From: a virus
Taxonomy: Duplodnaviria > Heunggongvirae > Uroviricota > Caudoviricetes
Reading direction: 5' to 3' (one strand)
DNA: 64,000 bases
IMG/VR virus record: IMGVR_UViG_3300002498_000057
The notes beneath the pieces are model-generated. The model worked only from the letters and a program-made list of their open reading frames with translations, made no database searches and was not told where the DNA came from. This document shows, piece by piece, positions 1-64,000 of the stretch. The position numbers and the translations under genes are program-made. Positions within the stretch are counted from its first letter, which is position 1. Each line of letters begins with the position of its first letter.

Positions 1-260
1 ACAGAATATATATAGTTTTGTAAAGGTATAGATCCTAAATATACATTTACTATTCAAAAATAGTAGTTGATTTATGGTTATAATAATGTATGGAACAAGT
101 TTAAAACTAGTCTTGAACCACCAACCGAAATTCTAGATAGAGACCGTTGGAGCCTGTAATGGAAGATACTTTTAGTAAATATGGTAAAATTTTTCAAATA
201 AAGGTAATATCTGCTATTTTACTAGATAAACACTTCTTTTTACAGATATATGAAATATTA

Positions 261-1550
261 AAATGACAATATTTTTAGTTATAGTCATTACAATGATTAT
301 ATAAATAGATAAAATAGTATTATCTATAGTATAATAATCTGCCTACACTATAGGTATTAGCAATAAAGCTTAAGACCATATAGAGTCAAGTTACTAAAAT
401 AGCTAATGTAGATGTATTTAGATAGGTTATAAAAAATACAAAATCTGAAGATTTACAATATATTAAAGATTAGACTACAGAATTTTGTAAAAATCAAAAC
501 TTATGATAGTCATTACAGATAATTGCATAGTTAGCAAAGACAGCAAAGCGGGAAAAATACGATCAAATAAGATTAATTATGCAAAATGCTTTACAAGCTG
601 GAACAGATACTAATATAGGTCATGATTGAAATAACTAGCTTTAGGAAAGATATAATGTGTCAGTTCGGTATTGTACTGATTTGCCCTGACCAATTTTAAC
701 TGATATTACTAATGGTGGGTTGGCTAAGGGTCAATTAGGCGTCATCGTCGGATGTGCTGCCGGCGGAAAATCATGAATGTTAGCAGCTATCGGTGCATGA
801 GCTATTAAACATGGTAAAAATGTAATACACTATACTATATAGTTAAGTAAGTATTAGGTTGGGATGAGATATGATTCGTTACTTACCAATGTTCCAAGTC
901 AAAAATTATTAATTAAAAAATAGGACAACAGATAGACACTTGAGTCTAAATAGCTTGGTAAATTACTAATACAATATTATCCACCAAGACGAGCTTCAGT
1001 TAATACGTTGGCGGCCCATATAAAGGTTTGTTAGCTTACTTGAGGCGTACCAGATTTAATTATAATGGATTATGGTGATAAATTAACTGCAACCGTAGTA
1101 AAAGGACAATAGGGTAGTTATTGGCAGGGAGCTGATATATATGATGCGTTAAAAGCGTTAGCAGGTGAAATAAATGTTCCAGTATGAACAGCATCACAAT
1201 CTAATAAATCAGGAAATTAGACATAGATTATATAGGGTCATCAAATAGCAGAATCATATGCAAAAGTAATGATAGCCGATTTTGTCATGAGTATATCAAG
1301 AAGAGCCTAGGACAGATAGTCTGGTATAGCTAGAATACATATTATAAAAAACAGAATGGGTCCTGACGGATTAACATATCAAGCAAAAACAAATATGGCG
1401 ACTGGGCATATGTAGATATTTGAAAATAATACAATATAGAGTTTAAATGTTAAAAAGGGGTCAGCAGTATCACAGAACCAAAGTATTCAAAGACAAATAA
1501 TTAAGAAAATGCAATAGCAAAAATTACAATAGCAGTATAGCTAGTAGTAA
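261..1550 (+). CDS. dnaB: DnaB-family replicative helicase (recoded; start unresolved, first in-frame ATG at 579)
   Basis: Frame open from TAA at 258 to TAA at 1548. Walker A GGKSWMLAAIG (W=TGA). TIELS aligns to DnaB SLEM with E=TAG. C-terminal ADFVMSISRR...IHIIKNRMGP matches the DnaB RecA fold. Many in-frame TAG and 7 TGA. Confidence 0.7.
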
Positions 1551-1619
1551 CAATTTTATTGAATAAAACTTAAATTCATATATTTATTATTATAAGATAT
1601 AAATATTAGGAGAACGATA

Positions 1620-2555
1620 ATGAAAAATAATAGTAAAACAATACGACAATATATATAGAAATTAAATTAGGCTAGAGATACAACCCGTGTTTGAGATAAA
1701 CGATAGGGATGACGCGGCGATAAGCTTGGAACACCATACGAAAGAAAACATAATAAATATTTTAATGATTCAACTTTCCAAGATAATATGAAAACAATAT
1801 AGTGGTAGGATTTTATGGACTATTGTAAAAAAGATCCAATTTGAAATACGATTATATCTGGCGGAGAAAAATCTAATATATCTGGTAAGCTTCTTAAATT
1901 TTGTTTAAAAAAGCAAAAATAGTGAATGAAGGACAACACAACAATGTCACCAGACGGAGATGCCGTTTATCCAATTCAACCAGTACCAGAATCAGCGTAG
2001 TTGTAGTTTAAGTAGTTTATTTCTGATTATATACAATAGCATCAATCAATCAACACTCCATTATAGCAAGGATTAGATTATTGATTATCAGATCCAATAT
2101 TAAATAAACTTCATTATAAATACTGGGATAAAAATTTATAGTGAAGTACTAAGCAACAATAGTTTTAGAATCTAAAAGAATAGTATAATAATTTAACTAT
2201 TAAATACAAATAGTAGAAAAATAGTTATATACAAAATGAAATAAACGCATAGATTATTAGAAGTAAATATAGATTAAATGAGTTACTTAATATCTAGACT
2301 AAATTGACATCAATAAAGGATGAATTATATTTACAATTATAGAGTTTAGTATAGATATATAACGCTTCTCATAGTCAGACTATAGATAAACATGAAAGAG
2401 ATTTTATTTATAATTAGTTATTATTAGAAAAACCTAAACACTTTTCAGCTAAATATTATAAGACTCTACCATGAGACCCAGATTTAATTGATGATGTTGA
2501 CTAGTTTGATCCTAATAAAGACTATGATGGATTTGACGATTAGTAGGAAGAATAA
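1620..2555 (+). CDS. hypothetical protein with poly-acidic C-terminus (recoded)
   Basis: SD AGGAG + ATG; single frame to TAA with ~25 in-frame TAG and several TGA; no domain recognised. Confidence 0.4.
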
Positions 2556-2572
2556 ACAATAAAGAAGATTAA

Positions 2573-3193
2573 ATGTTAAGTGTATATAAAGGTATTTATG
2601 TCGTATGTAAACGTGGTAAAAATTTTAAAAATTATTTTGTCCATGTAATTAAAAAACTTATATTTGGATTTTATATATGTAAAATTTATAAAAAAAATAC
2701 CCAATATTATAATATACATGCATTAAAATATTTATAGAAATTTGTTAACATATAGATTAGAAAAACTACACAGTTGTCTGAATAGACTTCATTCTTAATA
2801 TCAACTATTGATAGATTAAAGCATAGTAAAATTACAAATTTAGTTAGATGTTTATCAAAACAAGATAATTCTTATATAGGTTGTCCATAGTATGTATTGA
2901 ACTTTATAAATATTGGAATAGATAAATTTTATTATTTATAGCAGTAGTTAAATATTTCGCAAATAGGATATAATTCATTACAAAAAAAATGATTTTTTAT
3001 TCAAAATAATAAAGTGTATTAGTTAGTGCATTGACATAATTTTCCACTACAACTAATACGATAGAAATTGTTATAGTTATATAAACCAGTATAGATTCCA
3101 AATATAAAATAGATTCTATTAAATACAGAAAAACAAAAATTACAAAAAGTACGATAGATTTTAAAAAATAAAAAGGATAATAAGGTAAAATAA
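2573..3193 (+). CDS. GIY-YIG-like endonuclease candidate (recoded), immediately upstream of nrdJ
   Basis: N-terminal KGIYVVCKRGKNFKNYFVHV resembles a GIY-(10)-YIG motif; frame open to TAA at 3191 using TAG/TGA as sense. Confidence 0.35.
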
Positions 3194-3196
3194 TAT

Positions 3197-5752
3197 ATGA
3201 TAAAAATGTAGTAGTTTTCAAAATATATATGATAGACAAATTATAAAGGACCAAACGATAATACAATATAGGACACTTGAAGAAGAATTGCAAAAACAGC
3301 AGCGTCGTTATAGAAAAATAAATAGTATTGATAGGAATAGTTTTATAATATATTATATAATTTTTAGGTTGTTCCCGGCGGTAGGATAAATGCAAACATT
3401 GGTATATAGTAGCGAAAAAATGCTAGTTTGTTTAATTGTTATGTTTATAACCCTCAAGATTTTGGAATAAAAGATATTGATAGTATATAGACAATTTTTA
3501 ATACTTTAAAGCAATCAGCAAAGATATTGGCTAGTTAGGGCGGGTTGGGTATAAATTTAAGTTGAATACGGCCCAACGGTTCATTTATACATGGTACGGG
3601 GGTAAGAACACCCGGCGTATTAAAATTTATGTAGTTGTGAGATAAGACGAGCTAGATAATAACATTAGGTAGTAATAAAAAAATTAGTGATAAATATAAG
3701 CATATATAGAAAAAAAAGATACGTAAAGGCGCGCTTATGGGTATCTTAGATATATGTCATGCAGACATTAAATAGTTTATAGTTGTAAAACAGAATGCAA
3801 ATGTTCTAACGAAATTTAATTTATCCATTATGATTTCTGATAAATTTATGCATGCCGTATAGAGTAATTAGGATTGATAGTTAAAATTTCCAGATACATA
3901 GTTTTAGAAATATAAAGAGTAGTGAGACGGTAACTTTCAAAAGTGATAGGATAATGGATATCCATTTATAGTTTTTTAGGTAGTAAAAGCAAAATAGTTA
4001 TGAGATATGATAATGATGTCAACATATAATAGAAATTAGCCAGGTGTATTATTTCTTGATACAATAAATAGATTAAACCCGGTAAGTTATTGCGAATACA
4101 TATGTTGTACAAATCCCTGTTCATAGATTCCGCAACCAAGTAATATTTGTAATTTATCAAATGTTAATTTAGTTAAATTTTTTAGTAAATAGACCGGATA
4201 GTTTTAGTTTGAAAAATTTGGAAAATACGTCGCAGTAATTGTTAGATTTTTAGATAATATATTAGACATCTCAACTATTCCAATACAATAGTATAGATAG
4301 CTTATTGAGGATAAGCGACGAATTGGAATTGGTGTCTTAGGTTAGGGCTCTCTATTATATATGATGAAAATGAGATTTGGGTCAAAATAGGCAATATAGT
4401 TTATAGATAAGTTGTTTAAATATAAATCATAGATATAGCATTTGACCTCAGCAAACCTTGGAAAATAGAAGGGGTCATTTAAGGCATTTGATAAATAGAA
4501 ATATTTTAACACATAGTATTGAAAAAGTTTGTAGATTTCCTAGAATATTAAACGTGAGATATAGAATATCGGTTATATGAGAAATTCAGTACATTCAACT
4601 TCAGCTCCAACAGGTAATACTGGAATATATGCCGGTGTAGTTTCTGGAGGAATATAGCCAGTAATAGAAAAAAGCGGTATAAGATGAGTTGTTGTTAATC
4701 AATAGTAGAAATTTAACCTATAGAAATATATCTTTCCAGATCCTCATAGGGGATAGTGATTTGAAACAAATTAGTTAAAATTTATCAAATGCGGGAATGA
4801 ATAGATATTATAGGGATATGTTGAAGATATAAAATATCGTATTGATAAAAACCGAGGAATGACAAAATAGGTTGATGTATAGGATTATGGCTGGGCGTAT
4901 GTTAAAAAGCATTATGATGATGCTTATAATAATAATTATATTGTATAGGCAAAATAGCTATCTGTATAGTAGCATATAAATATGTTAAAAGCTTCTGCTA
5001 AATATATAAATCAAAATCAATCAAAAACTGTAAATTTACCGTCGAGTTATACATTCGAAGATTTTAAAAATGTTTTCTACGATGCTTGAAAGAGTAATAT
5101 AAAGGGTATTACTACTTACCGTGATGGAACGATGGCAGCTGTTATATAGAAAAAGAAGTAGCAATAGTAGTATAAAACATAGTTATAGAGATTATTTGTA
5201 TAGTCTAACGGTAATGTTATTAAAGACTATGTTAAATTACCAAAATAGTTTGATTCAAAAACATATGTAGTTAAAGATGTAAATAATAAGAAATGGTACA
5301 TTACTTTAGGGTTTGCAGACAAAGCTTGTAAAAAACCATTTGCTATGTTTATAAGAACTAATGCACACATCGCAACAGATATAGCTAATACTACAATATA
5401 GGCAATATAGGATTTACTTAGACGCAAAGGAATTTCATAGCATTTAATTATATAGCAGCAATAGAAATATTTAAAACAAAATAATCTTGATAAAATTGCG
5501 AGAGCCATTGGAATGGCAATGAGACATAATGTTAAGATGATGGATATTGTAAGTGTATTAGAATAGTATAATGATGGATTATCTACAATACTATTTCATA
5601 TACGTAAACTATTAACTAAATTTATACCAGATGGAACTGTTGTTAATATTAATAATAATAAAGTAAAATGCATAGAGTGTGGACAATAGACAATAGTATA
5701 TTAGTCCGGGTGTAAAAATTGTAAAAGTTGTGGATGAACTGCATGTGGATAA
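3197..5752 (+). CDS. nrdJ: class II (adenosylcobalamin-type) ribonucleotide reductase NrdJ (recoded)
   Basis: Single 852-codon frame. Motifs PGGRINANIG, GGLGINLS.IRPNG...GTGVRTPGVLKFM and active-site NPCSEIP. C-terminal KGITTYRDGT and a Cys4 ribbon CIECG...CKNCKSCGWTAC with W=TGA. More than 60 in-frame TAG. Confidence 0.8.
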
Positions 5753-5774
5753 AATAATAGGAGAATAAAATAAA

Positions 5775-6044
5775 ATGAAAATAACCAAACAAGATTTAAA
5801 ACAAATGATTAAATAGTAGTTAAATAATCAACAGACTACAAAAATTTATGTATAGAATTATCCATGATATATACGTAAAATAGATTCAACTCATATTGCT
5901 ATGTCAAATAAATAGAATAGTGATAATCCAGCAATATACCATGTAGGTCAATTAAAAGATAGATAGTACTATAATGATTTAGTATAGTGGCTTCATGGAG
6001 AAAAATCAATATAGAATAATAAATATTAGTAGGATATAAAATAA
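5775..6044 (+). CDS. hypothetical small protein (recoded)
   Basis: SD + ATG, TAA stop, several in-frame TAG. Confidence 0.3.
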
Positions 6045-6045
6045 A

Positions 6046-6660
6046 ATGGCAAAGAAAAAAAATGATTTAAAATAGATAAAGCAAGTAATATTATAGCAAT
6101 AGTAGTAGAGTACTTAGTAGCAAAAAGTATAGTAGTAGAAAGATAAATAGAATAATCCAGATAAAGGGTGCTTACTATTATAGCTATAGATTAAACATTG
6201 GGATAAATTATTAAAGGTATTTGTTCCAACTAAAGAAGATATATATAATGATAATACAGATGATTTTGGATATTCATAGACTCCACATATTACAATATTA
6301 TATGGATTCTTAGATAGATAGAATATTGATAAATAGAAATTACAATAGTATTTAATACCAACTGATAATATTAAACCTAAAATCACTGGTATGTCTTTAT
6401 TTGAATTATAGAAATATGATGTATTAAAATTTGATGTAGAATGTAAATAGTTAGTCAATATGAATAAGCAAATAGCTAAAAATTTCAAATATTCTAATGA
6501 CTATAGTAAATATATACCCCATATTACAATAGCATATTTATTACCTGGAACTGGAAAGAAATATGTTAAAAATATTAAATTATTTTATCCAAAAGTAAAA
6601 TAGTATATTTATAATTATAAAAATGTTGATACATAGTTAATTCCATTAAAACTAAAATAA
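6046..6660 (+). CDS. 2H phosphoesterase, LigT-like (2',3'-cyclic phosphodiesterase / 2'-5' RNA ligase family) with acidic N-terminal tail
   Basis: Two H-x-T-x motifs (TPHITILYG and IPHITIAYL) in one frame; N-terminal run of TAG (Glu) codons; TAA stop. Confidence 0.65.
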
Positions 6661-6936
6661 TTGTGATAACTTTAAATACAGTGTATATAATTAAATATAA
6701 AAATGACTAAAAAAGAGTATCAATTAAAAAAAAATGAAGCTATTATATTAAAAGATAAAACTATGTAGGTATTAATATCTTAGATGTACATTGATACCCT
6801 CGAATAGCGTATTAAATAGCTTGAGAATGATGGGTTAAGATTAGTTCATTTGCATTATCCAACAGTATTAGAGGGAACAATAACCACATCAGCATCAATT
6901 TGAGAATATGACGAATAAAATAAATTAATATAAATA

Positions 6937-7008
6937 GCCAATCTAGCTCAACGGTAGAGCACAAGTTTTGTAAACTTGAGGTTATGGGTTCGAAACCCTT
7001 GATTGGCT
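6937..7008 (+). tRNA. tRNA-Thr(UGU)
   Basis: Cloverleaf with acceptor GCCAATC/GATTGGC, anticodon stem CAAGT/ACTTG, loop TTTGTAA, T-loop TTCGAAA; CCA encoded. Confidence 0.85.
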
Positions 7009-7071
7009 CCAATAAATCTAATCTGAATGATAGATTTAAATAAAATACTAATCTAAGGAGAGTTAAAGATT

Positions 7072-8979
<1,908 letters not shown>

Positions 8980-9051
8980 CTAATGTAAGTGTTAAAATAT
9001 TTTATAGGAGGTGGTGCATAACTGTATCATTATTAATACTTATAGAAATAT

Positions 9052-9078
9052 GGCATCGAAAGGTGCCTATTTTTATTT
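9052..9078 (+). terminator. rho-independent terminator after dnaK
   Basis: GGCATC-GAAA-GGTGCC hairpin followed by TATTTTTATTT. Confidence 0.5.
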
Positions 9079-9116
9079 AAAATAATTGTGATAATGTTAG
9101 ACTAAATTGATATAAT
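9079..9116 (+). promoter_or_regulatory. conserved phage promoter motif copy 1 (AAAATAATTGTGATAA-N15-TATAAT)
   Basis: TTGTGA 9086-9091, 19-nt spacer, TATAAT 9111-9116 with TGn extended -10; SD GGGAG and ATG follow. Confidence 0.6.
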
Positions 9117-9137
9117 AATATTACAAGGGAGTAAAAA

Positions 9138-9422
9138 ATGGTTAGAATTACAGTAGAGTTATTACCGCATGGTAGTGAAAGTGCTAAAAGAAAAATTGCT
9201 AGTATGGATATTATCAATGATGGAACAGGTAATATTGATAATGGAAATTATAAATATAAAATATACAGTGTAGAGGCTTTAGGAATGTCAAAAGAACTTA
9301 GAAATCTTGATGTAATTAAATATAATGATGACTATAAAAATCACTTACGTAAAAAAGGTATTTGGAGCTTAATACATAATATATTTAAATCAATACCAGA
9401 TAATAGTTTAGATAGACCATAA
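9138..9422 (+). CDS. hypothetical protein
   Basis: ORF with own promoter and SD, no internal TAG/TGA, TAA stop. Confidence 0.5.
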   Translation: MVRITVELLPHGSESAKRKIASMDIINDGTGNIDNGNYKYKIYSVEALGMSKELRNLDVIKYNDDYKNHLRKKGIWSLIHNIFKSIPDNSLDRP

Positions 9423-9458
9423 AATAATTGTGATAAATCGCAAAATCATAATTATAAT
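9421..9458 (+). promoter_or_regulatory. conserved promoter motif copy 2
   Basis: TTGTGA 9428-9433, 19-nt spacer, TATAAT 9453-9458. Confidence 0.6.
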
Positions 9459-9491
9459 TAAACTATATTAAGAAAATATGAGGTTACTAAG

Positions 9492-10313
9492 ATGATTATT
9501 AAAACAGACAATTCGAATGTTATTGAAACTTTAAAGCCTTTTAGGGTTGCAGAGAAAGATATTTTTACTGATAAGTCTAAAGTAGACGGGTATAAAGCAA
9601 TTTGTTATGAACAGGATAATCGTCCAATTTGTATTGTATCAAATACCTATGGATTATTACAACACGATGAAGTAATACAGACCACTTTTGATGATTTAAA
9701 TAATATCGGGGTAAACTATGATGTTAAACAAGTTACATTAAATACTGGTTTAAAACGTAACACTATGGCAACTACTATAACACTGCCAGATCTTAAGATA
9801 AATGTTGATGGTAGTGATATTATCGGTACTATTTATATTCATAATGGAACAGACGGTATGACATCATTTACCCGTGAACTTGGATTTTATCGTAGCATTT
9901 GCCAAAATGGAATGAGAGTTCCACAACAATTACTTATATCTGAAAAGCTTAAGCATCGTAAGAATATTATAATGATGAACCTTGAAGAAGGAATTGAATC
10001 GATTACTAAGTATTTACCCAAGTTTGGAGAAATACTTGAAAAGGCACAACAAGTTAAATTAGACCAATTAAATTTAGATATTATGGCTAAAATGTTGCAT
10101 ATTGCTCCACGGGTATTTAATACTATTATATCTGGTGAATATGTTAATAAGTATAAAGATTTAATTGATGAACAAGCAGATATGAATACACTATGGGGAT
10201 TTTATCAAGTCATGACTAATTACCTTACACACTATGTCGCCAATAAATCTATTAGAACTGCTCAAGTTATGAATAGCCAGCTATATAGCTATATGCTTCA
10301 ACAAGTGGCATAA
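9492..10313 (+). CDS. hypothetical protein
   Basis: 273-aa ORF with SD GAGGT, stop-codon-free, TAA stop. Confidence 0.55.
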   Translation: MIIKTDNSNVIETLKPFRVAEKDIFTDKSKVDGYKAICYEQDNRPICIVSNTYGLLQHDEVIQTTFDDLNNIGVNYDVKQVTLNTGLKRNTMATTITLPDLKINVDGSDIIGTIYIHNGTDGMTSFTRELGFYRSICQNGMRVPQQLLISEKLKHRKNIIMMNLEEGIESITKYLPKFGEILEKAQQVKLDQLNLDIMAKMLHIAPRVFNTIISGEYVNKYKDLIDEQADMNTLWGFYQVMTNYLTHYVANKSIRTAQVMNSQLYSYMLQQVA

Positions 10314-10397
10314 GAATTTAATATTAAATAAATATCTAGACTATAGTAAAATATAACTTACTATAGTCTAGACTTATAATAACAATAAAGGGAAATA

Positions 10398-11468
10398 ATG
10401 GAAAGGTCATATTATTAGATACTGGGTGTTGATAAAACAGCTAATGTAGATTAGGTTAAAAAAGCTTATCGTAAACTAGCAATGTAGCACCATCCTGATA
10501 AGAACAATAATAATAAATAGTCATAGGATAAATTTAAATAGTTAAGTGAAGCATATGAAGTATTATCAGATCAACAAAAACGGCAACAATATGATATGTT
10601 TGGAAAAGGTGGAGTTAATACATCAAATATAAATGACATGTTTGGTCATGGATTTGGTTTTGAGTCTATATTTGATTCTATATTTAACCATAGAAATCCA
10701 TTTAATAGGCAACAACATCAACAACAACGAGTTGAAAAAAGTTAGGATCTTGTAATAGAAGTGTAGATAAATTTAACTGATACAGTATAGAATATTTAGA
10801 TTATTAAATAGATATAGTATAAAGTTAAGTGTAAAAAATGCAATGGAACAAAGTCATAGGATGGTAAAACTCATAATTGTACTACCTGTAATGGAACTGG
10901 TATAATTACAAGAGTTACTAATATGGGTTCAATGGTAATGCAACAGCAAATGACTTGTAATAGTTGCAATGGAGTTGGAAATGTTATATAGACCTTGTGC
11001 AGTAGTTGTAATGGAACTGGATTTTAGTTATAGAAAAAAAATATTAATATAACTATTCCAAGGGGTATAGAGTCTAATGTAAAACTTCAACTTAAAGACA
11101 TTGGAAATATTAATAAAGATAGGCCTGGTGATATAATTGTTATAATAAATGTAATTAATAACACAATATTTACTAGAGATAATAATAATTTAATATATAT
11201 TTACCCTATACAATATTATGATTTAATTCTTGGAACTAAGTTTATTTTAAAAACTATATATGATAAATAGCTTTAGATAACTATACCATCAGGGATTAAA
11301 GAGTCAATAAGTATACCTAATTAGGGCATATATAGTATATTTGTAAACAATAGTAATACTAGGGGTATATTACAAATAAATTTATAGTGTAAAATACCAT
11401 CAAAATAGTAGATTGAACAAAATTAGATTACATTATTATAGAACATAAAGGAGATCCGAAATGGATAA
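10398..11468 (+). CDS. dnaJ: co-chaperone DnaJ (J domain + Gly/Phe region + CxxCxGxG zinc-finger repeats), recoded
   Basis: SYY.ILGV..., [14 protein letters not shown] and [20 protein letters not shown]; four CxxCxG repeats ([31 protein letters not shown]); TAG at conserved Glu of DYYEILGV. Confidence 0.8.
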
Positions 11469-11937
11469 AAAGGTAATAGTATGTTCACAATGTCATAAAA
11501 CACAGAGAATGGTATAGACTACTATAAAATAGTTTAAATGTTGTAAATGTTTAGATTAGAAAGATCCATTTATACAATAGTATTTTAATAAAATTGCTTA
11601 GAACAAGGATAAGCCTATAGGTACTTTAGTTAAAAAGCCGAGAGGCTGGAAGTTTATGAAAATATTTGTTGATAGTTAGGGCAATGTATATTTTCGCGGA
11701 GTATTACAGCCATAGTTAAAAAACACTTTACCAATAACAATAATAGAAAAAAAATAGAAAAAACAAAAAATATCAAACAGACAAAAATCAGAAAATTAGA
11801 TTTAGATGTTTGCAAAAATAAATAGCTTAAAGAATTAGATTATAGCATGTTATCAAGACAAAGATAAAAAGAAAGCTCATAGATTATAGAAAGAATTAAA
11901 TTAGTATAAACATAGGTTTAAAAAAGTTTTAAAGTAA
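11461..11937 (+). CDS. hypothetical protein with N-terminal zinc ribbon (recoded)
   Basis: AAGGAG SD, ATG overlapping dnaJ stop; CSQCHK...CCKC; many TAG; TAA stop. Confidence 0.35.
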
Positions 11938-11947
11938 AGGTATTAAA

Positions 11948-12457
11948 ATGAGTAAATAGATAATATACAGCGGTAACTGGTTAAAGCTAATAAATATAGA
12001 TTTTAATAATAAACAGTATTAGTATGTATAGAGAATAGATAATACAAAAGCTGTAGTTATTATAGCAATAAAATAGTCTCATATATATGGAAGAAAATAT
12101 CAATTAATACTACAAGATAGACCAACCTTCGATACCTATATATTATAGTTTCCAGCTGGACTAATTGATAAAATGTAGACAATAGAATGTGCAGCATTAA
12201 GATAGCTTAAATAGGAAACTGGATACAGTGGAGTTGTAAAAAAAGTTAGTAATGCTTCTCCAAGCTCAGCTGGATTATCTACAGAATTATTATACTTTGT
12301 AACAATATAGATTACTGAACAAGATAAAGTATAGTTAAATGATTAGAATAATAATATAGTTATCTTACCGCTAATGACAAAATCTGAAATAATAGATTAT
12401 ATTGGTAATACAAATTATTTAATATCAAGTAGAGTATATTGTTATTTTATGAATTAA
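11948..12457 (+). CDS. Nudix hydrolase (recoded; catalytic Glu codons are TAG)
   Basis: FPAGLIDKM[TAG]TIECAALR[TAG]LK[TAG]ETGY fits the Nudix box G-x5-E-x7-REUxEExGU only if TAG=Glu. Confidence 0.7.
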
Positions 12458-12514
12458 ACAAAATTTTTAAATAAAATATTTATACTGATATTTATATATA
12501 AGGAGAGTTTTACT

Positions 12515-12880
12515 ATGAGAACTGTAATATATAAAGATTGAATTACTAGAGACTACATAAAATAGAATCTAGATAAGATATTTCTGTTTGGTGATAATTT
12601 ATGACATCTTGGTTTTGGTGGTCAAGCTGCATAGTATAGGGGGTAGATAAATGCAATTGGAATACCAACTAAAATATCTCCGTATATGTTATAGAAATCA
12701 TTCTTTTCAGATTAGCAATTTGAATATAATAAGATTGACATAGACACTGCATTTAATTTAATACCAGATAATGTAACTGTTATAATACCGAGTGACGGAT
12801 TGGGAACAGGATTAGCTCAATTACCAACTAGAGCTCCTAAAACATATTAGTATATACTTAAAAAAATAAAGGAATTATAA
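12515..12880 (+). CDS. hypothetical protein (recoded)
   Basis: SD AAGGAGAG + ATG; TAG and TGA in frame; TAA stop. Confidence 0.35.
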
Positions 12881-12884
12881 TCGT

Positions 12885-13160
12885 ATGTTAGACCATGAAG
12901 CTTTTCAAACATTAAGATAGTTACATGGATATTGTATTGCAAATACTAAAACTAATTTTAAAATAATAAATGAATTATTTAATGACTGTCAAAAGGTTAA
13001 TTAGGTATTGGAATTAGAATATACTTGTATTAAATGTGAAAAAAAGAGTAAACAATTTTGTAATAGTATATCATTCTTATATGGCTTCTTACCAATATGT
13101 AAAAAGTGCTTAAAAAAGAAAGGTACTAAAGCTAAAAATAATTGTGATAAAATTGAGTAA
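12885..13160 (+). CDS. hypothetical Cys-rich small protein (recoded)
   Basis: ATG after short spacer; two TAG codons; stop lies inside the next promoter motif. Confidence 0.3.
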
Positions 13161-13172
13161 GCTGAGTATAAT
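13133..13172 (+). promoter_or_regulatory. conserved promoter motif copy 3
   Basis: TTGTGA 13142-13147, 19-nt spacer, TATAAT 13167-13172. Confidence 0.6.
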
Positions 13173-13180
13173 ATAAATAT

Positions 13181-14046
13181 ATGGATAATTTAAACGGTAT
13201 AAGTATATATTAGTGCAAATATTGTGGAAAGTAGTGAAATACTTCAACTCAAAGAAATGGTCATCAAACTATGTGTAAAGCTAATCCAAAGTATGAATAG
13301 ATACACAATAAAATAAATGAAAAAAATAGTAATAGGATATGGCCAAATCAACAAATAACAAAAACATTCTTATGTAAAAAATGTAATAAATAGTATAGTG
13401 TAACAGCTACATAGTATGTATTTAATAAAGGTACTTATAAAAAACATTGTTCTATGGCTTGTTCAAATGCACATGTATGAACATAGTCGGGAAAATATAA
13501 ACTTAGTATTATTTGTAAAAATAGTGAAAAAGTATTAGCATTTAATAAGTCTAGACCTATAAAACCATATGTTCTTATTTGTGCTGTATGTAATAAATAG
13601 TACAGAGCTAGTACAGAGCTAGTAATGATAAGAATCCATATTGTTCAGTAAAATGTAAAAATATAGTAATACCTAGAAAAGTTGGGTCAGGTGGAAATAG
13701 ACCCGGGGCTGGTAGAGGTAAAGCGGGTTGATATAATGGAATTCAATGTGATAGTAGTTGATAGTTAGCGTATGTAATATATTGTTTATAGCATGATATA
13801 AAAGTATCACGGTGTAAATAGACCAGATATTATTAGTTTGAAGGTAAAGAATATAAATATTTTCCAGATTTTGTAGTAAATAATATAGTGATATAGATTA
13901 AAGGTTGATTAACTAAAAAAGATCAAGCTAAAATATAGAATAATAAAGATGTAGTTGTATTGCAAGAATGTGATTTAAAATAGCAATTTGACTACGTGAT
14001 ATCAAAGTACGGAATAGATTTTATAAAATTATATTAGAAAAAATAA
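13181..14046 (+). pseudogene. zinc-finger + PD-(D/E)xK endonuclease, split by a -1 frameshift caused by an 11-bp tandem duplication
   Basis: N-terminal CxxC fingers end at TAA 13647. The C-terminal part (CDSSWELAY...YFPDFVV..IEIKGW) is in a different frame from 13597. Direct repeat TAGTACAGAGC x2 at 13602-13623. Intact paralog at 35495-36310. Confidence 0.55.
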
Positions 14047-14059
14047 TAAATCTTTATAT

Positions 14060-14131
14060 GGGTGACTCATCCAATGGTTAGGATCCTGGATTTCAACCCC
14101 AGTCATATGCGTTCGAGTCGTATGTCACCTG
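14060..14131 (+). tRNA. tRNA-Trp(UCA), opal-decoding
   Basis: Acceptor GGGTGAC/GTCACCT, anticodon loop TTTCAAC (UCA), T-loop TTCGAGT, discriminator G, CCA encoded. Confidence 0.85.
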
Positions 14132-14618
14132 CCATATTTTTTTAAATTAAAATAATAGAGGGTATTTAATGGAGCACAGATAGCATATTGTATTTGATGA
14201 TATGTATAATAATTATAAAATAATTCAATATGCATATTATTAGCCAACGAATATTAATAGATATGGTTTACATTACTTAGATATATAGAAAACAATAATT
14301 ATTAATAATTATACTAAGTTTGTATTTAAGATCCATTTAAATAATATATCTTTTACAAAATACAATAAAGATAAATTTATGTTATCTATAGTAAAAGTTG
14401 TTGATATTTTTGCAAATCATACTATAGAATTTCCAAGTATACTTATAAAAATATAGAATCCAAAAGAAGTTTAGAAGTATGTTGAATTTGATTGTAAAAA
14501 TCTTAAAATTGATAAATTAAAAGGTTTATTTGATAATATAGATATAGTGATTAATAAGTTTTTATAGCTATATAAATAGCCGTATATACTAAGTTAAAAA
14601 TGATAAAGAGGGGGTGTT

Positions 14619-14849
14619 ATGGTAGTATTATCAACTATAATTAATAAAAATTCTTTATATGAAAGTAATTTAATTAATCCAAATAAAGAAGACGGTATAT
14701 GTAAACAGTGTAGTAGTACACAATCTAAGCATAAAGTATATATATTATATGTTACAATACGTAAAAGACACGGATCTGAATCGCATACAGTTTCAAGTAA
14801 TTTAGTAAATGTTTATAGTTCTTTAAAAAAGGCTCAAACTGCAAAATAG
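14619..14849 (+). CDS. hypothetical protein
   Basis: ORF with GGGGG SD. Confidence 0.35.
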   Translation: MVVLSTIINKNSLYESNLINPNKEDGICKQCSSTQSKHKVYILYVTIRKRHGSESHTVSSNLVNVYSSLKKAQTAK

Positions 14850-14943
14850 TCTCTTCAAGTACAGGAAAAAGATTCTAGTATGAAGGGATATATATGTGCG
14901 TATTCTATTAAAGAATATTGGGTAAATTAAATGGAGTATTAAG

Positions 14944-15270
14944 ATGAAAGTTTATATGGTAACTTATGGAGACTATTCAGATTATAGGGTATCTGGTATA
15001 TTCTCTACAAAAGAAAAAGCAAAAGAATATATTAAATTTATGTCAAACGATAATAAATATGCTGAGTATAATGATGTAGAAGTATTAGAAATAGACGAGT
15101 ACTATACAAATATCAATGATGGATTAACCGTATATCAGGGTAATATGGATGAATACGGTAATATTCAAGATGGTGTTAGAGTTGATGAAGGAAATATTTT
15201 ATCTACATATTATATGATATTTACAAATTGTAATAAGATTGTAATGCATTTTGGTATTATCTTCATTTAA
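14944..15270 (+). CDS. hypothetical protein
   Basis: ORF with GGAG SD, TAA stop. Confidence 0.45.
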   Translation: MKVYMVTYGDYSDYRVSGIFSTKEKAKEYIKFMSNDNKYAEYNDVEVLEIDEYYTNINDGLTVYQGNMDEYGNIQDGVRVDEGNILSTYYMIFTNCNKIVMHFGIIFI

Positions 15271-15627
15271 TATATTATAATTAAAAACAATATAATCTTC
15301 TTTAACTATTTATATTATATTACTACTTACTAAATTTATTACCAGTACTTGAAAATATTTTTGCTTTTTCATTTTTACTCCATATATATTATTATAAACA
15401 TATTAAAAGGAATAAATCATTATGAAATATTACAAAATTTCTTAGGTCATGCAATTAACTAATTTATCTTATTATCATCTTAAAAAATGAGCTGACTAGG
15501 GACTAATATAGTAGAGTCGGCTACCCTCGGGGTATAGAGTCTATTCTTAGTAGCAGATTCAAAAAATATTTTAGTTTATAGGTGACAATAATAAAAACAT
15601 TAAGCATTGGACATTAACTAAGTAATT

Positions 15628-16986
15628 TTGAATACTATAAAACTTCCTTATATTATTGATACAAAAGAAGATATAGATTATATCATATGTCTTAGAAAGC
15701 AACAATCTAATGTCATTAGATTTTCTTATAATAGATTTAAAGATAAATTATCTTAGAAATAGATAAGATTGTTAATTAAAGATTTAAATAATATAAATAA
15801 CTTAGATAGTTGGTTTATACAATCTGCTATTAAGAAAGCATAGTATCTATATAAATCTAATCCAGATAAGAAAGTAATCTTCGGTGGTAAATCTAATTAT
15901 CTCAAGAGATTACAAAGTAAAATTACAAAAGAATAGTATAAGTAGAAAAGAATTTAGCCATTGTATGTTGTGGGATAGTCTCCAAAGAATGGTAATAGAA
16001 AGTTTAACTTAGATATTGACAATAACTGTCTAGTATTTAAACCGTATGTAAGAAGAAAAATTAAATTACAATTACCAAAATTACATAAAAATATTAAAAA
16101 ACAATTATTGTTTTTACAACAACAAGCAAAAGATAAACTTCTTGCTTATCAAATAGCTATTGATGCTGAGTTTATTTACATTTCTTTTGAATATGAAAAA
16201 CATACTATTGAATTAAATAAGAGTATTTACATGGGAATCGATTTGAATCCCCAATTTATTGGGTATTCAATAATCAAGGGTAGTAAAGTAATATATTCTA
16301 AAACTTATGATATTGGATAGATAATTACTAGAGTAAAATAGACTAAAGAATAGTCTTCATCCAAAACTAATAAATATTTAAATAATAAATTTAACCATGA
16401 AACTATTTAGATTTCTAAAGACATAATAAACAATTGTTTAAAATACAAAGTATCTAATATATTTATGTAGTCCTTAGATTTTACTAAATCATTTAAGTTT
16501 AAATACAAAGGTTTAAATAGATTGTGTCAAAACCTTTGAAAAAGAAATAAGTTTACAAGCAATATTCAAAAAAGATGCAATTCCTATGGCGTCAAGTTAT
16601 CATTTATCAATGGTGCATATAGCTCTACTATAGGAAATATAAAGTATAATTTATTCGATCCATGCAATTCAGCTATTTAGATAGCAAGACGTGGATACGA
16701 GTGTTATACTAAAAGACAAAAGAAATTTTATCCAAATTTAGTAGTTAAAAAAGAATTTAAAGATCAATGGAAGAAATATTTAAATTCTAAGACTATTGAG
16801 TTAGATAGCGTTTCAAATGAAGATTTATTTAAAAATACCTGGAAAGATCTTCATAATTACCTAAAAAATTCTAAAGTGAAATATAGAGTTTCTTTAAGTG
16901 AGTGTGACTTATTTAAAGTTTTTAGATTAAAGAATAAAAGAAGTATGGTAAAATTATATAGTTTTACTTAGTCTTTTATACTTTAA
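15628..16986 (+). CDS. tnpB: IS200/IS605-family TnpB (RuvC-like, zinc finger), recoded; probable TTG start
   Basis: RuvC-I MGIDLN, RuvC-II IFMESLD and RuvC-III FDPCNSAIEIARRGY; TGA inside NLWKRNK; many TAG; left-end hairpin at 15500-15540. Confidence 0.7.
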
Positions 16987-17099
16987 GTATTTTAGAACAA
17001 CTTCTGAAGAAAAAGCTATTAAAATAGCAAATGATAAACGAGTCCAAATAATATCAAATAATAATTGGGTAAATGGATACGAAGAAAATATCCAGTCTT

Positions 17100-17136
17100 A
17101 AAAATAATTGTGATAAATCTAGAGACTTAGATATAA
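17100..17136 (+). promoter_or_regulatory. conserved promoter motif copy 4 (inside TnpB right-end/omega-RNA region)
   Basis: TTGTGA 17107-17112, 18-nt spacer, TATAAT 17131-17136. Confidence 0.5.
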
Positions 17137-17277
17137 TAAAAAATATAAGTAAGAGCCAATAAGGTTATAGATGTGAATTTAAAAAGAGTTATTTTTATAG
17201 TAAAAAGCCCAAAACTTTGTATTGATATGCTAATCCAAGTAGACTTGGTTAATATGTAATATTTCTAACTCTTTTTA

Positions 17278-17314
17278 AAAATAATTGTGATAAATCTAGA
17301 AAGCTAGATATAAT
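17278..17314 (+). promoter_or_regulatory. conserved promoter motif copy 5, driving tRNA(CUA)
   Basis: TTGTGA 17285-17290, 18-nt spacer, TATAAT 17309-17314; tRNA 5' end 12 nt downstream. Confidence 0.6.
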
Positions 17315-17325
17315 AAAAAATATAT

Positions 17326-17397
17326 GGAGTTATCGTTTAATGGCTAGGACCGCAGATTCTAAACCTGCAGATCGGGGTTCGATCCCCCGTAACTCTA
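17326..17397 (+). tRNA. amber-decoding tRNA(CUA) with Glu/Gln-type body (probable tRNA-Glu(CUA))
   Basis: Acceptor GGAGTTA/TAACTCT, D-stem GTTT/GGAC (U11-A24, U13-G22), anticodon loop TTCTAAA (CUA), 4-nt variable loop AGAT with A46, T-loop TTCGATC, CCA encoded. Confidence 0.85.
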
Positions 17398-17605
17398 CCA
17401 GATTCATAACCTATTTTTATGTGGGTTGGGTAGCTAAGGAGTATTAAAGAGGTAATATTACTTTAATAAAAACCACTTAAGGGATAATTAATATTTTTAG
17501 TGTAGCAGGTCAATTTCTAAAAATATTGAGTTATTCAAAATCTCCTAAATGAATCTTTTATTTACCTCAGGTATCACAATGGTTAGTGAGTCTGAGCTTA
17601 TTTAT

Positions 17606-17677
17606 GGGCAGGTCATATAGTGGTTAGTATGCGACTCTTATACGGTTGTCACGGTGGTTCAATTCCACCTCTGCCTA
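17606..17677 (+). tRNA. tRNA-Ile(UAU)
   Basis: Acceptor GGGCAGG/TCTGCCT, anticodon stem CGACT/GGTTG with GU pairs, loop CTTATAC, T-loop TTCAATT, CCA encoded. Confidence 0.7.
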
Positions 17678-17867
17678 CCAATTTTAAAAATATTTTCATA
17701 AACATGAACCTTTAATTTATTTATATATAATAAGGAGTTCAAATTTATGGAAGAATTAATATGCAAATACTGTAATAAGTTGTTAAAAACAAAAGATTAT
17801 ATGCACAACATGAAATAAGATGTACATGCAATTCAAATAAAATTGATTGTATGAATCATTATATTAA

Positions 17868-17941
17868 GCCCAAGTAACTCAGTTGGTAGTAGTGATTGTG
17901 TTACATGCAATAAGTCATAGGTTCGAATCCTATTTTGGGCA
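17868..17941 (+). tRNA. tRNA-Val(UAC)-like with poorly paired D-stem
   Basis: Acceptor GCCCAAG/TTTGGGC, anticodon stem ATTGT/GCAAT, loop GTTACAT, T-arm ATAGG-TTCGAAT-CCTAT, CCA encoded; D-stem ACTC/GTAG does not pair. Confidence 0.5.
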
Positions 17942-17949
17942 CCAGTATT

Positions 17950-18112
17950 TAAAAATAATAGTTACTACGTATTAGGGACAACTAATCCTAATCAAATTAG
18001 ATCCCTATATCAAGAGTATTTAGCTAATATTTACTTGATACTACTGTCGTCAGAGACGTTAAGACTGATTAATCGGGTGTAGTAACTATTATTTTTTAAT
18101 AAGTGTATAGAG
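17950..18112 (+). ncRNA. long perfect hairpin RNA candidate sharing the AATAATAG motif of the Y-RNA-like units
   Basis: AAAAATAATAGTTACTAC ... GTAGTAACTATTATTTTTT 18-bp inverted repeat enclosing ~110 nt with three internal hairpins. Confidence 0.3.
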
Positions 18113-18127
18113 TGATAAACATGTTGA

Positions 18128-18484
18128 GGGGATGAAATGGATTCGACATAGTGAATAGGATAGAGAAACGAGTAGAGAATGATTGTGATACTCTCAAAAC
18201 TCAATTAAAGTTAAAATAGTTAACGACAACTTACTACAAGCTGCTTAATTGCAGACTATCATAACTGAGGTTCTCTGATTTGTAGATTATGATAGTAAGA
18301 CCATAATCAGACTTATCCAATAAGATAGTCTTAGTAATTGGATATAGTATACAAGGCATTACATAATTTAGGTTTGCACAATTGTCCTTCTTATGTGATT
18401 ATTAAACAATTATGCTATACTCGTAAGTGATTTCTTGAAAGTAAGCATTATGGACCCGAGTATCGAAACTCGGCATCTCCACCA
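18128..18484 (+). ncRNA. ssrA: tmRNA (SsrA)
   Basis: 5' GGGGATGAAATGGATTCGAC and tRNA-like 3' end GGACCCGAG-TATCGAAA-CTCGG-CATCTCC-A-CCA; internal tag frame (V)NDNLLQAA-TAA. Confidence 0.8.
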
Positions 18485-18519
18485 TTTTCAATAAATTGAA
18501 TTATAGGTTTCTTTATTTA

Positions 18520-18610
18520 CCTGTTTTAAATGAAGTGGTGAATAACTGTGCTTAATTGCACTAATTACCCAAGTTTTTGCTATTTTCACTTTGAGTAAAG
18601 TAGTACTTTT
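18520..18610 (+). repeat. ~95-nt repeat family R1, copy a (candidate small RNA preceding tRNAs)
   Basis: About 80% identical to 18906-19000; contains GTGCTTAATTGCAC and CTTTGAGTAAAG hairpins. Confidence 0.35.
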
Positions 18611-18611
18611 A

Positions 18612-18689
18612 GGGCTATATCTTGGGATACTATTTAGTAAACCTACAACTGGAACTAAATGGCTTAGAGTTCGATTCTCTAATAGTCCT
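18612..18689 (+). tRNA. tRNA-like element with canonical acceptor and T-arm, anticodon unresolved
   Basis: GGGCTAT/ATAGTCC acceptor, TAGAG-TTCGATT-CTCTA T-arm, CCA encoded; no clean D or anticodon stem found. Confidence 0.3.
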
Positions 18690-18708
18690 CCAGAATTTAA
18701 TAGTTAAT

Positions 18709-18779
18709 AGACTTTTAGTGAAATGGTATCACGAAGGAATTTGGATCCTTAGTTATAGGTTCGAATCCTATATGGTCTG
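18709..18779 (+). tRNA. tRNA-Gln(UUG)
   Basis: D-stem GTGA/TCAC, anticodon stem AAGGA/TCCTT, loop ATTTGGA, 4-nt variable loop, discriminator G, CCA encoded. Confidence 0.8.
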
Positions 18780-18822
18780 CCAATATATAAAACCAATAAG
18801 TATATAGGGTGTAAATTTTTAT

Positions 18823-18894
18823 AGAGCATTCGTTTATCGGAAAAGATACTCGGCTGTCGCCCGAGAGAGAGGGGTTCAACTCCCCTATGTTCTG
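18823..18894 (+). tRNA. tRNA-Asp(GUC)
   Basis: Acceptor AGAGCAT/ATGTTCT, anticodon stem CTCGG/CCGAG, loop CTGTCGC, T-arm AGGGG-TTCAACT-CCCCT, discriminator G, no CCA. Confidence 0.75.
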
Positions 18895-18905
18895 AAGTTA
18901 AAAAC

Positions 18906-19000
18906 AGTTCTTATTTACTGTCTTAAATAAGTGGTGGATAACTGGGCTTAATTGCACCAATTTCTCAGGTCTTTGGTATTTTCGCTTTGAGTAAAGTACC
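18906..19000 (+). repeat. repeat family R1, copy b
   Basis: Paralog of 18520-18610. Confidence 0.35.
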
Positions 19001-19008
19001 ATTTTAAT

Positions 19009-19081
19009 GTCACAGTAACTCGGGTCGGAAGAGTGTTCGTTTGAAGGGCGAAAGGCAGGATATCGAAATTCCTCAGTGGCA
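19009..19081 (+). tRNA. tRNA-Phe(GAA)
   Basis: D-stem ACTC/GAGT, anticodon stem TTCGT/GCGAA, loop TTGAAGG, discriminator A, CCA encoded; T-loop ATCGAAA atypical. Confidence 0.7.
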
Positions 19082-19104
19082 CCATACTTTGTATGTTTTA
19101 AACA

Positions 19105-19197
19105 CTATAATTAATCTTTGGTGGAGAGTTGATCACTCTTAGATATTTCGTTAATATCATGGAAATGTAGTAGTTCGAATCTACATTATAGTATTTA
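19105..19197 (+). repeat. ~93-nt repeat family R2, copy a (tRNA-like/structured RNA candidate)
   Basis: About 93% identical to 23628-23722; hairpins AGAGT-TGATC-ACTCT and ATGTAG-TAGTTCGAAT-CTACAT (T-arm-like). Confidence 0.35.
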
Positions 19198-19205
19198 AGT
19201 TTTAT

Positions 19206-19279
19206 ATTCCTATAGCTCAGTTGAATAGAGCAAATGCCTTCTAAGCATTAGGTCGTTGGTTTGAGTCCAACTAGGAATG
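19206..19279 (+). tRNA. tRNA-Arg(UCU)
   Basis: Acceptor ATTCCTA/TAGGAAT, D-arm GCTC-AGTTGAATA-GAGC, anticodon loop CTTCTAA, CCA encoded. Confidence 0.85.
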
Positions 19280-19313
19280 CCAAAATTGAATAAATAGTGT
19301 GTAAAATTTTTTA

Positions 19314-19387
19314 GTACACTTAGCCAAGTGGTCAACGGCGGATGGCTGCAACCCATCTATTCACAGGTTCAAATCCTGTAGTGTACT
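19314..19387 (+). tRNA. tRNA-Cys(GCA), class I
   Basis: Acceptor GTACACT/AGTGTAC, anticodon stem GATGG/CCATC, loop CTGCAAC, discriminator U, CCA encoded. Confidence 0.8.
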
Positions 19388-19408
19388 CCAATTATTTTCA
19401 TATTTTTA

Positions 19409-19446
19409 AAAATAATTGTGATAATTTCTAAAGTTGTGGATATAAT
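19409..19446 (+). promoter_or_regulatory. conserved promoter motif copy 6
   Basis: TTGTGA 19416-19421, 19-nt spacer, TATAAT 19441-19446. Confidence 0.6.
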
Positions 19447-19481
19447 AATATTAGATTAAGAAAATATAAGAGGTTGCAAAA

Positions 19482-19751
19482 ATGGGAAGATACGAATGTT
19501 GTAATTCATATGGCTGTTCTGCAGGATATTGTCAAGGTGTGGCTAGAATTAAAACTAAATATACCTTATCACAAGCATTAGAATGTATGCGAGATAATAT
19601 TACAATGATTAATAGCGCATACGATAATGAATATATTATTACAAAGATTTTGGATAAAGATGTTCTTGTCGACGTTACAGATTCTGATAATTATATTTAT
19701 GAAACTGAACTAGATTTACTTGAGCTTGAAGCTGTTTGGTATGTTAAATAA
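19482..19751 (+). CDS. hypothetical Cys-rich protein
   Basis: ORF with SD AGAGGT, TAA stop. Confidence 0.5.
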   Translation: MGRYECCNSYGCSAGYCQGVARIKTKYTLSQALECMRDNITMINSAYDNEYIITKILDKDVLVDVTDSDNYIYETELDLLELEAVWYVK

Positions 19752-19762
19752 AAATATTTTAA

Positions 19763-19897
19763 CGTGGTGTAGATAATAGTTACTTCGTTCGTTAAACGAC
19801 TGGTTGGTGGTTCAAGTCCATCCATGATGACATTAACATCATGTAGCTCAATTGGCAGAGCAGTACAGAACTATTGTTGCTTGTTCCCGTTATTTTT
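19763..19897 (+). ncRNA. Y-RNA-like unit A (YrlA-like: terminal stem + permuted tRNA-like module)
   Basis: 5' GATAATAGTTAC pairs with 3' GAACTATTGTTGC. Internal T-arm GGTGG-TTCAAGT-CCATCC, closed acceptor-like hairpin CATGATG-ACATTAA-CATCATG and D-arm GCTC-AATTGGCA-GAGC. U-rich 3' tail. Confidence 0.55.
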
Positions 19898-19906
19898 AAA
19901 TTTTTT

Positions 19907-20006
19907 AGTGTAGCGCAGATAATAGATACTTCGGATTAATAGGTTCAACTCCTATATTAGCTTCGGCTATGATATAAATCTATTGTCGTTTATTCTCACT
20001 AATTTT
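19907..20006 (+). ncRNA. Y-RNA-like unit B (YrlB-like, shorter)
   Basis: 5' GATAATAGAT pairs with 3' ATCTATTGTC; internal T-arm ATAGG-TTCAACT-CCTAT and TAGC-UUCG-GCTA hairpin; 3' tail GTTTATTCTCACTAATTTT. Confidence 0.5.
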
Positions 20007-20030
20007 AAAAGTATAATATAAATAATAATT

Positions 20031-20174
20031 TAGTGTAGTGTAAATAATAGCTACTTCGATAATAACCCGTTGGTCAGTGGTTCGAATCCATTCGTGAGGT
20101 AATTCTCTCGTAGCTCAGCTGGTAGAGCAATGGGCACAGATAAAACTATTATTAATTGTTCTCACTAATTTTAA
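20031..20174 (+). ncRNA. Y-RNA-like unit C (YrlA-like)
   Basis: 5' AAATAATAGCTAC pairs with 3' ACTATTATT; internal T-arm CAGTGG-TTCGAAT-CCATTCG and D-arm GCTC-AGCTGGTA-GAGC; same 3' tail motif as unit B. Confidence 0.55.
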
Positions 20175-20180
20175 ATTTTA

Positions 20181-20260
20181 ATGTATGGTGTAAATTAAAG
20201 ATACTTCGTTTAATTGAAACAAACATCATGAATCTTTAGTTGATTGTCCCTACATTTTTT
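20181..20260 (+). ncRNA. Y-RNA-like unit D (short)
   Basis: Shares the 5' motif ATGGTGTAAATTAAAGATACTTCG and the 3' motif GATTGTCCCTACATTTTTT. Confidence 0.4.
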
Positions 20261-20262
20261 AA

Positions 20263-20336
20263 TACATGGTGAAGATTAGAGCTACTTCGTGGTAGACAAA
20301 AGACTCTTATCGTTTATTCCTGTATTATTTTGTTTT
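20263..20336 (+). ncRNA. Y-RNA-like unit E (short)
   Basis: 5' ACATGGTGAAGATTAGAGCTACTTCG; 3' TATCGTTTATTCCTGTATTATTTT. Confidence 0.4.
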
Positions 20337-20342
20337 AGTTAT

Positions 20343-20411
20343 ATGCATGGTGAAAAATAAAGTTACTTCGCTGAATAGAAATACAACTTTATTTGCTTAT
20401 TCCTGCATTTT
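20343..20411 (+). ncRNA. Y-RNA-like unit F (short)
   Basis: 5' ATGCATGGTGAAAAATAAAGTTACTTCG; 3' TTTGCTTATTCCTGCATTTTTT. Confidence 0.4.
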
Positions 20412-20434
20412 TTAATAATACTGTTGGAGAAATA

Positions 20435-20929
20435 ATGGACATTGATAAAATAGTTGAAAGTATTAATTAGGTTAACAAACTTAAATGTAATAGACTTATA
20501 CCAATTTTTAAAAAGGTATTATAGTTATAGGGTGATATTTAGTTAAGTGTCCAAATTGCAAGTTCTAATGTAGATAATTACAATCGATACAAATTAACTG
20601 ATGTACCATATTATAATACATATATAATTTTTTATATTACATCAATTAATAGTTTATATAAATTAAAAATAAATAGTATAGTTAATATTTATAAATTATT
20701 ATTTAAGCCTTGGTTAATATATTTTAATGCTGATGGTATATAGTATTCACCGATTGGTAAAAATAATTTTTATTCTATTAGTAGTCTAAATTTAAAATAG
20801 CTGAAACTAAATGATGTATTAGAATAGTTAAATAAATCTGGTGAAGATATTGTTAAAATATTTATTGAAGATAATAAGCGAATATTTGCTCCAAATTTAT
20901 TAAAACGGTTAAAACTTGATAATAAATAA
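20435..20929 (+). CDS. hypothetical protein (recoded)
   Basis: SD GGAGAAATAATG; 10 in-frame TAG; TAA stop. Confidence 0.35.
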
Positions 20930-20962
20930 AAAAATTACTACTAATCTTAAAAGGAGATTGCT

Positions 20963-22330
20963 ATGTCGAAAGTTAATGTAAAGGTTGCTTATCCAAATCC
21001 TAAAACACATGGAGATGGTATTGCGTCAAAACTTACTAAGTTAGAAGAACTTCGTAGAAGTGTATTATCTAATATGCTTTGGGAAAATGAATTTTATGAA
21101 GACGGCGAAAGTATTGCAACTAGAATAACCAATTTAGCGAATACTGTTGATCCTAACAAGGTAGCTGATTTGGCTATTGAAGCAAGAGAACAAATGAAGT
21201 TAAGACATGTACCATTATTGTTATGTCGTATTCTTGCAAAAAGAGGTTATAAGGTAGCAAATACTTTAGCTAGAGTTATTCAAAGACCAGATGAACTTAC
21301 TGAATTTTTAGCTATTTATTGGAAAAATGGCAAAGAACCTTTATCAGCTCAAGTTAAGAAAGGACTAGCGTTAGCATTTACAAAATTTGATGAATATCAA
21401 TTAGCTAAATATAATAGAGATGAAAATATTAAATTAAAAGATGTATTATTTTTATCCCATGCAAAACCCCTTACTGATGACCAAGCAAATGTCTGGAAAA
21501 GATTAATTGATGGTACCATAGAAACTCCAGACACCTGGGAAGTAGCATTATCAACTGGTAAGGATAAGAAAGAAACTTTTGAAAGACTTATTACTTCAAA
21601 AAAATTAGGCGCATTAGCGTTAATACGTAACTTAAGAAAGATGGAAGAATCAAAAGTTGACAATAATATTATAAAACAAGCATTACTAGATATGAAAGTT
21701 GATAGAGTATTACCATTTAGATTCATTGCGGCAGCAAAACATGCTCCAAGATTTGAGCAGGATCTTGAACAAGCAATGTTTAAGTGTCTTAGTAATGGTA
21801 CTAAGTTACCTGGTAAAACTATTTTAATAATAGATATTTCTGGTAGTATGCATGGTCAATTATCATCTAAATCTGAAATGAGTAGATATGATGCTGCTAA
21901 TTCATTAGCTATTCTAGTAAGGGAAATGTGTGAAAATCCCGTAATATATGCTACAGCTGGAAATGACGGTAGAAGAATTCATGCAACAGCTTTAGTTCCA
22001 AACAGACGTGGATTTGCATTGCCAGACGCTATTATGAACATGAATAGTACTCTTGGTGGTGGTGGAATATTCTTAAAGCAAGTAATGGATTATGTATATG
22101 ATAAAGAGCATGATGCAGATAGAATTATAATTATTACAGATGAACAAGATTGTGATAATAGTAACGTAAATGCACCTGCAAATGCTAATGCCTTTGGGAA
22201 ACAAAATTATATTATAAATATTGCTTCATATAATAGAGGTATAGCATATAATAAAAAATGGATCCATATTAGTGGATGGTCAGAAGCGGTATTAAATTAT
22301 ATAGCACAATATGAGTTAATGGGTAATTAA
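20963..22330 (+). CDS. rsr: Ro60 ortholog (TROVE domain + C-terminal vWA/MIDAS), Rsr-like
   Basis: N-terminal LTKLEELRRSVLSNMLWENEFYEDG (TROVE); C-terminal ILIIDISGSMHG MIDAS motif; SD AAGGAG; no TAG/TGA. Confidence 0.8.
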   Translation: MSKVNVKVAYPNPKTHGDGIASKLTKLEELRRSVLSNMLWENEFYEDGESIATRITNLANTVDPNKVADLAIEAREQMKLRHVPLLLCRILAKRGYKVANTLARVIQRPDELTEFLAIYWKNGKEPLSAQVKKGLALAFTKFDEYQLAKYNRDENIKLKDVLFLSHAKPLTDDQANVWKRLIDGTIETPDTWEVALSTGKDKKETFERLITSKKLGALALIRNLRKMEESKVDNNIIKQALLDMKVDRVLPFRFIAAAKHAPRFEQDLEQAMFKCLSNGTKLPGKTILIIDISGSMHGQLSSKSEMSRYDAANSLAILVREMCENPVIYATAGNDGRRIHATALVPNRRGFALPDAIMNMNSTLGGGGIFLKQVMDYVYDKEHDADRIIIITDEQDCDNSNVNAPANANAFGKQNYIINIASYNRGIAYNKKWIHISGWSEAVLNYIAQYELMGN

Positions 22331-22331
22331 A

Positions 22332-22550
22332 ATGGGTGAGTATAACTTCCTTGATGATTATGATTCATGGGCAGACTATGTATATGCAATGATAGATAAT
22401 GAAGGTTTTGATTATTGCTTTGTAAATTATTCTAATTTTGATAATGTTGAAGATGAAAAATTTCATAAACTTAGAAAGAAATATTTAAAAGTTCAAAAAG
22501 AACTTAATGATTATATTGAACAAAATTTAAGTGAACTGGATAGTATTTAA
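22332..22550 (+). CDS. hypothetical acidic small protein
   Basis: ORF directly after rsr (stop/start TAAAATG overlap region). Confidence 0.4.
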   Translation: MGEYNFLDDYDSWADYVYAMIDNEGFDYCFVNYSNFDNVEDEKFHKLRKKYLKVQKELNDYIEQNLSELDSI

Positions 22551-22596
22551 GTAAAAAGTGTTTTTGTCGTTCACACTATAAATAAAGCGACTATAT

Positions 22597-22667
22597 TGCG
22601 GGGTAGAGGAGTGGTTTTTCGACGGCCTCATAAGCCATAGACGCAAATTCGAATTTTGCCCCCGCAA
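22597..22667 (+). tRNA. tRNA-Met(CAU), initiator-like
   Basis: Acceptor TGCGGGG/CCCCGCA, A11-U24, anticodon stem ACGGC/GCCAT with three consecutive G-C pairs, loop CTCATAA, T-arm GCAAA-TTCGAAT-TTTGC, discriminator A, no CCA. Confidence 0.7.
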
Positions 22668-22836
22668 CAAAATATTTTTAATTTTTTTAAATATAATGAT
22701 ATTTATATATAATATACATAAAGGAATATAACATGAGAAAACATCAAATTAGTCCATTATATTATTCACTCAATGCTAAAGGAGAATTTAGCTAAGGGTA
22801 CTTTTATGTGTATATAACATAGTATAGATTTTAAAG

Positions 22837-22867
22837 GTACCAATAAAATGGTACCTTATTTTTTTGA
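22837..22867 (+). terminator. rho-independent terminator
   Basis: GGTACC-AATAAAAT-GGTACC hairpin followed by TTATTTTTTT. Confidence 0.6.
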
Positions 22868-22874
22868 AGTTTAA

Positions 22875-22912
22875 AAACTAATTGTGATAATTCTAACAAC
22901 ATTGGTTATAAT
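22875..22912 (+). promoter_or_regulatory. conserved promoter motif copy 7
   Basis: TTGTGA 22882-22887, 19-nt spacer, TATAAT 22907-22912. Confidence 0.6.
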
Positions 22913-22949
22913 AACAATATATTAATTACAGACAATATGAGGTTATATC

Positions 22950-23231
22950 ATGAAATATTCAAAAGTAGTTAAAAAGATGATTGAAAAGTTTGAAAAAGAG
23001 TGTCAAGAAATATTAGAAGACAAGAGTTTTACCTTAATGTATCGTATTGAAACTGATGGTGATAATGATATTCTTTATGTAGATGCTGATCTTTATGATG
23101 TTTTTACTTATGGATACGCAGATTTTAAATTTGGAAGTAAGCTATACACTGAAATTAATGAAGCTCTTGATAAATTAAATGTTGTGCTTGAAGATCAAGG
23201 TGGTGGAGTTTTTAAGTTTTTTAAAGTATAA
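22950..23231 (+). CDS. hypothetical protein
   Basis: ORF with SD GAGGT, TAA stop. Confidence 0.5.
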   Translation: MKYSKVVKKMIEKFEKECQEILEDKSFTLMYRIETDGDNDILYVDADLYDVFTYGYADFKFGSKLYTEINEALDKLNVVLEDQGGGVFKFFKV

Positions 23232-23435
23232 AAAAGAGGTTATAAAAAATGAAATGTGTATATGATCCAACATCAGGAAATATTTATCGTATGACTAACC
23301 GACAAGCAAAATATATTATTTTAAAATATGGTAAAGATGGTGTTAAGTATATTTCTAAGTCTATATGGAAAGAGACTGGAAGAAAAACTGAAGCTAATCG
23401 TATTAATGGAATGTATAGATAAAATAAGCTTTAAT

Positions 23436-23511
23436 GCCCAGATATGCAAGCAGGAAAAGCAGATACACTTAGGATGTATTGATTTTGCAGGTTCGACTCC
23501 TGTTCTGGGTA
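23436..23511 (+). tRNA. class-I tRNA with Leu-type anticodon UAG
   Basis: Acceptor GCCCAGA/TCTGGGT, anticodon stem ATACA/TGTAT, loop CTTAGGA, short variable region, T-arm GCAGG-TTCGACT-CCTGT, discriminator A, CCA encoded. Confidence 0.7.
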
Positions 23512-23543
23512 CCATTATTTAAGATACGGATAATAGTTATAAT

Positions 23544-23616
23544 GGCCATGTAGCCCAACGGAAGAGGCAATCGGTTTAAGCCCGATATAGTGTTGGTTCG
23601 AATCCATCCATGGCTA
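23544..23616 (+). tRNA. class-I tRNA with Leu-type anticodon UAA (copy 1)
   Basis: Acceptor GGCCATG/CATGGCT, anticodon stem ATCGG/CCGAT, loop TTTAAGC, short variable loop, discriminator A, no CCA. Confidence 0.65.
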
Positions 23617-23627
23617 ATGTTTTTAAA

Positions 23628-23722
23628 ATATTATAGTTGATCTTTGGTGGAGAGTTGATCACTCTTAGATATTTCGTTAATATCGTGGAAATGTAGTAGT
23701 TTGAATCTATACTATAGTATTT
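23628..23722 (+). repeat. repeat family R2, copy b
   Basis: Paralog of 19105-19197. Confidence 0.35.
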
Positions 23723-23739
23723 TAAATTTTATAATAAGT

Positions 23740-23905
23740 ATATAAAAGTGTTTTGCAGTTTTGAGCATACGGTAAAGAAAGAGATAGGGAATAGTTCGTG
23801 GAATAGTATTGAGGGTTATCAATACTATGAACACCACGATCTCCACGTGGATTCAGTATATGAGATAGACCTATTCGCTTCATAATAAAACTGCAAATAC
23901 TTTTA
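23740..23905 (+). ncRNA. structured RNA candidate closed by a long-range stem
   Basis: 5' GTGTTTTGCAGTTTTGAG pairs with 3' AAAACTGCAAATAC; internal hairpins ATAGTATTG-AGGGTTAT-CAATACTAT and CCACG-ATCTC-CACGTGG. Confidence 0.3.
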
Positions 23906-24170
23906 TAAATAATCATAAGTATATAGTTGTGTTTTAAAATAATAAAGATGTTGTCTCATTCCACTTTAGTGTGGAATCTTGCTACCAAGACAGCGTATTA
24001 AGGGATGCATCTTATATGTATATGTCGAATGCTTTGGCACCATCACTACATATTGGTACGCTTGAGGAATGTATCGTTACTAGGTTGGAGTAGCTCTCCA
24101 GGAAACCGAAATTCGACCTTAGCTTAGGCTAGTAGTAAAACAATATCTTTATTATTATTTATTTGTAAAT

Positions 24171-24245
24171 GCCACAGTAGTTCTAATTGCGTAGAACATT
24201 GGTGTGAAGTACCAAGTGTTACTGGTTCGAGTCCAGTCTGTGGCA
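24171..24245 (+). tRNA. tRNA-Phe(GAA), second copy
   Basis: Acceptor GCCACAG/CTGTGGC, D-stem GTTC/GAAC, anticodon stem TTGGT/ACCAA, loop GTGAAGT, T-loop TTCGAGT. Confidence 0.8.
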
Positions 24246-24268
24246 CAATATTTTATACAAATATTTAT

Positions 24269-24342
24269 ATTCACATAGCTCAGTTGAATAGAGCAAATGT
24301 CTTCTAAACATTAAGTCGTTGGTTTGAGTCCAACTGGGAATA
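24269..24342 (+). tRNA. tRNA-Arg(UCU), second copy
   Basis: About 90% identical to the 19206 copy; anticodon loop CTTCTAA, CCA encoded. Confidence 0.8.
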
Positions 24343-24358
24343 CCAATTTATGTTATAT

Positions 24359-24441
24359 GGGCAGATGGCTGAGTGGTTAAAGGCGCTGGGCTGTAAACCC
24401 AGTCTCGCAAGAGTCCGGAGGTTCGAACCCTTCTCTGCCCA
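24359..24441 (+). tRNA. tRNA-Tyr(GUA), class II
   Basis: Acceptor GGGCAGA/TCTGCCC, anticodon stem CTGGG/CCCAG, loop CTGTAAA, long variable arm TCTCGCAAGAGTCC, CCA encoded. Confidence 0.85.
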
Positions 24442-24467
24442 CCAATATTCTATAAGGAGTTATAGCA

Positions 24468-24674
24468 ATGAAGAAACAGCTTTGTGAATTAGACATCGAT
24501 AATCATTCAATTATGCCAGATGAAGCTGCATATAATTTTTTCTATGTAAGTGGACCAGTATGTGATAAATGTAAAAAAGTATTATCCATGGAGACCACTG
24601 GTTATATAGATGATTGGAGTCATTTAATTTGTTTAACACATGGAACAAGATTTAGTTTTAAGTTGAAGAAATAA
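24468..24674 (+). CDS. hypothetical small Cys-containing protein
   Basis: ORF with SD TAAGGAG. Confidence 0.4.
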   Translation: MKKQLCELDIDNHSIMPDEAAYNFFYVSGPVCDKCKKVLSMETTGYIDDWSHLICLTHGTRFSFKLKK

Positions 24675-24680
24675 GGAGTT

Positions 24681-24890
24681 ATGATAATGAAAAAAATTGC
24701 ACTTGTGGTACTAGGATGGTTGTCGAGTGTAGGAGTGATAGTGGTTTTATATTGGGTTGGATTAATGCTAGGTATAGTTGACTACGCGGCGACAAATGGT
24801 AGTTATAGTATTATTGTGAAGGTGGTAATTATACTTACTGCCCTTGGATATCACAGCATATACAGGAATACCATTACTAAAAAAATTTAA
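24681..24890 (+). CDS. hypothetical small membrane protein
   Basis: ORF with SD AAGGAG; hydrophobic. Confidence 0.4.
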   Translation: MIMKKIALVVLGWLSSVGVIVVLYWVGLMLGIVDYAATNGSYSIIVKVVIILTALGYHSIYRNTITKKI

Positions 24891-24918
24891 TTGAGATAGA
24901 GATAGTTAATGAATATAG

Positions 24919-25011
24919 CTTATAGTGGTGTAACAACAGGTAAACACGACTAGTAGTAATTACTAGTTGATAGCAATAGTTATTGTGCAAGTTCGAATCT
25001 TGTCTATAAGT
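24919..25011 (+). tRNA. class-II-like tRNA-like element with non-canonical anticodon loop
   Basis: Perfect acceptor CTTATAG/CTATAAG and T-arm GCAAG-TTCGAAT-CTTGT; extra arm CAAT-AGTT-ATTG; anticodon region ACTAGTA-GTAAT-TACTAGT lacks U33. Confidence 0.35.
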
Positions 25012-25191
25012 TATATATTATATCCATAAGGACATTACCAAAGATCTAGTAGTGTAGCCTATATGAATGCGTAGGATAGGTGGGAGTTGATGATACTGGT
25101 TAGCCGAAACGGTGGGCTAAGAAATTCGCCAGAGCCAGAGTAGACGTTGTTGAAATACCACCCTTTCGTATAATGGATATAATTTTTTCAA

Positions 25192-25277
25192 GTACCTGTG
25201 ACAGAATGGTTAATGTGGCAGTCTGCAAAACTGTTGAGGTGAAAGCTTCATTGTAGGTTCAAATCCTATCAGGTACT
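25192..25277 (+). tRNA. class-II (long variable arm) tRNA carrying Cys anticodon GCA
   Basis: Acceptor GTACCTG/CAGGTAC, anticodon stem GCAGT/ACTGT, loop CTGCAAA, variable arm TGAGG-TGAAAG-CTTCA, T-arm GTAGG-TTCAAAT-CCTAT, discriminator U, CCA encoded. Confidence 0.6.
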
Positions 25278-25283
25278 CCAAAT

Positions 25284-25498
25284 TGACTCATTGGTGGAAT
25301 GTAAAGACACTAAGAGATTGAGTACAGGAATTGTAAATCCCAAGGCTCATGTTAAAGTTAACTACATACTAAGTGAATTATCTGGAAAGCTGCAATTTTA
25401 CAACGGAGATAATTTACGAAAGTTTAACAGAGCAGTTACTGTTGTTAAACTGAATGTCGGAATGTTAACTATACAGGTTCAAATCCTGTATGAGTCAA
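25284..25498 (+). ncRNA. 215-nt tRNA-like RNA: canonical acceptor stem and T-arm enclosing a ~150-nt insertion
   Basis: TGACTCA/TGAGTCA acceptor, D-arm GGTG-GAATGTAAAGA-CACT, T-arm TACAGG-TTCAAAT-CCTGTA; structured interior. Confidence 0.4.
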
Positions 25499-25529
25499 AT
25501 TTATTGAGACTTTTTTAAAATTATTATGT

Positions 25530-25656
25530 ATAACCATAGCTCAATGGAGAGCCCTAGACGGATAATCTAGGTGACACTTAATGGGTGAGTTTGGAGATAT
25601 CACGTGTAATGCTCCAGTAAATCTCATTTGTGTTGGTTCAAGTCCAACTGGTTATA
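25530..25656 (+). tRNA. tRNA-Ile(GAU)-like with G33 and a ~64-nt structured insertion in the variable region
   Basis: Acceptor ATAACCA/TGGTTAT, D-arm GCTC-AATGGA-GAGC, anticodon stem CTAGA/TCTAG, loop CGGATAA, T-arm GTTGG-TTCAAGT-CCAAC. Confidence 0.45.
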
Positions 25657-25669
25657 CTTATCGCTTTAT

Positions 25670-25753
25670 GCTGCTGTGGCGAAATTGGCATCCGCGCTAG
25701 ACTTAGGATCTAGTGTCCGAAAGGACTTGATGGTTCGACTCCATTCAGCAGTA
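25670..25753 (+). tRNA. tRNA-Leu(UAG), canonical class II
   Basis: Acceptor GCTGCTG/CAGCAGT, anticodon stem CTAGA/TCTAG, loop CTTAGGA, variable arm GTCC-GAAA-GGAC, discriminator A, CCA encoded. Confidence 0.85.
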
Positions 25754-25919
25754 CCAACTTATCACTTTAATAGAGTGATACCAGATCAAATATGGTTTAA
25801 AAAGTTAATATAGAATGACTCTCTATAGATTGCTTAGTTTTCCAGCAAGTTATTCTTTTAGGAGAATCTTATTCATTTCTAGTCAAGGTGAATAATACGA
25901 CAGTGCAAAAAACTTTTAT

Positions 25920-25993
25920 AAGGGTGTCGGTTAATGGTTGACCAACAGTCTCCAAAACTGTATTTAATGCAGGTTCGACTCCTGTTCTGGGTA
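25920..25993 (+). tRNA. tRNA-Trp(CCA)-like, probable pseudogene/chimera (acceptor stem cannot pair)
   Basis: D-arm GGTT-AATGGTT-GACC, anticodon stem ACAGT/ACTGT, loop CTCCAAA. 3' 30 nt GCAGGTTCGACTCCTGTTCTGGGTACCA identical to the 3' end of the 23436 tRNA, but the 5' strand AAGGGTG is not complementary. Confidence 0.45.
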
Positions 25994-26035
25994 CCATTAT
26001 TTAAAATATGCAAAATTGTGCATAATAGCTATAGA

Positions 26036-26110
26036 GGACGTGTATCCCAATTGGAAGAGGAAACAAGTTTAAGCCTTGTACAGGTGTGGGTTCAACTCCC
26101 ACCACGTCTA
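26036..26110 (+). tRNA. class-I tRNA with Leu-type anticodon UAA (copy 2)
   Basis: Acceptor GGACGTG/CACGTCT, anticodon stem ACAAG/CTTGT, loop TTTAAGC, T-arm GTGGG-TTCAACT-CCCAC, CCA encoded. Confidence 0.65.
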
Positions 26111-26156
26111 CCAAAATTCAAAGTAAACAAATAAATACACCAACGAGGTAAACAAA

Positions 26157-26447
26157 ATGGCAAATAAGCAAATATTCAAAATTGCCACAATAGATAAAAA
26201 GTGGTTTGCTATTCTGCACTTAAATTGGGCTAACGCAGATCATTGCCCAATATGTGGAACTAAATGGGTATATGGAGATTGTTCACAGGTTTATTCTGAA
26301 TTACCAATAGATAGGGGTAAAGTTAGACTAGACGGCTTTGAATGGATAGTTATACCTTTATCATGTGAGCATGGATTTAATTTATGTAAATCTGGTATTG
26401 GTATGAAAAATGTTGGTGGATTTATTTTAAAGAGAAACACGGTGTAA
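26157..26447 (+). CDS. hypothetical Cys/His-rich protein
   Basis: ORF with SD GAGGT. Confidence 0.4.
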   Translation: MANKQIFKIATIDKKWFAILHLNWANADHCPICGTKWVYGDCSQVYSELPIDRGKVRLDGFEWIVIPLSCEHGFNLCKSGIGMKNVGGFILKRNTV

Positions 26448-26599
26448 AATGAACTAGGTTATTAATAAACCTTGGGGAAATTATTAGACTTTATGTTAGT
26501 GTGATAAATATAAAATTAAAAAGATAGTAGTTACACCAAATCAACAATTATCTTATCAGTCGCATAAATATCGCAATTAGCATTGAATCGTAATATAGG

Positions 26600-26791
26600 G
26601 TGAGGGAACTCTTAGACTTGAAGATATATATAACCTTAGATGAGAATAGTACTCAGTATATACCAGTAACCACTAAACATTCTATTAAGAATATATTGAA
26701 CTCAGATTTAGTATTTATTGAAATTCAAACTGGTACATCATTTGATGAAGATGATATTATTAGATTTGAAGATGCTTATGGAAGAATATAA
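26600..26791 (+). CDS. hypothetical small acidic protein
   Basis: ORF, TAA stop. Confidence 0.3.
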   Translation: MRELLDLKIYITLDENSTQYIPVTTKHSIKNILNSDLVFIEIQTGTSFDEDDIIRFEDAYGRI

Positions 26792-26802
26792 AGGAAAATA
26801 TA

Positions 26803-27195
26803 ATGAAAGATGCATATAAAAATGAATGCCACTATATTTATAATCTAAATGACAAAACACCACCTAATTGTGAGACAAATCCATTCAAAGTTGGTGACAT
26901 AGTAAGACTTGTAAATACAGGGCAATGGGGCGAACATAATTTATATAGTTATAGGTTTGAAGATGTATTCCTTATGGATCAATTATATAGAGTGGATAAT
27001 ACAATACATGCAGTTAAAGCAGTTGGACCGCTCTCTATACGACTTGAAACAGGTTATTGGTATTTCTGGAGAACATTTGAGCTTTTTAATGAAACGGTAT
27101 CACATTGTTGGAGCTGTGATAGATACTTTTATAGTGATGTAAATATGTGTAGATGTGGAAGACCTACTGTAAAAAGAAAGAATAATGAAGGATAA
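26803..27195 (+). CDS. hypothetical Cys-rich protein
   Basis: ORF with SD AAGGAA. Confidence 0.4.
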   Translation: MKDAYKNECHYIYNLNDKTPPNCETNPFKVGDIVRLVNTGQWGEHNLYSYRFEDVFLMDQLYRVDNTIHAVKAVGPLSIRLETGYWYFWRTFELFNETVSHCWSCDRYFYSDVNMCRCGRPTVKRKNNEG

Positions 27196-27232
27196 AATAG
27201 ATAAGTTTTTAGAATATATCTAGGATGTAGTG

Positions 27233-27287
27233 TAACAGTAACACGGGCGGTTTGGGGCCGCTCATAGCCGTGCAAATCGGACATCCT
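27233..27287 (+). tRNA. tRNA-Pro(UGG)-like with reduced D and T arms
   Basis: GGATGT/ACATCC acceptor, anticodon stem GGCGG/CCGCT, loop TTTGGGG; T-loop TGCAAAT lacks TTC. Confidence 0.35.
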
Positions 27288-27321
27288 AGACCATTTATTA
27301 ACAAGCGCTTACAGAATTTAT

Positions 27322-27395
27322 ACTGTTGTAGCATAATGGTTAATGCACTCGGCTGATATCCGAGAGATTTAGTGATTCGAGCTCACTCAACAGTA
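27322..27395 (+). tRNA. tRNA-Ile(GAU)
   Basis: Acceptor ACTGTTG/CAACAGT, D-arm GCAT-AATGGTTA-ATGC, anticodon loop CTGATAT, T-arm AGTGA-TTCGAGC-TCACT, CCA encoded. Confidence 0.85.
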
Positions 27396-27407
27396 CCATA
27401 GTTTTAA

Positions 27408-27478
27408 GAGGAATTGGTATATAGGTTGTGCCCAAGCCTTCCAAGTTTGAGAAATCAGTTCGAATCTGATATTCCTCT
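27408..27478 (+). tRNA. tRNA-Gly(UCC)
   Basis: Acceptor GAGGAAT/ATTCCTC, anticodon stem CAAGC/GTTTG, loop CTTCCAA, discriminator U, CCA encoded. Confidence 0.8.
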
Positions 27479-27490
27479 CCAATATTTTAA

Positions 27491-27562
27491 TCTGGTGTAG
27501 CTAAATGGTCTAGCGCCAAGCTGTTAACTTGGATTATAAGAGTTCAAATCTCTTCACCAGAG
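27491..27562 (+). tRNA. tRNA-Asn(GUU)
   Basis: Acceptor TCTGGTG/CACCAGA, anticodon stem CCAAG/CTTGG, loop CTGTTAA, discriminator G, CCA encoded. Confidence 0.85.
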
Positions 27563-27586
27563 CCATTATTTTTAATATACTAATGT

Positions 27587-27670
27587 ACCGTAGCACCAGA
27601 GATGGGGATCTGGGCGAGATTGTAGCTCTCGTGCTCTAGGGCTTAGTAGGTTCGAATCCTATCTGCGGTA
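27587..27670 (+). tRNA. tRNA-Tyr(GUA), second copy (class II)
   Basis: Acceptor ACCGTAG/CTGCGGT, D-stem CCAG/CTGG, anticodon stem CGAGA/TCTCG, loop TTGTAGC, 14-nt variable arm, CCA encoded. Confidence 0.75.
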
Positions 27671-27802
27671 CCAATACTTGTTGATGTTAGTCAGTTAACT
27701 AGATATGATATTATTTAAATAATATATAATTAAAAAACATAAAAATATTTTAATAAAAATTATTTTTCTCCATATATATTAATATATAATCAAGGAGAAA
27801 AA

Positions 27803-28405
27803 ATGAAAGCAAAAGAAGTATTACAAATATTAAGAATTACAAGACCGACATTAACAAAATATGTTAGATAGGGTTGAATTAAAGTTTAGTAGTTGCCAAG
27901 TAAAAGATACATATATAATGATGAATCTGTTTATAAATTAATGAATAACAATATAGATAGAAAAACTGTAATATACGGAAGAGTTTCAACTAAATCACAG
28001 AAAAAAGATTTATAGAATCAAATGTAGTTATTAAAGCAATATTGCTTTAATAATGGATACCAGATAAATGCGGTATATTCTGATATTGCATCTGGTATTG
28101 ACTTTTCAAATAGAGTATAGTTTTTTAATTTATTAGATTAGATTATTAGTGGTAAGATAAAAAAAGTTATAATTACATATAAAGATAGGTTAAGTAGAAT
28201 TGGATTTTCATTTTTTGAAAAATTTTTTAAAAAATATGATTGTAAGATATAGGTAATTTCTTAGTTAAATAATCATAAATTATAGAGTTAGTAGATATTT
28301 GAATAGATAATAAGTTTAATTCATTGTTTTTCAATGAAAATATATAGTAAAAGAAAATCTAATAATACTATTATAATAAGTACTAATAGTTAGGATATAA
28401 AATAA
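27803..28405 (+). CDS. tnpA: IS607-type serine recombinase TnpA (recoded)
   Basis: N-terminal MerR-like HTH MKAKEVLQILRITRPTLTKYVR; catalytic YGRVSTKSQKKDL; VIITYKDRLSRIGFSFFEKF; SD AAGGAG. Confidence 0.75.
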
Positions 28406-28459
28406 CTCTTGATTAAAACATAGATTATTCAATGTAAATTTAATTTTTAGATAGATAAT

Positions 28460-29623
28460 ATGTTATTTATATCTAAGAATTTATACAATTATGCTAATTA
28501 TATAATTAGGCAGTAGTTTATAAATAATAGAAAATGAATAAGATATAATTAGTTATACCGTCTAGTTAAATAGAACTAGAATTATAAAATATTACCAGCT
28601 CAGACTAGCCAACAAGTTTTAAAGTTATTAGATAAAAATTGAAAATCATTTTTTACTGCTATTAAATTATGAAGTAAAAATAAATCAAGCTTTACTGGTA
28701 AACCAAGTCTACCAAAATATAAGAAAAAAGATGGAAAAAATATTTTAATATATCCTTTTCAAAATATTTCTATAGACAAAGAAACAAATTAGATTAAAAT
28801 ACCAAAAACAAAGTATAAAATTAAAATATCTAATAGGTTGTTATCTTAGACTATTAAATTTAAATAGTTAAGAATAATACCAACAAATGTTGGATTTAAA
28901 TGTTAGATAATATATAATGATAATCAAGATTTTCAAAAACAAGAAGATAATAATAGATATTGTAGTATAGATTTAGGATTAAGTAACTTTTCTACATTAG
29001 TAAATAATTTCGGAACATTACCACCAATAATTATAAATGGAAAAACAATTAAATCCTTTAATCGATATTATAATAAAAAGTTATCTAAATTACAGTCTAA
29101 ACTTTCATAGGAAAATAAATTTGTGTCAAAAAGAACACAGAGGTTAACTCAAAAAAGAGGTAATAAAATTAAAGATTCACTTCATAAAATTTCAAAATAC
29201 ATTCAAAATTATTGTGTAGATTTAGATGTATCAAGAGTAATAATGGGATACAATAAACAATGAAAAACAGATATTAATCTTGGTAAAAAGATAAATCAAA
29301 AATTTGTACAAGTTCCATATAATACTTTTTTAAATATGTTAAAGTATAAATTATATGATATTGGAATAATTTTAGAAATTACAGAAGAATCTTATACAAG
29401 TAAATGTTCTTTCTTAGATAAAGAAAAAATATGTAAACATACGTAGTATCAAGGAAGTAGAATTAAACGCGGTATATTTAAAACAAAATAGAACAAATAT
29501 ATAAATGCTGATGTTAATGGTAGTTATAACATCATAAGAAAAGTAATCGGTGATGATATTTATAATAATATCCAATCGATATAGGGATTGGTGTTAAACC
29601 CAGTTAGACTAAATATAGTTTAA
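28460..29623 (+). CDS. tnpB: IS607-type TnpB (recoded)
   Basis: LPAQTSQQVLKLLDKNWKSFF (W=TGA), SIDLGLSNFSTL (RuvC-I), IMGYNKQWKTDINLGKKINQKFVQVPY (W=TGA), EESYTSKCSF, INADVNGSYNIIRK. Confidence 0.75.
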
Positions 29624-29704
29624 TAAAGATTTTTAATAATGTTTAATAATATTAATAAAAATCATAACATTATAGAAAATTAAAAAGAATAAAATAAAAA
29701 TCAT

Positions 29705-29779
29705 GCCCGTGTAACTCAGTCTGGCTAGAGTATCTGCCCTTTAAGCAGAGAGTCATTGGTTCAAGTCCAATTACGGGTA
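29705..29779 (+). tRNA. tRNA-Lys(UUU) with C33
   Basis: Acceptor GCCCGTG/TACGGGT, D-arm ACTC-AGTCTGGCTA-GAGT, anticodon stem TCTGC/GCAGA, loop CCTTTAA, CCA encoded. Confidence 0.7.
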
Positions 29780-29793
29780 CCAGTTATATAATA

Positions 29794-29867
29794 GGGGTCT
29801 TAGTTTAATTGGTAAAACGTCTGTTTTGCAGGCAGAAGACGCATCGGTTCGATCCCGATAGGCTCCA
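29794..29867 (+). tRNA. tRNA-Ala(UGC)
   Basis: G3-U70 present, anticodon stem TCTGT/GCAGA, loop TTTGCAG, T-arm ATCGG-TTCGATC-CCGAT, discriminator A, CCA encoded. Confidence 0.9.
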
Positions 29868-29875
29868 CCATAGTT

Positions 29876-29914
29876 AAAAATAATTGTGATAATTTGTTTA
29901 AGATGTAGTATAAT
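29876..29914 (+). promoter_or_regulatory. conserved promoter motif copy 8
   Basis: TTGTGA 29884-29889, 19-nt spacer, TATAAT 29909-29914. Confidence 0.6.
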
Positions 29915-29942
29915 TTAATTAAATAAAATTGAGGTTATTAAA

Positions 29943-30152
29943 ATGAAAGATAGGTTTGAGCTTAAAGAACGCAGAACTGGTACTGAGTATGTCAATGACA
30001 CAAAAACTGGTAATAGTATTGATGTGCAAAAATCTAACAGCTCTGATGATGAATATACTGTTAAGATTGTCTGTCTATACGATTTGCTTAATATCTTGAA
30101 TGAAATGGAAAACAGGATTGCTAAATTGGAAAGTGATTCGAGTAACAAGTAA
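29943..30152 (+). CDS. hypothetical small protein
   Basis: ORF with SD GAGGT. Confidence 0.45.
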   Translation: MKDRFELKERRTGTEYVNDTKTGNSIDVQKSNSSDDEYTVKIVCLYDLLNILNEMENRIAKLESDSSNK

Positions 30153-30242
30153 TACGTGGTGTAATTGGTGTAATGGAAGCACACAAATCTGTGGAATTTG
30201 AGGCACCAGATCGTTACTGGTATTTCACCCCATTTATAGTGT

Positions 30243-30332
30243 GGAAGGGTCGCATAGTCTGGTTGAGTGCACTGAGCCTGAACCTCAGAGAGCGTGATGA
30301 GCGTTCCGTGGGTTCGAATCCCACCCCTTCTT
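30243..30332 (+). tRNA. tRNA-Ser(UGA), class II, with C33 and discriminator U
   Basis: Acceptor GGAAGGG/CCCTTCT, anticodon stem CTGAG/CTCAG, loop CCTGAAC, long variable arm AGAGCGTGATGAGCGTTCC, T-arm GTGGG-TTCGAAT-CCCAC. Confidence 0.75.
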
Positions 30333-30428
30333 CAGAATTAAATAATAAGGATATAAATAAAATTATAAAGACTAATAAACGTAAATAAGAAAGTATGAAC
30401 GAGTTAATGAATACTGGAAGAGGTTATA

Positions 30429-30632
30429 ATGACAACGAAACAATGTCAAAAAGTTAATGCAATAAAAACTACTACTGATTGGGTGTGTGAGTTAAAGAAA
30501 ACGCATGTATGTAGATTTATAGTAACTAAAGATAAATATGATAATAAAGAATTACATGAAGATGCTGATGCACTTAATAAATTATGTAAAAATTGCACAT
30601 TGGTTTTTGACCCTAATTGGAACTTATCTTAA
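30429..30632 (+). CDS. hypothetical small Cys-rich protein (paralog of 30853)
   Basis: MTTKQCQ...C...C..C; shared N-terminal MTT(K/E)(Q/K)CQ. Confidence 0.4.
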   Translation: MTTKQCQKVNAIKTTTDWVCELKKTHVCRFIVTKDKYDNKELHEDADALNKLCKNCTLVFDPNWNLS

Positions 30633-30852
30633 TTAAAGAATAGGAGTAAGTTATGTCAAAAAAGACAACAATAGTTACATTTACACAAGAGTAGTTAGTG
30701 GCTATAGTTAAGAAACATTTATTATCGATAGGATATAGTGAATATGACACTTTAATATTTGATTTAGCCACTATATGCGGACAAGGTTATATGGATCAAT
30801 CATATCAAGTGGTGAATGGGTTTAAAGTTATAAGTCATAGTGGAGTGAAATA

Positions 30853-31059
30853 ATGACAACAGAAAAATGTCAAGAAATCCATATTGTCGGTGTCGAATAC
30901 CCAGAAAAGTATGATGGTGTTTATGATTGGTATTGTACAGTAACTAAACAAAAAGTTTGTAGATGGAAACTTACTGAAGCTGGTAGAAGAACTAATGATG
31001 AAGATGATACAGCATTTGATAAACTTTGTGATGATTGTGAAGTACCGAATCAGGATTAA
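30853..31059 (+). CDS. hypothetical small Cys-rich protein (paralog of 30429)
   Basis: MTTEKCQ...; ORF. Confidence 0.4.
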   Translation: MTTEKCQEIHIVGVEYPEKYDGVYDWYCTVTKQKVCRWKLTEAGRRTNDEDDTAFDKLCDDCEVPNQD

Positions 31060-31616
31060 ATCATGAAAATAAAAAGCTTATATTCATAGTAGCAATTAAT
31101 TAAAATGTTAACTATAGCAATTTTTGATTTAACAGAACTGCTACGAGGAAACATACCAGAAAAATATCACCAGGGTGTATTAACTTCTGCATATTAGTGA
31201 AATTTTACTGCAAATAAATATTTAGATTTTAAAAATGAACAAAAAGATAAAGATTTTGATTCTATGAAAATTGTAGATCCTATAATAAACAAATTTAACA
31301 ATCAACATAATACAACTACGGGGTAGTAAAATGAAACAAAAATTTAAAATATACGAATTTGTGCATATTACTAAAGATATGCCACTTTGGATGCAGCATT
31401 TTCCATCAGATGTTGATGCTATTATTCGTGGTAGTTATGCAGATTTATATGGTGGTAATAGTTTTAAATAGTATTCAGTATATCTTATCAAAAATGGAAA
31501 AATATTTAATAGTAGTGCTTGGTATGATGAATATCAACTAAGCTCTTTAGATGAGCAAGATATAAATAAAGCAGCAATGATGATAGAAGCCTATCACAGC
31601 CGACATAATAGAGATA

Positions 31617-31976
31617 ATGATGAATCATAAACAATACACTTTATCAAATTTAACTTTTGAAGATAATATTAAATTATTGACTGAAGCTTATTCTATTTGT
31701 GATAAATGGTGGGTTGATATTTTAAACTCTAACTCTTGTTTTCGTACTAAAATAGAAATGACATTTGAAGAAGCAATATTAAAATGTAATGATAAAGATT
31801 ATTTTACTTTGTTTTATAGAGTGGGTATGGAATGTATATCAGAACCAGATTATTATGAATTTGGGTTTACTACTTCTGCATGTAAATTACCCACATATTA
31901 TTTATGGATATTTACTACAGTTGAAAATGGAAATAAATTAATAGATAAATATAATATTAATGAATTAACGTTATAA
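31617..31976 (+). CDS. hypothetical protein
   Basis: ORF, TAA stop. Confidence 0.4.
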   Translation: MMNHKQYTLSNLTFEDNIKLLTEAYSICDKWWVDILNSNSCFRTKIEMTFEEAILKCNDKDYFTLFYRVGMECISEPDYYEFGFTTSACKLPTYYLWIFTTVENGNKLIDKYNINELTL

Positions 31977-32569
31977 CTAATAAAAATAATGGAAGTTATT
32001 ATGACAGATTGGAGTTAGATAAAAAGAAAGTTAGTGTCTTACGATGTTATTGATGGTAAGATATGTAATTAGATTACTTATTGTAATAGTATAGCACTAC
32101 CAACGAAGTGTATTAATTGTAATAGTTAGTTAACAAAACCATATATTGGTACTTCTAAAAAAGGTACAAAGTATTAGAGTTCTCATTGCTAGAGTTGTAA
32201 AAAGTTTTATACATTGCACTACAATAAAGTATACCCAAGAAGATACCATGAAAGTAGTGATGTTCATGGAGTTGATGTAGAAACATTTTATGAGTATTAT
32301 GGTAGTGATCCCCATTTAGGGTTTTTTGATTTATGGTAATTAAATGGAGATAAGATGATAGAAAAAGAAATTAAAGTTAAGATAAAATACACATAGAAAT
32401 TATGTGGTGAAGTCTATTATAATAAATATATGGGATGGTAGTAGTTTGAATATTGCCCTATGGTGGATAATGATTGTGATGATTATTGCCATGCATATCA
32501 AACTTGTTTAAATTTAGATAAAGATAATCATCCATATAGATGCAAACAATGTATTAAGGAAAATAAGTA

Positions 32570-32950
32570 ATGGAACAATCTACTATGTTAATAGGTATAT
32601 TTATAGTAATAATGTGTGCTGGGTTAAGTATATTATTTGCCATTATTGGTATTTCAGAAATTAAACATAAGAAAGAACAGAAAGAATTATTTAAACTTGA
32701 AATAGGAATAATGGAAGATAAACTTGCAATGTGGAAAAGAATGATTGATGGTATAATTCCAATGGAAGATTTAATGAATATTAAGATGGGAATAAATATG
32801 TGGACTGATACTATTAATATTCTTTCTTCAAGATATTCTATTTCTGGACTTCATTCATGGGACTATTTAAATAAATATTATAAGTATAATGATGCAAAAA
32901 AGGATATTGAATCTGCAAAAAGAATTATGGGATATAAGAATAATAAATAA
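32570..32950 (+). CDS. hypothetical membrane-anchored protein
   Basis: N-terminal TM helix; ORF. Confidence 0.4.
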   Translation: MEQSTMLIGIFIVIMCAGLSILFAIIGISEIKHKKEQKELFKLEIGIMEDKLAMWKRMIDGIIPMEDLMNIKMGINMWTDTINILSSRYSISGLHSWDYLNKYYKYNDAKKDIESAKRIMGYKNNK

Positions 32951-32959
32951 GGTTGTAAG

Positions 32960-33154
32960 ATGAAAATTTTTTTAATTATGGGGATATTATCTACAATATT
33001 GGGAACAATAGTTGGTAGTATTCAACGAAAGTTGTCAAGATTTACACCCAAAGAACAAAATATTTATGGTCAGTATCTTACTGTAACAGTATTATCAATA
33101 ACGATAGGTATCTCATCTTTGATAATATATTTATATTGGTATTATTTATTATAA
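32960..33154 (+). CDS. hypothetical small membrane protein
   Basis: Two hydrophobic segments. Confidence 0.35.
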   Translation: MKIFLIMGILSTILGTIVGSIQRKLSRFTPKEQNIYGQYLTVTVLSITIGISSLIIYLYWYYLL

Positions 33155-33169
33155 ATTGAGGATTAGTAC

Positions 33170-33427
33170 ATGAAAGTAAATTTAGTAAAATACATTCCAA
33201 ATGAACTAGAGAAGGACATTATCTATCTTTCACTCGAATATGAAACAGCTATTCATTTATGTCCCTGTGGGTGTGGTGAAAAGGTTGTAACACCATTAGA
33301 TGTTAATTACGGTTGGAAATATGAATACGATGAAGATAGTAATCTTTTAACATTATCACCATCATTATTAAATAAATGGTGTAATACTCATTATTACATT
33401 GTAAACTCTGAGGTTAACTATTGTTAA
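33170..33427 (+). CDS. hypothetical small Cys-containing protein
   Basis: ORF with SD GAGGAT. Confidence 0.4.
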   Translation: MKVNLVKYIPNELEKDIIYLSLEYETAIHLCPCGCGEKVVTPLDVNYGWKYEYDEDSNLLTLSPSLLNKWCNTHYYIVNSEVNYC

Positions 33428-34490
33428 TTATGAGATAGCTAAGACGTAAACCAATAAAAAATATTATAAAGACTAACAAAATTGGTAAGTTTATATTTCC
33501 AGAATAGCTAATAATTTATATATACAGAGATGGTAACAGTTTTTTACTCACTACCTAGATATTTGGTTCTCTTGAATGGTCAAATTTTAATTATTTACAT
33601 GAATGGGAAGAATATCTTGAAGATAATATACAGTTTTTATATTAGCACTATACCCTTACTGAATTCGTTATGCCAACTAATAGACTAATTGAATATATTA
33701 GTAAGTGGAAAACTGTTAAGATTGAGATGGCAATATCAGATGCATTAGAATTAGCTTAGAAAATTTTAATTGATCAATAGAATGAAAGAGTAAAATTAGT
33801 ATAGACTGAGGCTAAAGAAGGAATACAATATGAAGACTAAATTTAAATTTACTCATAAACAACAACAAGATATCATGCTACATATGTACAGAAATGAACT
33901 GCAAGGATATAATGGTGGAGTAGCTAGGGATTTTGCTGAATTATTTGGTTGTAAGAAACAAGATATAATCGATTATTATAATTAGAATAAAGTGAAAAGT
34001 AAAGATGAATAATTCGTATGTAAAAATGATGATAGAAAAGTATGGACGATTAGATATTTTATCACAACAGTTAGAATTACGACAAATATTGCTTAATAAG
34101 ATAAGTTTAAATAAAAGTACTAGTGCTAAATTGAGTGATTGCTTGCAATAGTCTTTATATAATGATATTAAAGTATATAAAAAAGATGCCTTTAAACATG
34201 AGTTAGAACAGTTATAGTCAGCAAATACTAGAAAAAAGAAATTTTAATAAGGAGTTATAAATGAAAGAAGACCGATCAGATTATAAAGAATGTTGGCAAT
34301 AGGATGATTCACATTCTTATGCTTGGTAGTTAAGAGAAGAAATTAATGACATTACTGGCTATCTTATGGACAATAATAAGCTTGGGATGTTTGTTCGTGG
34401 AGGGTATGTTGATGATGCATACGATTACGCTAGAACAAATAATGTACCAGAATTACTTATATTGAAGGAAAGGGTTAGTAAAATAAAATA

Positions 34491-35198
34491 ATGAAATATA
34501 TATTTGTTGCAGATATTGATGGTGATATAGATGATATAATAGCTATCGAATATTTGCATAGAAATGATCTATTAGATTGTGTAGTATTAGACGGGCAAAG
34601 TAGAAATGACTCACTTGAAAACTATGTAAGCAATCTTCCAGCAAGATTTAGTTATGAAATACCGTTAGACACAAAGATATTGTTTTGTGGTGGTGCATTA
34701 ACTAAAATATCAAAGTTCATAGATGATGGTGGTGAATTAGATTGGCTTATTATGAATGGTGGGTTTGCTGGTGATAACATTGTTCCGGCAGATAAACAGC
34801 TTACTAAATTCAAGGGTAAGACACATGTAAGAACTTATAACTTTAACTTAGACGTTGTTGCAGCTAGAAATGTATTATCAACAAATAAAATTAAAAACAT
34901 TGTGCTTGTTTCAAAGAATGTGTGTCATGCATAGCAAAATACTACTCAAGATATTCACGTCCATGATAAAGATTGGATAGAAGAAAAATATAAGTTAAGT
35001 GATACTAAAAGATTACACGATTTGCTAATGGTTAAAGAAGGAATAGCAATACTTGATAATAAACCCGTTTTATTAAATTATGCATTTGTATCACTACAAG
35101 AAGTAGAACCAAACATTGGCCAAGATTTATCTTATACTAAATGGGGTTCAATACTTAATTCAACATCAAATATAAGAATTTCAGTATGGTATAAATAA
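34491..35198 (+). CDS. nucleoside hydrolase (inosine-uridine-preferring family), one in-frame TAG at 34935
   Basis: N-terminal DIDGDIDDIIAIEYL matches the IU-nucleoside hydrolase DxDxxxDD motif; frame continues through TAG to TAA at 35196. Confidence 0.6.
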
Positions 35199-35494
35199 TG
35201 CTTAGAATAACAGTATAGTTAGTACCAAGGGGAATATTTAAACCAATTAAGATTGGTGAATTATACATAAGAAATAATTTAACAGGAACATTAAAATCTG
35301 GAAATTATAGTTATGTCCTGCGTGGTAAAAAGAACAGTAGTAATGTATGGAAGTTGATATATTTAATTCTTAAAGATAAATATTGTAAGTAAAATATAAA
35401 TAGAGGATTTGCCTAGTAGGTTAAGGCGCTCGTTTAAATATTTTTATAACTTTTTATAATTTCTTGATATTTATACATATAAGGAAATATTAAT

Positions 35495-36310
35495 ATGTAT
35501 AAATGTAAAAAATGTAATTAGTAGTTTAATTCTATACCCGGCCTATCAAATCATGTAAGATGGCATCATAAAGAGATTATAATATATTAGTGCTAGTTGT
35601 GTAATAGAAAGTTTATAGGTAGTGCTGCATTTATTATTCATAAGAGAGTCTGCGAGAGTCGGACTGTAAAAAATAAATATCCGTAGTTTTGTGATTTATG
35701 TGGTCATAAAATTTCACAAGCTGTATATGCGAGACACCATAAATATTGTAATGGCCTTGGTCCAAGAAGATTAAGATAGAAAAAAAATTTATATGCACCC
35801 CATGGAAAAACATACATATAGATTTTTGGAGCATAGAAAGCTAAATAGATAATTAATAAAATATCTAAAACAGCAAAAAGTCATTATATAGCTGGAGTGT
35901 CGGGACATGCAAAAACTGAATAGAAATAGGCTATTAGATGTAAAAAAATAAGCGATTATATTCTTAATAGGTATTAGACGGGATGAATGCCCAAGGCCGG
36001 TAGATGTAAAAAAATAGATTATGAAAGTAATATTGCTGGTAATGTTAAGCTTGATGGAAGCTGGTAGTTAGCAGTTGCTAAATATTTTGATAAAAATAAT
36101 ATAAATTGGAGAAGAAATACAAAAAGGTTTAAGTATTATCATAATAATAAAACTAAACATTATACTCCAGATTTTTATCTGGTCGATACAGACTAGTATA
36201 TAGAAGTAAAGGGATATATTACTTAGTTGGATAAAATAAAATGATAGCAATTTATGTAGAAACTTTTAATTTGGGATAAATTAGTTTTAAAAAATTTAAA
36301 AATTATTTAA
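35495..36310 (+). CDS. C2H2 zinc-finger + PD-(D/E)xK endonuclease (recoded), intact paralog of the 13181 pseudogene
   Basis: CKKCN..H..WHH and CELCNRKF...HKRVC fingers; C-terminal LDGSWELAVAKYF...YTPDFYLVDTD.YIEVKGY. Confidence 0.6.
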
Positions 36311-36311
36311 T

Positions 36312-36398
36312 GGAAATGTGCCAGAGTCTGGTTTATTGGGAAGACCTGCTAAGTCTTTGGGTGTAACAGCTTCGTAAGTTCGAATCTTACCATTTCCG
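36312..36398 (+). tRNA. tRNA-Ser(GCU), class II
   Basis: Acceptor GGAAATG/CATTTCC, anticodon stem AAGAC/GTCTT, loop CTGCTAA, long variable arm, T-arm GTAAG-TTCGAAT-CTTAC, discriminator G. Confidence 0.85.
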
Positions 36399-36425
36399 CA
36401 AACATTTAAAGTATAAGAGGTATAA

Positions 36426-37040
36426 ATGGCAGACACATATCTAATTCAAAAACTAAGAAAGTAGACTGGTTATCCACTTGGGCAGTGTAAATAGGCATTA
36501 GAATATACTAATTATGTTTATGATACCGCTATAGAGTATTTAAAGTCTTTAACCTTAAATAAGAAATATGGACAACCAATACCAATAACTGAAACTTCTA
36601 CTGCTAATGGTATAATTTATTCATATATACACCACAATGAGAAAATTGGTGTTATGTTATAGATGAGATGTGACTCTGATTTTACCGCTAAAACAGAATA
36701 GTTTAAACAGTTATGTGAAGACATTGCATTACATATTGTCGTGACTAATCCAAAATATTTTAAACCAAGTTAGTATATAACTATACATGGTGAATAGCTA
36801 GATAAAGAACATGAGATTCTTTATCAAAAATTAAAGTTACAAAATAAACCAGAAAATATAATTCATACAATTATCAATAACATGCAATAGAAAAAAGTAA
36901 ATGATTTATGTTTAATGACACAAAAGTTCTTTAAAGATTAGAAAGTAACAATATCTGATATTTGTAGAGATTTGTCAAATAAGACAAATGAAAACATTTA
37001 TGTAGAAAAGTTTATAAGGTTTTAGTTGGGTAAATAGTAA
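36426..37040 (+). CDS. tsf: elongation factor Ts-like protein (recoded)
   Basis: N-terminal LIQKLRK.TGYPLGQCK.ALE (EF-Ts UBA-like motif [20 protein letters not shown]); IGVML.MRCDSDFTAK aligns to ILEVNCQTDFVAK; LHIVVTNPKYFKP aligns to MHVAASKPEFI. Confidence 0.5.
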
Positions 37041-38607
37041 TGAATGTTTATATTTTAACAATTGATGACGGATGGAATAGTAATGAGATGGTCGGTGTAT
37101 TTTAGTCGTAGAATTCAGCTGAACAATATATTATTTAGAATTATTTTGTATAGGATGATGATAGTGATATGCCTAATGACAATGGTAAAATTTCAATTTA
37201 GTCATATAGTATAATTGAATATGAGGTTATAAAGTAATGAGTAAATGACATAAAGTAAAAGACAATGATTTACCAGTATAGAAAGATTATAATAAGACAT
37301 TCTTTTGTTATATTAGAGGTTCGTGTAATGATGTACGCAGAACGGAAAACCATTATGGCATAGTAAAGTATGGGAAATGGAGAAAGTACCATGACTATAA
37401 AGATAGATTAGGTTTCTATGATACACATTATGACAGAAGCATGGGTAATTTTGCACAGCCTGTAGATGTAATTGCTTGATATGAATATCCATAGGACTAT
37501 CCAAATGATGAACAAGAAAGTCCAAAATATTTTGCATAGTACGATAAAGAATAGAAAGAATAGTTTGAGAACTGGAAAAAAGATAATCCAGAAGAATATT
37601 AGAAATATATGGAGTAGGATGATGAATATTAAGTAGCTAATGAATTTAATTTGTAAATAGTGTGATATAGAGATAATATAGTTATTTCATTCTGATTAGG
37701 TTGGTCGTATGTGTGTAATAGATTAGAATTATTATATTTTAAGTAGAATGTTAATAACTATTACATAGAAATTTTACATATGCAGAATTGTCGATGTAAC
37801 CGGCGGAGTATATGAAGAGTTTAAAATTGCAATATATGTTGATCCATAGATATTTATAAATAGAGTTAGGGAAAGATTTAATGAAAAACAAAACTATAAC
37901 AAAAGATACTATAACACTTAGTAGTAAACCAATTACATTAACATTAATAGGAACATTTAGACCTTGTAGTATTGACGGGTATGTTGGATTTATATTTAAT
38001 AATAGTAAACAATAGACTATTATTAGATTTTAGGATATAGATAGTATTGTTGAATGTGATGATAAAATATTAACTAAATAATATATTTTATGAATTGTAA
38101 AAAATGTATTCGGCGCAAAATAAAATGAAATAAACGATACTGAAATAAGATAACTCGTAAAATATCAATACAAAGTGGGTCTGCATATAAAAAGATATTT
38201 GCTAAATATTGATAGTAGACTTGTATAGAATGACATAGTAAAAAGAAAAAACGTATAAATTTTAATTAGGAAATATAATGTAGATTAATGACATATAGAA
38301 ATACTTAGAATTACCATACTTACATAGAAATAGAGATTCTAATGAATTTCCAGATTTGACATTTATTGATACACAATATCAATCTTGAGATAGTTCAGAT
38401 TGTTCTAAATTGTCTCTATTAAAGATTCTTTTGATTCAATAGATACTTAAAGAAAGACAATAGAGAAACAATAAACAAGGTTGGTATTTTGGTGAATATG
38501 AAGAAGCTTTAAAAGTTTTAATTGATCTTAATATTGACGGCAGGTATAAAAACCTTTAGCAATATGATAATTATGATGGATATGAATTAATATAAGGAAG
38601 AGGCAAA

Positions 38608-39087
38608 ATGCAAATAATTACACCATAGCATAAAAGAATTTCAATATAGCAAATGATAAATGAATTAAAACTATATATGTCTACTAGACCTAATACTAAA
38701 ATTATAGTTGGTGCTGATTCGCAAAAAGTTAAAAGTAGATTTTGTATAGCTGTTGCAGTTGCTGCTGTGGACCCAGGGAACGGTGGAATATTTTATATTA
38801 AAAAAGACTATATGACTCCTGAAAGATAGTTAAAAAATATAAAAAGTGTAATTAGTTGAAAGGTTTGAACATAGGCAATGTAGATTTGTAATATGATGAA
38901 AACTTTAATATAGAATGGTATTGAAATGGATGAAAAAATTACACACCACGATATATCTAAAGCTGGATTATCGAGAGACCATATTGATTCTATTACTGGA
39001 TTTATGAAGTCACAGGGATTTTGTCCATAGATTAAACCTAATGCGGTAATAGCTTCTTGTATTGCAAATTCATTTAGTAAAAAATAA
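38608..39087 (+). CDS. YkuK/DUF458-like RNase H-fold protein (recoded)
   Basis: KIIVGADSQKVKSRFCIAVAVAAVDPGNGG resembles the DUF458 IGTDSQ...T.F core; several TAG; stop inside the promoter motif. Confidence 0.4.
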
Positions 39088-39118
39088 TTGTGATAATTCA
39101 AACTAATTAAGATATAAT
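39081..39118 (+). promoter_or_regulatory. conserved promoter motif copy 9
   Basis: TTGTGA 39088-39093, 19-nt spacer, TATAAT 39113-39118. Confidence 0.6.
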
Positions 39119-39149
39119 AAATTTAATTAAGTTTTAAAGAGGTTACAAA

Positions 39150-39413
39150 ATGACTAGTAAACAAAAAGAAAAAAAGTTAATTCTACTTAAAGAAGTTTTA
39201 GCTGCTAATGGTTTTGAAGAAGATAATTATGGTAATTTTAAAAAAACAGTTAAAGATAATTTATACAGATATAAATTTAATAAAACTTCTTTAAGGTATG
39301 AAAGTCAAGTAATACATTCTGACGGTAGTAAATGTTGGGTAAGACTTAGATCTGGATATTATAAAGATCTTACTGTCAATGAATTAGGAAAAATAGTGGG
39401 GCTAACAGTATAA
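39150..39413 (+). CDS. hypothetical protein
   Basis: ORF with SD AGAGGT. Confidence 0.45.
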   Translation: MTSKQKEKKLILLKEVLAANGFEEDNYGNFKKTVKDNLYRYKFNKTSLRYESQVIHSDGSKCWVRLRSGYYKDLTVNELGKIVGLTV

Positions 39414-39652
39414 TGAAAGATAAAATTATAGTTATATTAGTTTTAATATATCGAATAGTATCCGAATTAGTAATTCTTATAGGATCTATTTTATTGGGTA
39501 TTGATGTTATACAATCAATCCTATCAATATATTTACCAACTACATGGTACCTATATATGTTTGTATTTATGATACTGTATTATACCTTACATAGTGTTAA
39601 TTATAGTATAGTATATAGGTTGTGGTTGAATTCAGATTTAAAGGAAGATTAA
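39413..39652 (+). CDS. hypothetical small membrane protein
   Basis: Overlapping ATG/TAA junction; hydrophobic. Confidence 0.35.
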   Translation: MKDKIIVILVLIYRIVSELVILIGSILLGIDVIQSILSIYLPTTWYLYMFVFMILYYTLHSVNYSIVYRLWLNSDLKED

Positions 39653-39837
39653 CATGCCAAAAAATAAAAGTGATATTAAAAAGAGTTTAGATGATTTACA
39701 AACAATTATTAAACTTGAAAAAGATATAGATAGAAAAAATTTAATAATCAATAAAATAATTACATTTTGTGATACTAATATTGATAATGATATTTGTGTT
39801 AAAATTTTAAATATTATCAAATCCTAAGATATATATA

Positions 39838-40125
39838 CTAAAAGACAAAAGAAATTTTATCCAAATTTAGTAGTTAAAAAAGAATTTAAAGATCAATGGA
39901 AGAAATATTTAAATTCTAAGACTACTAAGTTAGATAATGTTTCAAATGAAGACACTTTCAAAAATACTTGAAGAGATCTTCATAATTACCTAAAAAATTC
40001 TAAAGTGAAATATAGAGTTTCTTTAAGTGAATGTAATTTATTTAAAGTTTTTAGATTAAAGAATAAAAGAAGTATGGTAAATTTATATTGCTTTACCTAG
40101 TCTTTTATACTTTAAGTATTTTATA
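39838..40125 (+). mobile_element. orphan copy of the 3' end of the IS605-family tnpB (omega-RNA/right-end scaffold region)
   Basis: About 93% identical to 16705-16990 (last ~95 codons of tnpB plus right-end sequence); no upstream tnpB body. Confidence 0.6.
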
Positions 40126-40142
40126 AAGAGGTATTAAAAGAT

Positions 40143-40391
40143 ATGGGTAGACCCAAGGGTGCTCCAAACAAGCAAAAACAAAGTAAACAGACAAAATTAA
40201 CCTATAATACAATATCAGTATAGTTATTATTATAGTCTGTTAACTTAACTAAATAGATATTAGTAGTAGTTAGATAGATATTATAGTATTTATAGAGAAC
40301 TAATATTACTTAGTATAATAGATTAGTATAGAAATTACAACCTAGCTTAACTAAATTAAAAGAATTTAATAAGGTGATAACCAATGTATAA
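40143..40391 (+). CDS. hypothetical small basic protein (recoded)
   Basis: MGRPKGAPNKQKQSKQ; TAG-containing frame to TAA at 40389. Confidence 0.3.
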
Positions 40392-41691
40392 TAATTATAT
40401 TTATCAATTATAGAATGAAACGAATCAATAGTACAAATTTAGATTATTGAATGGAAAATAGATTGGATAGTATTAGATAACTTGACCATAGATTAAATAG
40501 TTATTAAAAGATCCAAGAGATGTTAGAGCAATAAAACGTGATTGAGATGGATATAAATTTGTAGTATAGTATTAGTTATAGAATAATAATAATGATAGTA
40601 TAAATAAATAGTTAGTAACTTTATCAAGACAAAAACAGAGATTTGCTGATGTAAATAGAATTTAGCGCCAAAAAGTTAGATAGATGAGTAGAGTTATAAA
40701 TACTATATAGTAGTATAGTAATTCTTTAAAATAGGTATTTGCACACTATGATATGACTTAGTTTATTGGTAATAATGATAGTCATATATTTACATAGAAT
40801 AATGTTGGAATTATACACTTAACTGACTTACATTTTAATGAAATAGTTACATAGGTTTTAGATAACTAGTATAATTTTAAAATTGCCGCAAAAAGATTAT
40901 CTAAATTTATTAGTAAGAGTAAATAGTATTTTAAATTAAATAATGTTGATACAGTATTGATTGCAATGACTGGTGATTTAATAAACTCAGATCGACGATT
41001 AGAATAGTTATTATCTCAATCTACAAATAGAAGTAAGGCTACTTTCTTAGCTGTAAATATCATAAATAATATTATAATTTAGTTATCTTATTAGTTTAAT
41101 AGTATTTATATCTCATGTGTATCTGGTAATTAGAGTAGATTAAGTAAGGAAGTTGGATGGACATAGATGATGGCTTCTGATAATTATGACTTTACTATAT
41201 TTAATATTTTAAAATATTTATATAGAAATAGTAAAAATATAATATTTACTGCTGGTGATTATTATTAGCATATTGTCACTATTGGTTCTAATAGAGATGA
41301 TATTAATATTTTATTATTACATGGAAACGTAAATAAATTAGCTGGTAATGTATAGTATGGTGTTCAGCAAATAATGGGTAAATATAGTTCTAGAAATATT
41401 CATATACACTTTATGTTATTTGGTCATTATCATTCATGTAGAATAGGAGATAATTTTGCAAGAGGTGGATCACTATCAGGAGCAAATGGGTATAGTGATA
41501 AGTGTTTGCAAATGACAACTAGAGCTAGTCAAAATATTCATATTATAAATAGATAGAATGGGTAGGTTGATTCAATTAAGATTGATTTGCAAAATACTGA
41601 TGGATATTAGGGATATTTAATTGATTAGACATTATATAATGAATTACTGCACACTAGTGAATGGAATAAATAGCATAAGATAATAATTTAA
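40384..41691 (+). CDS. calcineurin-like metallophosphoesterase (recoded)
   Basis: Motifs IIHLTDLHFN, MTGDLINSD, LLLHGNVN and FGHYHSCRIGDNFARGG in one frame with many TAG; contains the ORF-track fragment 41374-41556. Confidence 0.6.
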
Positions 41692-41707
41692 AATACTCGG
41701 AGATAAG

Positions 41708-41746
41708 ATAGATAGCAGGTAGCCTACTATTTTTTGGTGGGCTACA
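41708..41746 (+). terminator. rho-independent terminator
   Basis: GTAGCC...GGCTAC hairpin followed by ATTTTTTTTT. Confidence 0.45.
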
Positions 41747-41774
41747 TTTTTTTTTGTGATAAAGTTGGAAGCTG
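41740..41774 (+). promoter_or_regulatory. conserved promoter motif copy 10 (degenerate upstream half)
   Basis: TTGTGA 41744-41749, 19-nt spacer, TATAAT 41769-41774. Confidence 0.5.
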
Positions 41775-41814
41775 TAGATATAATAAAATTATATTTAAAA
41801 AAGAGGTTATAAAA

Positions 41815-42024
41815 ATGAAAAAACGGTATATTGATCATTGTAGTAGAATAATGATAGGTATATGTATTATCTGTTTTTGTCTAATTATAGTATATATAGA
41901 CAAACTTAGTAATACTGTCGTATTTATTGGGTTATTTAATTCAATTATATGGGCGTTTAACTTTCTTATTGATACTATTAAAACAGAAATTAGTGAAAAT
42001 AATAAAAATAGTAAGAGTGTTTAA
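41815..42024 (+). CDS. hypothetical small membrane protein
   Basis: SD AAGAGGT + ATG; two TM segments. Confidence 0.4.
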   Translation: MKKRYIDHCSRIMIGICIICFCLIIVYIDKLSNTVVFIGLFNSIIWAFNFLIDTIKTEISENNKNSKSV

Positions 42025-42026
42025 TT

Positions 42027-42530
42027 ATGGGTAATGGAAAAAAGATTAAGCCCCGCGATATTAAGTTAAGAATAATAGGGTCTTCTGATGTTGGAGTTTG
42101 TAGTAAGTGTCATAAGTCTTTTAATATTAATGAGCTAACAGTTCATCATATAATTCCAACTAGGTATGCTAAAATTATTCGTCAAGATTGTAATAATGAG
42201 CATATACTTACTGGAATTCAAGAATATGGTATATTGTGTAGAGCTTGTCATAATGAAGTTGAAGAAGTTTATACGCAATATGAAGACTGTATTTTAAAAT
42301 TAAATAGTACAAGTTATAAAGGTTATTCTAAATTAGTTAATTATCAAACACTTAATGACATATTTAATAATAAATATAGTAATGCTTGGGTTGTAACAGC
42401 TAAACATGGTATTAATAAAAAAATAAAAAAATATTTACTGTCACCGTTTATGGAAGCGGTACTACAATATAAGTCTATATATGCAGATTTTATACAAACC
42501 AGTAATAACTTAAGCCGCCGTATAATGTGA
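42027..42530 (+). CDS. HNH endonuclease
   Basis: CSKCH...ELTVHHIIP...ILCRACHNEVE (HNH motif with zinc-binding Cys pairs). Confidence 0.65.
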   Translation: MGNGKKIKPRDIKLRIIGSSDVGVCSKCHKSFNINELTVHHIIPTRYAKIIRQDCNNEHILTGIQEYGILCRACHNEVEEVYTQYEDCILKLNSTSYKGYSKLVNYQTLNDIFNNKYSNAWVVTAKHGINKKIKKYLLSPFMEAVLQYKSIYADFIQTSNNLSRRIM

Positions 42531-42597
42531 AAATTCTATATAAGATTAAAGCAGTCTTTCTTAAAAGACAAAATAAGAACAATATAGGAGATCTAAT

Positions 42598-42852
42598 ATG
42601 TTATATAAATATACTTGCCCAACATGTAATACAATATTAAAAAATAATCGCGTTGATTTACTTATTATAAAAACAATGAATCATAGTTGTAATTTAAAAA
42701 ACAAATTAAAACTATATGAAAATTACATAGCAGATGTATTTAAGTACACCCCTGAGGAAATAGGAAATTATACGTGTAAGCTTTGTAATTATTGCACAGA
42801 TGAAGTAGAGCTGGCTATTAGACATGCAAAGGAAAATCACGTAGAGGAATAA
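42598..42852 (+). CDS. hypothetical zinc-finger protein
   Basis: CPTCN...CNL...CKLCNYC; SD GGAGAT. Confidence 0.45.
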   Translation: MLYKYTCPTCNTILKNNRVDLLIIKTMNHSCNLKNKLKLYENYIADVFKYTPEEIGNYTCKLCNYCTDEVELAIRHAKENHVEE

Positions 42853-42855
42853 ATA

Positions 42856-43881
42856 ATGAAAATATTATACAAGATTAAAGCTGGTTCATATTTATATGGA
42901 CTAACCACACCTACCTCAGATATAGATTATGTTGGGGTATACTTAGAAGATACATTTAGTGAACATATGGATATTTTTAATTCTAAAGATGAAATTGATC
43001 TTTCAGTAATATCTAAATTAAATAATGGTAAAAATAGTGAAGATGCAATAGATGAAAAATACTATAGTCTTAAAAAATTTTTAAAGTTGTGTAGTGATTG
43101 TAACCCAAATATTATAGAGCTCTTATATGCGCCGGCCGATTGTATTGAATATGTAGATACTATATTTAAATCTCAAATTCTTGACCATCCAGAATTATTT
43201 ATAAATATAAAATTAGTTGATAGATTTATTGGATATGCAAAAAGTCAAGAGCAAAAAAGTTATACTAAGTCTGAAAACTATATAATACTAGATAAATTAA
43301 AACAGGGTATATTAAAAGTATTAAAGCATTCTAGTTATTGGGTTTTAAATGAATTGTCCCCCGCTAGAGATTTATTTAGCCGACAATCATTTATGGCACC
43401 GTTTCCAGAATTTGATAACATTACTATTACTCCAATTACAATTAATCATACTGCTACTAATATTGAGACAATATATGAAATAGGTGATATGAAATTTTCA
43501 TCTGGATTACATCTTAAAAATGTTATTTTACAAATTGAAGATAGGTTTAAACGAGCTTCACATAGAGTAGATGGAATATTAATTAATAAATACGAACCAA
43601 AGTTTTTATCACATACAGTACGGTTGTTAGATGAAGGCTGTCAATTATTAACTAAAAAACGTATAGATTTTCCATTTACTGAACAATCACTAGCAGACAT
43701 TATGAATATTAAATTGGGGTTAACGGCAGTTCAAGATATTCCAAATATTGTCAATAAATATAAAGATACTTTAACAGAATTAGAGAAACTTGATAACAAT
43801 ATTCCAGACAAACCAGATTATATTTGTATAAATAAAGCATATTTAACTTTAATAAGAGGTATTTACAATGAAAATATTTAA
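42856..43881 (+). CDS. Pol-beta superfamily nucleotidyltransferase
   Basis: GSYLYGLTTPTSDIDYVGVY matches G[SG]-x9-13-DxD of minimal NTases and CD-NTases; 341 aa. Confidence 0.55.
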   Translation: MKILYKIKAGSYLYGLTTPTSDIDYVGVYLEDTFSEHMDIFNSKDEIDLSVISKLNNGKNSEDAIDEKYYSLKKFLKLCSDCNPNIIELLYAPADCIEYVDTIFKSQILDHPELFINIKLVDRFIGYAKSQEQKSYTKSENYIILDKLKQGILKVLKHSSYWVLNELSPARDLFSRQSFMAPFPEFDNITITPITINHTATNIETIYEIGDMKFSSGLHLKNVILQIEDRFKRASHRVDGILINKYEPKFLSHTVRLLDEGCQLLTKKRIDFPFTEQSLADIMNIKLGLTAVQDIPNIVNKYKDTLTELEKLDNNIPDKPDYICINKAYLTLIRGIYNENI

Positions 43882-44129
43882 GATGGTTGGTAAAATAATA
43901 TTGATTGTATGGCTAATTATAACAGCAATTTGTCTTATACCGGGTGCAATTTGTTTTGGTATTTTGATTTTACTTGAATCTATATTTAAGGTAAATACGA
44001 AAATAATGAAACATCGTAACGTCAGTTAAATAATTGTAATAAACCATAAATAGACAAGTATAATTTAAGTAAAGGAGATATAAAATGAAGTTTATTAAAT
44101 ACAATGAAATTGAAAACTCTACAAACAAA

Positions 44130-45134
44130 ATGATTTATGAATTTAAACAATCAACATTGTATAATCCAACTGATATTTGAGTTGTAACCATCAAAATTCA
44201 TGGAAGCAATTTCCAAATTATAAGAGCCGACGATGGACAATTGGTGCCAGCTAAAAGAACTAATACTCTGGAAATGACATCTTCTTTCTTTAACTTTCAA
44301 TCAATATTTGATAGATATGATTATAACAAATTAATGAATAATATCTTAGAATTTGCAAAAATACACTATCCAGATTTTTTGGGTGGAATAAGTATTCATG
44401 GAGAGCTTTGTGGTGGTCATTATCCTGGAGCAGAAGTAGTACCAAATGCAAAAAAGGTTCAAAAAGAAGTAGCATACTCAAATAATACAGAATTAATAGT
44501 ATTTGATATACGACTAACCTCGACTGATAATGATGATTACTATATATTTATTCCGCATTATCAAATAATTAAGCTTTGCAACGATTGTAATATCCCAGTA
44601 GTTCCTATTATATTTGAAGGTACTTTAGATGAATGTTTAAAGTGGTCTAGCGAACATAATGCTGACCCCTGTGAAATATGGAAAATATTTGGTATGGATC
44701 ATGAAGTAGAAAATAACATTCGTGAGGGTCATGTTATTAAACCGGCTATTAAGACAATATTTAAGGGCCAACATCGTATGATATTTAAAGATAAGAATGA
44801 TAAATTTAAAGAAAATAAAGGTAGCAAAGAAAAAAATGCAGTACCAAAAATTACTTACAGCGATAATATGATTTATATCTTAGACAATATTGATACTATG
44901 ATTTGCATTAATAGGTTTAATTCTGTTACTTCAAAATTTGGTGAATATAGTATTAAAGATTTTAGACTATTAATGTTATTTATGATTGAAGATATTTATG
45001 ATGAACTTAATAGATCTATAGATTTAAAAGAATTATTTGATACTTTAACTAATGTTGAAAAGAAAGAATTGAATGATATTTTGAATAAAAAGATTGCTAG
45101 TTTTATGGGCGCAAATAAAAAAGAATTATTTTAA
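44130..45134 (+). CDS. Rnl2-family RNA ligase (start uncertain; one in-frame TGA=Trp at 44178)
   Basis: DIWVVTIKIHGSNFQ aligns to T4 Rnl2 GEWVAREKIHGTNFS (motif I KxHG, W from TGA); motif IV EGHVIKP; motif V KIFKDKNDKF. Confidence 0.7.
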
Positions 45135-45152
45135 ACAATAGGAGATTAAAAA

Positions 45153-45353
45153 ATGGAAGTATTATTTATTATAATATTCATCATAGTTTTTAATATTATA
45201 ATTGCTTGTGGTGCAATTGGAATATTAGCAGAAAGTTGTCATTTTAATTATAACTTAAAAAAATGGTTTTACATTTTATTAATTACTGGAATATTTGGAG
45301 CGTTATATCTTTGGATTAAAGAAGTGTTTGGATTAATAAATGAATTAGATTAA
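45153..45353 (+). CDS. hypothetical small membrane protein
   Basis: SD GGAGAT; hydrophobic. Confidence 0.35.
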   Translation: MEVLFIIIFIIVFNIIIACGAIGILAESCHFNYNLKKWFYILLITGIFGALYLWIKEVFGLINELD

Positions 45354-45606
45354 AATTACTATACAAGAGTGTTAGTATAATAAGATTGATAATATTTTAT
45401 ATATACCATTAAGTTATTTCTAGCATGCATATGGTAAATCGTTTCCAAAGAAAATAGTTGTAAATAATTTAAAAAATACATGTAGAAATATTTATACCTT
45501 TAAAAGCTTTGGGTATAATAATAAAAAGGAATTAGAATATGTAATTTATTATAATAATATTATGGATAATAAATTGTGTATTTATCAAGATAAGGAAATA
45601 TAAAAG

Positions 45607-45885
45607 ATGGAATTTAGTATTAATCAGTTTGTCGTAAGTGAACAAGATGGTATTTATCAAGATTTATCCAAATTAGATAATAATAAATCTCAAATTGTAT
45701 CATTTTATTTAATAGACTTTGCAACTAAAGATTATAAAATATTATTTATATGCCATAAAATAAATGAAAACAACGGGTGTATTCAAAATATTGAATATTT
45801 TGGCAATAAAGTAATTGATCTTAAGACTAATGAATGTGTAGAACAATTACCAATGACCCTAAAAATAATTATATACAATAAATAA
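45607..45885 (+). CDS. hypothetical protein
   Basis: ORF with SD AAGGAAAT. Confidence 0.4.
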   Translation: MEFSINQFVVSEQDGIYQDLSKLDNNKSQIVSFYLIDFATKDYKILFICHKINENNGCIQNIEYFGNKVIDLKTNECVEQLPMTLKIIIYNK

Positions 45886-45896
45886 GGAGATATACA

Positions 45897-46091
45897 ATGA
45901 GTGATAACCAACAAATATCTGGTAGTGGAATAGGGTGTGCAACACTGCTATTTTTTATATTTTTAGTATTAAAGTTGACTAATGTAATTACTTGGTCTTG
46001 GTGGTGGATATTTGCACCATTATGGGGGACGGCACTACTAGTTATTATTTGTTTAATAGTAATATATCTATTTTTGAAAAAGTATCAATAA
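45897..46091 (+). CDS. hypothetical small membrane protein
   Basis: SD AAGGAGAT; two TM segments. Confidence 0.35.
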   Translation: MSDNQQISGSGIGCATLLFFIFLVLKLTNVITWSWWWIFAPLWGTALLVIICLIVIYLFLKKYQ

Positions 46092-46819
46092 TGTTAGATA
46101 CATCTATTAAAATTGTAGTATTGACTGGCTCTGGAATAAGTGTAGAGTCTGGTTTATCTACATTTAGAGGCCTGGGTGGTATTTGGGATAAATATGATCC
46201 AAATAAAGTTTGTTCTTTATCTGGATTTATCCATGATCCAATAACGGCATGGAAATTTAATTCAGAACTATATCTACAATATGCAATTGCAAAATCAAAC
46301 ATTGGTCATAAATCATTAGTTAAATTACAATATTATTTATATAACGGCAAACTTACTATCATTACTCAGAATATAGATGGATTGCACCAAGCCGCTGGTA
46401 GTGAAAATTGTATTGAAATGCATGGTAATATTCATAGAACCAGATGTAATGGCTGTAACTATATCACAAACACAAATAGTATTGTATGTAAATTTATGAG
46501 TAATAGTACTACACCAATATGTCCAATTTGTGGAGATTTACTAAGGCCTGATGTTGTAATGTTTGAAGAAATTCCAAAATATAAACAAGCTATAGATATG
46601 GATATTTTAAATTGTGATTATTTTATTCAGATTGGAACTAGTGGTAAAGTTAGACCAGCTAGTACTCTTATTTATATAGCAGAAAGTATTGGAGCTAAAT
46701 CAATAATATTAAATAAAGAAAAACCTGATAACATTACAGAAAATAGTCAATTTTATCAATGTAATAGTGGTAATGATATTGATAAATATATCCAATTACT
46801 TATCAATGGAGAGATATAA
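46092..46819 (+). CDS. Sir2-family NAD-dependent deacylase (sirtuin)
   Basis: VVLTGSGISVESGLSTFRG, TQNIDGLHQAAGS, HGNIHRTRCNGCNY...CPICG, LRPDVVMFEE. Confidence 0.75.
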
Positions 46820-47022
46820 ATGAAAAAATATATAACGAAATCAATAGTAATAAAGAAGAAATAGTTAATTGATTTACTTAAATAGAAGTATATTTTACCT
46901 AATAAAATAAATATTGAATATGATATTGATTCAGATGGATCATATGACTAGGGCACATATACTGAATGGGTAAAGTCTATTACTATTTCTTGGAATGAAA
47001 CTTTAATTTAAAAACATGGAGT

Positions 47023-47232
47023 ATGTTAATGTATTACTGTAAATATTATGAGGGTCTATGCTGGCATATTGATAATCCAACTTGTATGTGTATGCAGTGG
47101 TATCGCGGGTATAGTGAAATATATGATTATAGTACATGTAAGAATTTATATAAAATACCAACTAGTCAAATAGAAGATGTTAAATATTTATTAAATAACT
47201 CTTATGTTACATTTACTAAAGTGTTATTATAG
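47023..47232 (+). CDS. hypothetical small Cys-rich protein
   Basis: ORF. Confidence 0.3.
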   Translation: MLMYYCKYYEGLCWHIDNPTCMCMQWYRGYSEIYDYSTCKNLYKIPTSQIEDVKYLLNNSYVTFTKVLL

Positions 47233-47377
47233 TATTTACTTAAACATCCAACTAAGAACTTATCACAAAAACAAAAAGATAAATTAATTTAGTCAATACA
47301 AACTGCTAAATTAGAGGCAGAGTTTAAAAGAAAATGTTTTGGTGATCAAGGCAATCCAGAATATTTTGGACACAATT

Positions 47378-47414
47378 AAATAATTGTGATAATTTTAGAG
47401 CTACAGTATATAAT
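47378..47414 (+). promoter_or_regulatory. conserved promoter motif copy 11
   Basis: TTGTGA 47384-47389, 19-nt spacer, TATAAT 47409-47414. Confidence 0.6.
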
Positions 47415-47446
47415 AATCTTAATTAAACTTTTAAAGAGGTGGTTAT

Positions 47447-47680
47447 ATGAATAAGCAATATAGATGCTATGAATGTGAAACTATTTTTGAAAATCCAGAT
47501 TGTAATTATTATGAAGGTGAACGATCTGAAGGGGTTGCAGAACCAGATGACTATGAAGACATTTGTCCAAATTGTGGAAGTACAGACTTTGAAGAAATAA
47601 ATACTTGTCTATACTGTGGAGTTGAAATTCCTATTGATGAAGAATATTGCATAAATTGTCAAGAAGATGATGATGTATAA
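47447..47680 (+). CDS. hypothetical acidic zinc-ribbon protein
   Basis: CYECE...CPNCG...CLYCG...CINC; SD AGAGGTGG. Confidence 0.45.
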   Translation: MNKQYRCYECETIFENPDCNYYEGERSEGVAEPDDYEDICPNCGSTDFEEINTCLYCGVEIPIDEEYCINCQEDDDV

Positions 47681-47987
47681 TGTGAAGCAATTATCTATAG
47701 ATTTACTGGACAAGCCAATATTATTAAATGATGTTGTAGCAGTTATTAAAGATAATAGTTTAAATTTATATAAAATTATTGGTGAAACTGGAAAAAATAA
47801 GTCGATGCTTCAATGTTATCCTATTATTAAAATAGATAACGATTATTATACAAAAATTAGAATGAAAAGTATTAAAAAGGATGATGATATTATAAAAATT
47901 ATAATAAATAATGTAGATCCTCCAATTAAATTTGATCAGTTTAATGACTGCTGCATAGACTCAGAAAATATGCCAAGAGCAAAATAA
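47667..47987 (+). CDS. hypothetical protein
   Basis: ORF overlapping the previous stop. Confidence 0.4.
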   Translation: MMMYNVKQLSIDLLDKPILLNDVVAVIKDNSLNLYKIIGETGKNKSMLQCYPIIKIDNDYYTKIRMKSIKKDDDIIKIIINNVDPPIKFDQFNDCCIDSENMPRAK

Positions 47988-48004
47988 ATAAAAGGAAAAA
48001 CAAA

Positions 48005-48796
48005 ATGTTAAAAAAACTAATAGCTATATCTATTGGAGTACTAGTATTATTACTGTTTTTAAGTGGTAGCTGTTCTATAGTTAAACCTGGTTATCGTGGA
48101 GTTAGAATTACAATGGGTGCTGTATCACCACAGGCTTTAGATGAAGGTATACACTTGAAATTTCCACTAACTCAAAGAATTGTAAGTGTAGAAGTTAGAG
48201 TTAGTCAAGCAGAATTTAAGGGACTGGCTGCTGCAAGTGCATCAATGCAAGATGTATTTAGTGATGTAAACGTAAGCTTTCATATAATGCCAGAGAAGGT
48301 ACCAAACTATTATAAGAGATATGGAAAAGATCCTACTACAGTAATCAATTTAATGTTATCAGCTAAATTGCAAGAAATTGTAAAGTCAACTACTAATATG
48401 TATTCAACTGAAGAGTTATTGAGACAGCGATTAGCTATACGCGATACTATTTATAATAGACTAAATAAAGTTGCAATTAAACAAGATATTATTATTGATG
48501 AGTTTAGTATGACGAACTTCAGATTTTCAACGTCGTATCAACTGGCTATTGAAGAAAAGCAAGTTATGGAACAAAGAGCTGAGACCGCAAGACGTGCTAA
48601 AGAAGTTGCGACTCAAGAAGGTGAAGCTAAAATTATTAGTGCAAGAGCTGAAGCAGAATCTAATAAATTAAGACAAGTATCTATAACTCCACAATTAATT
48701 AGATATGAAGAAATCATGGTACTTAAATCTAAATGGGACGGTAAATTACCACAAGTTACAGGTGGAGCTATACCATTACTAAATTTAGGACAATAA
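48005..48796 (+). CDS. SPFH/band-7 (prohibitin/HflC-like) protein with N-terminal signal/lipobox-like LSGSC
   Basis: VKPGYRGVRITMGAV...GIHLKFPLTQRIVSVEVR; C-terminal coiled-coil region typical of SPFH. Confidence 0.7.
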   Translation: MLKKLIAISIGVLVLLLFLSGSCSIVKPGYRGVRITMGAVSPQALDEGIHLKFPLTQRIVSVEVRVSQAEFKGLAAASASMQDVFSDVNVSFHIMPEKVPNYYKRYGKDPTTVINLMLSAKLQEIVKSTTNMYSTEELLRQRLAIRDTIYNRLNKVAIKQDIIIDEFSMTNFRFSTSYQLAIEEKQVMEQRAETARRAKEVATQEGEAKIISARAEAESNKLRQVSITPQLIRYEEIMVLKSKWDGKLPQVTGGAIPLLNLGQ

Positions 48797-48891
48797 AAAA
48801 TATAACTATTTTAAATATGGTATAGTATGAAAATATTATACCATGTTTTTTCTGTTTAACAATATTGTTTATTAGTAGTTATAATAATTTG

Positions 48892-48930
48892 AAAACTAAT
48901 TGTGATAATTTAAACTTATGTAATTATAAT
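48892..48930 (+). promoter_or_regulatory. conserved promoter motif copy 12
   Basis: TTGTGA 48900-48905, 19-nt spacer, TATAAT 48925-48930. Confidence 0.6.
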
Positions 48931-49305
48931 TACAATATATTAAGAAATACGAGGTTACACTATGATAAATAGCTTTATGGATGCATATAAATACGAGAAA
49001 GATGGATGGGAATTGTATTACGATGGTATGCATAATGATATTGTTGTAAGAGTAATTAATGATGATTATAGATTATCACATGATCAACTTAAACAACTTG
49101 AAGATTTCGTAAAAAAGATATAAGGAAAACTAAAAATGGTTATCACAACATTAATTACAATACTATCACTAGTCTATGCCATTCACTATACACGAAAGTC
49201 TTATATTGCGATTAAGATGAAGGACTATGGTTTATATATTAGTTGTACGTTTATGAGTATTGTTATGATTATGTGTTTTATTAAAGGAACTATGGCTGTT
49301 ATATA

Positions 49306-49512
49306 ATGATTGTTTATAGATTATTTAAAGTATTCTCGCCAGTTGTGACAACAACGAAAAGAGAGAAAATTGTATTTATTCATGAGTATAAAGATGAAGA
49401 CAGTGCAAATGATGGCTTAAAGAGACAAACTGATAAGCTTGGAAAGAATAACTTTGTGTGGTATGAAGTGCATAAGCTTGATACAGAAACAAAGAAGTAT
49501 GTTGAGGATTAA
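49306..49512 (+). CDS. hypothetical small protein
   Basis: ORF. Confidence 0.35.
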   Translation: MIVYRLFKVFSPVVTTTKREKIVFIHEYKDEDSANDGLKRQTDKLGKNNFVWYEVHKLDTETKKYVED

Positions 49513-49794
49513 ATATCATGAAGGTGAAGGAATTGATTGACCAATTGTCACGAATGGATCCAAATAAAGAGTTTGATATATGTGTGGTTAGTGCGGGATG
49601 GGATTGCGGGTAATATTGTAAATTGAAGCATCAGATTAATAAGATAAGGAAACGAGATTTTATAGATTTGAAAGTACTTGAGATAGTGATACTAGATAAA
49701 GATAGAGAAACCTATTGAGCAACATAAAAATATAATTTGCTTTATTGGGAAAGTGGATTATTATATAGTGTAGAGCAAACAAAAGACATAGAGG

Positions 49795-51018
49795 ATGAGT
49801 AAAATGATAGAAATTACCGGTAAACATGGCTCTGCCAAAATCTTTACCAACAACATTGAGGAACAAGCCATTTCTCAGCTTTACAAAATTTTAAATAGCG
49901 AAGTTGCTATTGGTGCTAATTTGAGAATCATGCCAGATTGTCACGCTGGTGCAGGTTGTGTTATTGGTACCACTATGAAAATAACTGACAAAGTTATACC
50001 CAATTTTGTAGGAGTAGATATTTCATGTGGTGTTTTAGTTCAACAAATCAAAGATACTCATATTGAATTGGAAAAATTAGATAAAGTTATTCATCGAAAC
50101 GTTCCAAGTGGATTTGCTATCAATAACAAACCTCATCGTTGGGCTAATGATTGCCGAATTGGTGAATTAAAATGTAAAGACTTTGTAAATCTTAAACGTG
50201 CATATCTTTCTATCTCATCTCTTGGTGGAGGTAATCATTTTATATCCATAGAAAAAGATGATAACAATTGTCATTATTTAATAATTCATACTGGCTCAAG
50301 AAACATGGGCAAGCAAATAGCTGAATGCTATCAACAGGCTGCATATGATTTAATGACTAGCAAGAGAGAAATCTCTGATGAATTAATTAAGAAGCTTAAA
50401 AAAGAAGGTCGTGAAAAAGATATTAAAACTGAGTTGTCTAAAATTCAAATCATTCAAGTTGAGAAGTCTATGGCATATTGCTCTGGACAGTTAATGGATG
50501 ATTATTTGCATGATATGGCTATTGCCCAAGAATATGCTTCTCTTAATCGCAAGGCTATTGCAGATACTATTCAATGTGGTATGAGATGGAAGGTTGAAGA
50601 TGAATTTGAAACACTTCATAATTATATTGAAATGGATACTATGATATTACGTAAGGGAGCCGTATCTGCTAAGAAGGGTGAGAGATTAATAATACCTATT
50701 AATATGCAAGCGGGTAGTATTATTGCCACTGGGAAGGGCAATGAAGACTATAATTATTCTGCACCACATGGCGCCGGTAGACTTATGTCTCGTAAAGGAG
50801 CTAAGGAATCGTTATCAATGGACGACTTCAGAGAATCAATGAAAGGTATCTATACTACTTGTGTAATGAAAGATACTTTAGATGAATCCCCTATGGCGTA
50901 TAAGCCTATGCAAGAGATTATAGATAACATAGGTGATACTGTAGATATTGTTAAGATCGTTAAACCAGTATATAATTTTAAGGCTTCGGAAGAAGATGAT
51001 AGAAAGAAGAGGAAGTAA
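49795..51018 (+). CDS. rtcB: RtcB-family RNA 3'-phosphate/2',3'-cyclic-phosphate ligase
   Basis: MPDCHAGAGCVIGT, GVDISCGV, GGGNHF, APHGAGR; 407 aa; SD GAGGAT. Confidence 0.85.
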   Translation: MSKMIEITGKHGSAKIFTNNIEEQAISQLYKILNSEVAIGANLRIMPDCHAGAGCVIGTTMKITDKVIPNFVGVDISCGVLVQQIKDTHIELEKLDKVIHRNVPSGFAINNKPHRWANDCRIGELKCKDFVNLKRAYLSISSLGGGNHFISIEKDDNNCHYLIIHTGSRNMGKQIAECYQQAAYDLMTSKREISDELIKKLKKEGREKDIKTELSKIQIIQVEKSMAYCSGQLMDDYLHDMAIAQEYASLNRKAIADTIQCGMRWKVEDEFETLHNYIEMDTMILRKGAVSAKKGERLIIPINMQAGSIIATGKGNEDYNYSAPHGAGRLMSRKGAKESLSMDDFRESMKGIYTTCVMKDTLDESPMAYKPMQEIIDNIGDTVDIVKIVKPVYNFKASEEDDRKKRK

Positions 51019-51020
51019 AC

Positions 51021-51548
51021 ATGGAAAGAAGATTAAAGATTATTTCTAGGGAATTAAATGAAGTGGATGGATATAAAACTATACAAAGTAAATATAAAAA
51101 TATTTCAAATAAAACTATAAAGCGCATTATATGTAGTTATGAAATCTATAATGTTATAGAAGAAAAAATAAAAGATATTAAATTAGAATCAATTGGCTTC
51201 ATTGCACCCAATTGTTCTGTAGAAGTGTGTAACTTTGTAGATTATTATGGTGGTGTAGTGAAACTTTCAACTGTTGAAATTCAATATATAGATGAAGATA
51301 TTTTTACCTTAAATAATTATGAATATATTTTTACAAATTCTATATATGTTCAGAGTGCTAATGGAATATCAGTTAGAATAGCTGAGCCATTCGGCCCAAC
51401 CATATATCAGCAAATGATAACTAAATTTAATAATGATATAGAAGAATGTGGTAAAGATTTTAAAACAAAATTTAGAGATATACAATGGCAAGCAATTTTT
51501 TGGTATTTTATTTGGGGTATTTTTATAATTGTGGTCTTTGCAAATTAA
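51021..51548 (+). CDS. hypothetical protein with C-terminal TM helix
   Basis: ORF immediately after rtcB. Confidence 0.45.
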   Translation: MERRLKIISRELNEVDGYKTIQSKYKNISNKTIKRIICSYEIYNVIEEKIKDIKLESIGFIAPNCSVEVCNFVDYYGGVVKLSTVEIQYIDEDIFTLNNYEYIFTNSIYVQSANGISVRIAEPFGPTIYQQMITKFNNDIEECGKDFKTKFRDIQWQAIFWYFIWGIFIIVVFAN

Positions 51549-51640
51549 CTAACAATGATAAAGAGTTCTTTTAGCAACAGTTATATTTTAATTGTTATTT
51601 AATGGTTATAACATAAAGGAAGGTTACAAGGAAGTAAATA

Positions 51641-51826
51641 ATGAAACTAATAGACTACGATAAATTTATACTTGATGATGGCAAAATAAGGAATTGCCAA
51701 AACAATATTAATAAAATGACGTATATAGAGTTTTTAATATTTAATCTACCAAAAATAAATAAACAATGGTTTATTGACTATTTTTATGAACCAGTAAAAG
51801 AATCTATGAGGATTGGTGTAATATGA
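51641..51826 (+). CDS. hypothetical small protein (module copy 1, gene a)
   Basis: Paralog of 52737 (MKLIDYDKFILDDGKIRNCQNNINKMTY). Confidence 0.4.
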   Translation: MKLIDYDKFILDDGKIRNCQNNINKMTYIEFLIFNLPKINKQWFIDYFYEPVKESMRIGVI

Positions 51827-52155
51827 AAGATTTTCTTACTATTAAATCAGAATACTTGTACCCTAGTACTAGTAAGAGATTTGGGGTTATGATATTTAAT
51901 CATATTCCTGGTGATGATTGGACGTACAAATTTACTTCTTTAGAAGCCGTGTGTTTAATTGACACCTTTAAAGAATTAAGAGAACCTGAAACTATTGTGA
52001 TAAATGGGCAAACATATGGCCCTAGTAAATATCGTATTCTTAGAGGTGAAGGGGTATATGATGGACCTACACGTAGATATTGGGTAGAAAGACTTAATGA
52101 TCTTGCATATGAAATGAATGCACAATTTAATTTTCAATACTACCTTAATAACTAA
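51823..52155 (+). CDS. hypothetical protein
   Basis: ORF. Confidence 0.4.
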   Translation: MKDFLTIKSEYLYPSTSKRFGVMIFNHIPGDDWTYKFTSLEAVCLIDTFKELREPETIVINGQTYGPSKYRILRGEGVYDGPTRRYWVERLNDLAYEMNAQFNFQYYLNN

Positions 52156-52185
52156 CAATAAAAGAAAATAAATCTGGAGAATAAA

Positions 52186-52368
52186 ATGATACTATTAGTT
52201 ATATTAAGCATACTAGCTTTTGGATACGGACTTTGGTACTCCAATAAAGTCTATAAAGGTATCCAATTAAAGGATTGGGCATATATTATTTCACCCATGT
52301 TCATGTCTATTCTCATGTTTAGTGCTGCTGGTAGATTTTTATTAACAGTTATTGAGATGATTAAATGA
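52186..52368 (+). CDS. hypothetical small membrane protein (module copy 1, gene b)
   Basis: MILLVILSILAFGYGLWYSNK; paralog start at 53021. Confidence 0.35.
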   Translation: MILLVILSILAFGYGLWYSNKVYKGIQLKDWAYIISPMFMSILMFSAAGRFLLTVIEMIK

Positions 52369-52703
52369 TAAACTACAAAGTTAATCTAGCAATAGTTTAC
52401 AGTCATTGTGGTTCAGCTATTGTCCTAACAAGATTAATAGACCTACCATTTGTTCCTTACTTTGGGCTTACAATAATTTCGTATAAAGATGGCGATTTAG
52501 AGTTTACTATGGATGAAAATAATACTAGTATTTCATATAATCTTGAAGAAGGATTCTATGTAGAAAAGCACGAAAATCTATCGAGATATGAATGGAAAAC
52601 TCTATCTGAAGAAATACATTGTCATTTATCTGCTGGATGGATAATGGATAGTGCATATAGCCGAATTAAGGAAGTTATTAGATACATGAAAAATCAAGAT
52701 TAA
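52365..52703 (+). CDS. hypothetical protein
   Basis: ORF. Confidence 0.4.
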   Translation: MINYKVNLAIVYSHCGSAIVLTRLIDLPFVPYFGLTIISYKDGDLEFTMDENNTSISYNLEEGFYVEKHENLSRYEWKTLSEEIHCHLSAGWIMDSAYSRIKEVIRYMKNQD

Positions 52704-52736
52704 ATAAACAATCAACAAGAAGATGGGATTTATAAA

Positions 52737-53012
52737 ATGAAAAAACTAATAGACTACGATAAATTTATACTAGATGATGGTAAAATAAGAAATTGTCAAA
52801 ACAATATTAATAAAATGACATATGTAGAATTTTTAGTATTTAATCTGCCCAAAATAGATAAACAATGGTTTGTTGAATATTTTTATGAACCAGTAAAAGA
52901 ATCTATAAGATATACTTGTTTATTTTGGAGTGGAGTAATATTATTTCTATTATTTCCCATTTCCTATCCCATAATTACACTTTTATATTACTTAAGAAGA
53001 AAGAGGAAGTAA
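52737..53012 (+). CDS. hypothetical small protein (module copy 2, gene a, with C-terminal TM extension)
   Basis: About 85% identical over the first 55 aa to 51641. Confidence 0.4.
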   Translation: MKKLIDYDKFILDDGKIRNCQNNINKMTYVEFLVFNLPKIDKQWFVEYFYEPVKESIRYTCLFWSGVILFLLFPISYPIITLLYYLRRKRK

Positions 53013-53252
53013 ATTATATGATATTATTATTTATACTAGGAATACTTGCTTTCGGATATGGAATTTGGTATTCTAATAAAACTTATAATGGAATACTTTC
53101 AATTACCATCAATAGATTATTATACTGCAGAAAAAAATATCTGGTATTGCCCATATACTGTTATAGGTTGGTTCGATTTTCGTACTTTATCAACTGAGGG
53201 TATAAAATTCGATAAAGATGGTTATGTTTTTGAAAATAAGAAGGAACATTAA

Positions 53253-53456
53253 ATGAATACAGAAATATATAATCTCGGTATAAAAGCTACTGGTTTTAGA
53301 AAGGTAAGATTAAGAAATCTTTTGTCTATGCTCTTATGGCAAGAGCCAACTAATATTAGTTATACTGAATCTAAAAACAATTTTTATAGTAGTTTTTTTG
53401 CAATAAAATGTAATAAAACAATATATGATATTATTAAAGAAGAAGAAGGAATCTAA
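53253..53456 (+). CDS. hypothetical small protein
   Basis: ORF. Confidence 0.3.
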   Translation: MNTEIYNLGIKATGFRKVRLRNLLSMLLWQEPTNISYTESKNNFYSSFFAIKCNKTIYDIIKEEEGI

Positions 53457-53773
53457 TGAAAACAGAAACATTATATGTATGTGAACATTGTGGTCGTGCA
53501 AAAAATTCAGATATGAATTTAATGAAGATACATGAATTATATTGTCCACATAACTTAAGAGCATTGCCTCCAGAAACTGAATTAGAGGATTTTAACACCA
53601 CCAATGACGACGATTATATAAAATATCGAGAAACTGTTTCGATAGATGAATGGATTGAAGGAGGTTATTGTATTGACCCATATGATAATGAACTAGAAAT
53701 ATATTTATTAAATGGTAAACAAATAATAAATTGCTGTTTAACCGTAGAGATAAAATATATCCATTCAGTATAA
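53456..53773 (+). CDS. hypothetical zinc-ribbon protein
   Basis: CEHCGR...HELYCPHN. Confidence 0.4.
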   Translation: MKTETLYVCEHCGRAKNSDMNLMKIHELYCPHNLRALPPETELEDFNTTNDDDYIKYRETVSIDEWIEGGYCIDPYDNELEIYLLNGKQIINCCLTVEIKYIHSV

Positions 53774-53917
53774 GTGATATTGCATATTCAGTATCACAAT
53801 TGAAATCATTTGGCGAAGTAACAGTTGCAGTATATACAGATTTAAGTGATTAATAATTGTAATAATTTGTGTATAATAGAATACAACATAAAATACGTCT
53901 AATAGAGGATATGTAAA

Positions 53918-54331
53918 ATGGAATATGATTTAGGATCACTTATAGTACTCATTGCTATTGTTGTTACAATATGTATAGCCGGGTGTTATAGTTTAATGAC
54001 TATAAACAAGGGTAATGTTGATATTGAGCAGTATGAACTTGCAACATTTGTAAATGACACAAAAACTGAATCACACTATTATCTTTTTTATTGTTCTGTG
54101 CAAGAGAAAGGTTTTTATAAGTGCATGATTAAGCATGATGGTGGATATAAAATGGTAGAATTGGATCCAACCTACACAATTATATATGAAATAATAGATG
54201 GAACTGAGCCAAGAATAGTTGGGAAATATATTGAAAACGAATCTCGTTTTTCAACTAGACTTGCCAATACACGAGTGTATATTCCAACCAATGCAATATT
54301 AAACAAGTTTGAAATAGATGTTTCTAAATAA
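53918..54331 (+). CDS. hypothetical membrane-anchored protein (paralog of 54933)
   Basis: N-terminal TM; shared C-terminal YIPTNAILNKFEIDVSK. Confidence 0.45.
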   Translation: MEYDLGSLIVLIAIVVTICIAGCYSLMTINKGNVDIEQYELATFVNDTKTESHYYLFYCSVQEKGFYKCMIKHDGGYKMVELDPTYTIIYEIIDGTEPRIVGKYIENESRFSTRLANTRVYIPTNAILNKFEIDVSK

Positions 54332-54340
54332 GGAGTCAAA

Positions 54341-54698
54341 AATGAAAAAAATCATGTTAATTACAGTGTTTATATTGATAGTTATATCTATCTATTCACA
54401 AGTTATTATTAATCCAGGAGTTTACGAAGGAACTGGAAATTGGCAAGCAAGAACAAGAGAAATTCATAAGTGGGTAGTAAATTCTGATGGAGCAATATTA
54501 ATATATATTAACAATCAAAGAATAGGTGATGTATTGTTTTATAGAACAGAAATTTATAACGGTAATGTATTATTAACAACTTGTTTAAAAACTGGTGATT
54601 CCGTTGATTACTATTATTTAATAAGAACAGGATCTGGCATTGAATTACAATTTTATCATAATCCAAATTACAGATTGATATTAAGGAAAATACAGTAA
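54341..54698 (+). CDS. hypothetical secreted protein (signal peptide)
   Basis: MKKIMLITVFILIVISIYSQ; SD AAGGAG. Confidence 0.45.
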
Positions 54699-54931
54699 TG
54701 AAACAGACATTTGTAGTTGATACTGAAGAAAATGTATTAGAGTTTGATCGTCTATTGAGATCTATTATTTCGTTGATTTTTCCAGACTGGAAAGAATACA
54801 TAATGGAACTGGCATACGAAATATCGGCAGATGAATATATACGATGCCTAGAATGTGAAGAACGAATTTACTATTTAGACAAGTTTTGTAGGCATTGTGG
54901 GCATGAAGTAAATAAAAATAAGGAAGTATAA
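54698..54931 (+). CDS. hypothetical zinc-ribbon protein
   Basis: CLECEERIYYLDKFCRHCGHE. Confidence 0.4.
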   Translation: MKQTFVVDTEENVLEFDRLLRSIISLIFPDWKEYIMELAYEISADEYIRCLECEERIYYLDKFCRHCGHEVNKNKEV

Positions 54932-54932
54932 A

Positions 54933-55337
54933 ATGGGAATTCAACAAATTCTTTTAATCGTACTGAGCATTATCATCGTCGGCGTAGCAATCACTGTCGG
55001 TATCAGCATGTATAACAATCAAAACCTCTCAACTGAAACATATGAATTAATAGCTTTAAGTAATAATTCTGAAATATCTGGAAAGTTCTTTATATTGAGT
55101 GGCACACTAGGAACTGAAAACATATATAAGTGTATGATAAAGTATAATGGTGGTTATAAAATGGTTACATTAAATCCAGATTATGCGACGATATATGAAA
55201 TTAATGATGGTTCAGTGCCCAGAATTGAAGGTAGATATAGTGAATATGATAAACAGTTTTCTATAATTAAAGAGATAAAAGTATATATTCCTACTAATTC
55301 AATATTAAATAAATTTGAAATTGATGTTTCAAAGTAA
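54933..55337 (+). CDS. hypothetical membrane-anchored protein (paralog of 53918)
   Basis: N-terminal TM; C-terminal YIPTNSILNKFEIDVSK. Confidence 0.45.
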   Translation: MGIQQILLIVLSIIIVGVAITVGISMYNNQNLSTETYELIALSNNSEISGKFFILSGTLGTENIYKCMIKYNGGYKMVTLNPDYATIYEINDGSVPRIEGRYSEYDKQFSIIKEIKVYIPTNSILNKFEIDVSK

Positions 55338-55350
55338 TGGGTGATATAAA

Positions 55351-56181
55351 ATGAAACTAATAGTTTTAGGCGCAGGTTCAGCATTTTCAATGAAGCAGTA
55401 TCAATCTAACTTTTTATTAGATTTTGATGGATATAAAATGCTTTTTGATTGTGGTGGAGATATACGATGGGCATTAAAAGAACAAGGATTAAATGTTAAT
55501 GATATAGATGGAATAGCGATATCGCACTACCATAGCGACCATATCGGTGGACTTTAGTGGGTAGCTTTAAATAGGTTCTTTAATAAATCATTACCAAAAC
55601 CTGATTTATACATTTCTGAAAACTTAGTTGATGATTTATGGTCAGATTGTTTAAAGGGTGGTTTATCCACATATCAGGGTTGTGTATTACGATTGCATGA
55701 CTATTTTAATATTATAGCAATTCCAGAAAATGAAACAATATCGATAGTTAATAATGATGATGAATTTGTAGGTTGGGCTATGACTCCTGTTCAAACAGTT
55801 CATATTATGTCTGGATATAAAATCATGCCTTCGTATGGTATTATACTTGAGAGAAATCCACAAATACTGGGTTCAAAAATATATAAAATAAATAAATTAT
55901 ATATAACTTCAGATACACAATATTGTCCATATCAAATCAGAGATTTCTACGCAAGTGCGGATTTGATATTAGAAGATTGTGAAACTGCTGAATTTAAATC
56001 ACATGTTCATGCTCACTATGAAGATTTAAAAACATTAGAACCAGGATTCAAAAATAAGATGTGGTTATATCATTATAATGATCAACCTTGGGGCTGTGCA
56101 TCATTCGAAGCAATGCAACAAATGGCACAGCATGATGGATTTTTAGGGTTTTTAAGGCAAGGTCAAGTGCTAGAGATATAA
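55351..56181 (+). CDS. MBL-fold metallo-hydrolase, RNase Z-like, with a single in-frame TAG at 55555
   Basis: VLGAGSAFS...LFDCGGDI and SHYHSDHIGGL[TAG]WVAL; the frame joins track ORFs 55351 and 55693 into one 276-codon CDS. Confidence 0.65.
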
Positions 56182-56648
56182 ATGAAAATAACAGATAAGG
56201 CTTCAATATTTTATTATTGTGAATAGTAGATATTATTATCAGTTCTTAATAATTATATTCATAAAAAGCATATAATGGATTAGACTTTAACAGTTTAGTT
56301 GATAAGAACATATTAGAAATCAGTTTTAATGAACGAGTATATTGTTAACGGTATACAAATTTGGTATGTATTATTCAACTTGGGAGCAAATGATAATGTC
56401 ATTTAAAATAGAATATTGAGTTTGGTTTTTGGCGGCTGGTTATTATCATACTGGCTATGATAGGCGCACGTCTTACCACTAATATCTATAGTGTGCTCTT
56501 TGGCGGCCATGATCTAAGACAATAATAGATACAACTAACTTTGTAATAATTATTGAATACGTACCTATCAATAGAACAACATTTTTTAAAATATACCAAG
56601 ATGACAAAAAGTATATGAATTTCATATGAAGCTTGAGGAGTAATAGTT

Positions 56649-57104
56649 ATGTGTCTATATATTAAAAGAAGGTTTTGGACAAAGGTTAAGAATACATTTG
56701 GTGTTTATGATACAACAAAAGATAGTTTATCAGTATATGTTGTTAGGCATGTAGACGAGGATAATGCAATTTCATCTCCATTTCACGGTGATTATATATG
56801 GGAAATTGGAAAAACCTTTGCAATAAAAAAAATTAAACATAAAATTTATAAATTGTGTGGAGTTGAATATATTACATTTGGATGGTTTCACAGTGTTAAA
56901 TTGTTTAAAGATGCAAATGATTTAAAGCTAATGTTATATGAGAACTCAAATTATCATTTGACAAAGGGTGCAAGATTGAAAATTTATAAAGCAGAAATTC
57001 CAGCAAGCACAATATTCTATAATGGATCATTTGATACAGAACGGGGATGTATGCCATCAATAGCATCAAAAAAATTAAAGCTTATTGGGGAAGTTAAATG
57101 TTAA
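56649..57104 (+). CDS. hypothetical protein
   Basis: ORF with SD GGAG. Confidence 0.4.
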   Translation: MCLYIKRRFWTKVKNTFGVYDTTKDSLSVYVVRHVDEDNAISSPFHGDYIWEIGKTFAIKKIKHKIYKLCGVEYITFGWFHSVKLFKDANDLKLMLYENSNYHLTKGARLKIYKAEIPASTIFYNGSFDTERGCMPSIASKKLKLIGEVKC

Positions 57105-57304
57105 GAGAATGTACATATTGTAATAAGACTTTTGATAGGGGTAAAGCTCGTGTTGAGGATGATTGCTATAGTGAAATTTGTGATAGTTGCTTTGAGTTAT
57201 TGACAGAGTATAACAATACACATCCAGTAACAGATAAAGAAAAAATTGAATATATGATAAATAAATTAGAGCTGGATAAAACTAAAAACTTAACATATTT
57301 ATAG
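57098..57304 (+). CDS. hypothetical small Cys-rich protein
   Basis: ORF overlapping the previous stop. Confidence 0.35.
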   Translation: MLRECTYCNKTFDRGKARVEDDCYSEICDSCFELLTEYNNTHPVTDKEKIEYMINKLELDKTKNLTYL

Positions 57305-57539
57305 AATGTCAATTATCAAATACAAAATAATTGTAAGTTCTATAATATAGCTGGATTATACTATTTTGTCCATAATCATGCAACAGCAAGATTTAATGAA
57401 ATGTCACCAATGAGAAAAATGATGCAATCATCTATTGTCTATGCTCCATTAACATTTGAATTTAAGAAGAATAGATGGCAATTGGATAATAGTGTTAAAT
57501 ATATATACAATATTAGTAATAATAAGTTTGAGGTTATGG

Positions 57540-58310
57540 ATGAACATAGGAATATATCCAACTAAAAGATGCAATTTAAAGTGTGCACATTGTATGCACG
57601 ATTGCTCACCAGAAAACAATGAAGAAATGACTATAGCCCAATTACATTATATGTATAAATTTATTCATTGGTGCCACACATAGGTTATTAAAGTAGATCA
57701 GATATGTATTAGTGGTGGTGAACCATTTCTATATACACATATTACTAGATTATTAACACGTATTAAAGATATTTCAACACAATTAAATATACCATTTTCA
57801 ATTTGTACTAATGGAACTATACCATATAGATATACAACTGGATTTTTGGAGTTAGACTTAGATTTTGTATGCAAAGTAGTTAGAATATCATCATCAATTT
57901 TTCACGATGCTCAACTTAAATAGAGAAAGTTAAGACAATATTTTTCAGAATTTACAAATATGTGTCAATAGCCAGTGATTCATAGGGTTGTAAGAATAAG
58001 TGATAAAGGTAGAGCAAAGGATTTAATTACTAATGATCCTAATAAATACTATGATGGTGGATTAATATGTTTCAATAAAAACCATATTGGTATTAATTTT
58101 AAGCCAAAGTTTATTTCATTTTGCTCTGAAGATGATAGTGAAATAGATTCATACAAATATTTATACTATTAGGATTTAAGTTCATTGCATATGGATGAAA
58201 TAACTTCATTTAGAACAATTATAACTAAAGCATATGAATTTCATGGAAGAAAGATAGCAGGATTGTGTGGTAATAAATGTAAACATTATACAATAAAAAA
58301 TTCAAAATAA
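57540..58310 (+). CDS. radical SAM protein (recoded, 4 in-frame TAG)
   Basis: CNLKCAHCMHD (CxxxCxxC), ISGGEPF; SD GAGGTTATGG. Confidence 0.65.
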
Positions 58311-58326
58311 GAAACATTGGAAACAA

Positions 58327-59103
58327 ATGATTAAAAAACAAAACGCTGGAATATATGATCAATTCTACACCAAGCCATAGGTAGCTAAAGCTTTAATTAA
58401 AAATATAGATATATCAAAGTATGAGTTAATAATATAGCCATCTGCTGGTAATGGTAGCTTTAGTAAGCAAATAAAGAATTGTATGGCTTATGATATAGAC
58501 CCAAAAGATTAGTCAATAATTAAGGGTGATTATCTATAGATGCAGATCATAACTAATCCATAGAAAACTTTAGTTATTGGTAACCCCCCCTTTGGTAGGC
58601 AATCCTCTCTAGCATTTAAGTTTATAAAAAAGTCCATGCTAATTGCCGATACGGTGGCATTTATATTACCAAAATCCTTCAGAAAGGTATCATATATAGA
58701 TAGAGTACCATTAACTCACTAGTGTGTCTTATAGATTGATCTGGATGATAATTCATTCATTGTAGATAGTAACTAGTACTCTGTTCCATGTGTCTTTCAA
58801 ATATGGGAAAGATGTACTATAAACAGAATAAAACATAGTAACTATCATACAAATGATTTTTAGTTCTGTAGTAAGAAATAGGCGCAATTATCAATTAGAC
58901 GTGTTGGGTGGTATGCTGGAATTGTGTATAGTGATATAGATAAATCATAGAGCTCATTTTATTTTGTGAAGTAGAAGAATAAAGATATTAATTATATCAA
59001 ATAGAAGTTATAGAGCATTGATTATAATGATGTGAAGGATAATTCAGCAGGAATACGCACCATATCAAAAAGATAGATAATAATGAAATACGTGGGAGAA
59101 TAA
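58327..59103 (+). CDS. N6-adenine DNA methyltransferase (recoded)
   Basis: FYTKP.VAKALI (motif I region) and VIGNPPFGRQSS (motif IV NPPF); about 14 in-frame TAG. Confidence 0.65.
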
Positions 59104-59341
59104 TATGAGAAAAAACACATTGTGTTCATTCGTACATCCAGATATCGTAAACTAGGATAAATATCCATATCCCTTTAAGCATGGTGATCAGTTTATTTAT
59201 CTTGGTGATATACGCGGAATGAGGGGGCATGGAATATTTGTTCATAGAAAAACTAATCTAGTTTATTCTGGATATTACACTTAGAACTTTATAAAGGCTT
59301 TGAAATAGATGTTTCAAACTAAAGATATCTGAGAAATTATT

Positions 59342-59806
59342 ATGAATAAAATATTAAAGCTTATATCAAATTTGCTTTTTGAAATAAAGTGGGTTTTTCT
59401 CAGACCTTTTTGTTTAATATATGATATACCAAAAATAATCAAATTCAACAAAAAAATTGATTTACTCCCAGATCAAGAATCTTGGCATATAACTGAATCG
59501 CACTATGGATTTAAATGTAAAGTTGGTGACATTGTTGAATATGATTATCAAATAGGTTATTATGATCATAAAAGATATAAGCCCGGATATTGTATTGTAT
59601 TGGATGTCACTAAAAAGATGATGAAGAAAGGCATTGATTGTGCTTTGCCGGGTTTACATGGATTTTATGGTAAATGGTATGGAGAAGACATTATGAATGA
59701 AAAGTCTTATGGCAAAATACATATGCTATGCGATACATTTTATCAACTTAAAGTTATTGGTAATGTTAATGATAACCCAGAACTTATTAAATATATTGCA
59801 GACTAA
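59342..59806 (+). CDS. hypothetical protein
   Basis: ORF. Confidence 0.4.
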   Translation: MNKILKLISNLLFEIKWVFLRPFCLIYDIPKIIKFNKKIDLLPDQESWHITESHYGFKCKVGDIVEYDYQIGYYDHKRYKPGYCIVLDVTKKMMKKGIDCALPGLHGFYGKWYGEDIMNEKSYGKIHMLCDTFYQLKVIGNVNDNPELIKYIAD

Positions 59807-59910
59807 GGAGTAAAATAATGAATTTATTCAATGAAATAATGAAAAATGATATGCTACCATGCATTTATACAGTGTGCATAGCTATTGATCCAGAAGCAAA
59901 TAAGATTTTA

Positions 59911-59948
59911 AAATAATTGTGATAAATAACTATAATCTAGATATAATT
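59911..59948 (+). promoter_or_regulatory. conserved promoter motif copy 13
   Basis: TTGTGA 59918-59923, 19-nt spacer, TATAAT 59943-59948. Confidence 0.6.
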
Positions 59949-59967
59949 AAATAAAGGAGGTACACTT

Positions 59968-60153
59968 ATGAAAAAATTATCAATAGGTAATTGGTTCGTA
60001 ATTATAGTTGCAGTAATTATTGCATTTATTTGTGTTTATGGCATATTCTTTAATTCAAATGTCATTGATTTCAAAAAGCATAATACAGTAGATACAATTC
60101 AGGTCATAACTGATTATGCCGAACCTGTAATTGATACAACCGTGGTTAAGTAA
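59968..60153 (+). CDS. hypothetical small membrane protein
   Basis: SD AAGGAGGT. Confidence 0.4.
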   Translation: MKKLSIGNWFVIIVAVIIAFICVYGIFFNSNVIDFKKHNTVDTIQVITDYAEPVIDTTVVK

Positions 60154-60211
60154 TACTAAAGTGGTCTGTAGGTAAATTATAACTATATCTATAGACCACC
60201 TATTTTTGCTC

Positions 60212-60249
60212 AAAATAATTGTGATAAATACCAAAAATCTAATTATAAT
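60212..60249 (+). promoter_or_regulatory. conserved promoter motif copy 14
   Basis: TTGTGA 60219-60224, 19-nt spacer, TATAAT 60244-60249. Confidence 0.6.
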
Positions 60250-60280
60250 ATAATTATATTTAAGAAAAAGAGGTTATACC

Positions 60281-60763
60281 ATGAAACAATTAAAAGATCA
60301 ATTTGTTACCGTAACATATGCAAGGGCTGTAAGTCAACCATCTGGTAGTGTTAGGGGTAAAAAACAAACATATAAAGCATTGGTGTTAAATGTAACTGAT
60401 ACTACAATATCGGTACGTATGATAAAGTCTCAATGTTATGTTGATATATTATATAAAAAATGCGGTTATAGTGTAACCCACCCAGATTTTATTAAATTTA
60501 TGAAAGATTGTCGTAATGCATTAAATATTGGATATACTATACAAGAAACTGGTGTAGTATCGATTCCATTAAATATTACCTTTTCAATAGAATCGTTTAA
60601 AAAAATGAATCCTATTATCATTAATAAAAATACATTATCTAAAGATGAATTATTAATACTTGAAGATCAAATTCAAATAATGCACAAAGATTTAGCACAT
60701 TCTTGTTGGTTTGATAATGATAACGATTGTATGAGATGGTACAGAAAATATATTCCAAAATAA
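60281..60763 (+). CDS. hypothetical protein
   Basis: SD AGAGGT; stop lies inside the next promoter motif. Confidence 0.45.
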   Translation: MKQLKDQFVTVTYARAVSQPSGSVRGKKQTYKALVLNVTDTTISVRMIKSQCYVDILYKKCGYSVTHPDFIKFMKDCRNALNIGYTIQETGVVSIPLNITFSIESFKKMNPIIINKNTLSKDELLILEDQIQIMHKDLAHSCWFDNDNDCMRWYRKYIPK

Positions 60764-60794
60764 TTGTGATAGTTTGAAGTCGTATAAATATAAT
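60757..60794 (+). promoter_or_regulatory. conserved promoter motif copy 15
   Basis: TTGTGA 60764-60769, 19-nt spacer, TATAAT 60789-60794. Confidence 0.6.
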
Positions 60795-60820
60795 TAATTT
60801 ATATTTAAAAGGAGACGACA

Positions 60821-61891
60821 ATGAAATTATCAGAATCTAATATAACTATACTTAATGATCATATTACTAATGGTAATATAAGAGTTGCAAAGCATCCAGA
60901 TTATGAATTATACTTATATAAATATACTCAGCAATGTGTATTTAATGGTATATGGGATGATGTTACATTAATGTGTAGAGGTTTAGTATTAGATAATGAA
61001 TATAATATCATTGCAAATTGTATTCCAAAGTTTTTTAATTATGAAGAATTAAATCAAGTAAGAGTTCCAAATATTAATTTAAATCAGGCTTTTACAATTA
61101 CACGAAAAGACGATGGAAGTTTAATTCAAATATTCATGTATAAAAATAATTTAATAACAACTTCATCTGGTGGATTTTGTAATGACTATACAAAAAAAGC
61201 TGAAGAATTACTTAGTACAAAATACAAACATATTATTCCAATAATTACAGATTCACCAGATTTAAATTTTATATTTGAAATGATTTCTCCATTAACTAAA
61301 GTGGTTATAAACTATGAGGATACTGAAGAATTAAGACTAATAACTATTAGAGATATGGATGGACTTGAATTTTCTAGGTTTATTGAATGGTGTAAAACTC
61401 AAGGATTTGATTATGTCCAGGAAGAGAAATTTTACTCTATAGTCCAGTTATTAGTAGAAAAAGTATCAGAGTTTAAAAATATCGAAGGTTATGTTATAAA
61501 GTTTGAAGATGGGCAACGTGTAAAGTTTAAGTATGATGAATATTTTACATTACATAAAACAATAGCTCATGTAAGTAAAAAGTTTGTATGGGAAGCATTA
61601 GCTAATAATATAGATTTAAACTTAGAAAATATTCCAGATGAAACATTTAAACAGATTAAACAATGGAAAAAAGAACTTGAAGATGAATTTAATTTTATTG
61701 AAGATGCAGTTGTAAAGGCTAATAGGCGGGTGTCTATTGCATCAATAAATGGAGTCTTCAATAGAAAGCAACAAGCAGAATTTATCTTAAAAAATTATAA
61801 AGAATACTCTCAAATGCTATTTGCTATGTTAGACGATAGAGATATTGAGCCTATGATATGGAAAAAAATTAAACCAAGTAATGAGGACTAA
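60821..61891 (+). CDS. Rnl1-family ATP-dependent RNA ligase (T4 RnlA-like)
   Basis: Motif I ITRKDDGSLIQIF (compare T4 KEDGSL), motif IV EGYVIKFEDG, motif V RVKFKYDEY; 356 aa; SD AAGGAGA. Confidence 0.7.
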   Translation: MKLSESNITILNDHITNGNIRVAKHPDYELYLYKYTQQCVFNGIWDDVTLMCRGLVLDNEYNIIANCIPKFFNYEELNQVRVPNINLNQAFTITRKDDGSLIQIFMYKNNLITTSSGGFCNDYTKKAEELLSTKYKHIIPIITDSPDLNFIFEMISPLTKVVINYEDTEELRLITIRDMDGLEFSRFIEWCKTQGFDYVQEEKFYSIVQLLVEKVSEFKNIEGYVIKFEDGQRVKFKYDEYFTLHKTIAHVSKKFVWEALANNIDLNLENIPDETFKQIKQWKKELEDEFNFIEDAVVKANRRVSIASINGVFNRKQQAEFILKNYKEYSQMLFAMLDDRDIEPMIWKKIKPSNED

Positions 61892-62281
61892 TGGTAAATA
61901 TACAATCTGAATTAGTATATTAGGTTAGATAGACGTCTGATTTAATAATGATAAAAGTATAGAATTGTCATGTAAATTGTTTTAAAAATAAAAACATTTT
62001 AACATTTTAGTGGTACCGTGATGGTGTGTAGAATGTGTATAAATATATTTATATTGCATATGATATATAGTTAAAATTAACAAAAACAAATATAGAAAAT
62101 TTAATTGTTAGTTATCAGGATTCATACAATAAATTAAATTTAAATAAATTATATATGAATAATGTTATTATTAATTTTTATAATTACAAATTAAAGGATA
62201 GTGGAGTATTATCATTTTCAATTCAATTTGATAATGATATTAGTAAAGTTATAACTATCAAACTAAAATAAGGAAGATAAA

Positions 62282-62557
62282 ATGAATATTAAATTTAGGT
62301 ATTTTGGTGATACCAGCATATCAAAAGGCACTGGTAAAATTGTTGTAGCGTATGATGATTTTAAGCGATGTGGAATTGCATTTTGCAATCCTAACGATGT
62401 ATATAGTAAGAAGACAGGTAGAAGTATTGCAGCGTATAGATTACTTAGTAATCCAATTAAAGTATTAAAAGATGATATGTCATATGGAGATTGGATTGAT
62501 TTGTTTCTAGATGCAACTCATGCACCAAATTGGTTATATCGGGATCAAACAATTTAA
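62282..62557 (+). CDS. hypothetical protein
   Basis: SD AAGGAAGAT. Confidence 0.4.
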   Translation: MNIKFRYFGDTSISKGTGKIVVAYDDFKRCGIAFCNPNDVYSKKTGRSIAAYRLLSNPIKVLKDDMSYGDWIDLFLDATHAPNWLYRDQTI

Positions 62558-62756
62558 CATGCATACTGATAAAAATAGAATATATGTTGGTGTTGGAAAT
62601 TGAACTTTAACAGCATAGTATAATAAAGTGTTATAGGATATTATTAATTATATTCATACCAATATATGTTATGATGATGAGGATTGAAGTAACTTATAGA
62701 AGTTAGAATAGTTTATTAAATCTAAGAAAAAACAATAATATCAGGTGTAAATGGAT

Positions 62757-62794
62757 ATAAAAATTGTGATAATTTGCACAACACAACATATAAT
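62757..62794 (+). promoter_or_regulatory. conserved promoter motif copy 16
   Basis: TTGTGA 62764-62769, 19-nt spacer, TATAAT 62789-62794. Confidence 0.55.
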
Positions 62795-62821
62795 AAAATT
62801 AATAAACAAAAAGAGGTTATT

Positions 62822-63118
62822 ATGAAATTCAATTATTTATGGTTCGCTATTCCAAAAACTGGAAAACAGGTTAGAGTAACTATTGCGTATGCTAATAATC
62901 AATATGCATTTGCCGTTCAAAGCCCAAATGACATGTTTGTTAAATATCTTGGACGTGAATTAGCTATTAGAAAGTATAATACTGGTAAAGTATATTATAC
63001 TCAAGAATCTACATGGAAAAGAATTAAAGAATCGTTTTTACAATTACTTATTTCCGATAAGTGTCTTCATAATGATATTCCAGACTTCTTAAAAGCCGCG
63101 TTTCTACTAACCAGGTAA
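62822..63118 (+). CDS. hypothetical protein
   Basis: SD AAGAGGT + ATG at 62822 (the track ORF starts upstream at 62774). Confidence 0.45.
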   Translation: MKFNYLWFAIPKTGKQVRVTIAYANNQYAFAVQSPNDMFVKYLGRELAIRKYNTGKVYYTQESTWKRIKESFLQLLISDKCLHNDIPDFLKAAFLLTR

Positions 63119-63124
63119 ATAATT

Positions 63125-63517
63125 ATGCTATATCAACAAAATATTAAAGACCAATTAAGACAGAAAAAAATTACTATAGCTATAATTAAGCAGTATATTC
63201 AATCTAAATTAAATACTAACGATAGGTGGATGTACACAGCTTTAATAAGATTATATAGTAAACAAACTCTTGAAGAACAAACTTTTGATGAATCATTAGA
63301 AATAAATAATCAAGGGTTTAGTAGTGCTGATGCAGAATTATTATCTAGTTATGCAAAACAATATGAAAGTAAAAAGTTTTTAACACCAAAGCAAAAACAT
63401 TGGTGTAGAACTAAAATACTTAAGTATTGGGAGCAGATTTGGAATATATCAGATCAAGAAAGAATGATAGATTTAATTGAAAAGGAGAATAATGATGATC
63501 AAATGCTCTGTGTGTAA
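63125..63517 (+). CDS. hypothetical protein
   Basis: ORF. Confidence 0.4.
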   Translation: MLYQQNIKDQLRQKKITIAIIKQYIQSKLNTNDRWMYTALIRLYSKQTLEEQTFDESLEINNQGFSSADAELLSSYAKQYESKKFLTPKQKHWCRTKILKYWEQIWNISDQERMIDLIEKENNDDQMLCV

Positions 63518-63680
63518 TCAACCTATTGAAAGGCTACCATATGATTAGATTAAAAACAAATCTAATTATTGTGATAACTGTGCAACTCTTGAACATATTG
63601 CAAATAAATTTAAGTGTATAGATAATATAGATAATAACATTATTGGCAAATTTTCAATATTTAAATCAAATGAAGACAAT

Positions 63681-63917
63681 ATGTTACTTATATGTGGATG
63701 GAATTTAAAAAACGAATTCTATTGGGATTATATACCAGTTCAAGAATATTTACTATCATATCAATTGCATGGAGAAAAAATGAAAGTTCAAGATAAAAAA
63801 AGAAAAATTAAACGAATAGTATATATTACAAAGTGTCCAGATTGTAATAAAGAAAACTGTAAGCTTAGACAATTATGTGGTAGTATTCCAGATGAATGCC
63901 CACTAGACACTATTTAG
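63681..63917 (+). CDS. hypothetical small Cys-rich protein
   Basis: ORF. Confidence 0.3.
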   Translation: MLLICGWNLKNEFYWDYIPVQEYLLSYQLHGEKMKVQDKKRKIKRIVYITKCPDCNKENCKLRQLCGSIPDECPLDTI

Positions 63918-64000
63918 GAATAATTTGTGAAATATTTAAATTCAATAGAGATACCACTACTATAGTTTATAAAATTATATGGTATATAGTTATATGAAAA

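Follow-up and report, generated by a model that had tools for sequence, protein, structure and literature searches.

The stretch of 64,000 nucleotides of a huge phage analysed here (the window) carries two transposon-like loci with genes for TnpB-like proteins and, at 39.8 kb, a further copy of the right end of one of them that lacks the nuclease gene. This raises the question of what these elements are, how they came to be written in the code of the phage and whether the orphan copy can have a function. The explanation towards which we lean, as somewhat better than an even chance, is that two IS607-family transposons are long-standing residents of a phage lineage in which TAG codes for Glu and TGA for Trp, and that a third copy, truncated at its 5' end, retains the RNA module alone. 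In the anatomy of the elements (Table 1) and their assignment to a family we have high confidence. The element types are already known; out of the ordinary are the code, the phage-only lineage of the nuclease and the recurrence of orphan RNA copies.

Table 1. Positions of the transposon parts, RNA modules and tRNA genes in the window
Feature	Position	Strand	Remarks
tRNA, anticodon TCA	14060-14134	+	ARAGORN; Rfam tRNA 43 bits
Probable left end and 5' leader, element 1	15273-15421 (start approximate)	+	junction and leader likeness
Truncated tnpA, element 1	15422-15625	+	MerR-like HTH alone, 67 aa, 7 TAG, 1 TGA
tnpB1	15628-16986	+	gene for a divergent RuvC nuclease of the TnpB superfamily; 452 aa, TTG start, without zinc finger
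RNA module, element 1	16705-16994 (core 16860-16994)	+	overlaps tnpB1 3' end; terminus GTATTTTA
Would-be guide flank, element 1	16995-17014	+	by analogy with ISXfa1 (PMC10711439)
tRNA, anticodon CTA	17326-17400	+	ARAGORN; Rfam tRNA 51.5 bits
tRNA-Tyr	27587-27673
IS607 (element 2), maximal extent	27674-29704	+	between tRNA-Tyr and tRNA-Lys
IS607 tnpA	27803-28405	+	serine recombinase with N-terminal HTH; Pfam Resolvase 1.6e-18
IS607 tnpB	28406-29623	+	405 aa, TTG start
tRNA-Lys	29705-29782
Orphan RNA module and right end	39834-40123	+	nuclease gene and start codon missing; no left end recognised
Would-be guide flank, orphan	40124-40143	+	sequence reading; covers RBS and ATG (40143) of next gene

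The genes of both elements contain in-frame stop codons, with 14 TAG and one TGA each in tnpB1 and the IS607 tnpA, and 14 TAG, four TGA and not a single TGG in the IS607 tnpB. TAG aligns with conserved glutamate in DnaK and at conserved Glu columns of the class II RNR, including the glutamate of NPCGE. The same holds for positions 43, 117, 261, 281 and 351 of tnpB1 (E in 101-119 of 120 homologues), for columns of the IS607 TnpB in which 112, 120 and 110 of 120 homologues have E, and for the glutamates of DLER and KIEV when the IS607 TnpA is aligned with the ISC1926 TnpA from the PDB. The columns of TGA in tnpB1 and the IS607 tnpB hold W in 110-120 of 120 homologues per site. Moreover, GAA and GAG are depleted in the recoded genes (13 GAA/GAG next to 74 TAG in the RNR gene) and GAA usage is normal in the TAG-free genes. 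Judged by these alignments, TAG very probably stands for Glu and not for Gln in this phage. Within the transposon genes TAG makes up 52-78% of the Glu-equivalent codons (GAA+GAG+TAG), which falls in the range of the resident recoded genes (45-85%). This supports the view that both elements are deeply adapted to the code of the phage, as the original prediction had proposed on account of their many in-frame TAG codons and functionally placed TGA=Trp codons. Two tRNA genes of the window would be needed for this, the tRNA(CTA) for the TAG codons in each of the three transposon genes and the tRNA(TCA) for reading TGA as Trp; a promoter motif (17275-17324) lies immediately 5' of the former.

There are similarities to other stop-codon-recoded phages (Lak, crAss-like, Agate and Jade; codes 15 and 4), in which in-frame stops also cluster in a subset of the genes, suppressor tRNAs are encoded by the phage and genes compatible with the standard code are present alongside. 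However, TAG behaves as Glu in the phage described here and TAG and TGA are both reassigned within the same genes, whereas published surveys of recoded phages list only TAG->Gln and TGA->Trp, and one of them per phage (bioRxiv 10.1101/2021.08.26.457843; PMC8346664).

Element 2 (about 27.7-29.7 kb) appears to be an intact, conventional IS607. The profile matches and the tRNA coordinates bear out the earlier assumption of a complete IS607 with tnpA and tnpB between two tRNA genes. The best PDB matches of its TnpA are catalytic domains of TnpA proteins belonging to the IS607 family (ISC1926 TnpA, 2.5e-23), with the catalytic-Ser motif GRVST aligned. The TnpB matches OrfB_IS605 (2.7e-20) and Cas12f1-like_TNB (1.1e-08) of Pfam and guided_TnpB NF040570 of NCBIfam (5.9e-46), it is 50-58% identical to bacterial TnpBs, and its nearest homologue is likewise encoded behind a Resolvase gene. 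TTG 28406 is taken as the true start, because the N-terminus then matches the homologues. IS607-family elements lack terminal inverted repeats (PMC10711439). For fixing the ends of the IS607, neither a second copy nor an empty site turned up. The IS607 may have split the tRNA-Tyr to tRNA-Lys cluster, as proposed originally, though relatives with an empty site were found neither for this locus nor for those of element 1 and the orphan.

Both elements have to be compared with the IS607 family (IS607 of H. pylori, ISXfa1, ISC1926), in which tnpB comes after the gene of a TnpA with HTH and serine recombinase and shares its strand. Element 2 belongs to this family in the protein-level features compared. 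Unlike the known members, both window elements use TAG for Glu and TGA for Trp, and element 1 differs in addition in having a nuclease that curated TnpB profiles miss, a truncated tnpA and an essentially phage-only lineage.

The tnpB1 gene of element 1 (about 15.27-16.99 kb) had originally been assigned to the IS605 family. It gave no match in local Pfam or PHROGs profile searches and only a TIGR01766 match below threshold, and its relatives (n=215, approximately 437 aa) are accompanied by the IS607-type serine recombinase. Of 80 IMG/VR loci, at least 14 encode such a TnpA (198-201 aa) directly upstream, and others have remnants of it; most copies are without transposase, and a Y1 transposase was never found with tnpB1 relatives. 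The truncated tnpA of element 1 itself matches Pfam MerR (7.6e-08) and, weakly, the IS607 transposase N-terminus (NF033518, 5.9e-4) and phrog_6620, shares 37% identity over 51 aa with the HTH in the TnpA encoded upstream of family members, and stops where the catalytic domain ought to start. Comparable remnants occur in the loci L010, L013, L016 and L025. Since its tnpA is reduced to the HTH, element 1 cannot move by itself. Its left boundary is placed, as a probable position, where the junction of TA with TTATAATTAAAAACAATA resembles the left junction of TA with TTATAAATTGACAATAAT that is common to the independent insertions L009, L061 and L098. The leader directly 5' of the element 1 tnpA resembles that of the IS607 in the window. 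The left flanks of these three insertions share only an A/T-rich (R)ATA, from which no TAM could be derived.

A search with the AF2 model of a tnpB1 homologue (pLDDT 90) against the PDB using Foldseek gave Cas12f (1e-10), TnpB (4e-8 to 8e-8) and Fanzor2 (3e-6) as well as Cas12k, with TM-scores of 0.3-0.5 and 10-16% sequence identity. According to this model, the protein would resemble Cas12f, Cas12k and Fanzor2 most closely in structure, and it is similar to them in size (about 430-450 aa). However, tnpB1 is associated with a transposon and not with a defence locus, and a search of the window found no CRISPR array near it. A C-terminal domain of approximately 95 aa takes the place of the zinc-finger/TNB segment. 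The RuvC residues D205, E281 and D344 are invariant across the family and would be retained in element 1. The earlier claim that D, E and D are present holds, but only if TAG = Glu, since the RuvC-II glutamate E281 is a TAG codon. With the catalytic Glu and 13 other codons being TAG, full-length active TnpB1 would be made only once the tRNA(CTA) of the phage works, so that the code may gate the nuclease. Taken together, we are confident that tnpB1 represents a divergent, IS607-type TnpB lineage without zinc finger that is nearly confined to phages (211 loci in IMG/VR versus 30, mostly on MAG contigs, in 185,579 species genomes).

The IS605 assignment proposed at the outset (a tnpB of the Y1 transposase type), combined with a reading of TAG as Gln like in Lak or crAss-like phages, is hardly credible. 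It could draw on the weak likeness to TIGR01766, named 'IS200/IS605 family accessory protein TnpB-related', and on Lak phages being reported to read TAG as Gln (PMC8346664). The alignments contradict it: five unrelated protein families have Glu at the TAG positions, genes rich in TAG are poor in GAA/GAG, and Gln at position 281 would remove the invariant catalytic Glu, apart from the companion transposase being a serine recombinase and never a Y1 enzyme.

The right end of element 1 is strongly structured (MFE z-score -5.6), as is that of the orphan (-5.1, with the same fold), which answers the suggestion that these regions be folded as omega RNAs. Within tnpB1, structure is confined to the 3' terminal 450 nt or so, and the mean z of 30 relatives is -4.1 for the 3' end as opposed to -1.4 and -0.8 elsewhere. 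A hairpin at about 16866-16889 is recovered without any model, with five of seven pairs compensatory. The core of element 1 matches the family models R1 and R2, and a model built from the two window copies alone matches 75 related genes at the same place (the 3' end) and on the same strand. In the model alignment 91.6% of the cells are paired, compared with 64% in shuffles and 35-49% in slid controls, and 31 of 34 modelled pairs show double changes; the pairing is inflated by the fitting of the covariation alignment to the model, and A-U pairs come easily in sequence of 20% GC. Part of the sequence conservation is protein-driven, since the RNA structure overlaps a conserved protein domain.

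The reRNA of the IS607-family element ISXfa1 has three stem-loops, is about 150 nt long and reaches from the 3' end of tnpB, with which it overlaps, into the flank, and the scaffold of element 1 (about 135-150 nt, three stem-loops) matches this description (PMC10711439). By this analogy, the RNA module is probably the guide-RNA scaffold of the TnpB1 nuclease, and the idea that the right end is an omega-RNA scaffold is consistent with a structured RNA conserved across the family. The last 135-290 nt or so of element 1 would then give a multi-hairpin RNA that ends at GTATTTTA and takes its guide for RNA-guided cleavage from the flanking DNA, with 16995-17014 as the candidate guide if the RNA acts like the IS607 reRNA. 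The promoter motifs said to lie in the right-end region are outside element 1, as they begin 104 nt (17098-17147) and 281 nt (17275-17324) past its right end at 16994.

In IS200/IS605 elements like ISDra2, an RNA-guided RuvC nuclease likewise has its omega RNA scaffold over the 3' end of its own gene, ending at the right end of the element. The differences are that neither a Y1 transposase nor subterminal hairpin ends were seen here, and that the orphan in the window has a right end only and a putative guide role, compared with the non-autonomous IS200/IS605 derivatives known as PATEs. Stand-alone omega RNA loci have been described for IscB systems, and nuclease-less derivatives that retain the RNA are known for other OMEGA systems.

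A quite improbable reading is that tnpB1 is a domesticated phage gene whose 3' RNA acts in cis on mRNA stability, processing or translational control, the orphan being such a regulatory RNA reused before the gene at 40143. The near restriction of the family to phages and the absence of the transposase from most copies would agree with this, and the right end of the orphan adjoins the RBS and start codon (ATG) of the gene that follows, where a TAG-free block meets a TAG-rich one. However, phage genomes hold multiple copies in different places, with paralogues sharing 1.33-1.5 kb up to sharp common edges, full elements carry the IS607 TnpA, the catalytic triad is invariant and conservation of the terminal motif GTATTTTA falls exactly on the boundary of homology.

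With regard to the orphan, the original prediction of a duplication of the last ~290 bp of the tnpB with its right end at 39838-40125, without a tnpB body, proved correct. Positions 16705-16997 and 39834-40126 (293 nt, the last 282 nt of tnpB1 and 11 nt more) are 93% identical, with 19 substitutions and no indel over 290 nt. Exactly two occurrences of the 26-nt terminus are present in the window (0 expected by chance), and R2 likewise finds exactly two copies of the RNA module there. The orphan scores 108.7 bits with R2, and 34 of 34 modelled pairs are canonical. The seven substitutions in its core leave the conserved pairs intact and include one G-C to A-U compensation.

It is rather unlikely that the orphan is a non-autonomous mini-element, internally deleted with functional ends and moved by TnpA in trans or by homing. 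IS607 TnpA requires little specificity of its target, recombination taking place where dinucleotides match (PMC10711439), the window codes for an intact IS607 TnpA, TA stands at both the start and the end of the orphan, and a truncated unit of 419 bp with sharp boundaries is present at two sites of another phage contig (3300042332_001032) with 98.3% identity. On the other hand, TA is very common in a genome of 25% GC, no likeness to the left end of either element 1 or the IS607 is present upstream of 39834, and the 64-kb window contains a single such copy.

The orphan lies inside an operon on the + strand and would be co-transcribed with it. TnpB1 from element 1 could then process its RNA and load it in trans, which would provide a second guide specifying the junction at 40124. 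That the orphan supplies a guide RNA in trans we propose tentatively, by analogy, as somewhat short of an even chance, with 40124-40143 as the candidate guide. The suggested comparison of flanks with targets, run within the window, gave no target beyond the own flank of either copy: 16995-17014 has no second match and 40124-40143 one at chance level only. Phage-encoded, nuclease-dead derivatives of TnpB (TldR) are RNA-guided repressors (PMC10705468). They resemble the present case in being phage-borne and TnpB-derived with a guide RNA beside the gene, and the would-be guide of the orphan spans an RBS and a start codon. Unlike TldR, the tnpB1 product is not nuclease-dead if TAG = Glu, since the D-E-D triad is invariant in the family.

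There is a real, if smaller, chance that the orphan is inert debris, left when a full copy of element 1 at about 39.8 kb lost its 5' 1.1 kb, the remaining 290 nt being too young to have decayed and having no RNA function. It has no left end, no start codon and no promoter of its own; its guide has no target in the window beyond its own flank, and in six places a substitution breaks apical pairing when compared with copy 1. The substitution pattern of the reading frame is near neutral (eight nonsynonymous and six synonymous changes, with an uninformative dN/dS), and the test for preservation of pairs is borderline (P=0.025-0.07 by simulation). Against debris speaks that all 34 family-conserved pairs are kept, without indels, at 7% divergence. 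Truncated copies in other phages point in the same direction: five of 23 evaluable right-end matches in IMG/VR are 5'-truncated and keep the full RNA model (61-89 bits), whereas only one of 35 matches anchored at the N-terminus is 3'-truncated (one-sided Fisher P ~0.03). This excess could be a mechanistic bias instead of selection. The 135-nt RNA core is present in full in each of the right-end-only remnants, irrespective of how far the loss of the gene extends.

The kinds of mobile element present in this phage are known. What is new is the genetic code in which they are written, a phage-restricted TnpB lineage without a zinc finger together with its uncatalogued RNA, and the recurrence of nuclease-less copies of this RNA. 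The observation behind the original prediction is confirmed, while its interpretation is partly supported.

The window has a GC content of about 27%, carries every gene on the + strand and shows only weak DNA similarity to the Prevotella Lak megaphages. Under the standard code, ORFs of 100 aa or more span 18.7 kb of the + strand, compared to 50.3 kb if TAA is the sole stop; in many long ORFs, the in-frame TAG codons run into the dozens and several TGA codons occur as well, and others are free of both. The meaning of both codons was examined in five protein families (the tnpB1 family, IS607 TnpB, DnaK, class II ribonucleotide reductase and IS607 TnpA). In tnpB1, the nuclease gene of element 1, the TAG codons at positions 43, 117, 261, 281 and 351 fall into alignment columns occupied by glutamate in 101-119 of 120 homologues, and the only TGA falls into a column that is tryptophan in 120 of 120. 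The TAG columns of TnpB from element 2, the second IS607 of the window, hold glutamate in 112, 120 and 110 of 120 homologues, and all four TGA codons of this gene are at tryptophan columns, with TGG being absent from it. By alignment, TAG also encodes the conserved glutamates of the DnaK motifs NAEG, FEV, IELS, GIET and QGER, of NPCGE and GIEP in the ribonucleotide reductase and of DLER and KIEV in the TnpA of element 2. Codon usage fits to this, since GAA and GAG are scarce in TAG-rich genes (13 vs 74 TAG in the reductase gene, 10 vs 31 TAG in a helicase gene) and CAA and CAG counts are ordinary there; in TAG-free genes, GAA makes up 5-8% of the codons. Judged from these alignments and codon counts, TAG therefore behaves as a glutamate codon and TGA as a tryptophan codon within the same genes, with TAA as sole stop, and both elements are indeed written in the code of the phage, as had been claimed. 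Examples of genes in this code are located at 3197-5752, 7072-8979, 15628-16986 and 28406-29623.

For Lak phages, a reassignment of TAG to glutamine has been reported, with some clades unresolved (PMC8346664), and phage reassignments have been stated to comprise only glutamine for TAG and tryptophan for TGA (bioRxiv 10.1101/2021.08.26.457843). The combination of TAG as glutamate and TGA as tryptophan is not among the reassignments in these published surveys of phage recoding (PMC8346664; bioRxiv 10.1101/2021.08.26.457843). The transposon genes serve as an internal control for the phage code: TAG stands for their conserved glutamates, both catalytic and structural, and TGA for their tryptophans. 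They also illustrate that mobile elements can get locked into the private code of their host, so that a standard-code cell is unable to make their proteins. Such a lock-in limits horizontal escape and couples nuclease activity to the code switch of the phage.

The window encodes 28 tRNAs, including those with the anticodons CTA (17326-17400) and TCA (14060-14134), yet neither a tRNA-Glu nor a tRNA-Trp, which are the two amino acids of the reassigned codons. A BLAST comparison of the tRNA(CTA) with annotated tRNAs of phages and E. coli revealed no isotype origin, and an initial reading of its D-arm as Glu-like was given up. The genes fall into two classes: one is free of TAG and readable with the standard code, the other has 45-85% of its glutamates written as TAG. 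The first class comprises the genes at 20963-22330, 42856-43881, 44085-45134, 46022-46819, 48005-48796 and 60821-61891, which are also free of TGA except for the one at 44085-45134 (one TGA); TAG-rich regions are 159-6660, 10398-12457 and 40143-41691.

The tnpB1 gene escapes the curated profiles. It found no match in Pfam or PHROGs, the thresholds of OrfB_IS605 (Pfam) and guided_TnpB (NCBIfam) were not reached, and its score with TIGR01766 (22.4 bits) is below the cut-off of 32. The only precomputed Pfam label on its 215 homologues (approximately 437 aa each) is PF27229 SSO2105_N. Nevertheless, the alignment shows no variation at D205, E281 and D344, which lie in RuvC-like motifs (GIDLNP, xxEDL and DPxxAS). 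The catalytic residues D, E and D had been described as present, and this is correct with one proviso: E281 is written as TAG, so the triad exists only if TAG means glutamate. If TAG were instead read as glutamine, the resulting E-to-Q exchange would make TnpB1 a nuclease-dead protein similar to TldR, which has lost its RuvC catalytic residues. This reading was rejected, since TAG replaces glutamate throughout the genome; the triad of the tnpB1 family, in contrast to TldR, is invariant with TAG at position 281 as glutamate. An AlphaFold model (pLDDT 90) of the homologue P0001, which is 48% identical to the protein of the window, matches Cas12f, TnpB (ISFba1 and ISDra2), Cas12k and Fanzor2 with a probability of 1.00. 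Neither a Cys/His cluster nor a match to Cas12f1-like_TNB was found in TnpB1, which thus lacks the zinc-finger/TNB segment: only about eight residues separate YSSTIGN from FDPCNSA (RuvC-II to RuvC-III), and RuvC-III is followed by a conserved C-terminal domain of about 95 aa.

IMG/VR contains 211 loci of this family, many of them on contigs of 100-500 kb. Among 185,579 species (one representative genome each), there are only 30 such loci, most of them in MAG contigs, and the few from Rhizobium and Acetobacter isolates are 22-28% identical. The tnpB1 family is a phage family, and a phage-restricted TnpB lineage without zinc finger and with an RNA absent from Rfam is new. At about 440 aa, plentiful in huge phages and overlooked by curated profiles, this lineage is a candidate compact RNA-guided nuclease. 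Several phage contigs carry two or three copies. The paralogues have sharp-edged stretches of 1.33-1.5 kb in common that are 76-92% identical; these begin 0-115 nt ahead of the start codon and end 10-40 nt after the stop. Three loci (L014, L034 and L084) have in-frame standard stops inside the nuclease ORF, and their source phages may be recoded, too.

The original prediction had assigned the gene at 15628 to the IS605 family. The transposases encoded upstream of its relatives argue against this, since they are not of the Y1 (HUH) type. At least 14 of 80 IMG/VR loci possess an ORF of 198-201 aa with an N-terminal HTH and a serine-recombinase motif that abuts or overlaps the nuclease start, and other loci of the family just retain N-terminal or C-terminal TnpA remnants. 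In the window, a MerR-like ORF of 67 aa (15422-15625) stops three bases short of tnpB1; it is 37% identical over 51 aa to the HTH of the family TnpAs and stops where the catalytic domain is expected to start. An unrelated MerR regulator at this place was rejected in view of the complete IS607-type TnpAs and the similar remnants in the same position in relatives. Internal deletions of tnpA recur in the family (L010, L013, L016, L021, L025, L027 and L068), and what remains is an HTH piece of about 30 aa directly ahead of tnpB in some copies and just the C-terminal 35-40 aa of TnpA in others, so the arrangement in element 1 is one case of a common path of decay.

The ends of the element were derived from a related full element with three independent insertions (L009, L061 and L098), which have the left junction TA|TTA(T/A)AAAT..ACAATAAT in common; the right terminus GTATTTTA is common to the two of them that were compared at that end. 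The window shows TA|TTATAATTAAAAACAATA at about 15273 and GTATTTTA at 16987-16994. No TAM consensus could be read from the three left junctions. Taken together, the serine-recombinase TnpAs upstream in relatives, the HTH remnant and the matching junctions indicate that element 1 is an IS607-like element of about 1.72 kb with a truncated transposase and an inferred left boundary. Two promoter motifs had been placed in its right-end region; they exist, at 17098 and 17275, but the right end is 104 and 281 nt before them, which places both outside of the element. Element 1 might rely on a TnpA acting in trans; element 2, which has a similar leader, is a possible source of it. Synthesis of TnpB1 would need the tRNA(CTA), since 14 of its codons, including that of the catalytic glutamate, are TAG.

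The 3' end of tnpB1 overlaps a conserved structured RNA that stops at the right end of the element. Folding of the right ends, which had been proposed as a check, gave z-scores against shuffled sequence of -5.6 for copy 1 (16705-16994) and -5.1 for the orphan copy at 39834-40123, with similar architecture. Along tnpB1, the last 450 nt or so are structured (z -3.9 to -6.8, vs -0.9 to -2.2 elsewhere), and in 30 relatives the mean z is -4.1 in the last 250 nt, compared to -1.4 at the 5' end and -0.8 in the middle. Without any prior RNA model, alignment with MAFFT and RNAalifold revealed a 7-bp hairpin (approximately 16866-16889 in the window), in which five pairs are changed on both sides and two of 252 cells are broken; the amino acids encoded by the hairpin co-vary in such a way that the stem stays (N-S...R-V, T-A...R-R, M-S...R-H). 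With only the two window copies as input, a covariance model (135 nt, four helices) was obtained that matched 75 family loci at the 3' end on the coding strand, with E-values down to 3e-9. In the resulting 75-locus alignment, 91.6% of the cells pair (64% after shuffling, 35-49% with the partners slid) and 31 of 34 pairs show double changes, figures that are biased towards the structure since the alignment was fitted to the model. The family consensus has UAAAAAA, GUUUUUAG and a terminal UAUUUUA as single-stranded parts. No Rfam family matched either right end, even at E-values up to 1. In size and in its three stem-loops, the RNA resembles the reRNA of the IS607 TnpB from ISXfa1 (PMC10711439). 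According to the cited literature on the family, the right-end RNA of IS607 TnpB is the guide RNA, the guide is read from the flank and empty sites are cut. TnpB1 may likewise be an RNA-guided nuclease with the right-end RNA as guide scaffold and the flank as guide. Within the window, a search for targets with the 18 nt past each right end gave no meaningful second match.

The duplication of the right end holds as claimed: 16705-16997 and 39834-40126 are 93% identical over 293 nt, with 19 substitutions and no indels, and the common 26-nt terminus occurs exactly twice in the window, with zero occurrences expected. The orphan begins at the codon past ARRGYEC, has no start codon and is preceded by the TAA of a 57-aa ORF; a search for a left end upstream of it yielded just noise. 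It lies on the + strand in an operon starting from the promoter motif at 39081-39126, with no terminator predicted. From its end to the next ATG (40143) there are 19 nt, so that a putative guide would cover the ribosome-binding site of that gene. The orphan is also situated where a TAG-free block (39150-39827) gives way to a TAG-rich one that starts at 40143.

The orphan matches the family covariance model R2 (135-nt core, 34 modelled pairs) over positions 1-135 with 108.7 bits and every modelled pair canonical, and a scan of the window with filters off detected exactly two copies. The nuclease body is absent at this site and tnpB1 is located 23 kb upstream. The orphan is therefore a complete candidate guide scaffold with no adjacent nuclease, the putative cognate nuclease being encoded elsewhere in the genome. 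Among the 19 differences to copy 1, eight keep the pairing (among them a compensatory change from G-C to A-U), six disrupt apical stems and five are unpaired; the seven substitutions in the 135-nt core leave all 34 conserved pairs unbroken (simulated P = 0.025-0.07). A dN/dS comparison of copy 1 and the orphan was uninformative. Scans of IMG/VR and JGI metagenomes for exact matches to the right-end terminus and to a 38-nt stretch of both copies found nothing, so there is no sister genome or empty site on hand.

Orphan right ends recur in other phages. A degenerate pattern on the first hairpin detected 28 sites in IMG/VR, and the evaluation covered those 23 that are preceded by 1.5 kb of sequence or more. 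In five of these, all that is left of the gene is its 3' part, from residue ~269, ~332 (three cases) or ~387 onward, and all five match the whole RNA model with 61-89 bits. Two of them are copies of a 419-bp unit at two sites (L127 and L131) of contig 3300042332_001032 (57.7 kb), with 98.3% identity and sharp edges; its appearance is that of a nuclease-less RNA module, mobile or copied. The unit comprises the final ~330-375 nt of a tnpB from this family together with the right end, which in L127 abuts an ATG. In a mirror test, an N-terminal pattern gave 49 family matches, of which 34 are complete and 14 run off the end of the stored sequence, leaving a single interior 3'-truncated fragment. 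The difference (5/23 vs 1/35) has a one-sided Fisher probability of ~0.03, or ~0.07 with a single count for the duplicated unit. Since right-end-only copies are commoner than 3'-truncated ones, the RNA modules outlive or out-spread the rest of the element. This excess could reflect a function or a bias in the way copies are made.

In the window, the orphan may be co-transcribed within its operon and used in trans by TnpB1. A far-reaching extension of this idea, which we regard as rather unlikely, is that a phage-restricted IS607 lineage spreads and competes via RNA modules separable from the nuclease. Orphan right ends, including that at 39834-40123, would then be guide-RNA genes, with which TnpB1 in trans would cut rival phage genomes or empty alleles at extra junctions; the nuclease would be on only after the phage has imposed its code, since the catalytic glutamate is the stop codon TAG. 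The recurrence of nuclease-less RNA copies across phages makes trans-acting guide RNAs of TnpB directly testable.

Element 2 is the complete IS607 between two tRNA genes that had been predicted, flanked by tRNA-Tyr (27587-27673) and tRNA-Lys (29705-29782). Its TnpA (27803-28405) is a Resolvase (1.6e-18) with weak HTH_17/MerR matches at residues 1-46 in Pfam, and its best PDB matches are catalytic domains of IS607-family TnpA (2.5e-23) with the Ser motif aligned. The tnpB start is the TTG at 28406, directly past the tnpA stop on the same strand, because the N-terminus fits the homologues only then. This TnpB exceeds the cut-offs of NF040570 (NCBIfam guided_TnpB; 157.5 bits vs 100, 5.9e-46) and OrfB_IS605 (73 bits vs 30.5) and also matches Cas12f1-like_TNB; its closest relative is 58% identical and is likewise encoded behind a Resolvase gene. 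No second copy or empty site of element 2 was found, its ends being bracketed by the two tRNAs, and the joined tRNA-Tyr and tRNA-Lys flanks as query retrieved no phage with an uninterrupted cluster. The region 29440-29700 at the 3' end of tnpB has a z-score of -3.7 (fold energy only), and no Rfam family, including RAGATH-18, matched the right end.

The further features are listed in the table. The promoter-like motif AAAATAATTGTGATAA-N13-TATAAT occurs in about 20 copies, exclusively on the + strand and in most cases a short way ahead of a gene or tRNA; the copy at 17275 is directly upstream of the tRNA(CTA). The duplicated segments of the tRNA region include two tRNA-Arg(TCT), two tRNA-Cys and two pairs of tRNA-Leu.

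Coordinates and supporting evidence of further features in the window
Feature	Position	Strand	Basis
Copies of motif AAAATAATTGTGATAA	6653, 9078, 9420, 13131, 17098, 17275, 19408, 22874, 29873, 39081, 41754, 47376, 48893, 59909, 60212, 60756, 62756	+	motif
Class II ribonucleotide reductase	3197-5752		
DnaK	7072-8979		
Probable DnaJ	10398-11468		J-domain and Cys-repeat motifs
tmRNA gene, full-length, in tRNA region	18128-18484	+	Rfam RF00023, 94.7 bits, E 1.3e-35
tRNA-region duplications, 84-92%	19096-19283 vs 23622-24346; 18533-18609 vs 18929-19005; 23486-23537 vs 25968-26019		
TROVE-domain (Ro60-like) protein, TAG- and TGA-free, amid tRNA genes	20963-22330	+	Pfam 7.9e-19
Partial tRNA	25929-25985		Rfam model positions 10-63
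C2H2 zinc-finger protein	35495-36310		
EF-Ts homologue	36426-37040		
RNaseH-like protein	38608-39087		
Direct repeat, 175 nt, 90% identical, copies 1.1 kb apart	51636-51810 vs 52735-52909

Follow-up and report, generated by a model that had tools for sequence, protein, structure and literature searches.

Code-15 phages (the Lak megaphages, crAss-like phages, and the Garnet, Amethyst, and Topaz clades) translate TAG as Gln by means of a phage tRNA(CUA). The phage described here resembles them in being AT-rich, in having in-frame TAG in a subset of genes while the rest keep the standard code, in encoding its own tRNA(CUA), and in the code switch during infection that has been proposed for them in the literature and that we propose here. 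It differs from them in that TAG would specify Glu rather than Gln; the genes with recoded TAG recode TGA as well and include replication and chaperone genes instead of late structural and lysis genes only; and the tRNA(CUA) is linked to a dedicated family of GluRS. Code-4 phages (Jade, Sapphire, and Agate) reassign TGA to Trp, and two Jade genomes encode TrpRS. As here, they read TGA as Trp through a phage tRNA(UCA), and a phage synthetase has been proposed to charge the suppressor; yet they reassign one stop only, whereas here TGA to Trp appears together with TAG to Glu, which leaves only TAA for termination. The inspected part of our genome revealed no TrpRS.

Outside the phages, the peritrich nuclear code (NCBI translation table 30) has UAG as Glu. 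The ciliate codes likewise give UAG to glutamate by way of a suppressor derived from tRNA-Glu, but they are eukaryotic nuclear codes that come with eRF1 changes and apply genome-wide, whereas the present case concerns a bacterial virus, part of its genes, and a standard-code host. The change “UAG to Glu” is also recorded for phyllopharyngean ciliates (PMC11687900). Altered specificity in a duplicated bacterial GluRS is found in Helicobacter pylori GluRS2, which is tRNA-Gln-specific; GluRS2 feeds the amidotransferase route to Gln, whereas the phage GluRS would load a reader of a stop codon and its product would stay Glu. An engineered one-stop E. coli reportedly retains UAA, with UAG and UGA both freed. 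In the published account (Nature 2025, PMC11903333), one stop is left for termination; that strain is synthetic, whereas the phage looks natural, a counterpart that would arrive at this end point in its recoded genes through dual reassignment.

The window is the whole 64,000-nucleotide stretch of DNA analysed here, part of a 256-kb jumbo-phage contig. Our reading, held with considerable confidence, is that this contig uses two codes, that its tRNA(CUA) reads TAG as Glu, and that a GluRS encoded by the phage is the likeliest enzyme to charge it. One set of genes would follow the standard code, with no TAG and almost no TGA, behind a conserved sigma-70-like phage promoter and a Shine-Dalgarno (SD) sequence. 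The other would comprise DnaK, DnaJ, ribonucleotide reductase (RNR), the helicase, EF-Ts, and many more, with TAG at up to 6–10% of codons, TGA also in use, and TAA as sole stop; tRNA(CUA) would be the adaptor that reads TAG in this set as glutamate. The features concerned are collected in Table 1.

Table 1. Coordinates of features in the window
Feature	Position	Strand	Basis or remarks
DnaB-like replicative helicase gene	159-1550	+	31 TAG, 9 TGA; phrog_19, 6.5e-69
Ribonucleotide reductase large subunit gene	3197-5752	+	74 in-frame TAG, 14 in-frame TGA
DnaK/Hsp70 gene	7072-8979	+	23 in-frame TAG; main test case
DnaJ gene	10398-11468	+	24 in-frame TAG
tRNA(UCA), probable Trp-inserting opal decoder	14060-14134	+	ARAGORN, Rfam 43 bits
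Near-identical promoter twin	17101-17137	+	177 nt upstream of the tRNA(CUA) copy
Promoter copy of tRNA(CUA)	17278-17314	+	AAAATAATTGTGATAA at 17278-17293, 15 nt, TATAAT at 17309-17314
tRNA(CUA), Glu-type body	17326-17400	+	ARAGORN (anticodon CTA), Rfam tRNA, cloverleaf fold, discriminators, covariation
RNA cluster: tRNA-Ile(UAU), tRNA-Val, tmRNA (18128-18484), tRNA-Gln(UUG), tRNA-Asp, tRNA-Arg, tRNA-Cys	17606-19390	+	ARAGORN, Rfam

Against the Rfam tRNA model RF00005 the tRNA(CUA) scores 51.5 bits at 17326–17397 (threshold 29). Its 5′ half, GGAGUUA-UC-GUUU-AAUGGCUA-GGAC-C-GCAGA-UUCUAAA-CCUGC, continues into AGAU-CGGGG-UUCGAUC-CCCCG-UAACUCU-A-CCA, giving a standard cloverleaf with stems of 7, 4, 5, and 5 bp, an 8-nt D-loop, the T-loop UUCGAUC, a G1·U72 pair, A73, and an A31·C39 mismatch; the structural details listed in the first-pass annotation (U8 and C9, the GUUU/GGAC D-stem, U11–A24, U13·G22, the AGAU variable loop, and the CGGGG/CCCCG T-stem) were correct throughout. 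With CCA encoded, maturation would consist of removing the short 5′ leader and nothing else. The 7-nt anticodon loop UUCUAAA is that of a UAG-decoding tRNA, with U33, C34, U35, A36, A37, and A38, and compensatory changes occur in 16 of 22 pairs when seven related tRNA(CUA) are compared. The thermodynamic fold is no better than that of shuffles (z = −0.7) and was not used as evidence; fold z-scores are unremarkable for both suppressor tRNAs of the window, as is usual in tRNAs. ARAGORN labels the gene tRNA-Pyl from the anticodon alone. tRNA-Pyl has a 3-nt variable loop, a short D-loop, and an elongated anticodon stem, so the label is contradicted by the 8-nt D-loop and 4-nt variable loop, and no Pyl-pathway protein was found among the ∼20 larger ORFs scanned against Pfam or PHROGs.

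We compared this body with the E. coli tRNA-Glu/GluRS identity set (Sekine et al. 1996, as far as it is relayed in PMC9976931, which also confirms the Glu and Gln identity sets as used here). The two have in common U11–A24, invariant in 7/7 related tRNA(CUA); U13·G22 with A46 in the 4-nt variable loop, predicted to form the U13·G22··A46 triple; the lack of a residue 47; and, within the anticodon loop, U35 and A37. As a counter-point, three determinants of E. coli GluRS are missing: U34 and C36, replaced by C34 and A36, and U2–A71, replaced by G2–C71. The last of these is a weak determinant, as is G1–C72, in whose place stands G1·U72; at 1–72 the most frequent pair in a sample of 101 bacterial tRNA-Glu is G·U (54), and at 2–71 it is G–C (38). 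Because C34 is natural in tRNA-Glu(CUC), being seen in 40/99 sampled tRNA-Glu, position 36 is the sole foreign position of the anticodon. Charging with Glu is what we would expect, since the structural determinants of GluRS (U11–A24, the triple, no residue 47, G1, U35, and A37) are kept.

The most likely charging enzyme would be the phage's own. About 240 nt past the right edge of the window the contig encodes a bacterial-type GluRS with 0 TAG and 0 TGA in frame, whose HIGH- and KMSKS-type motifs read MHIGN and KLSKR. It scores 348.3 bits against NCBIfam gltX_bact (TIGR00464; cutoff 289.95), the match covering profile positions 2–372 of 470 only. Pfam PF19269 (Anticodon_2), which all cellular matches have, finds no match in the phage GluRS or ∼30 members of its family, and the divergent C-terminus is common to ∼30 full-length homologues. 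In Thermus GluRS an arginine reads C36; the HMMER alignments of the phage enzyme end before the C-terminal domain. An AF2 model (pLDDT 91) has a full-length GluRS fold with the helical anticodon-binding fold retained, and Foldseek aligns ∼490 columns of it with GluRS structures at a TM of 0.72–0.75. Family members sit in TAG-recoded contigs and are themselves always TAG/TGA-free. In 5/7 neighbourhoods of the family a tRNA(CUA) lies downstream within 6.4 kb, compared with a suppressor tRNA near 0/72 ordinary viral GluRS loci in IMG/VR (Fisher p = 9e-7; an ORF-extension flag on these 72 loci is noisy at high GC, and the tRNA result alone was used). All six GluRS-linked tRNA(CUA) have G1·U72, although that of lineage L142 has a different D arm.

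It is unlikely, in our estimation, that TAG means Glu but that the host GluRS charges the tRNA(CUA), while the phage enzyme boosts the supply of Glu-tRNA or serves another tRNA. The anticodon is a strong determinant for GluRS (PMC9976931), and CUA has neither U34 nor C36, although the augmented D-helix determinants are kept and could be read by a host enzyme. Huge phages often have aaRS genes without recoding, according to the literature, and the 72 viral GluRS loci just mentioned have no suppressor tRNA nearby; but in the phage family the tRNA(CUA) is linked, the gene is always free of TAG and TGA in recoded genomes, and the part that has diverged is exactly the anticodon-binding domain. In our contig 47 kb separate the GluRS gene from that of the tRNA(CUA), which suits a host enzyme, whereas the lack of a tRNA-Glu(UUC) among the 28 phage tRNAs speaks against it. 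Charging of the tRNA(CUA) by the phage GluRS remains our preferred account.

Turning to the amino acid, three features separate tRNA-Glu from tRNA-Gln in a bacterial sample, and the tRNA(CUA) is on the Glu side at all three. The 1–72 pair is G·U or G–C in 98/101 tRNA-Glu and U–A in 42/45 tRNA-Gln; position 73 is A in 69/101 of the former and G in 38/45 of the latter; the D-loop has 8–9 nt in tRNA-Glu and 7 nt in tRNA-Gln. The set that marks tRNA-Gln and substrates of the amidotransferase (U1–A72, G73, G3–C70, U38, G36, and a 7-nt D-loop) is absent, the corresponding features being G1·U72, A73, A3–U70, A38, A36, and 8 nt; only G2–C71, G10, U35, and A37 are common to both. Because U1–A72, G73, and the 7-nt D-loop are absent, the tRNA should be a substrate for neither GlnRS nor the Glu-tRNA(Gln) amidotransferase and should keep its Glu. 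When annotated phage tRNAs were searched by blastn, every one of the best full-length matches was a tRNA-Glu. Over the whole body, a naive-Bayes score gives only +2.2 bits for Glu versus Gln, and the nearest-neighbour identities are 0.71 (Glu reference) and 0.69 (Gln reference); acceptor pairs 3–70 and 4–69, pair 49–65, and U48 lean to Gln, and the Glu-like D arm is common to 34/135 bacterial tRNA-Gln. The body is therefore best called Glu/Gln in type, with the known discriminators favouring Glu. The Glu-type body of the first-pass annotation stands at these discriminators but is not decided by the D arm or the whole-body score, and the whole-body isotype scoring gave no clear assignment to Gln, being ambiguous between the two. 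As whole-body scoring did not separate Glu from Gln, we put weight on the discriminator positions and on codon evidence.

Reading through TAG doubles ORF coverage of the + strand (from 18.7 to 38.5 kb), and about half of the genes use TAG often as a sense codon. As expected of a phage with recoded stops, ORFs lengthen on read-through, and in-frame stops occur at conserved sense positions of homologues. When DnaK is aligned with 110 bacterial homologues, 10 of the 13 TAGs in its conserved part fall in columns with at least 80% Glu, and seven of these columns have Glu in 109–110 of 110, including those in NxEG, FEV, KIELS, LGIET, and QGER. In RNR, compared with 90 homologues, TAG columns with at least 60% of one residue comprise 18 E, 3 D, and 0 Q. 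In the NPCSE motif of RNR, TAG takes the place of the Glu (Glu in 85/90 homologues), which we take to be the catalytic Glu, where Gln would presumably inactivate the enzyme. J-domain TAGs of DnaJ also align with conserved Glu. Pooling DnaK and RNR, 27/41 TAGs at conserved columns correspond to Glu (baseline 5.1%, p = 2e-25), with log-odds of +116 bits for E and −93 for Q; the counter-examples are 4 D, 3 K, 2 S, 2 Q, 1 L, 1 G, and 1 T, and both Gln columns fall in DnaK's Q-rich tail of low complexity. Codon usage agrees: TAG-rich genes have only 2.8% Glu codons as against 6.3%, with little change in Gln codons (3.4 versus 3.0%), and the frequency of TAG is correlated with that of Glu codons (Spearman rho = −0.51, p = 6e-5) and not with that of Gln codons (rho = −0.04). 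TGA matches Trp in 12/12 conserved columns of the same genes as TAG; since both codons are sense there, TAA is left as the only stop. On these alignments, TAG is read as Glu and TGA as Trp in the DnaK and RNR proteins. The tRNA(UCA) has G1·U72, G73, and again an A31·C39 mismatch; a blastn search with it against phages was uninformative. The Glu assignment made in the first-pass annotation is thus upheld, mainly by TAG at conserved Glu in DnaK, DnaJ, and RNR and by the GluRS beside the window.

These data bear directly on a very unlikely alternative, that of an ordinary code-15 suppressor, with TAG as Gln as in the Lak and crAss-like phages and with either the host's GlnRS or a non-discriminating GluRS plus GatCAB amidation supplying the Gln. 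The public gene call for the window's contig does put Gln at TAG. NCBI translation table 15 fails as a description of this code, though, with Gln at 2 conserved TAG columns out of 41 and a strongly negative Q log-odds. TAG at invariant Glu of DnaK (LGIET and QGER) and at the RNR motif position would be hard to reconcile with Gln, as would the steady Gln codon usage. The literature reports glutaminylation of amber suppressor tRNAs in E. coli, and the shared D arm and near-zero whole-body score would permit it here, but the tRNA(CUA) is without U1–A72, G73, G3–C70, and U38 and has a longer D-loop. Glu remains the residue that we place at TAG.

The −10 box of the tRNA(CUA) promoter ends 11 nt before the tRNA. 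The 16-mer AAAATAATTGTGATAA has 11 exact copies on the + strand of the window; at up to three mismatches there are 35 matches versus 12.7 expected, a number that 0/100 shuffles reach, and the full motif TTGTGATAA-N15/16-TATAAT has 18 copies, all on the + strand. All 14 SD-ATG ORFs behind promoter copies have zero TAG. Against this, the copies at 6661 and 13142 sit before TAG-containing ORFs, and a single TGA occurs in Rnl2, which follows the copy at 44034, so the split between standard-code and recoded genes is not absolute. Because the tRNA(CUA) shares its promoter type with standard-code genes, unmodified host machinery could make it. We infer early timing, as well as the manner in which the tRNA would outcompete release factors.

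No other RNA gene is less than 244 nt from a promoter copy. The dedicated promoter claimed in the first-pass annotation does exist, but it need not serve the tRNA(CUA) alone: no terminator-like site was found in 17400–18849, between this tRNA and the downstream tRNA/tmRNA cluster, and the promoter may therefore head the entire cluster, possibly as one co-transcribed unit. Behind the twin promoter lie ∼130 nt without a recognised gene; Rfam at E ≤ 1 gave no match in 17140–17277 and no ribozyme beside the tRNA(CUA), and the stretch folds no better than shuffles. ARAGORN counts 28 tRNAs and one tmRNA in the window, a correction to the earlier figure of about 35 tRNAs, whereas the earlier statement that tRNA-Glu(UUC) is missing from the window is borne out and extends to ∼13 kb of flanks, where, as in the window, neither tRNA-Glu(UUC/CUC) nor tRNA-Trp(CCA) was found. 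Since only ∼77 of the 256 kb of the genome were visible, a second CUA tRNA or a tRNA-Glu(UUC) may be encoded elsewhere in it.

That the window's tRNA(CUA) is decaying or unexpressed, with TAG read by another suppressor or by near-cognate readthrough, is scarcely credible: the ∼180 kb of contig outside the inspected part, the A31·C39 mismatch, and the fold z-score would accommodate it, but the Rfam score, intact T and D arms, encoded CCA, optimal U33-CUA-A37-A38 loop, and perfect promoter copy argue for a working gene, the mismatch looks kept because the window's tRNA(UCA) and the tRNA(CUA) of lineage L140 have it too, and leaky readthrough cannot serve TAG at 6% of codons. The window's own tRNA(CUA), and not another in the genome, is thus the probable reader of TAG.

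With some reserve we favour a broader reading, that an AT-rich jumbo-phage clade carries a self-contained GluRS·tRNA(CUA) pair, the synthetase domain being remodelled for CUA, and a code in which TAG is Glu (here with TGA as Trp). This reading includes the Glu core determinants, the invariant G1·U72, the anti-determinants against the Gln pathway, and mistranslation under code 15 in databases. TAG as Glu in phages is not reported in the literature searched, which omits most subscription-journal papers, and relative to that literature the code would be new. Glu would be the third amino acid for phage stop recoding, after Gln and Trp (Gly occurring for code-25 hosts only), in contradiction to the explicit general statement in the literature that a phage whose code departs from its host's makes only the changes TAG to Gln and TGA to Trp. 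Gene callers that use table 15 put Gln at TAG, including at invariant and catalytic Glu positions, and break genes at TGA, so that annotation, structure prediction, and phylogeny of such phages would be systematically wrong. A phage GluRS with a remodelled anticodon-binding domain and its tRNA(CUA) would be a candidate natural orthogonal pair for code engineering, and a test case for synthetase–tRNA co-evolution in codon capture. A translational switch, in which a standard-code GluRS and a tRNA behind an early-type promoter would enable recoded replication and chaperone genes, is a directly testable model.

A megablast search with 14–20 kb of the window gave no match among 50,697 phage records. 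Neither exact nor loose tRNA(CUA) patterns were matched in the IMG/VR collection searched, so that collection lacks the window's lineage. IMG/VR did yield seven distant relatives of the DnaK (46–55% identity), with no tRNAs nearby. In other lineages (L009 and L011), TAG is likewise found at conserved or catalytic Glu.

Reading TAG as sense doubles the ORF coverage of the + strand from 18.7 to 38.5 kb, with a gain of only ∼3 kb on the − strand, and + strand coverage reaches 50.3 kb when TAG and TGA are both read through; the convincing genes of the window (24–36% G+C) lie on the + strand only. There are two gene classes, one with zero TAG and one with TAG at up to 6–10% of codons. TGA also occurs within recoded genes, and once it is read through TAA terminates every ORF examined, so that, with TGA reassigned beside TAG, TAA is left as the sole stop codon.

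From the DnaK, ribonucleotide reductase (RNR), and DnaJ alignments, TAG almost certainly encodes Glu in this phage. Of the 13 TAGs in the conserved part of DnaK, 10 fall in columns that are at least 80% Glu among 110 bacterial homologues; at seven of these, Glu occurs in 109–110 of the 110 (motifs NxEG, FEV, KIELS, LGIET, and QGER), and Gln dominates TAG columns only in the low-complexity Q-rich tail. In RNR, the TAG columns in which at least 60% of 90 homologues share one residue comprise 18 for Glu, three for Asp, one each for Lys, Leu, and Thr, and none for Gln. One RNR TAG stands at the Glu of the NPCSE motif, found in 85 of the 90 homologues, which is the catalytic residue of RNR. The DnaJ alignment is consistent with the same assignment. 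Pooled conserved-column TAGs match Glu in 27 of 41 cases (baseline 5.1%, p = 2e-25), and Codetta-like log-odds for TAG are +116 bits for Glu and −93 for Gln. Glu codons drop from 6.3% to 2.8% in TAG-rich genes, as compared to 3.4 versus 3.0% for Gln codons; across 57 ORFs, the Spearman correlation of TAG is −0.51 with Glu (p = 6e-5) and −0.04 with Gln. In these recoded genes TGA is read as Trp: each of the 12 conserved TGA columns of RNR is a Trp column, the log-odds are +74 for Trp and −51 for Tyr, and TGG usage is 0.4% in TAG-rich genes, down from 1.1%.

The window is part of ENA contig ERZ27315036 k141_100919 (256,585 bp), whose public gene calls stop at TGA, which leaves RNR in three pieces, and render every TAG as Gln, even at invariant Glu positions. 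The public DnaK (P0001) equals our translation except for Gln at all 23 TAGs. Two of its relatives (P0002 and P0003, 73–74% identity) have Gln at the universally conserved Glu sites in INQPTAAAL, NPDQAVA, and LQGQRP, and have presumably been mistranslated likewise.

Features of the window and of related loci (window positions unless a neighbourhood or contig is named)
Feature	Position	Strand	Details
tRNA, anticodon CUA	17326-17400		ARAGORN; Rfam 51.5 bits
Second promoter copy and the ∼130 nt behind it	17101-17277	+	177 nt upstream of the tRNA(CUA) copy
tRNA(UCA)	14060-14134	+	G73
tmRNA	18128-18484	+	94.7 bits
tRNA-Cys(GCA)	25192-25280	+	89 nt
Partial tRNA-like match	25929-25985	+	33 bits
251-codon ORF	16231-16986	+	no Pfam match; TAG and TGA
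Putative serine-recombinase-like and TnpB-like ORFs	27803-29623	+	assigned by eye; TAG and TGA
EF-Ts gene	36426-37040	+	10 in-frame TAG; Pfam EF_TS 2e-27
DnaK gene			23 in-frame TAG
DnaJ gene			24 in-frame TAG
DnaB-like helicase gene			31 TAG, 9 TGA in frame
RNR gene			851 codons; 74 TAG, 14 TGA in frame
Recoded genes with TGA (examples)	3197-5752, 159-1550, 1620-2555		
TROVE/Ro-like	20963-22330		
RlaP	42856-43881		
Rnl2-like ligase	44085-45134		
RtcB	49795-51018		
T4 Rnl1-like ligase	60821-61891		
2H/LigT-like phosphoesterase	6046-6660		
Phage GluRS ORF	L137 13418-14764 = extrapolated 64238-65584		448 codons; ∼238 nt past window right end
tRNA(CUA) of L140	12521-12595		neighbourhood of a related GluRS
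L016 tRNA-like gene, anticodon UUA	1090-1162		unrelated AT-rich contig

The TAG decoder is probably tRNA(CUA), carrying Glu. The Glu-type amber decoder proposed in the first-pass annotation is thus supported, chiefly by TAG at conserved Glu columns; the tRNA body alone would not carry the Glu claim, which rests on the codon evidence. The gene reads GGAGUUA-UC-GUUU-AAUGGCUA-GGAC-C-GCAGA-UUCUAAA-CCUGC-AGAU-CGGGG-UUCGAUC-CCCCG-UAACUCU-A-CCA, and direct reading bears out the anatomy described earlier: U8 and C9, a GUUU/GGAC D stem with U11-A24 and U13·G22, a variable loop of 4 nt that has A46 but lacks residue 47, and a CGGGG/CCCCG T stem. The tRNA also has a G1·U72 wobble pair, A73 as its discriminator, a CCA end that the gene itself supplies, and a mismatch of A31 with C39. 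The mismatch, at the bottom of the anticodon stem, and G1·U72 are common to tRNA(CUA) and tRNA(UCA) of the window; the L140 tRNA(CUA) also has A31·C39.

In a blastn comparison with annotated phage tRNAs, every one of the top full-length matches is a tRNA-Glu (73.5–74% identity). Scanning the D-arm/T-arm signature, with free anticodon, over 185,579 species genomes gave, among the matches listed (at least 135), 99 Glu, 34 Gln, and 2 Arg; since these include both Glu and Gln, the body is of Glu/Gln type, as previously stated, and the D arm by itself is not decisive. Three positions separate the two isotypes among the matches listed, and tRNA(CUA) is on the Glu side at all of them: its 1-72 pair is G·U (G·U or G-C in 98 of 101 tRNA-Glu, U-A in 42 of 45 tRNA-Gln), its position 73 is A (A in 69 of 101 tRNA-Glu, G in 38 of 45 tRNA-Gln), and its D-loop has 8 nt (8–9 nt in 98 of 101 tRNA-Glu, 7 nt in 38 of 45 tRNA-Gln). 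GlnRS and amidotransferase use U1-A72 and G73 (identity review PMC9976931). A whole-body naive-Bayes classifier, correct for 130 of 130 Glu and Gln references, favors Glu by only 2.2 bits, and nearest-neighbour identity is 0.71 to a Glu and 0.69 to a Gln reference.

Upstream of tRNA(CUA) we find the reported promoter, AAAATAATTGTGATAA followed after 15 nt by TATAAT, with 11 nt between this hexamer and the mature 5′ end. The complete motif TTGTGATAA-N15/16-TATAAT has 18 copies in the window, on the + strand every time. That this copy is dedicated to tRNA(CUA) holds insofar as all other RNA genes are at least 244 nt from any copy; yet we found no terminator-like site between tRNA(CUA) and the downstream tRNA-Ile/Val/tmRNA/Gln/Asp/Arg/Cys cluster, so the promoter may head the entire cluster. 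The RNA genes of the window number 28 tRNAs by ARAGORN, fewer than the “about 35” first counted, plus a tmRNA by Rfam. The missing tRNA-Glu is confirmed, with neither the UUC nor the CUC form found in the window or in 13 kb of its flanks; tRNA-Trp(CCA) was likewise not found there. The second, near-identical promoter copy is followed by ∼130 nt with no ORF, Rfam match, or notable fold, a stretch that might represent a small RNA, a leader, or what is left of a duplication. Directly upstream of the promoter pair is the 251-codon ORF; its TAG and TGA codons and those of the recombinase-like and TnpB-like ORFs within the tRNA region make the phage's mobile elements appear to use its own code. The length of tRNA-Cys(GCA), unusual for this isotype, implies a long variable arm, and a partial tRNA-like match lies nearby.

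Fetching the contig around the window's last TAG-free gene located a GluRS ORF that, on balance, seems to be the dedicated partner of tRNA(CUA). It scores 348 bits against the NCBIfam bacterial GluRS equivalog model (cutoff 290), has HIGH as MHIGN and KMSKS as KLSKR, and is read with no TAG or TGA to a TAA end. The NCBIfam match covers the profile only as far as position 372 of 470, and no Pfam anticodon-binding domain was detected in the protein. Bacterial GluRS structures match its AlphaFold model (pLDDT 91) along the entire length (TM 0.72–0.75, versus 0.53 for GluQRS and 0.47 for GlnRS), so the helical C-terminal domain is predicted to be kept, though strongly diverged. About 30 database proteins, in which the Pfam domain is also undetected, share 42–58% identity with it end to end, whereas cellular GluRS proteins have that domain and align over the catalytic two-thirds only. 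We fetched seven GluRS neighbourhoods of this family: the GluRS gene lacks TAG and TGA in all seven, and tRNA(CUA) lies 1–6.4 kb downstream on the same strand in five, as compared to no suppressor tRNA within 10 kb of 72 ordinary IMG/VR GluRS loci (Fisher p = 9e-7). The four checked for recoding (L139–L142) are TAG-recoded, with TAG-rich ORFs depleted in Glu codons, not Gln codons, and G1·U72 recurs in all six GluRS-linked tRNA(CUA), the window's included. By these sequences, the family appears to lie in TAG-recoded contigs, usually with tRNA(CUA) downstream.

Promoter copies followed by an SD-ATG ORF precede a TAG-free ORF in 14 of 14 cases, suggesting that the promoter marks genes readable by a naive host ribosome; exceptions are TAG-containing ORFs behind two promoter copies and one TGA in Rnl2. 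tRNA(CUA) stands behind the same promoter, and GluRS is likewise readable in the standard code. Host RNA polymerase would thus first transcribe the standard-code genes, GluRS, and tRNA(CUA). The phage GluRS would then charge tRNA(CUA), whose anticodon differs from that of natural tRNA-Glu(CUC) solely at position 36, with Glu, which would stay Glu rather than be converted to Gln because the GlnRS and amidotransferase determinants are absent. TAG-containing genes (replication, chaperones, EF-Ts, and many others) would thereby become translatable, with tRNA(UCA) handling TGA in parallel. The short EF-Ts gene and the tmRNA are further phage translation components.

Phage stop-codon recoding via suppressor tRNAs is already well known, and the phage assignments in the searchable literature are TAG to Gln and TGA to Trp, with Gly only for code 25 hosts, as Borges et al. 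state explicitly; the window phage differs in its TAG-to-Glu assignment. Al-Shayeb et al. did not resolve TAG→X; they mention GluRS genes in phages but draw no connection between the two. UAG to Glu has been described in ciliates, and a 2026 preprint put down ‘TAA/TAG to glutamate’ signals in archaeal assemblies to contamination. In the searchable literature, with most subscription journals outside its coverage, we found TAG to Glu reported for no phage, and neither a GluRS·tRNA(CUA) pairing nor joint TAG and TGA reassignment in one phage.

TAG as Glu appears to extend beyond this phage, judging from other contigs. A metagenome scan for a Glu-type D arm with a CUA anticodon found six further tRNAs, and the seven related tRNA(CUA) fold into one shared cloverleaf, in which 16 of 22 pairs show compensatory changes. 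Next to tRNA(CUA) on contig L011 (22% G+C), TAG stands at the G-x-EADD Glu of a flap endonuclease and within GPESSGKT and AEIEG of a RecA-like protein; conserved DnaK Glu positions carry TAG on L009, a 13.6-kb relative. Besides its Glu-type tRNA(CUA), L016 holds a tRNA-like gene whose anticodon is UUA; this gene shares the Glu-like D arm but has G33 in place of U33, and may be either a pseudogene or a relative that reads ochre codons. Among cellular proteins, those nearest to the phage DnaK (63% identity) and the longest-coverage GluRS matches (39–41% identity over 96% of the query) are from Cloacimonadota, which hints at a host in that group. Genes for RNA repair and RNA quality control, most of them without any TAG, are also densely represented in the window, which suggests protection of the phage tRNA pool from host anticodon nucleases.

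Follow-up and report, generated by a model that had tools for sequence, protein, structure and literature searches.

Phage-encoded tmRNAs have been described previously, being present in 2.3% of the genomes of isolate phages (402 of 18,146; PMC9004378) and reported together with SmpB in huge phages (PMC7162821). The tmRNAs of huge and jumbo phages (Al-Shayeb et al., 2020, PMC7162821; Buchholz et al., 2022, PMC9004378; actinobacteriophage genome announcements, e.g., PMC13191466) are found in large genomes with many tRNAs and translation-related genes, and their proposed role is the upkeep of the hijacked translation machinery. Complete tmRNA genes are also known from low-G+C phages, examples being Methylophilales phage Melnitz and pelagimyophages (PMC9004378). 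In Melnitz the tmRNA is of the circularly permuted, two-piece type; it is linked with a glutamine riboswitch and presumed to act early, either in sustaining translation or in tagging host proteins (PMC9004378). A different but related system is the 'code-change module' of the TGA-recoded Jade phages, consisting of a suppressor tRNA, TrpRS and RF1, all of which are standard-coded (Borges et al., bioRxiv 10.1101/2021.08.26.457843). In the phage-tmRNA literature consulted, no link was found between a tmRNA and a stop-codon-reassigned genome, or a module of aminoacyl-tRNA synthetase and suppressor tRNA.

The phage analysed here has a genome of approximately 257 kb with a G+C content of 27.6% and, like the huge phages above, many tRNA and translation-related genes. 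A 64,000-nucleotide stretch of its DNA (the window) was confirmed to carry a genuine phage-encoded tmRNA gene at positions 18128-18484. In a covariance-model search, the Rfam tmRNA model (RF00023) matched this region on the plus strand over its entire length (model positions 1-374 of 374) with 94.7 bits against a gathering score of 47, and the E-value of 1.3e-35, calculated for the 64-kb window, is far beyond what chance would give. As the standard order fits the one-piece model end to end, the tmRNA is of the one-piece form and not permuted; models of permuted (two-piece) tmRNAs (RF04321, RF01849-51) had no match at this locus. It differs in this respect from the tmRNA of Melnitz and, unlike the latter, has no riboswitch match in Rfam. 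The first-pass annotation had recognised the gene by a 5′ motif and a tRNA-like 3′ end, and direct reading places these as GGGGATGAAATGGATTCGAC at 18128-18147 and CATCTCCACCA at 18474-18484. Its statement that such genes are rare in phages was too strong, given the isolate and huge phage records cited above and a further 18 full-length Rfam tmRNA matches from two pattern scans of IMG/VR. The present gene adds another to the phage tmRNAs already known, which by itself is a minor addition; it is the setting that gives it weight.

Homologous tmRNAs were identified at syntenic positions of three related phage contigs, namely L164 (98 bits with RF00023), L165 (78 bits) and L162 (64 bits), these being 55-61% identical to the tmRNA of this phage, and the four sequences were aligned for comparative analysis. 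The annotation had also suggested ARAGORN alongside Rfam as a means of confirmation, and this program did not report a tmRNA at 18128-18484 with default settings. With the -ps80 option, it returned identical boundaries but called the tag as ADYHN-TGA. This tag was rejected, as it is placed 3′ of the conserved tag, has no homology to the tag of any relative and ends with TGA, a Trp codon in this phage. The tmRNA of L165 is likewise missed by default ARAGORN, the program used in the surveys cited above (PMC7162821, PMC9004378, PMC13191466), and ARAGORN-based surveys undercount phage tmRNAs. The features of the gene are as follows.

18128..18484, plus strand: tmRNA (ssrA-like), one-piece, 357 nt, 34% G+C (Rfam RF00023 and four-sequence alignment)
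18128..18134, plus strand: acceptor stem 5′ strand GGGGAUG, pairing with 18474-18480 and including G3:U70 (direct reading)
18139..18147, plus strand: D-loop analogue GGAUUCGAC of the tRNA-like domain (posterior '*' in the Rfam consensus alignment)
18148..18174, plus strand: helix P2 5′ strands, P2a 18148-18153, P2b 18164-18168 and P2c 18169-18174
18446..18451, 18431..18435 and 18418..18423, plus strand: partner strands of P2a, P2b and P2c, respectively
18174..18207, plus strand: pseudoknot PK1, S1 18174-18177:18191-18194 (AGAG:CUCU) and S2 18180-18185:18202-18207 (UGAUUG:CAAUUA)
18219..18248, plus strand: tag frame GUU AAC GAC AAC UUA CUA CAA GCU GCU UAA, (V)NDNLLQAA-stop (Rfam tag-region alignment)
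18241..18254, plus strand: helix 5 hairpin (CUGC/GCAG) with the UAA stop (18246-18248) in its loop (MFE fold)
18255..18311, plus strand: predicted pseudoknot PK2, S1 18255-18264:18287-18296 and S2 18274-18280:18305-18311
18315..18343, plus strand: PK3-region hairpin, AUCCAAU:AUUGGAU and inner AAGA:UCUU, 71% paired with 4 compensatory pairs
18358..18399, plus strand: PK4-region stem AUUACAUAA:UUAUGUGAU, 72% paired with 6 compensatory pairs
18456..18473, plus strand: atypical T-arm, 18 nt against the usual 17, CCGAG-U-AUCGAA-A-CUCGG
18474..18484, plus strand: acceptor stem 3′ strand CAUCUCC, discriminator A and encoded CCA (direct reading and Rfam alignment)

The gene is organised like the bacterial one-piece tmRNA (SsrA, 10Sa RNA), with a tRNA-like domain that possesses G3:U70, an ACCA end and a D-loop analogue matching the GGAUUCGA feature of this class, kept across a nine-sequence tmRNA group. 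The seven base pairs of the acceptor stem are 100% paired in the four homologues, G:U being invariant at position 3 and position 5 showing a compensatory change; G3:U70 is an identity element for alanine. The remaining bacterial features are a long P2, PK1 ahead of the tag, an Ala-Ala-stop in the loop of helix 5 and, probably, structured PK2-PK4 regions. Within P2, the four-sequence alignment shows full (100%) pairing of P2b and compensatory changes at 4 pairs of P2a, P2c being weak, with support from only part of the set. S1 of PK1 is also 100% paired. S2 of PK1 covaries on direct reading (UUGAAU:AUUCAA in L164, UUGAGU:ACUCAA in L165 and UUGAAC:GUUCAA in L162) and across the nine-sequence group, its value of 50% paired in the four-sequence alignment coming from a poor MAFFT register for this helix. 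Helix 5 is 100% paired, its loop UUAAUU holding the UAA, and in PK2 the S2 helix is 96% and the S1 helix 78% paired, each with 4 compensatory pairs. One stem each was defined for PK3 and PK4, the second strands of both not being established. An MFE fold made without input from the model recovers the acceptor stem, T-arm, P2 and stop-codon hairpin. The support for the PK2-PK4 helices is comparative, coming from the four-sequence data only; taken alone, this sequence gives pairings no better than chance, 63 of 300 shuffles equalling its best H-type pseudoknot (10+7 bp).

The T-arm departs from the canonical pattern of a 5-bp stem with a 7-nt T-loop (UUCGANN), and can be read either as CCGAG UAUCGAAA CUCGG or as a 6-nt loop closed by 6 bp. 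The difference appears as a 1-nt insertion in the Rfam alignment, and one base is inserted relative to L164, which retains a canonical loop (UUCGAUA). The variant is shared by L165 (CCGAG-C-AUCGAU-G-CUCGG), the two differing by a compensatory change of U:A to C:G, and in the four-sequence alignment the T-stem shows 96% pairing and 5 compensatory pairs. The arm itself is present, and its odd form is a deviation inside the tmRNA family. Apart from its T-arm, the gene differs from bacterial one-piece tmRNA in being phage-borne and AU-rich, in having GUU or AAC in place of the usual GCN/GGN resume codon, in a tag that ends QAA instead of LAA and in the lack of an adjacent smpB.

Over all helices, 80.6% of the cells in the four-sequence alignment are paired as against 35-45% with slid partners, and compensatory changes occur in 33 pairs as against 3-12 in the slid controls, the observed values being reached by none of 500 shuffles. 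As judged from sequence comparison, this shows that the tmRNA has been inherited, and its structure maintained by selection, within a clade of TAG-recoded phages whose members also have a variant GluRS and a tRNA(CUA). The phages that bear it are deeply diverged, with GluRS proteins only about 50% identical.

The tag frame reported by the first-pass annotation, (V)NDNLLQAA with TAA as its end, is present, contains no in-frame TAG or TGA and is homologous codon for codon to the tag of L165 (GGC AAC GAA AAC UUA CUA GCU GCA UGA). The resume codon is either GUU (18219) or AAC (18222), both in one frame, and the first residue of the tag is therefore uncertain. GUU is aligned with the resume codon GGC of L165. 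Directly before AAC is the heptamer AAUAGUU, which matches the upstream motif of the L002 and L005 phage tmRNAs and also that of the E. coli tmRNA. The resume codon of a tmRNA is usually GCN and is set by the upstream sequence from -6 to +1. The spacer between PK1 and the resume codon is 11 nt here (for GUU) and 10-11 nt in the L008 group, and given that it is 18-19 nt in the closest relatives, its length was not decisive as a criterion.

The tags of L165 (GNENLLAA) and L164 (GETHKQAA) both end with TGA, that of this genome ends with TAA and none of the four ends with TAG. The predicted tag stop was in this way shown to fit the code of each genome, being TGA or TAA where TGA is a stop and TAA here. 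The compensatory base-pair changes and the agreement of the tag stop with each code together point to an RNA that is functional and has co-evolved with the code. Residue -3 of the tag is polar in this genome (Q), L164 (Q) and L162 (K); L165 ends in LLAA, and the tags of L008-type phage tmRNAs end in AQAA. With QAA in place of the usual hydrophobic LAA or VAA, the tag may be a weak degron. The terminal AA-COOH, which in the E. coli ssrA tag is the main determinant for proteases, is kept.

The annotation had described the genome as one that redefines two stop codons. This was confirmed with one correction, TAG coding for Glu and not for Gln as published, TGA coding for Trp and TAA being the sole stop. 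Both codons can be very frequent, the ribonucleotide reductase (RNR) gene of 852 codons containing 74 TAG and 14 TGA in frame. Two suppressor tRNA genes are present in the window.

14060..14134, plus strand: suppressor tRNA with anticodon UCA, reading UGA, decoded as Trp (ARAGORN and Rfam tRNA, 43 bits)
17326..17400, plus strand: suppressor tRNA with anticodon CUA, reading UAG, decoded as Glu (ARAGORN and Rfam tRNA, 51.5 bits)

The overall similarity of the two tRNAs to collected tRNAs was uninformative as to their identity. Comparison with E. coli reference tRNAs was ambiguous, this genome being nearer to Gln and L162 nearer to Glu. A GluRS gene that is standard-coded and divergent in its anticodon-binding region is located 240 bp beyond the end of the window. 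Contigs with this GluRS variant fall into about 30 clusters. All eight lineages sampled with the variant GluRS are TAG-recoded, and four of them, this genome included, have the homologous tmRNA; in L159, L167 and L168 no tmRNA was found within the region examined. In L162, L164 and L165 a distance of 5.5-6.6 kb separates the variant GluRS from the tmRNA downstream of it, with a tRNA(CUA) located between the two in L162 and L165, and in the present genome the tRNA(CUA) is 0.7 kb upstream of the tmRNA. The closest relatives, L164 and L165, still use TGA as a stop. Like the Jade phages, this recoded phage encodes a standard-coded synthetase together with a suppressor tRNA. In contrast to them, its synthetase is the variant GluRS, TAG is converted to Glu with TGA additionally read as Trp, and the third translation component nearby is a tmRNA rather than a release factor. 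A natural code in which TAG is Glu, TGA is Trp and TAA is the only stop, along with its own GluRS, appears to be undescribed in the literature searched, and is of interest for genetic-code evolution and orthogonal translation engineering.

As the annotation had indicated, the tmRNA lies within a tRNA cluster, being flanked by tRNA-Val (17868-17944) and tRNA-Gln (18709-18782) in a same-strand array of 28 tRNAs. The window also has genes for EF-Ts, RtcB, two RNA ligases (Rnl1, Rnl2), RlaP, Ro60, a 2H/Acb1-like protein and Apyc1. A search of 85 ORFs in the window and of the 10 kb past its end yielded no SmpB (PF01668), and no gene for a release factor or release-factor inhibitor was found in the window. 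A scan for promoters and terminators around the tmRNA gave nothing exceeding the shuffled expectation. No tyrosine integrase adjoins the gene, the nearest recombinase being an IS607-like serine recombinase at 27803-28405.

Taken as a whole, these data are probably best explained by a functional phage tmRNA that rescues non-stop ribosomes during infection. The RNA would probably form part of a common transcript with the tRNA array around it and be matured by processing. The host AlaRS would attach alanine, recognising the G3:U70 pair of the acceptor according to established identity rules, and the partner protein would be an SmpB supplied either by the host or from elsewhere in the phage genome. 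Where an mRNA offers no usable stop, the tmRNA would be taken up by the stalled ribosomes and switch these to the tag frame, resulting in the addition of A(V)NDNLLQAA and termination at UAA. The most likely benefit would be that ribosome recycling is kept up when non-stop complexes surge in infection, in keeping with the role proposed for other huge-phage tmRNAs. An additional source of such complexes may be the phage's own two suppressor tRNAs, which could read through host UAG and UGA stops to the 3′ ends of mRNAs. Nonsense suppressor tRNAs are documented to create a demand for tmRNA by readthrough of normal stops to the mRNA 3′ end (Ueda, 2002, as cited in PMC3985003), and tmRNA is also known to act at stops for which there is no release factor, including UAG not recognised by any (PMC6207430). 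A causal tie between the tmRNA and the recoding is plausible. Such a tie is not required, since other phage tmRNAs sit in standard-code loci, those sampled being 55-90% ORF-covered under the standard code and mostly 73-90%. In either case, the locus gives a handle on how stop-codon-recoded phages manage termination and ribosome rescue in a standard-code cell.

In its more specific form, the tmRNA would be an integral and vertically inherited part of the code-switching toolkit of a clade of jumbo phages, acting with the variant GluRS and tRNA(CUA), and here also tRNA(UCA), to clear the jams caused by the code switch, that is, readthrough of host stops and weakened termination. If true, trans-translation would be a required accessory of natural stop-codon reassignment, but this form can be put forward only tentatively. 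The four tmRNA-bearing lineages are related, and the co-occurrence with the code machinery may be due to shared ancestry alone. There is a less than even prospect that a functional tmRNA is kept for reasons general to large phages, as part of a translation and RNA-repair toolkit that would rescue ribosomes after phage-induced decay of host mRNA or after attack by RNA-cleaving defence systems. The standard-code loci just mentioned fit with this, as do the reports from huge phages generally (PMC7162821), the RNA-repair and anti-defence character of its neighbours (RtcB, Rnl1, Rnl2, RlaP, Ro60, the 2H/Acb1-like protein and Apyc1) and the three recoded relatives without a tmRNA in the region examined. 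Weighing against it are a tag stop that tracks the code and the repeated location of the tmRNA, over three diverged lineages, near the variant GluRS and tRNA(CUA), although both are also compatible with a generic role. The mechanism suggested by the first-pass annotation, rescue at in-frame TAG or TGA of the phage's own mRNAs when suppressor tRNAs are limiting, draws on the density of both codons in genes such as that of RNR and on the activity of tmRNA at unrecognised UAG (PMC6207430). It is considered improbable, as RF1 and RF2, unless removed by the phage, would terminate rather than stall at unsuppressed codons, no gene for a release factor or its inhibitor was found in the window, and the phage would lose its own nascent proteins to tagging, with no obvious benefit.

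The polar residue at -3 in three of the tags, together with AQAA in L008-type tags, could suggest that the unusual tag end allows rescue without degradation of the ClpXP type, or that it redirects host proteins to amino-acid recycling, selective tagging for which has been proposed for phage Melnitz (PMC9004378). This is held to be rather remote, its basis being purely sequence, with the terminal AA-COOH retained and an ordinary hydrophobic residue in the L165 tag. That the element is decaying or has been repurposed, e.g., as a decoy for tRNA-targeting nucleases with no trans-translation, is very doubtful. The score of 94.7 bits is admittedly low when many phage tmRNAs reach 115-148 bits, the T-arm is non-canonical, ARAGORN misses the gene and the PK2-PK4 pairings are at chance level when this sequence is taken by itself. 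Set against these are compensatory changes all along the RNA, with PK2, PK3, PK4 and the T-stem among the parts concerned, and an intact tag frame with its AA-stop in the helix 5 loop and a stop that matches the code; L165, moreover, keeps the odd T-arm, with one pair exchanged in a compensatory manner. Temperate elements often use ssrA as their integration site and then carry a 3′ fragment of it, as is also discussed in PMC9004378. Host-derived sequence was therefore considered as well, as a chimeric assembly or as an attP remnant of integration at host ssrA. Here the possibility is negligible, as the gene is complete and its 5′ end is paired, its composition has drifted toward that of the phage (34% G+C, the genome having 27.6%), it has same-strand phage tRNAs on both sides and syntenic homologues in related phage contigs, and a pattern for its T-arm form, run in two scans against 185,579 genomes of bacteria and archaea, gave no bona fide chromosomal match.

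Other routes to relatives of this phage were less productive. No match was obtained in INPHARED by blastn with the tmRNA or by megablast with positions 1-25000 of the window. The TROVE/Ro60 gene led to 19 viral loci with a G+C content of 33 to 65%, none with a tmRNA, and this gene is mobile; the 7 viral loci reached via DnaK were all standard-code, without tRNAs and not syntenic. The tmRNA genes of the L002, L008 and L038 types have an 8-nt T-loop in common. A pattern for this form with the acceptor constrained had no matches in clearly bacterial contigs, and of 95 matches obtained without that constraint two were structured, both on small phage-like MAG contigs. A single phage tmRNA lineage defined by the 8-nt T-loop and including the present gene was considered and dropped: the extra T-loop base here is a separate insertion, and the true relatives of this gene are the tmRNAs of L164, L165 and L162.

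The gene at 18128-18484 (+) is matched over exactly that interval by the Rfam covariance model RF00023, from model position 1 to 374, with 94.7 bits (E 1.3e-35, gathering score 47), which confirms the tmRNA identity proposed in the first-pass annotation. The 5′ and 3′ elements quoted there are found at 18128-18147 (GGGGATGAAATGGATTCGAC) and 18474-18484 (CATCTCCACCA), and the tag frame GTT AAC GAC AAC TTA CTA CAA GCT GCT TAA occupies 18219-18248, ending in TAA as claimed. ARAGORN at default settings reported no tmRNA, but with its threshold at 80% returned one with the same boundaries. The tag given at that setting, ADYHN-TGA, is not a recognised one and was rejected because of its position 3′ of the conserved tag and because none of the relatives has an equivalent. 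As had been described, the gene sits within a tRNA cluster, between tRNA-Val (17868-17944) and tRNA-Gln (18709-18782), the surrounding array comprising 28 tRNAs, all on the same strand. A scan for promoters and terminators around the tmRNA gave nothing above chance, and the gene is presumably co-transcribed with the array. It has the defining features of its family except for a canonical T-loop, with the resume codon and the full PK3 and PK4 topologies assigned only tentatively.

The window has a G+C content of 27.6% and belongs, by exact-protein match, to a 256,585-bp metagenome contig (ENA ERZ27315036 k141_100919). Its gene content is typical of a jumbo phage, with genes for replication and chaperones (DnaB-like helicase, RNR, DnaK, DnaJ), translation and RNA repair (EF-Ts, RtcB, two RNA ligases, RlaP, TROVE/Ro60 protein) and anti-defence and other functions (Apyc1, Acb1-like 2H phosphoesterase, Sir2, SPFH). 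ORFs of at least 100 codons cover 33% of the window with the standard code; the figure rises to 65% if TAG is taken as sense and to 79% if TAA is the sole stop. In-frame stops are frequent in long plus-strand ORFs, and recoded examples include the following.

3197-5752 (+), RNR of 852 codons with 74 TAG and 14 TGA
7072-8979, DnaK
159-1550, recoded ORF
10398-11468, recoded ORF
40384-41691, recoded ORF

The RNR, with X at TAG and TGA, was aligned to 90 homologues. Glu is the majority residue in 42 of the 74 TAG columns (Asp in 10, Lys in 9, Gln in 2) and is found in 19 of the 25 that are well conserved. The mean composition of these columns (E 0.39, D 0.12, K 0.11, Q 0.06) nearly coincides with the composition at the protein's GAA/GAG columns (E 0.39, D 0.14, K 0.08, Q 0.07) and differs from that at its CAA/CAG columns (Q 0.20, E 0.09), while 13 of the 14 TGA columns have Trp (mean W 0.83). 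In DnaK, TAGs coincide with the conserved Glu of NAEG, FEV, GIET and QGER. TAG-rich genes are depleted in GAA/GAG, not in CAA/CAG, and TGA-rich genes in TGG; the tRNA set of the window includes anticodons CUA and UCA and contains none with UUC (Glu) or CCA (Trp). From the RNR and DnaK columns, codon usage and tRNA set together, two stop codons are indeed redefined, as previously noted, with TAG read as Glu rather than Gln, TGA as Trp and TAA the only stop. In published recoded (code-15) phages TAG is reported as Gln, and no description of TAG as Glu or of dual reassignment in phages was found in the searchable literature.

Recoding is not uniform along the window. Genes free of TAG and TGA (TROVE/Ro60, RlaP, Rnl2, Sir2, SPFH, RtcB, Rnl1, DUF932 and a GluRS; stretches 9138-10313, 20963-22550, 42598-45134, 45607-48796, 49795-51548 and 60281-61891) are interspersed among genes in which Glu is mostly written as TAG. 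RNR, DnaB, DnaJ and EF-Ts are among the recoded genes; the published model has recoding in late and lysis genes, whereas here replication and chaperone genes are also covered. An IS607-like pair at 27803-29623 (+), consisting of a serine resolvase and TnpB/OrfB_IS605, and further TnpB-like ORFs (15622-16986, and 13772-14530 of L157, the same contig extending beyond the window end) carry in-frame TAG and TGA in their own ORFs, implying that these mobile elements are adapted to, or confined to, the phage code.

A candidate for the enzyme serving the reassigned TAG is encoded just outside the window.

L157 11114-12460, window-equivalent 64238-65584 (+), bacterial-type GluRS of 448 aa, 240 bp past the window end on the same contig

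The protein scores 348 bits on NCBIfam TIGR00464 (cutoff 290) and only 33 bits on the GlnRS model, and as its gene has no TAG or TGA it is translatable in a standard-code cell. The TIGR00464 match spans no more than positions 2-372 of 470, and solved GluRS structures can be aligned only to about residue 320; since its C-terminal part matches neither profile nor structures, the anticodon-binding region is divergent, as would be expected if the enzyme must accept a CUA anticodon. A database search identified about 30 homologues, 42-58% identical, aligning over at least 96% of the query except for two short fragments. Homologues of the variant have a catalytic-domain Pfam match only, without PF19269; the ordinary bacterial GluRS listed almost all have PF19269 and match only about 69% of the query. 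The variant probably charges the suppressor tRNA(CUA) with Glu.

Seven lineages with the GluRS variant were examined (L159, L162, L164, L165, L166, L167 and L168). TAG is recoded in all seven, ORF coverage being 0.26-0.59 with the standard code and 0.81-0.89 once TAG is sense; adding TGA as a sense codon contributes no more than a further 0.02-0.09, and these relatives therefore retain TGA as a stop. At the best-conserved sites tested, a small sample, their TAGs align with Glu and never with Gln. The GluRS flank contains tRNA(CUA) in four of the seven (L162, L165, L166, L167), and a tmRNA lies 5.5-6.6 kb downstream of GluRS in L162 (64 bits), L164 (98 bits) and L165 (78 bits). None was seen in L159, L167 and L168 within the sequence present, and the L166 contig ends too early to show one. 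These three tmRNAs are homologous to that of the window (55-61% identity). The tmRNA is inherited within the TAG-recoded clade and lies near GluRS and tRNA(CUA) in several lineages.

In the window tmRNA the 5′ and 3′ ends pair over 7 bp (GGGGAUG/CAUCUCC) as an acceptor stem with G3:U70, a discriminator A and an encoded CCA; a G3:U70 acceptor stem and A-CCA are alanine identity elements common to tRNA-Ala and tmRNA. An unconstrained MFE fold (z = -2.45) recovers the acceptor stem, T-arm, long P2 helix and a stop-codon hairpin whose loop, UUAAUU, presents the UAA stop, an arrangement also seen in E. coli tmRNA helix 5. For PK1, AGAG:CUCU and UGAUUG:CAAUUA are possible pairings. PK2-PK4 can be drawn from this AU-rich sequence alone, but not above chance, as 63 of 300 dinucleotide shuffles gave an H-type pseudoknot at least as long. 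When the four tmRNAs (window, L162, L164, L165) were aligned, 80.6% of positions in the structure were paired against 35-45% with the 3′ partners slid by 1-3 columns, the former value being inflated because the structure was derived from the window, itself one of the aligned sequences. Compensatory changes occur in 33 pairs (3-12 in the slid controls), none of 500 shuffles reached any observed pairing measure, and the compensatory changes found in L162, L164 and L165 support the structure independently. Helix 5, P2b, the acceptor stem and PK1 stem 1 are 100% paired, and pairing is 96% in the T-stem (five compensatory pairs) and PK2 stem 2 (four); 4-6 compensatory pairs were counted in the PK3 and PK4 stems, and all four sequences keep G3:U70. 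MAFFT did not bring PK1 stem 2 into register, but by direct reading the stem covaries perfectly (UGAUUG:CAAUUA, UUGAAU:AUUCAA, UUGAGU:ACUCAA, UUGAAC:GUUCAA). The T-arm is atypical, with 18 nt instead of the usual 17, and is probably a 6-bp stem with a 6-nt loop. As L165 has it too, with a U:A to C:G compensatory change (CCGAG-U-AUCGAA-A-CUCGG in the window, CCGAG-C-AUCGAU-G-CUCGG in L165), it is an inherited feature and not damage or an assembly error.

Tags and tag stop codons of the four tmRNAs
Window: (V)NDNLLQAA, TAA
L165: GNENLLAA, TGA
L164: GETHKQAA, TGA
L162: GETQLKAA, TAA

The window tag matches that of L165 codon for codon over AAC GAx AAC TTA CTA. TAG is sense in all four genomes and ends none of the four tags; the tags of the two closest relatives (L164, L165), in which TGA is a stop, end in TGA, and that of the window, where TGA is Trp, ends in TAA. 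Tags with a TAG stop occur in several standard-code phage tmRNAs (L002, L005 group). The tag frame seems to have followed the genetic code, as expected of a translated tag, although this is suggestive and not statistical because it is a single evolutionary event. Two codons are candidates for the first of the tag: GUU aligns with the L165 resume codon GGC and fits the usual G-first pattern, and AAC lies directly 3′ of the heptamer AAUAGUU, the upstream motif of L002 and L005. The E. coli upstream motif, AAUAGUC, is nearly the same. The resume point is set by positions -6 to +1 (PMC3985003), and both readings are in the same frame.

The tmRNA is full length, with a conserved structure and a tag frame compatible with the phage code. 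Going by established tmRNA biology, it would be alanylated by AlaRS and, together with SmpB and EF-Tu, delivered to ribosomes whose A site is empty, where A(V)NDNLLQAA would be added and translation terminated at UAA; the presumed benefit is that ribosomes are freed from sequestration. Readthrough of normal stops caused by suppressor tRNAs gives non-stop complexes which are resolved by tmRNA (Ueda 2002, as cited in PMC3985003), and tmRNA also acts at stop codons without an available release factor (PMC6207430); for both reasons, a phage making two of the three stops sense should raise the demand for rescue. The route suggested in the first-pass annotation, rescue of ribosomes stalled at unsuppressed TAG or TGA, is a hypothesis that would require disabled host release factors and would tag the phage's own products.

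A generic role, in which tmRNA keeps translation running under attack, also fits, and the neighbouring RNA-repair and anti-defence genes agree with it. Against a necessary link to recoding, the other phage tmRNA loci sampled are mostly 73-90% ORF-covered with the standard code, and three recoded relatives have no visible tmRNA; the co-occurrence of tmRNA and code machinery could simply be inherited. The RNA-repair and anti-defence set of the window comprises RlaP, Rnl2, RtcB, an Rnl1-type ligase, a 2H phosphoesterase/Acb1-like protein and Apyc1 (anti-Pycsar), at 42856-45134, 49795-51018, 60821-61891, 6046-6660 and 55324-56181, and suggests that the phage is prepared for host defences aimed at RNA; such defences are a generic cause of non-stop ribosomes.

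The earlier description of tmRNA genes as rare in phages is overstated: they occur in 402 of 18,146 isolate genomes (PMC9004378), huge phages carry tmRNA and SmpB (PMC7162821), and tmRNAs are present on many IMG/VR contigs. Phage tmRNAs are already documented, and the window adds a variant T-arm and an unusual tag. The novelty lies in where the gene occurs: the clade that conserves this tmRNA has a GluRS of its own and a code that seems not to have been described before, and the code discovery reached through the tmRNA deserves separate attention. ARAGORN at default settings misses two Rfam-positive phage tmRNAs (window 18128-18484, L165 17940-18296); published phage tmRNA surveys are based on this program and so probably undercount divergent, AU-rich examples.

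An 8-nt T-loop (AGUCGRWG) marks a further, separate set of phage tmRNAs, found on contigs of up to 444 kb (L002 7110-7455, L008 1957-2314, L038-L042, L045-L054). When 185,579 genomes of bacteria and archaea were scanned for this pattern, no clearly bacterial contig matched; the only two structured matches, on the small MAG contigs L098 (with tRNA(CUA)) and L151 (binned as an archaeon), look like mis-binned phage. Five viral contigs have GOLLD RNA genes within a few hundred bases of the tmRNA (L038 2518-2925, L039 6857-7268, L040 1132-1539, and also L041 and L042), with scores of 267-319 bits and 198 bits for a truncated copy.

The window has further candidate RNA elements. Between tRNA-Val and the tmRNA there is an element of about 150 nt (17951-18097, +) with three internal hairpins (MFE z = -3.35), closed by a perfect 18-bp terminal stem (AAAAAUAAUAGUUACUAC / GUAGUAACUAUUAUUUUU) and matching no Rfam family. 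Within the second tRNA cluster, 25060-25172 (+) matches positions 2127-2214 of the bacterial 23S rRNA model (36.5 bits, E 7e-8). A 127-nt tRNA-model match at 25530-25656 (+; 46 bits) may contain an insertion or intron, and 25929-25985 (+) is a partial tRNA match; ARAGORN in intron mode, with doubtful assignments, gave neither tRNA-Glu(UUC) nor tRNA-Trp(CCA) at these two sites. Two sub-threshold matches to YrlA (Y RNA-like), at 20044-20158 (+; 37.1 bits, E 6e-5, full model) and 19799-19864 (+; 33.4 bits), immediately precede the TROVE/Ro60 gene (20951-22330), which suggests a phage Ro60 and Y-RNA module adjoining the tRNA/tmRNA array.

Follow-up and report, generated by a model that had tools for sequence, protein, structure and literature searches.

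A tandem array of six predicted Y-type RNA genes upstream of a Ro60 ortholog in an uncultured jumbo phage

Organization of the array locus

The window analysed here covers 64 kb of a contig that is at least 256 kb long and comes from an uncultured, AT-rich, amber-recoded jumbo phage. Six different predicted small RNA genes were read from its sequence as head-to-tail units of 69–142 nt on the + strand (19761–20414), separated by spacers of 1–24 nt (Table 1). A sequence-only reading of this DNA had described six consecutive units with related 5' and U-rich 3' motifs. Both points were recovered: a covariance model (R1) found exactly six units in the 64 kb, and an unbiased repeat finder retrieved the shared 5' and 3' blocks (families D1–D8). 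TTTT lies within 12 nt of the outer stem in every unit, compared with 4.7% of 10-nt windows on the same strand.

The array ends 549 nt from the start codon of a TROVE gene. The Ro60 ortholog named in the sequence-only reading is thus present after the array, but not immediately so, because a 164-codon ORF intervenes. This ORF matched no family and no PHROG, and it is missing from the closest relative, contig L022, whose array abuts the TROVE leader with 47 nt between the last unit and the TROVE ATG. It is probably an insertion and lies outside the RNP.

The same segment carries 28 tRNAs, a tmRNA, RtcB, Rnl1- and Rnl2-type ligases and RlaP, and all 28 tRNA genes of the window are on the strand of the array. 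RtcB had also been recognized beforehand; the proposed echo of the Salmonella rsr-yrlBA-rtcBA locus did not hold up, as many ORFs and tRNA genes lie between the TROVE gene and rtcB. No PNPase or other effector was picked out in the 64 kb of the contig. A nucleotide search with positions 19400–22600 against 50,697 phage records returned nothing, indicating no close sequenced relative in that collection.

Table 1 Coordinates of the features at and around the array.
Feature	Position	Strand	Basis or location
Unit A, YrlA-type Y RNA gene (predicted)	19761..19898	+	Covariance models, Rfam YrlA, MFE fold
Unit B, intermediate Y RNA gene (predicted)	19907..20007	+	R1, R2, folds
Unit C, YrlA-type Y RNA gene (predicted)	20032..20173	+	Rfam YrlA full-length alignment, R1, R2
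Unit D, minimal YrlB-like Y RNA gene (predicted)	20182..20261	+	R1, R2, fold
Unit E, minimal Y RNA gene (predicted)	20263..20331	+	R1, R2, fold
Unit F, minimal Y RNA gene (predicted)	20344..20414	+	R1, R2, L022 comparison
Intervening ORF, 164 codons, 7 in-frame TAG	20435..20929	+	TAG read-through ORF; 164-aa gene on ENA contig
Ro60-type protein gene	20963..22330	+	Pfam, PHROG, phmmer, AF2/Foldseek
RtcB	49795..51018		27.5 kb downstream of TROVE gene

Ro60-type protein

The TAG-free TROVE gene encodes a protein of 455 aa comprising a TROVE HEAT-repeat ring and a vWA domain. Pfam TROVE was matched with an E-value of 7.9e-19 (68.6 bits; cut-off 23), and vWA_Ro60 with just 17.6 bits, under its cut-off of 27.7; the MIDAS motif D-I-S-G-S at residues 291–295 is invariant in 30 homologs. 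The protein also matched PHROG 850 "RNA-binding protein" (E 2.4e-42) and, in a phmmer search against the PDB, the phiLo Ro60 structures 9KOP/9L5Y (E 1.2e-22, residues 19–451). Its AF2 model (pLDDT 84.5) resembles every solved Ro60 (TM 0.62–0.70, E 1e-11 to 3.5e-18), with Foldseek TM values of 0.70 to 9KOP, 0.67–0.69 to Xenopus Ro60 and 0.62 to D. radiodurans Rsr. As modelled, the protein has a Ro60 fold, and its nearest solved relative is the Ro60 of Thermus phage phiLo.

Covariance-model and Rfam searches

R1 was trained on units D, E, and F together with three minimal units of L022, and R2 is a broader model. In the window, the next-best R1 match after the six units had an E-value of 1.6. 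The units outside the training set scored 46.1 (A, E 1.6e-7), 53.1 (B, E 4.7e-9) and 41.0 bits (C), all with E <= 2e-6, and the training members D, E, and F scored 73.5, 81.0 and 84.9 bits, respectively. With R2, units A to F scored 60.3, 58.0, 50.7, 65.1, 68.3 and 75.6 bits, at E-values of 2.8e-21 to 3.8e-13. A simple regular expression with an 8-bp stem search and a second, looser descriptor gave many false positives in coding regions, including 70 minus-strand matches; both were treated as leads only and counts were taken from the covariance models.

Matches to Rfam YrlA (RF02553) surface only in a permissive E-value search. Unit C was aligned over the full-length model with 37.1 bits (E 3.5e-6) and unit A with 33.4 bits over 19799–19864 (model positions 24–84, the T–acceptor-like–D core), both below the gathering score of 69 bits, and units B, D, E, and F were unmatched. 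Rfam Y_RNA, the other model suggested beforehand, matched none of the window units. At Rfam gathering thresholds, no Y-type RNA was detected in the window or in 19 related loci. YrlA scores were also sub-threshold (30–52 bits) in the relatives from Caulobacter phage CcrColossus and Xanthomonas phage MET23-P3.

Dimeric tRNAs are a known false positive for YrlA, against which Chen et al. warned (PMC4201824), and the 28 tRNA genes share the strand of the array. The units might be tRNA genes that have decayed or become permuted, or tRNAs paired in tandem, with the likeness to YrlA arising from the T-arm of one tRNA and the D-arm of the next; GGYGUAG is similar to tRNA positions 4–10, and the best Rfam tRNA match, at 19763–19830, reached 22.5 bits, under the threshold of 29. 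ARAGORN, however, called no tRNA within 19391–22596, and the T-to-D segment is a self-complementary closed hairpin (7 bp in unit A) rather than two unrelated acceptor strands, with no anticodon arm after the D-arm. The scaffold described below also occurs in three units devoid of any tRNA-like part, covaries, and follows TROVE genes across phyla. A tRNA origin is so improbable that it can practically be set aside, and identification as tandem tRNAs or tRNA pseudogenes was rejected on the closed hairpin, the ARAGORN result and the covariation of the scaffold.

A covarying scaffold common to the six units

All six units share a scaffold consisting of a 3–5-bp outer stem, a bulged U, GG:CC or AG:CU, an asymmetric internal loop, and a 9–10-bp inner stem followed by UACUUCG, with a U-run at the 3' end. 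The terminal pairing proposed in the sequence-only reading, of the type 5' AUAAUAG / 3' CUAUUGU, is predicted in 6/6 units, and it covaries among the paralogs (AUUAAAG/CUUUAGU in D, AAUAAAG/CUUUAUU in F). YUAC was located in 6/6 units inside UACUUCG, as UUAC in A and F, AUAC in B and D, and CUAC in C and E. This UA corresponds to the conserved kink dinucleotide of YrlA (bioRxiv 10.1101/312249), which lies within YUAY where the anticodon-stem equivalent meets the V region.

Among 67 related units, the near-invariant loop positions are the bulged U (66/67), GG, G10, A13, UACUUC, and G-Y-U-U-R-U-U on the 3' strand. Conservation of the UACUUC positions ranges from 62 to 67 of 67 (U 67/67, A 62/67, C 67/67). 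The 5' strand, with the consensus GG-Y-G-N-A-G, matches the position of GNCGAAN0-1G, a putative Ro60 contact near the YrlA 5' end (PMC4201824). The 5' motifs of the window units (GGUGUAG, AGCGCAG, AGUGUAA, GGUGUAA, GGUGAAG, and GGUGAAA) are located where expected and differ from GNCGAAN0-1G by at least one base; the exact GNCGAA motif is present in none of the six. C (34/67) and A (31/67) occur at the motif positions among the relatives, so that the exact GNCGAA-type motif occurs within the same family.

Covariation of the terminal stem, which had been named beforehand as a test, was strong. In an alignment of the 67 units fitted to the model, 92.9% of the cells of the bipartite stem (16 pairs) were paired versus 62.6% in shuffles, the covariation score was 0.82 versus 0.22, a value reached by 0/500 shuffles, and double (compensatory) changes were found in 15/16 pairs. 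The score fell to 0.08–0.13 when the partners were slid. An unfitted alignment was concordant: with a MAFFT alignment of 24 long units, RNAalifold independently predicted the outer stem, the inner stem, the T-arm and the acceptor-like hairpin, with compensatory changes in 23/25 pairs. The single-sequence folding energies of the window units were no better than those of shuffles (z −0.3 to −1.7), as expected for AT-rich RNA, and the structure therefore rests on comparative data.

Apical modules of the units

The tRNA-like order of (V)–T-arm–closed acceptor-like hairpin–D-arm is found in the Rfam alignments of units A and C only, as had been described from the sequence. In unit A, the outer stem ACG/CGU pairs 19762–19764 with 19888–19890, followed by bulged U19765, a GG:CC clamp (19766–7 with 19886–7; 5' motif GGUGUAG), an inner stem pairing 19773–19781 with 19869–19877, and UACUUCG at 19781–19787. 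Its apex comprises a V hairpin (19785–19799), a T-arm (19806–19822), a closed acceptor-like hairpin of 7 bp (19823–19843) and a D-arm (19846–19861), and the U-run extends to 19897. Unit C, which is 76% identical to unit u3 of L022, has the same scaffold as unit B, with a T-arm (GUGGUUCGAAUCCAU), an acceptor-like hairpin (CGUGAGG..CUCUCG) and a D-arm (GCUCAGCUGGUAGAGC) at its apex.

Of the tRNA-like parts, unit B carries the T-arm only. Its scaffold consists of AGUG/CACU, the bulged U, AG:CU, the inner stem GAUAAUAGAU/AUCUAUUGUC, and UACUUCG, and its apex of a T-arm-like hairpin (UAGGUUCAACUCCUA) and a GCUUCGGC tetraloop hairpin, with no D-arm. Both hairpins, anticipated in the sequence-only reading, are in the MFE fold, with which the centroid fold is concordant.

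Units D–F carry no tRNA-like part and, in agreement with their earlier description as minimal, comprise the scaffold with short apical loops or a hairpin only. Unit D is the bare scaffold with an A-rich apical loop of 30 nt and differs from unit A by two compensatory swaps in the inner stem, as read from the sequence. Unit E has the 5' motif GGUGAAG and a short apical hairpin, CUACU-UCGU-GGUAG. In unit F, the inner stem AAAUAAAGUU/AACUUUAUUU is a perfect 10 bp and the outer stem is UGCA/UGCA; it is 82% identical to L022 u2, with compensatory stem changes. Apical inserts among the relatives vary from 11 to about 100 nt.

The tRNA elbow mimicked by units A and C, the anticodon-loop-like V hairpin of many relatives, and the many tRNAs and RNA ligases of the phage, an investment to be expected under pressure from defences that cleave tRNA, would agree with RNAs that act mainly alone. 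They would then serve as decoys or sponges for tRNA-binding factors or for host nucleases that target tRNA, and Ro60 would only stabilise them instead of being tethered by them to effectors. We regard such a decoy role as unlikely: half of the six units lack any tRNA-like part, the V loop of unit A has no U33, unit C has no clear V hairpin, and the explanation names no nuclease target. The docking scaffold, not the tRNA mimic, is the best-conserved part of every unit.

Distribution of the scaffold among TROVE loci

Loci with the scaffold beside a TROVE gene number well over 100 and come from metagenomes, phages and bacteria; the scaffold lies almost always on the strand of the gene and is kept across genomes from 26% to 74% GC. 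Of the 110 R1 matches in 99 TROVE loci, 109 lay on the strand of the gene, as did 70/70 in 61 bacterial loci or genomes; for R2 the figure was 177/177. The TROVE ortholog of L022 is 82% identical to that of the window, with five such units directly upstream that show compensatory stem changes. Six Y RNAs at one phage locus had been thought unusual, a claim contradicted by the array sizes obtained with R2, which run from five to eight in relatives: CcrColossus and an Acidobacteriaceae MAG each have eight units, another locus seven, and four loci six. The arrays of L002, L019 and the crAss-like phage cr106_1 lie downstream of the TROVE gene. No unit was found by R1 or R2 near the closest cultured-phage TROVE gene, that of Ralstonia phage RsoM2USA. 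None of these units was annotated as Y RNA in any of the five phage records inspected.

The position of the array upstream of the TROVE gene, on the strand of the tRNA cluster, also invites an explanation in cis. On this view a long tRNA/TROVE transcript would contain the units as sites of processing, attenuation or termination, or as an autoregulatory leader for Ro60, and they would not be stable trans-acting RNAs. In every unit a U-run follows a long imperfect hairpin, and the packing at 1–24 nt leaves no room for separate promoters; a sigma-70 promoter scan was at background (33 found versus 26.9 expected). In M. smegmatis, a single precursor that includes rsr is cut to yield YrlA and YrlB (PMC4201824), although co-transcription followed by processing fits Y RNAs as well. 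Terminators or processing sites, by contrast, need no invariant internal loop, UACUUC or tRNA-like core across the GC range above, a scan for consensus terminators was at background and found none in the array, an unrelated ORF separates the array from the TROVE gene in the window, and the arrays of the three loci named lie downstream of the gene. Cis-acting elements thus appear quite improbable.

Comparison with known Ro60–Y RNA systems

YrlA and YrlB of Salmonella Typhimurium and Mycobacterium smegmatis (PMC4201824, RF02553) are likewise encoded on the strand of the Ro60 gene and no more than 4 kb from it, and their 5' and 3' ends make a protein-binding stem with a purine-rich motif on the 5' strand. 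The window units also share with YrlA the conserved UA atop the anticodon-stem equivalent and, in units A and C, the module order V, T, closed acceptor-like hairpin, D. YrlA/YrlB loci have a second, smaller RNA type, in some cases with a T-arm only (cf. B) and in others a plain hairpin (cf. D–F). The window differs in its low YrlA scores (33–37 bits versus 69), in its motif (GGUGNAG or AGYGNAR versus GNCGAA(N)G), in having six RNAs versus two, in the A-rich rather than pyrimidine-rich loops of its minimal units, and in that rtcB/rtcA are not adjacent as in the Salmonella operon. Only the 5' loop strand is reported as conserved in YrlA, whereas the 3' strand GYUURUU and CUUC are also conserved here.

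Thermus phage phiLo similarly encodes a Ro60 with Y-like RNA genes directly upstream (Yrl1 and Yrl2), and binding of the two RNAs by its Ro60 and assembly with host PNPase were demonstrated experimentally (PMC12135203). The proteins are only about 22–24% identical, phiLo has two RNAs, found via the CGAA motif, versus six, and it is a small thermophilic phage, unlike the present AT-rich amber-recoded jumbo phage. A tRNA-like module, present in units A and C, is unmentioned in the text on phiLo (0 occurrences of "tRNA-like").

CcrColossus (NC_019406), also a jumbo phage and listed among YrlA-bearing phages, has a TROVE protein of the same clade (46% identity), and its tandem array likewise precedes the gene in the same orientation, with the scaffold GGGUGGCGUAG ... 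UACUUCG ... GYUUGUUCCCCC. It is GC-rich and has eight units versus six; none of them is annotated as Y RNA, and one is annotated as tRNA-Gln.

In Deinococcus radiodurans, several small RNAs likewise lie upstream of rsr (four seen), and Yrn1/Yrn2 contain a T-arm-like element. In its Ro60–Y RNA–PNPase particle (RYPER), Ro60 is bound by the stem of the Y RNA, whose distal module tethers the effector. Metazoan Y RNAs (hY1, hY3–5), of which a genome has two to four paralogs, also show a terminal stem with a single bulged 5'-strand pyrimidine, a short helix, an asymmetric internal loop and a 3' U-run, and are bound by a protein of the same fold, to which the window protein was compared above via Xenopus Ro60. 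Their bulge is C versus U here, polymerase and 3'-end biology differ, and they have no tRNA-like module.

Proposed function and significance

We interpret the six units as genes for six different Y-type small RNAs that partner the phage's own Ro60, with a probability of roughly 0.8. A YrlA/YrlB-type architecture beside a Ro60 ortholog, as the sequence-only reading had it, is supported by the sub-threshold YrlA matches, the strand-linked scaffold, the covariation and the Ro60 fold. We infer that the units are transcribed and processed into separate RNAs; linkage and motif resemblance suggest that Ro60 would bind them, and their putative effectors and biological role are those proposed below. 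The locus adds a good example to a known system and not a new kind, since arrays of the same size or larger occur in related phages and bacteria.

In the proposed mechanism, the 5' and 3' ends of each RNA would pair to form a constant Ro60-docking scaffold, whose internal loop would present GGYGNAG, one base away from the Ro-binding motif GNCGAA(N)G, opposite GYUURUU, and whose inner stem would be equivalent to the YrlA anticodon stem, ending in the UA "kink" dinucleotide and CUUC. Different apical modules would sit atop it: a full tRNA mimic (A, C), a T-arm with a tetraloop hairpin (B), or short A-rich loops (D–F). By analogy with characterised Ro60/Y RNA particles, Ro60 may bind the scaffold, and the apical module may recruit another factor or gate the Ro60 cavity. 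Candidate partners would be a tRNA-binding enzyme for A–C and an exoribonuclease such as host PNPase, or another factor, for D–F. In this way the phage could produce several kinds of Ro60 particle, each with its own equipment, to carry out RNA quality control or repair while it infects.

The role of Y RNAs in bacteria and phages is still largely open, and only a handful have been studied. The studies cited here describe two per species, although in D. radiodurans as many as four small RNAs precede rsr. In this locus and more than 100 relatives, arrays of three to eight diverged predicted Y RNAs are seen to be the routine companions of one Ro60 clade, with an invariant docking scaffold and differing apical modules, all missed by Rfam YrlA at its curated threshold. 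A bolder joint reading, which we consider possible rather than probable, is that this clade, in phages and bacteria, normally uses five to eight modular Y RNAs as an unrecognised "Y RNA array" system with a constant docking scaffold and interchangeable adaptors (tRNA mimic, T-arm only, anticodon-loop-like V hairpins, A-rich minimal loops), and that Ro60 here, alongside RtcB, Rnl1, Rnl2, and RlaP, polices the phage's own pool of tRNAs and suppressor tRNAs or protects it from host defences that cleave tRNA.

The analysis provides a covariance model ready for annotating array Y RNAs, a precise mutational target for the predicted Ro60 contact (the bulged U, GG:CC, the GGYGNAG/GYUURUU loop, and UACUUC), and a natural series of adaptor modules for asking which effectors Ro60 is tethered to. 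For the window itself the gain is modest, namely a clean, well-supported case in a phage rich in RNA-repair genes.

The V region, in which MFE folding is energetically too weak for one consistent hairpin, allows a passing observation: in many relatives the V hairpin has a 4-bp stem and a 7-nt C-U-NNN-A-A loop, resembling an anticodon loop.

Six Y-RNA-like units share one scaffold

The array and the neighboring TROVE gene are a well-supported addition to the Y RNA/Ro60 system. Six head-to-tail units of 69–142 nt, with spacers of 1–24 nt, were read from the sequence at 19761–20414 (+), and a repeat finder recovered their common 5′ and 3′ blocks with no prior assumptions. One frame, found by eye and then confirmed by folding, was common to 6/6 units: an outer stem of 3–5 bp (ACG/CGU, AGUG/CACU, GUA/UAC, ACA/UGU, UGCA/UGCA), a bulged U in all six units, two base pairs (AG:CU in B and C, GG:CC in the other four units), an asymmetric internal loop with YGNA(R) on its 5′ side and seven nt, e.g. 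CGUUUAU(U), on its 3′ side, an inner stem of 9–10 bp, the heptamer UACUUCG followed by a variable apical part, and a U-run 3′ of the outer stem. TTTT occurred ≤12 nt from the stem in 6/6 units, against a background of 4.7% of 10-nt windows on the same strand. The inner stem covaries among the six paralogs (A, AUAAUAG/CUAUUGU; D, AUUAAAG/CUUUAGU; F, AAUAAAG/CUUUAUU). Because pairwise identity among them is only 39–75%, the units are old copies rather than recent duplications.

A covariance model (R1), trained on the minimal units D–F together with three such units from a related contig, gave six matches over the whole 64-kb window and none besides (next-best E = 1.6); the untrained units A, B, and C scored 46.1, 53.1, and 41.0 bits, respectively (E ≤ 2e-6). 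R1, the repeat finder, and folding thus confirmed the tandem array of six related units proposed by the sequence-only reading.

Coordinates of the array and associated features
Feature	Position	Remark
Units A, B, C	19761–19898, 19907–20007, 20032–20173	+ strand
Units D, E, F	20182–20261, 20263–20331, 20344–20414	+ strand
164-codon ORF	20435–20929	seven in-frame TAG
TROVE gene	20963–22330	+ strand, 455 aa
72-aa ORF	22332–22550	ATG 1 nt past TROVE stop codon
tmRNA	18128–18484	Rfam 94.7 bits
Two suppressor-type tRNAs	17326–17400, 14060–14134	one anticodon CUA, one UCA
Partial tRNA match	25929–25985	Rfam model positions 10–63, 33 bits
RlaP nucleotidyltransferase	42856	
Rnl2-type ligase	44274	
Sir2	46022	
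Band-7/SPFH protein	48005	
RtcB	49795 (to 51018)	
Rnl1-type ligase	60821–61891	
TAG-recoded genes (examples)	7072–8979, 10398–11468, 20435–20929, 40684–41691, 58327–59103	
Long units of related TROVE loci (examples)	L001 1237, L022 3382, L030 1431, L150 1905, L151 1911	anticodon-loop-like V hairpin

Covariation and conserved positions

In an alignment of 67 sequences, standard pairs filled 92.9% of cells compared with 62.6% in shuffles. The covariation score was 0.82, against 0.22 when shuffled (0/500 shuffles reached 0.82) and 0.08–0.13 with partners slid, and 15/16 pairs had changes on both sides. Because this alignment had been fitted to the covariance model, 24 long units were also aligned with MAFFT, without any fitting, and passed to RNAalifold. 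The independent prediction contained both stems (outer and inner), the T-arm, and the acceptor-like hairpin, and 23/25 pairs carried compensatory changes. The terminal stem anticipated from the sequence is therefore supported by covariation in both alignments.

Among the unpaired positions of the 67 sequences, the bulged U was conserved in 66/67 and U-A-C-U-U-C after the inner stem in 62–67/67; the 5′ strand reads GG, then Y-G-N-A-G, and the 3′ strand G-Y-U-U-R-U-U preceding CC. GGYGNAG is a looser version of GNCGAAN0-1G, the Ro60 contact proposed by Chen et al. (PMC4201824); the exact motif occurs in half of the relatives, and the window units have U for C, or U/C for A. In the crystal structure of YrlA, a conserved dinucleotide puts a kink in the equivalent of the anticodon stem (bioRxiv 10.1101/312249), and the UA of the present units corresponds to it. 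This UA is present even in minimal units that have no tRNA-like part, which suggests that it is a component of the scaffold rather than of the tRNA mimic.

Apical modules

The Rfam model of YrlA, the bacterial tRNA-mimicking Y RNA, aligned full-length with unit C (37.1 bits, E 3.5e-6) and with unit A over the core T-arm, closed hairpin, and D-arm (33.4 bits). The default Rfam scan of the window made no YrlA call because both scores are far under the curated threshold of 69 bits. The Infernal comparison proposed earlier thus aligned both units, although below threshold, and at that level bears out a permuted tRNA mimic (T-arm, closed acceptor-like hairpin, D-arm) in A and C. Folding likewise agreed with the expected T-arm plus tetraloop hairpin in B (a T-arm-like hairpin and a GCUUCGGC hairpin) and with minimal units D–F, whose apical parts are short A-rich loops only.

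Two adjacent tRNAs are known to imitate a YrlA-like module. This artefact was ruled out because the T-arm of unit A (19806–22) runs directly into a perfectly self-complementary 7-bp hairpin (19823–43), followed by UA and the D-arm (19846–61). ARAGORN called no tRNA at the array, where the Rfam tRNA model reached 22.5 bits at best.

In many relatives, the V hairpin that follows UACU in long units often combines four base pairs (UCGN/NCGA) with a loop of 7 nt, C-U-NNN-A-A, an anticodon-loop signature whose middle triplet varies (UGU, UCU, GCU, GUU, UUA, and others). The V loop of window unit A is UCGUUAA, without U33, and no V hairpin can be clearly made out in unit C.

Ro60 protein

The 455-aa product matched Pfam TROVE at E 7.9e-19 and vWA_Ro60 weakly; it carries the MIDAS motif DISGS, invariant across 30 homologs. 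Its nearest solved relative is Thermus phage phiLo Ro60 (E 1.2e-22). The AlphaFold model (pLDDT 84.5) superposed on phiLo Ro60 with TM 0.70, on Xenopus and human Ro60 with 0.65–0.69, and on D. radiodurans Rsr with 0.62. The product is thus a Ro60-fold protein, in line with the TROVE-vWA ortholog first suggested. An identical protein was found on a 256,585-bp ENA contig (ERZ27315036 k141_100919), and the virus is therefore a jumbo phage; no nucleotide relatives were found among 50,697 phage records. The 72-aa ORF (PHROG 17752, unknown function, E 3.5e-16) was also called beside the TROVE gene on both contigs with the identical protein and may be a conserved companion of phage Ro60.

Linkage to TROVE genes and array size

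On L022, a 5.5-kb Logan contig with an 82% identical ortholog, five units (two long, three minimal) lie directly upstream, and their stems show compensatory differences from those of the window, e.g. GAACCGAG/CUCGGUUC. The array had been placed immediately upstream of the TROVE gene, but in the window the 164-codon ORF intervenes; it is missing in L022, where 47 nt separate the last unit from the conserved TROVE leader. Across 99 viral/metagenomic TROVE-homolog loci, R1 gave 110 matches (109/110 on the gene's strand), and 70/70 matches in 61 bacterial genome loci (Acidobacteriota, Caulobacterales, Hyphomicrobiales) were on that strand. A broader model rebuilt from 67 matches (R2) yielded 177 matches, spread over 40 loci and the window (41 sources), and 177/177 were on the gene's strand. 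Linkage of the scaffold to TROVE genes is strand-specific. Units also occur downstream of the TROVE gene, still on its strand, in L002 (5399–5815), L019 (5398–5886), and the crAss-like phage cr106_1 (L108, 3945–4287).

Six units had been thought unusual for one phage locus. With R2, relatives reached or exceeded this number: eight units upstream of the TROVE gene in Caulobacter phage CcrColossus (also by eye), eight in an Acidobacteriaceae MAG, seven in another locus, six in four loci, and five in many, including the 43-kb Xanthomonas phage MET23-P3. The 40 loci were partly picked for many units and the sample is biased to large arrays; the range clearly includes and exceeds six. The kind is already known, and the array size is ordinary for its clade. 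The array is part of a sub-family that is widespread, mostly lacks annotation, and goes undetected at the current Rfam thresholds. No published description of such arrays was found in the literature searched; Chen et al. (PMC4201824) report 355 YrlAs across 276 genomes. Both the definition of the scaffold and the commonness of large arrays are still of use to specialists.

None of the eight units (1222–2418) of CcrColossus (L106, NC_019406), a cultured, published phage, is annotated; a 'tRNA-Gln' (1631–1698) and a 'rho-independent terminator' (1558–1573) in its record fall inside units.

Possible function and genomic setting

Work on D. radiodurans, Salmonella, M. smegmatis, and phage phiLo has established that Ro60 binds the stem of the Y RNA ends, and that the distal module tethers an effector, e.g. 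PNPase, or gates the Ro60 cavity (PMC4201824, PMC12135203). By analogy, we infer transcription, processing, Ro60 binding, and effectors for the window units; with six RNAs, the phage Ro60 would then form several particles that differ in their equipment. YrlA of M. smegmatis undergoes cleavage by RNase P and CCA tailing.

A role in RNA maintenance is consistent with the surroundings: the strand of the array also carries 28 tRNA genes plus a tmRNA, and RNA-repair genes lie elsewhere in the window. The suggested echo of the Salmonella rsr–Y RNA–rtc operon holds for gene content only, because rtcB is 27.5 kb away. The RNA-repair and conflict genes are concentrated at 42856–51018 and 60821–61891, all without TAG codons.

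Some of the window genes use TAG as a sense codon. ORFs of ≥80 aa cover 59% once TAG is allowed to be read through, up from 30%. The CUA-anticodon tRNA fits amber recoding; despite the UCA-anticodon tRNA, coding capacity hardly grows when TGA is read through (30% to 33%). Stop-codon-recoded phages are known to contain two gene classes, with and without in-frame stops. Both coexist in this phage, because the DnaK-like gene has 23 in-frame TAGs and the DnaJ-like gene 24, whereas TROVE, RtcB, Rnl1, Rnl2, RlaP, Sir2, and Band-7 have zero and use CAA/CAG.

The tRNA cluster includes the tmRNA, with the array 1.3 kb downstream of it; the tmRNA is not in the ARAGORN list. The partial tRNA match, also without an ARAGORN call, could represent an atypical tRNA or a piece of one. 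The tRNA cluster contains duplicates of Arg-TCT, Cys-GCA, Leu-TAG, Leu-TAA, and Tyr-GTA.
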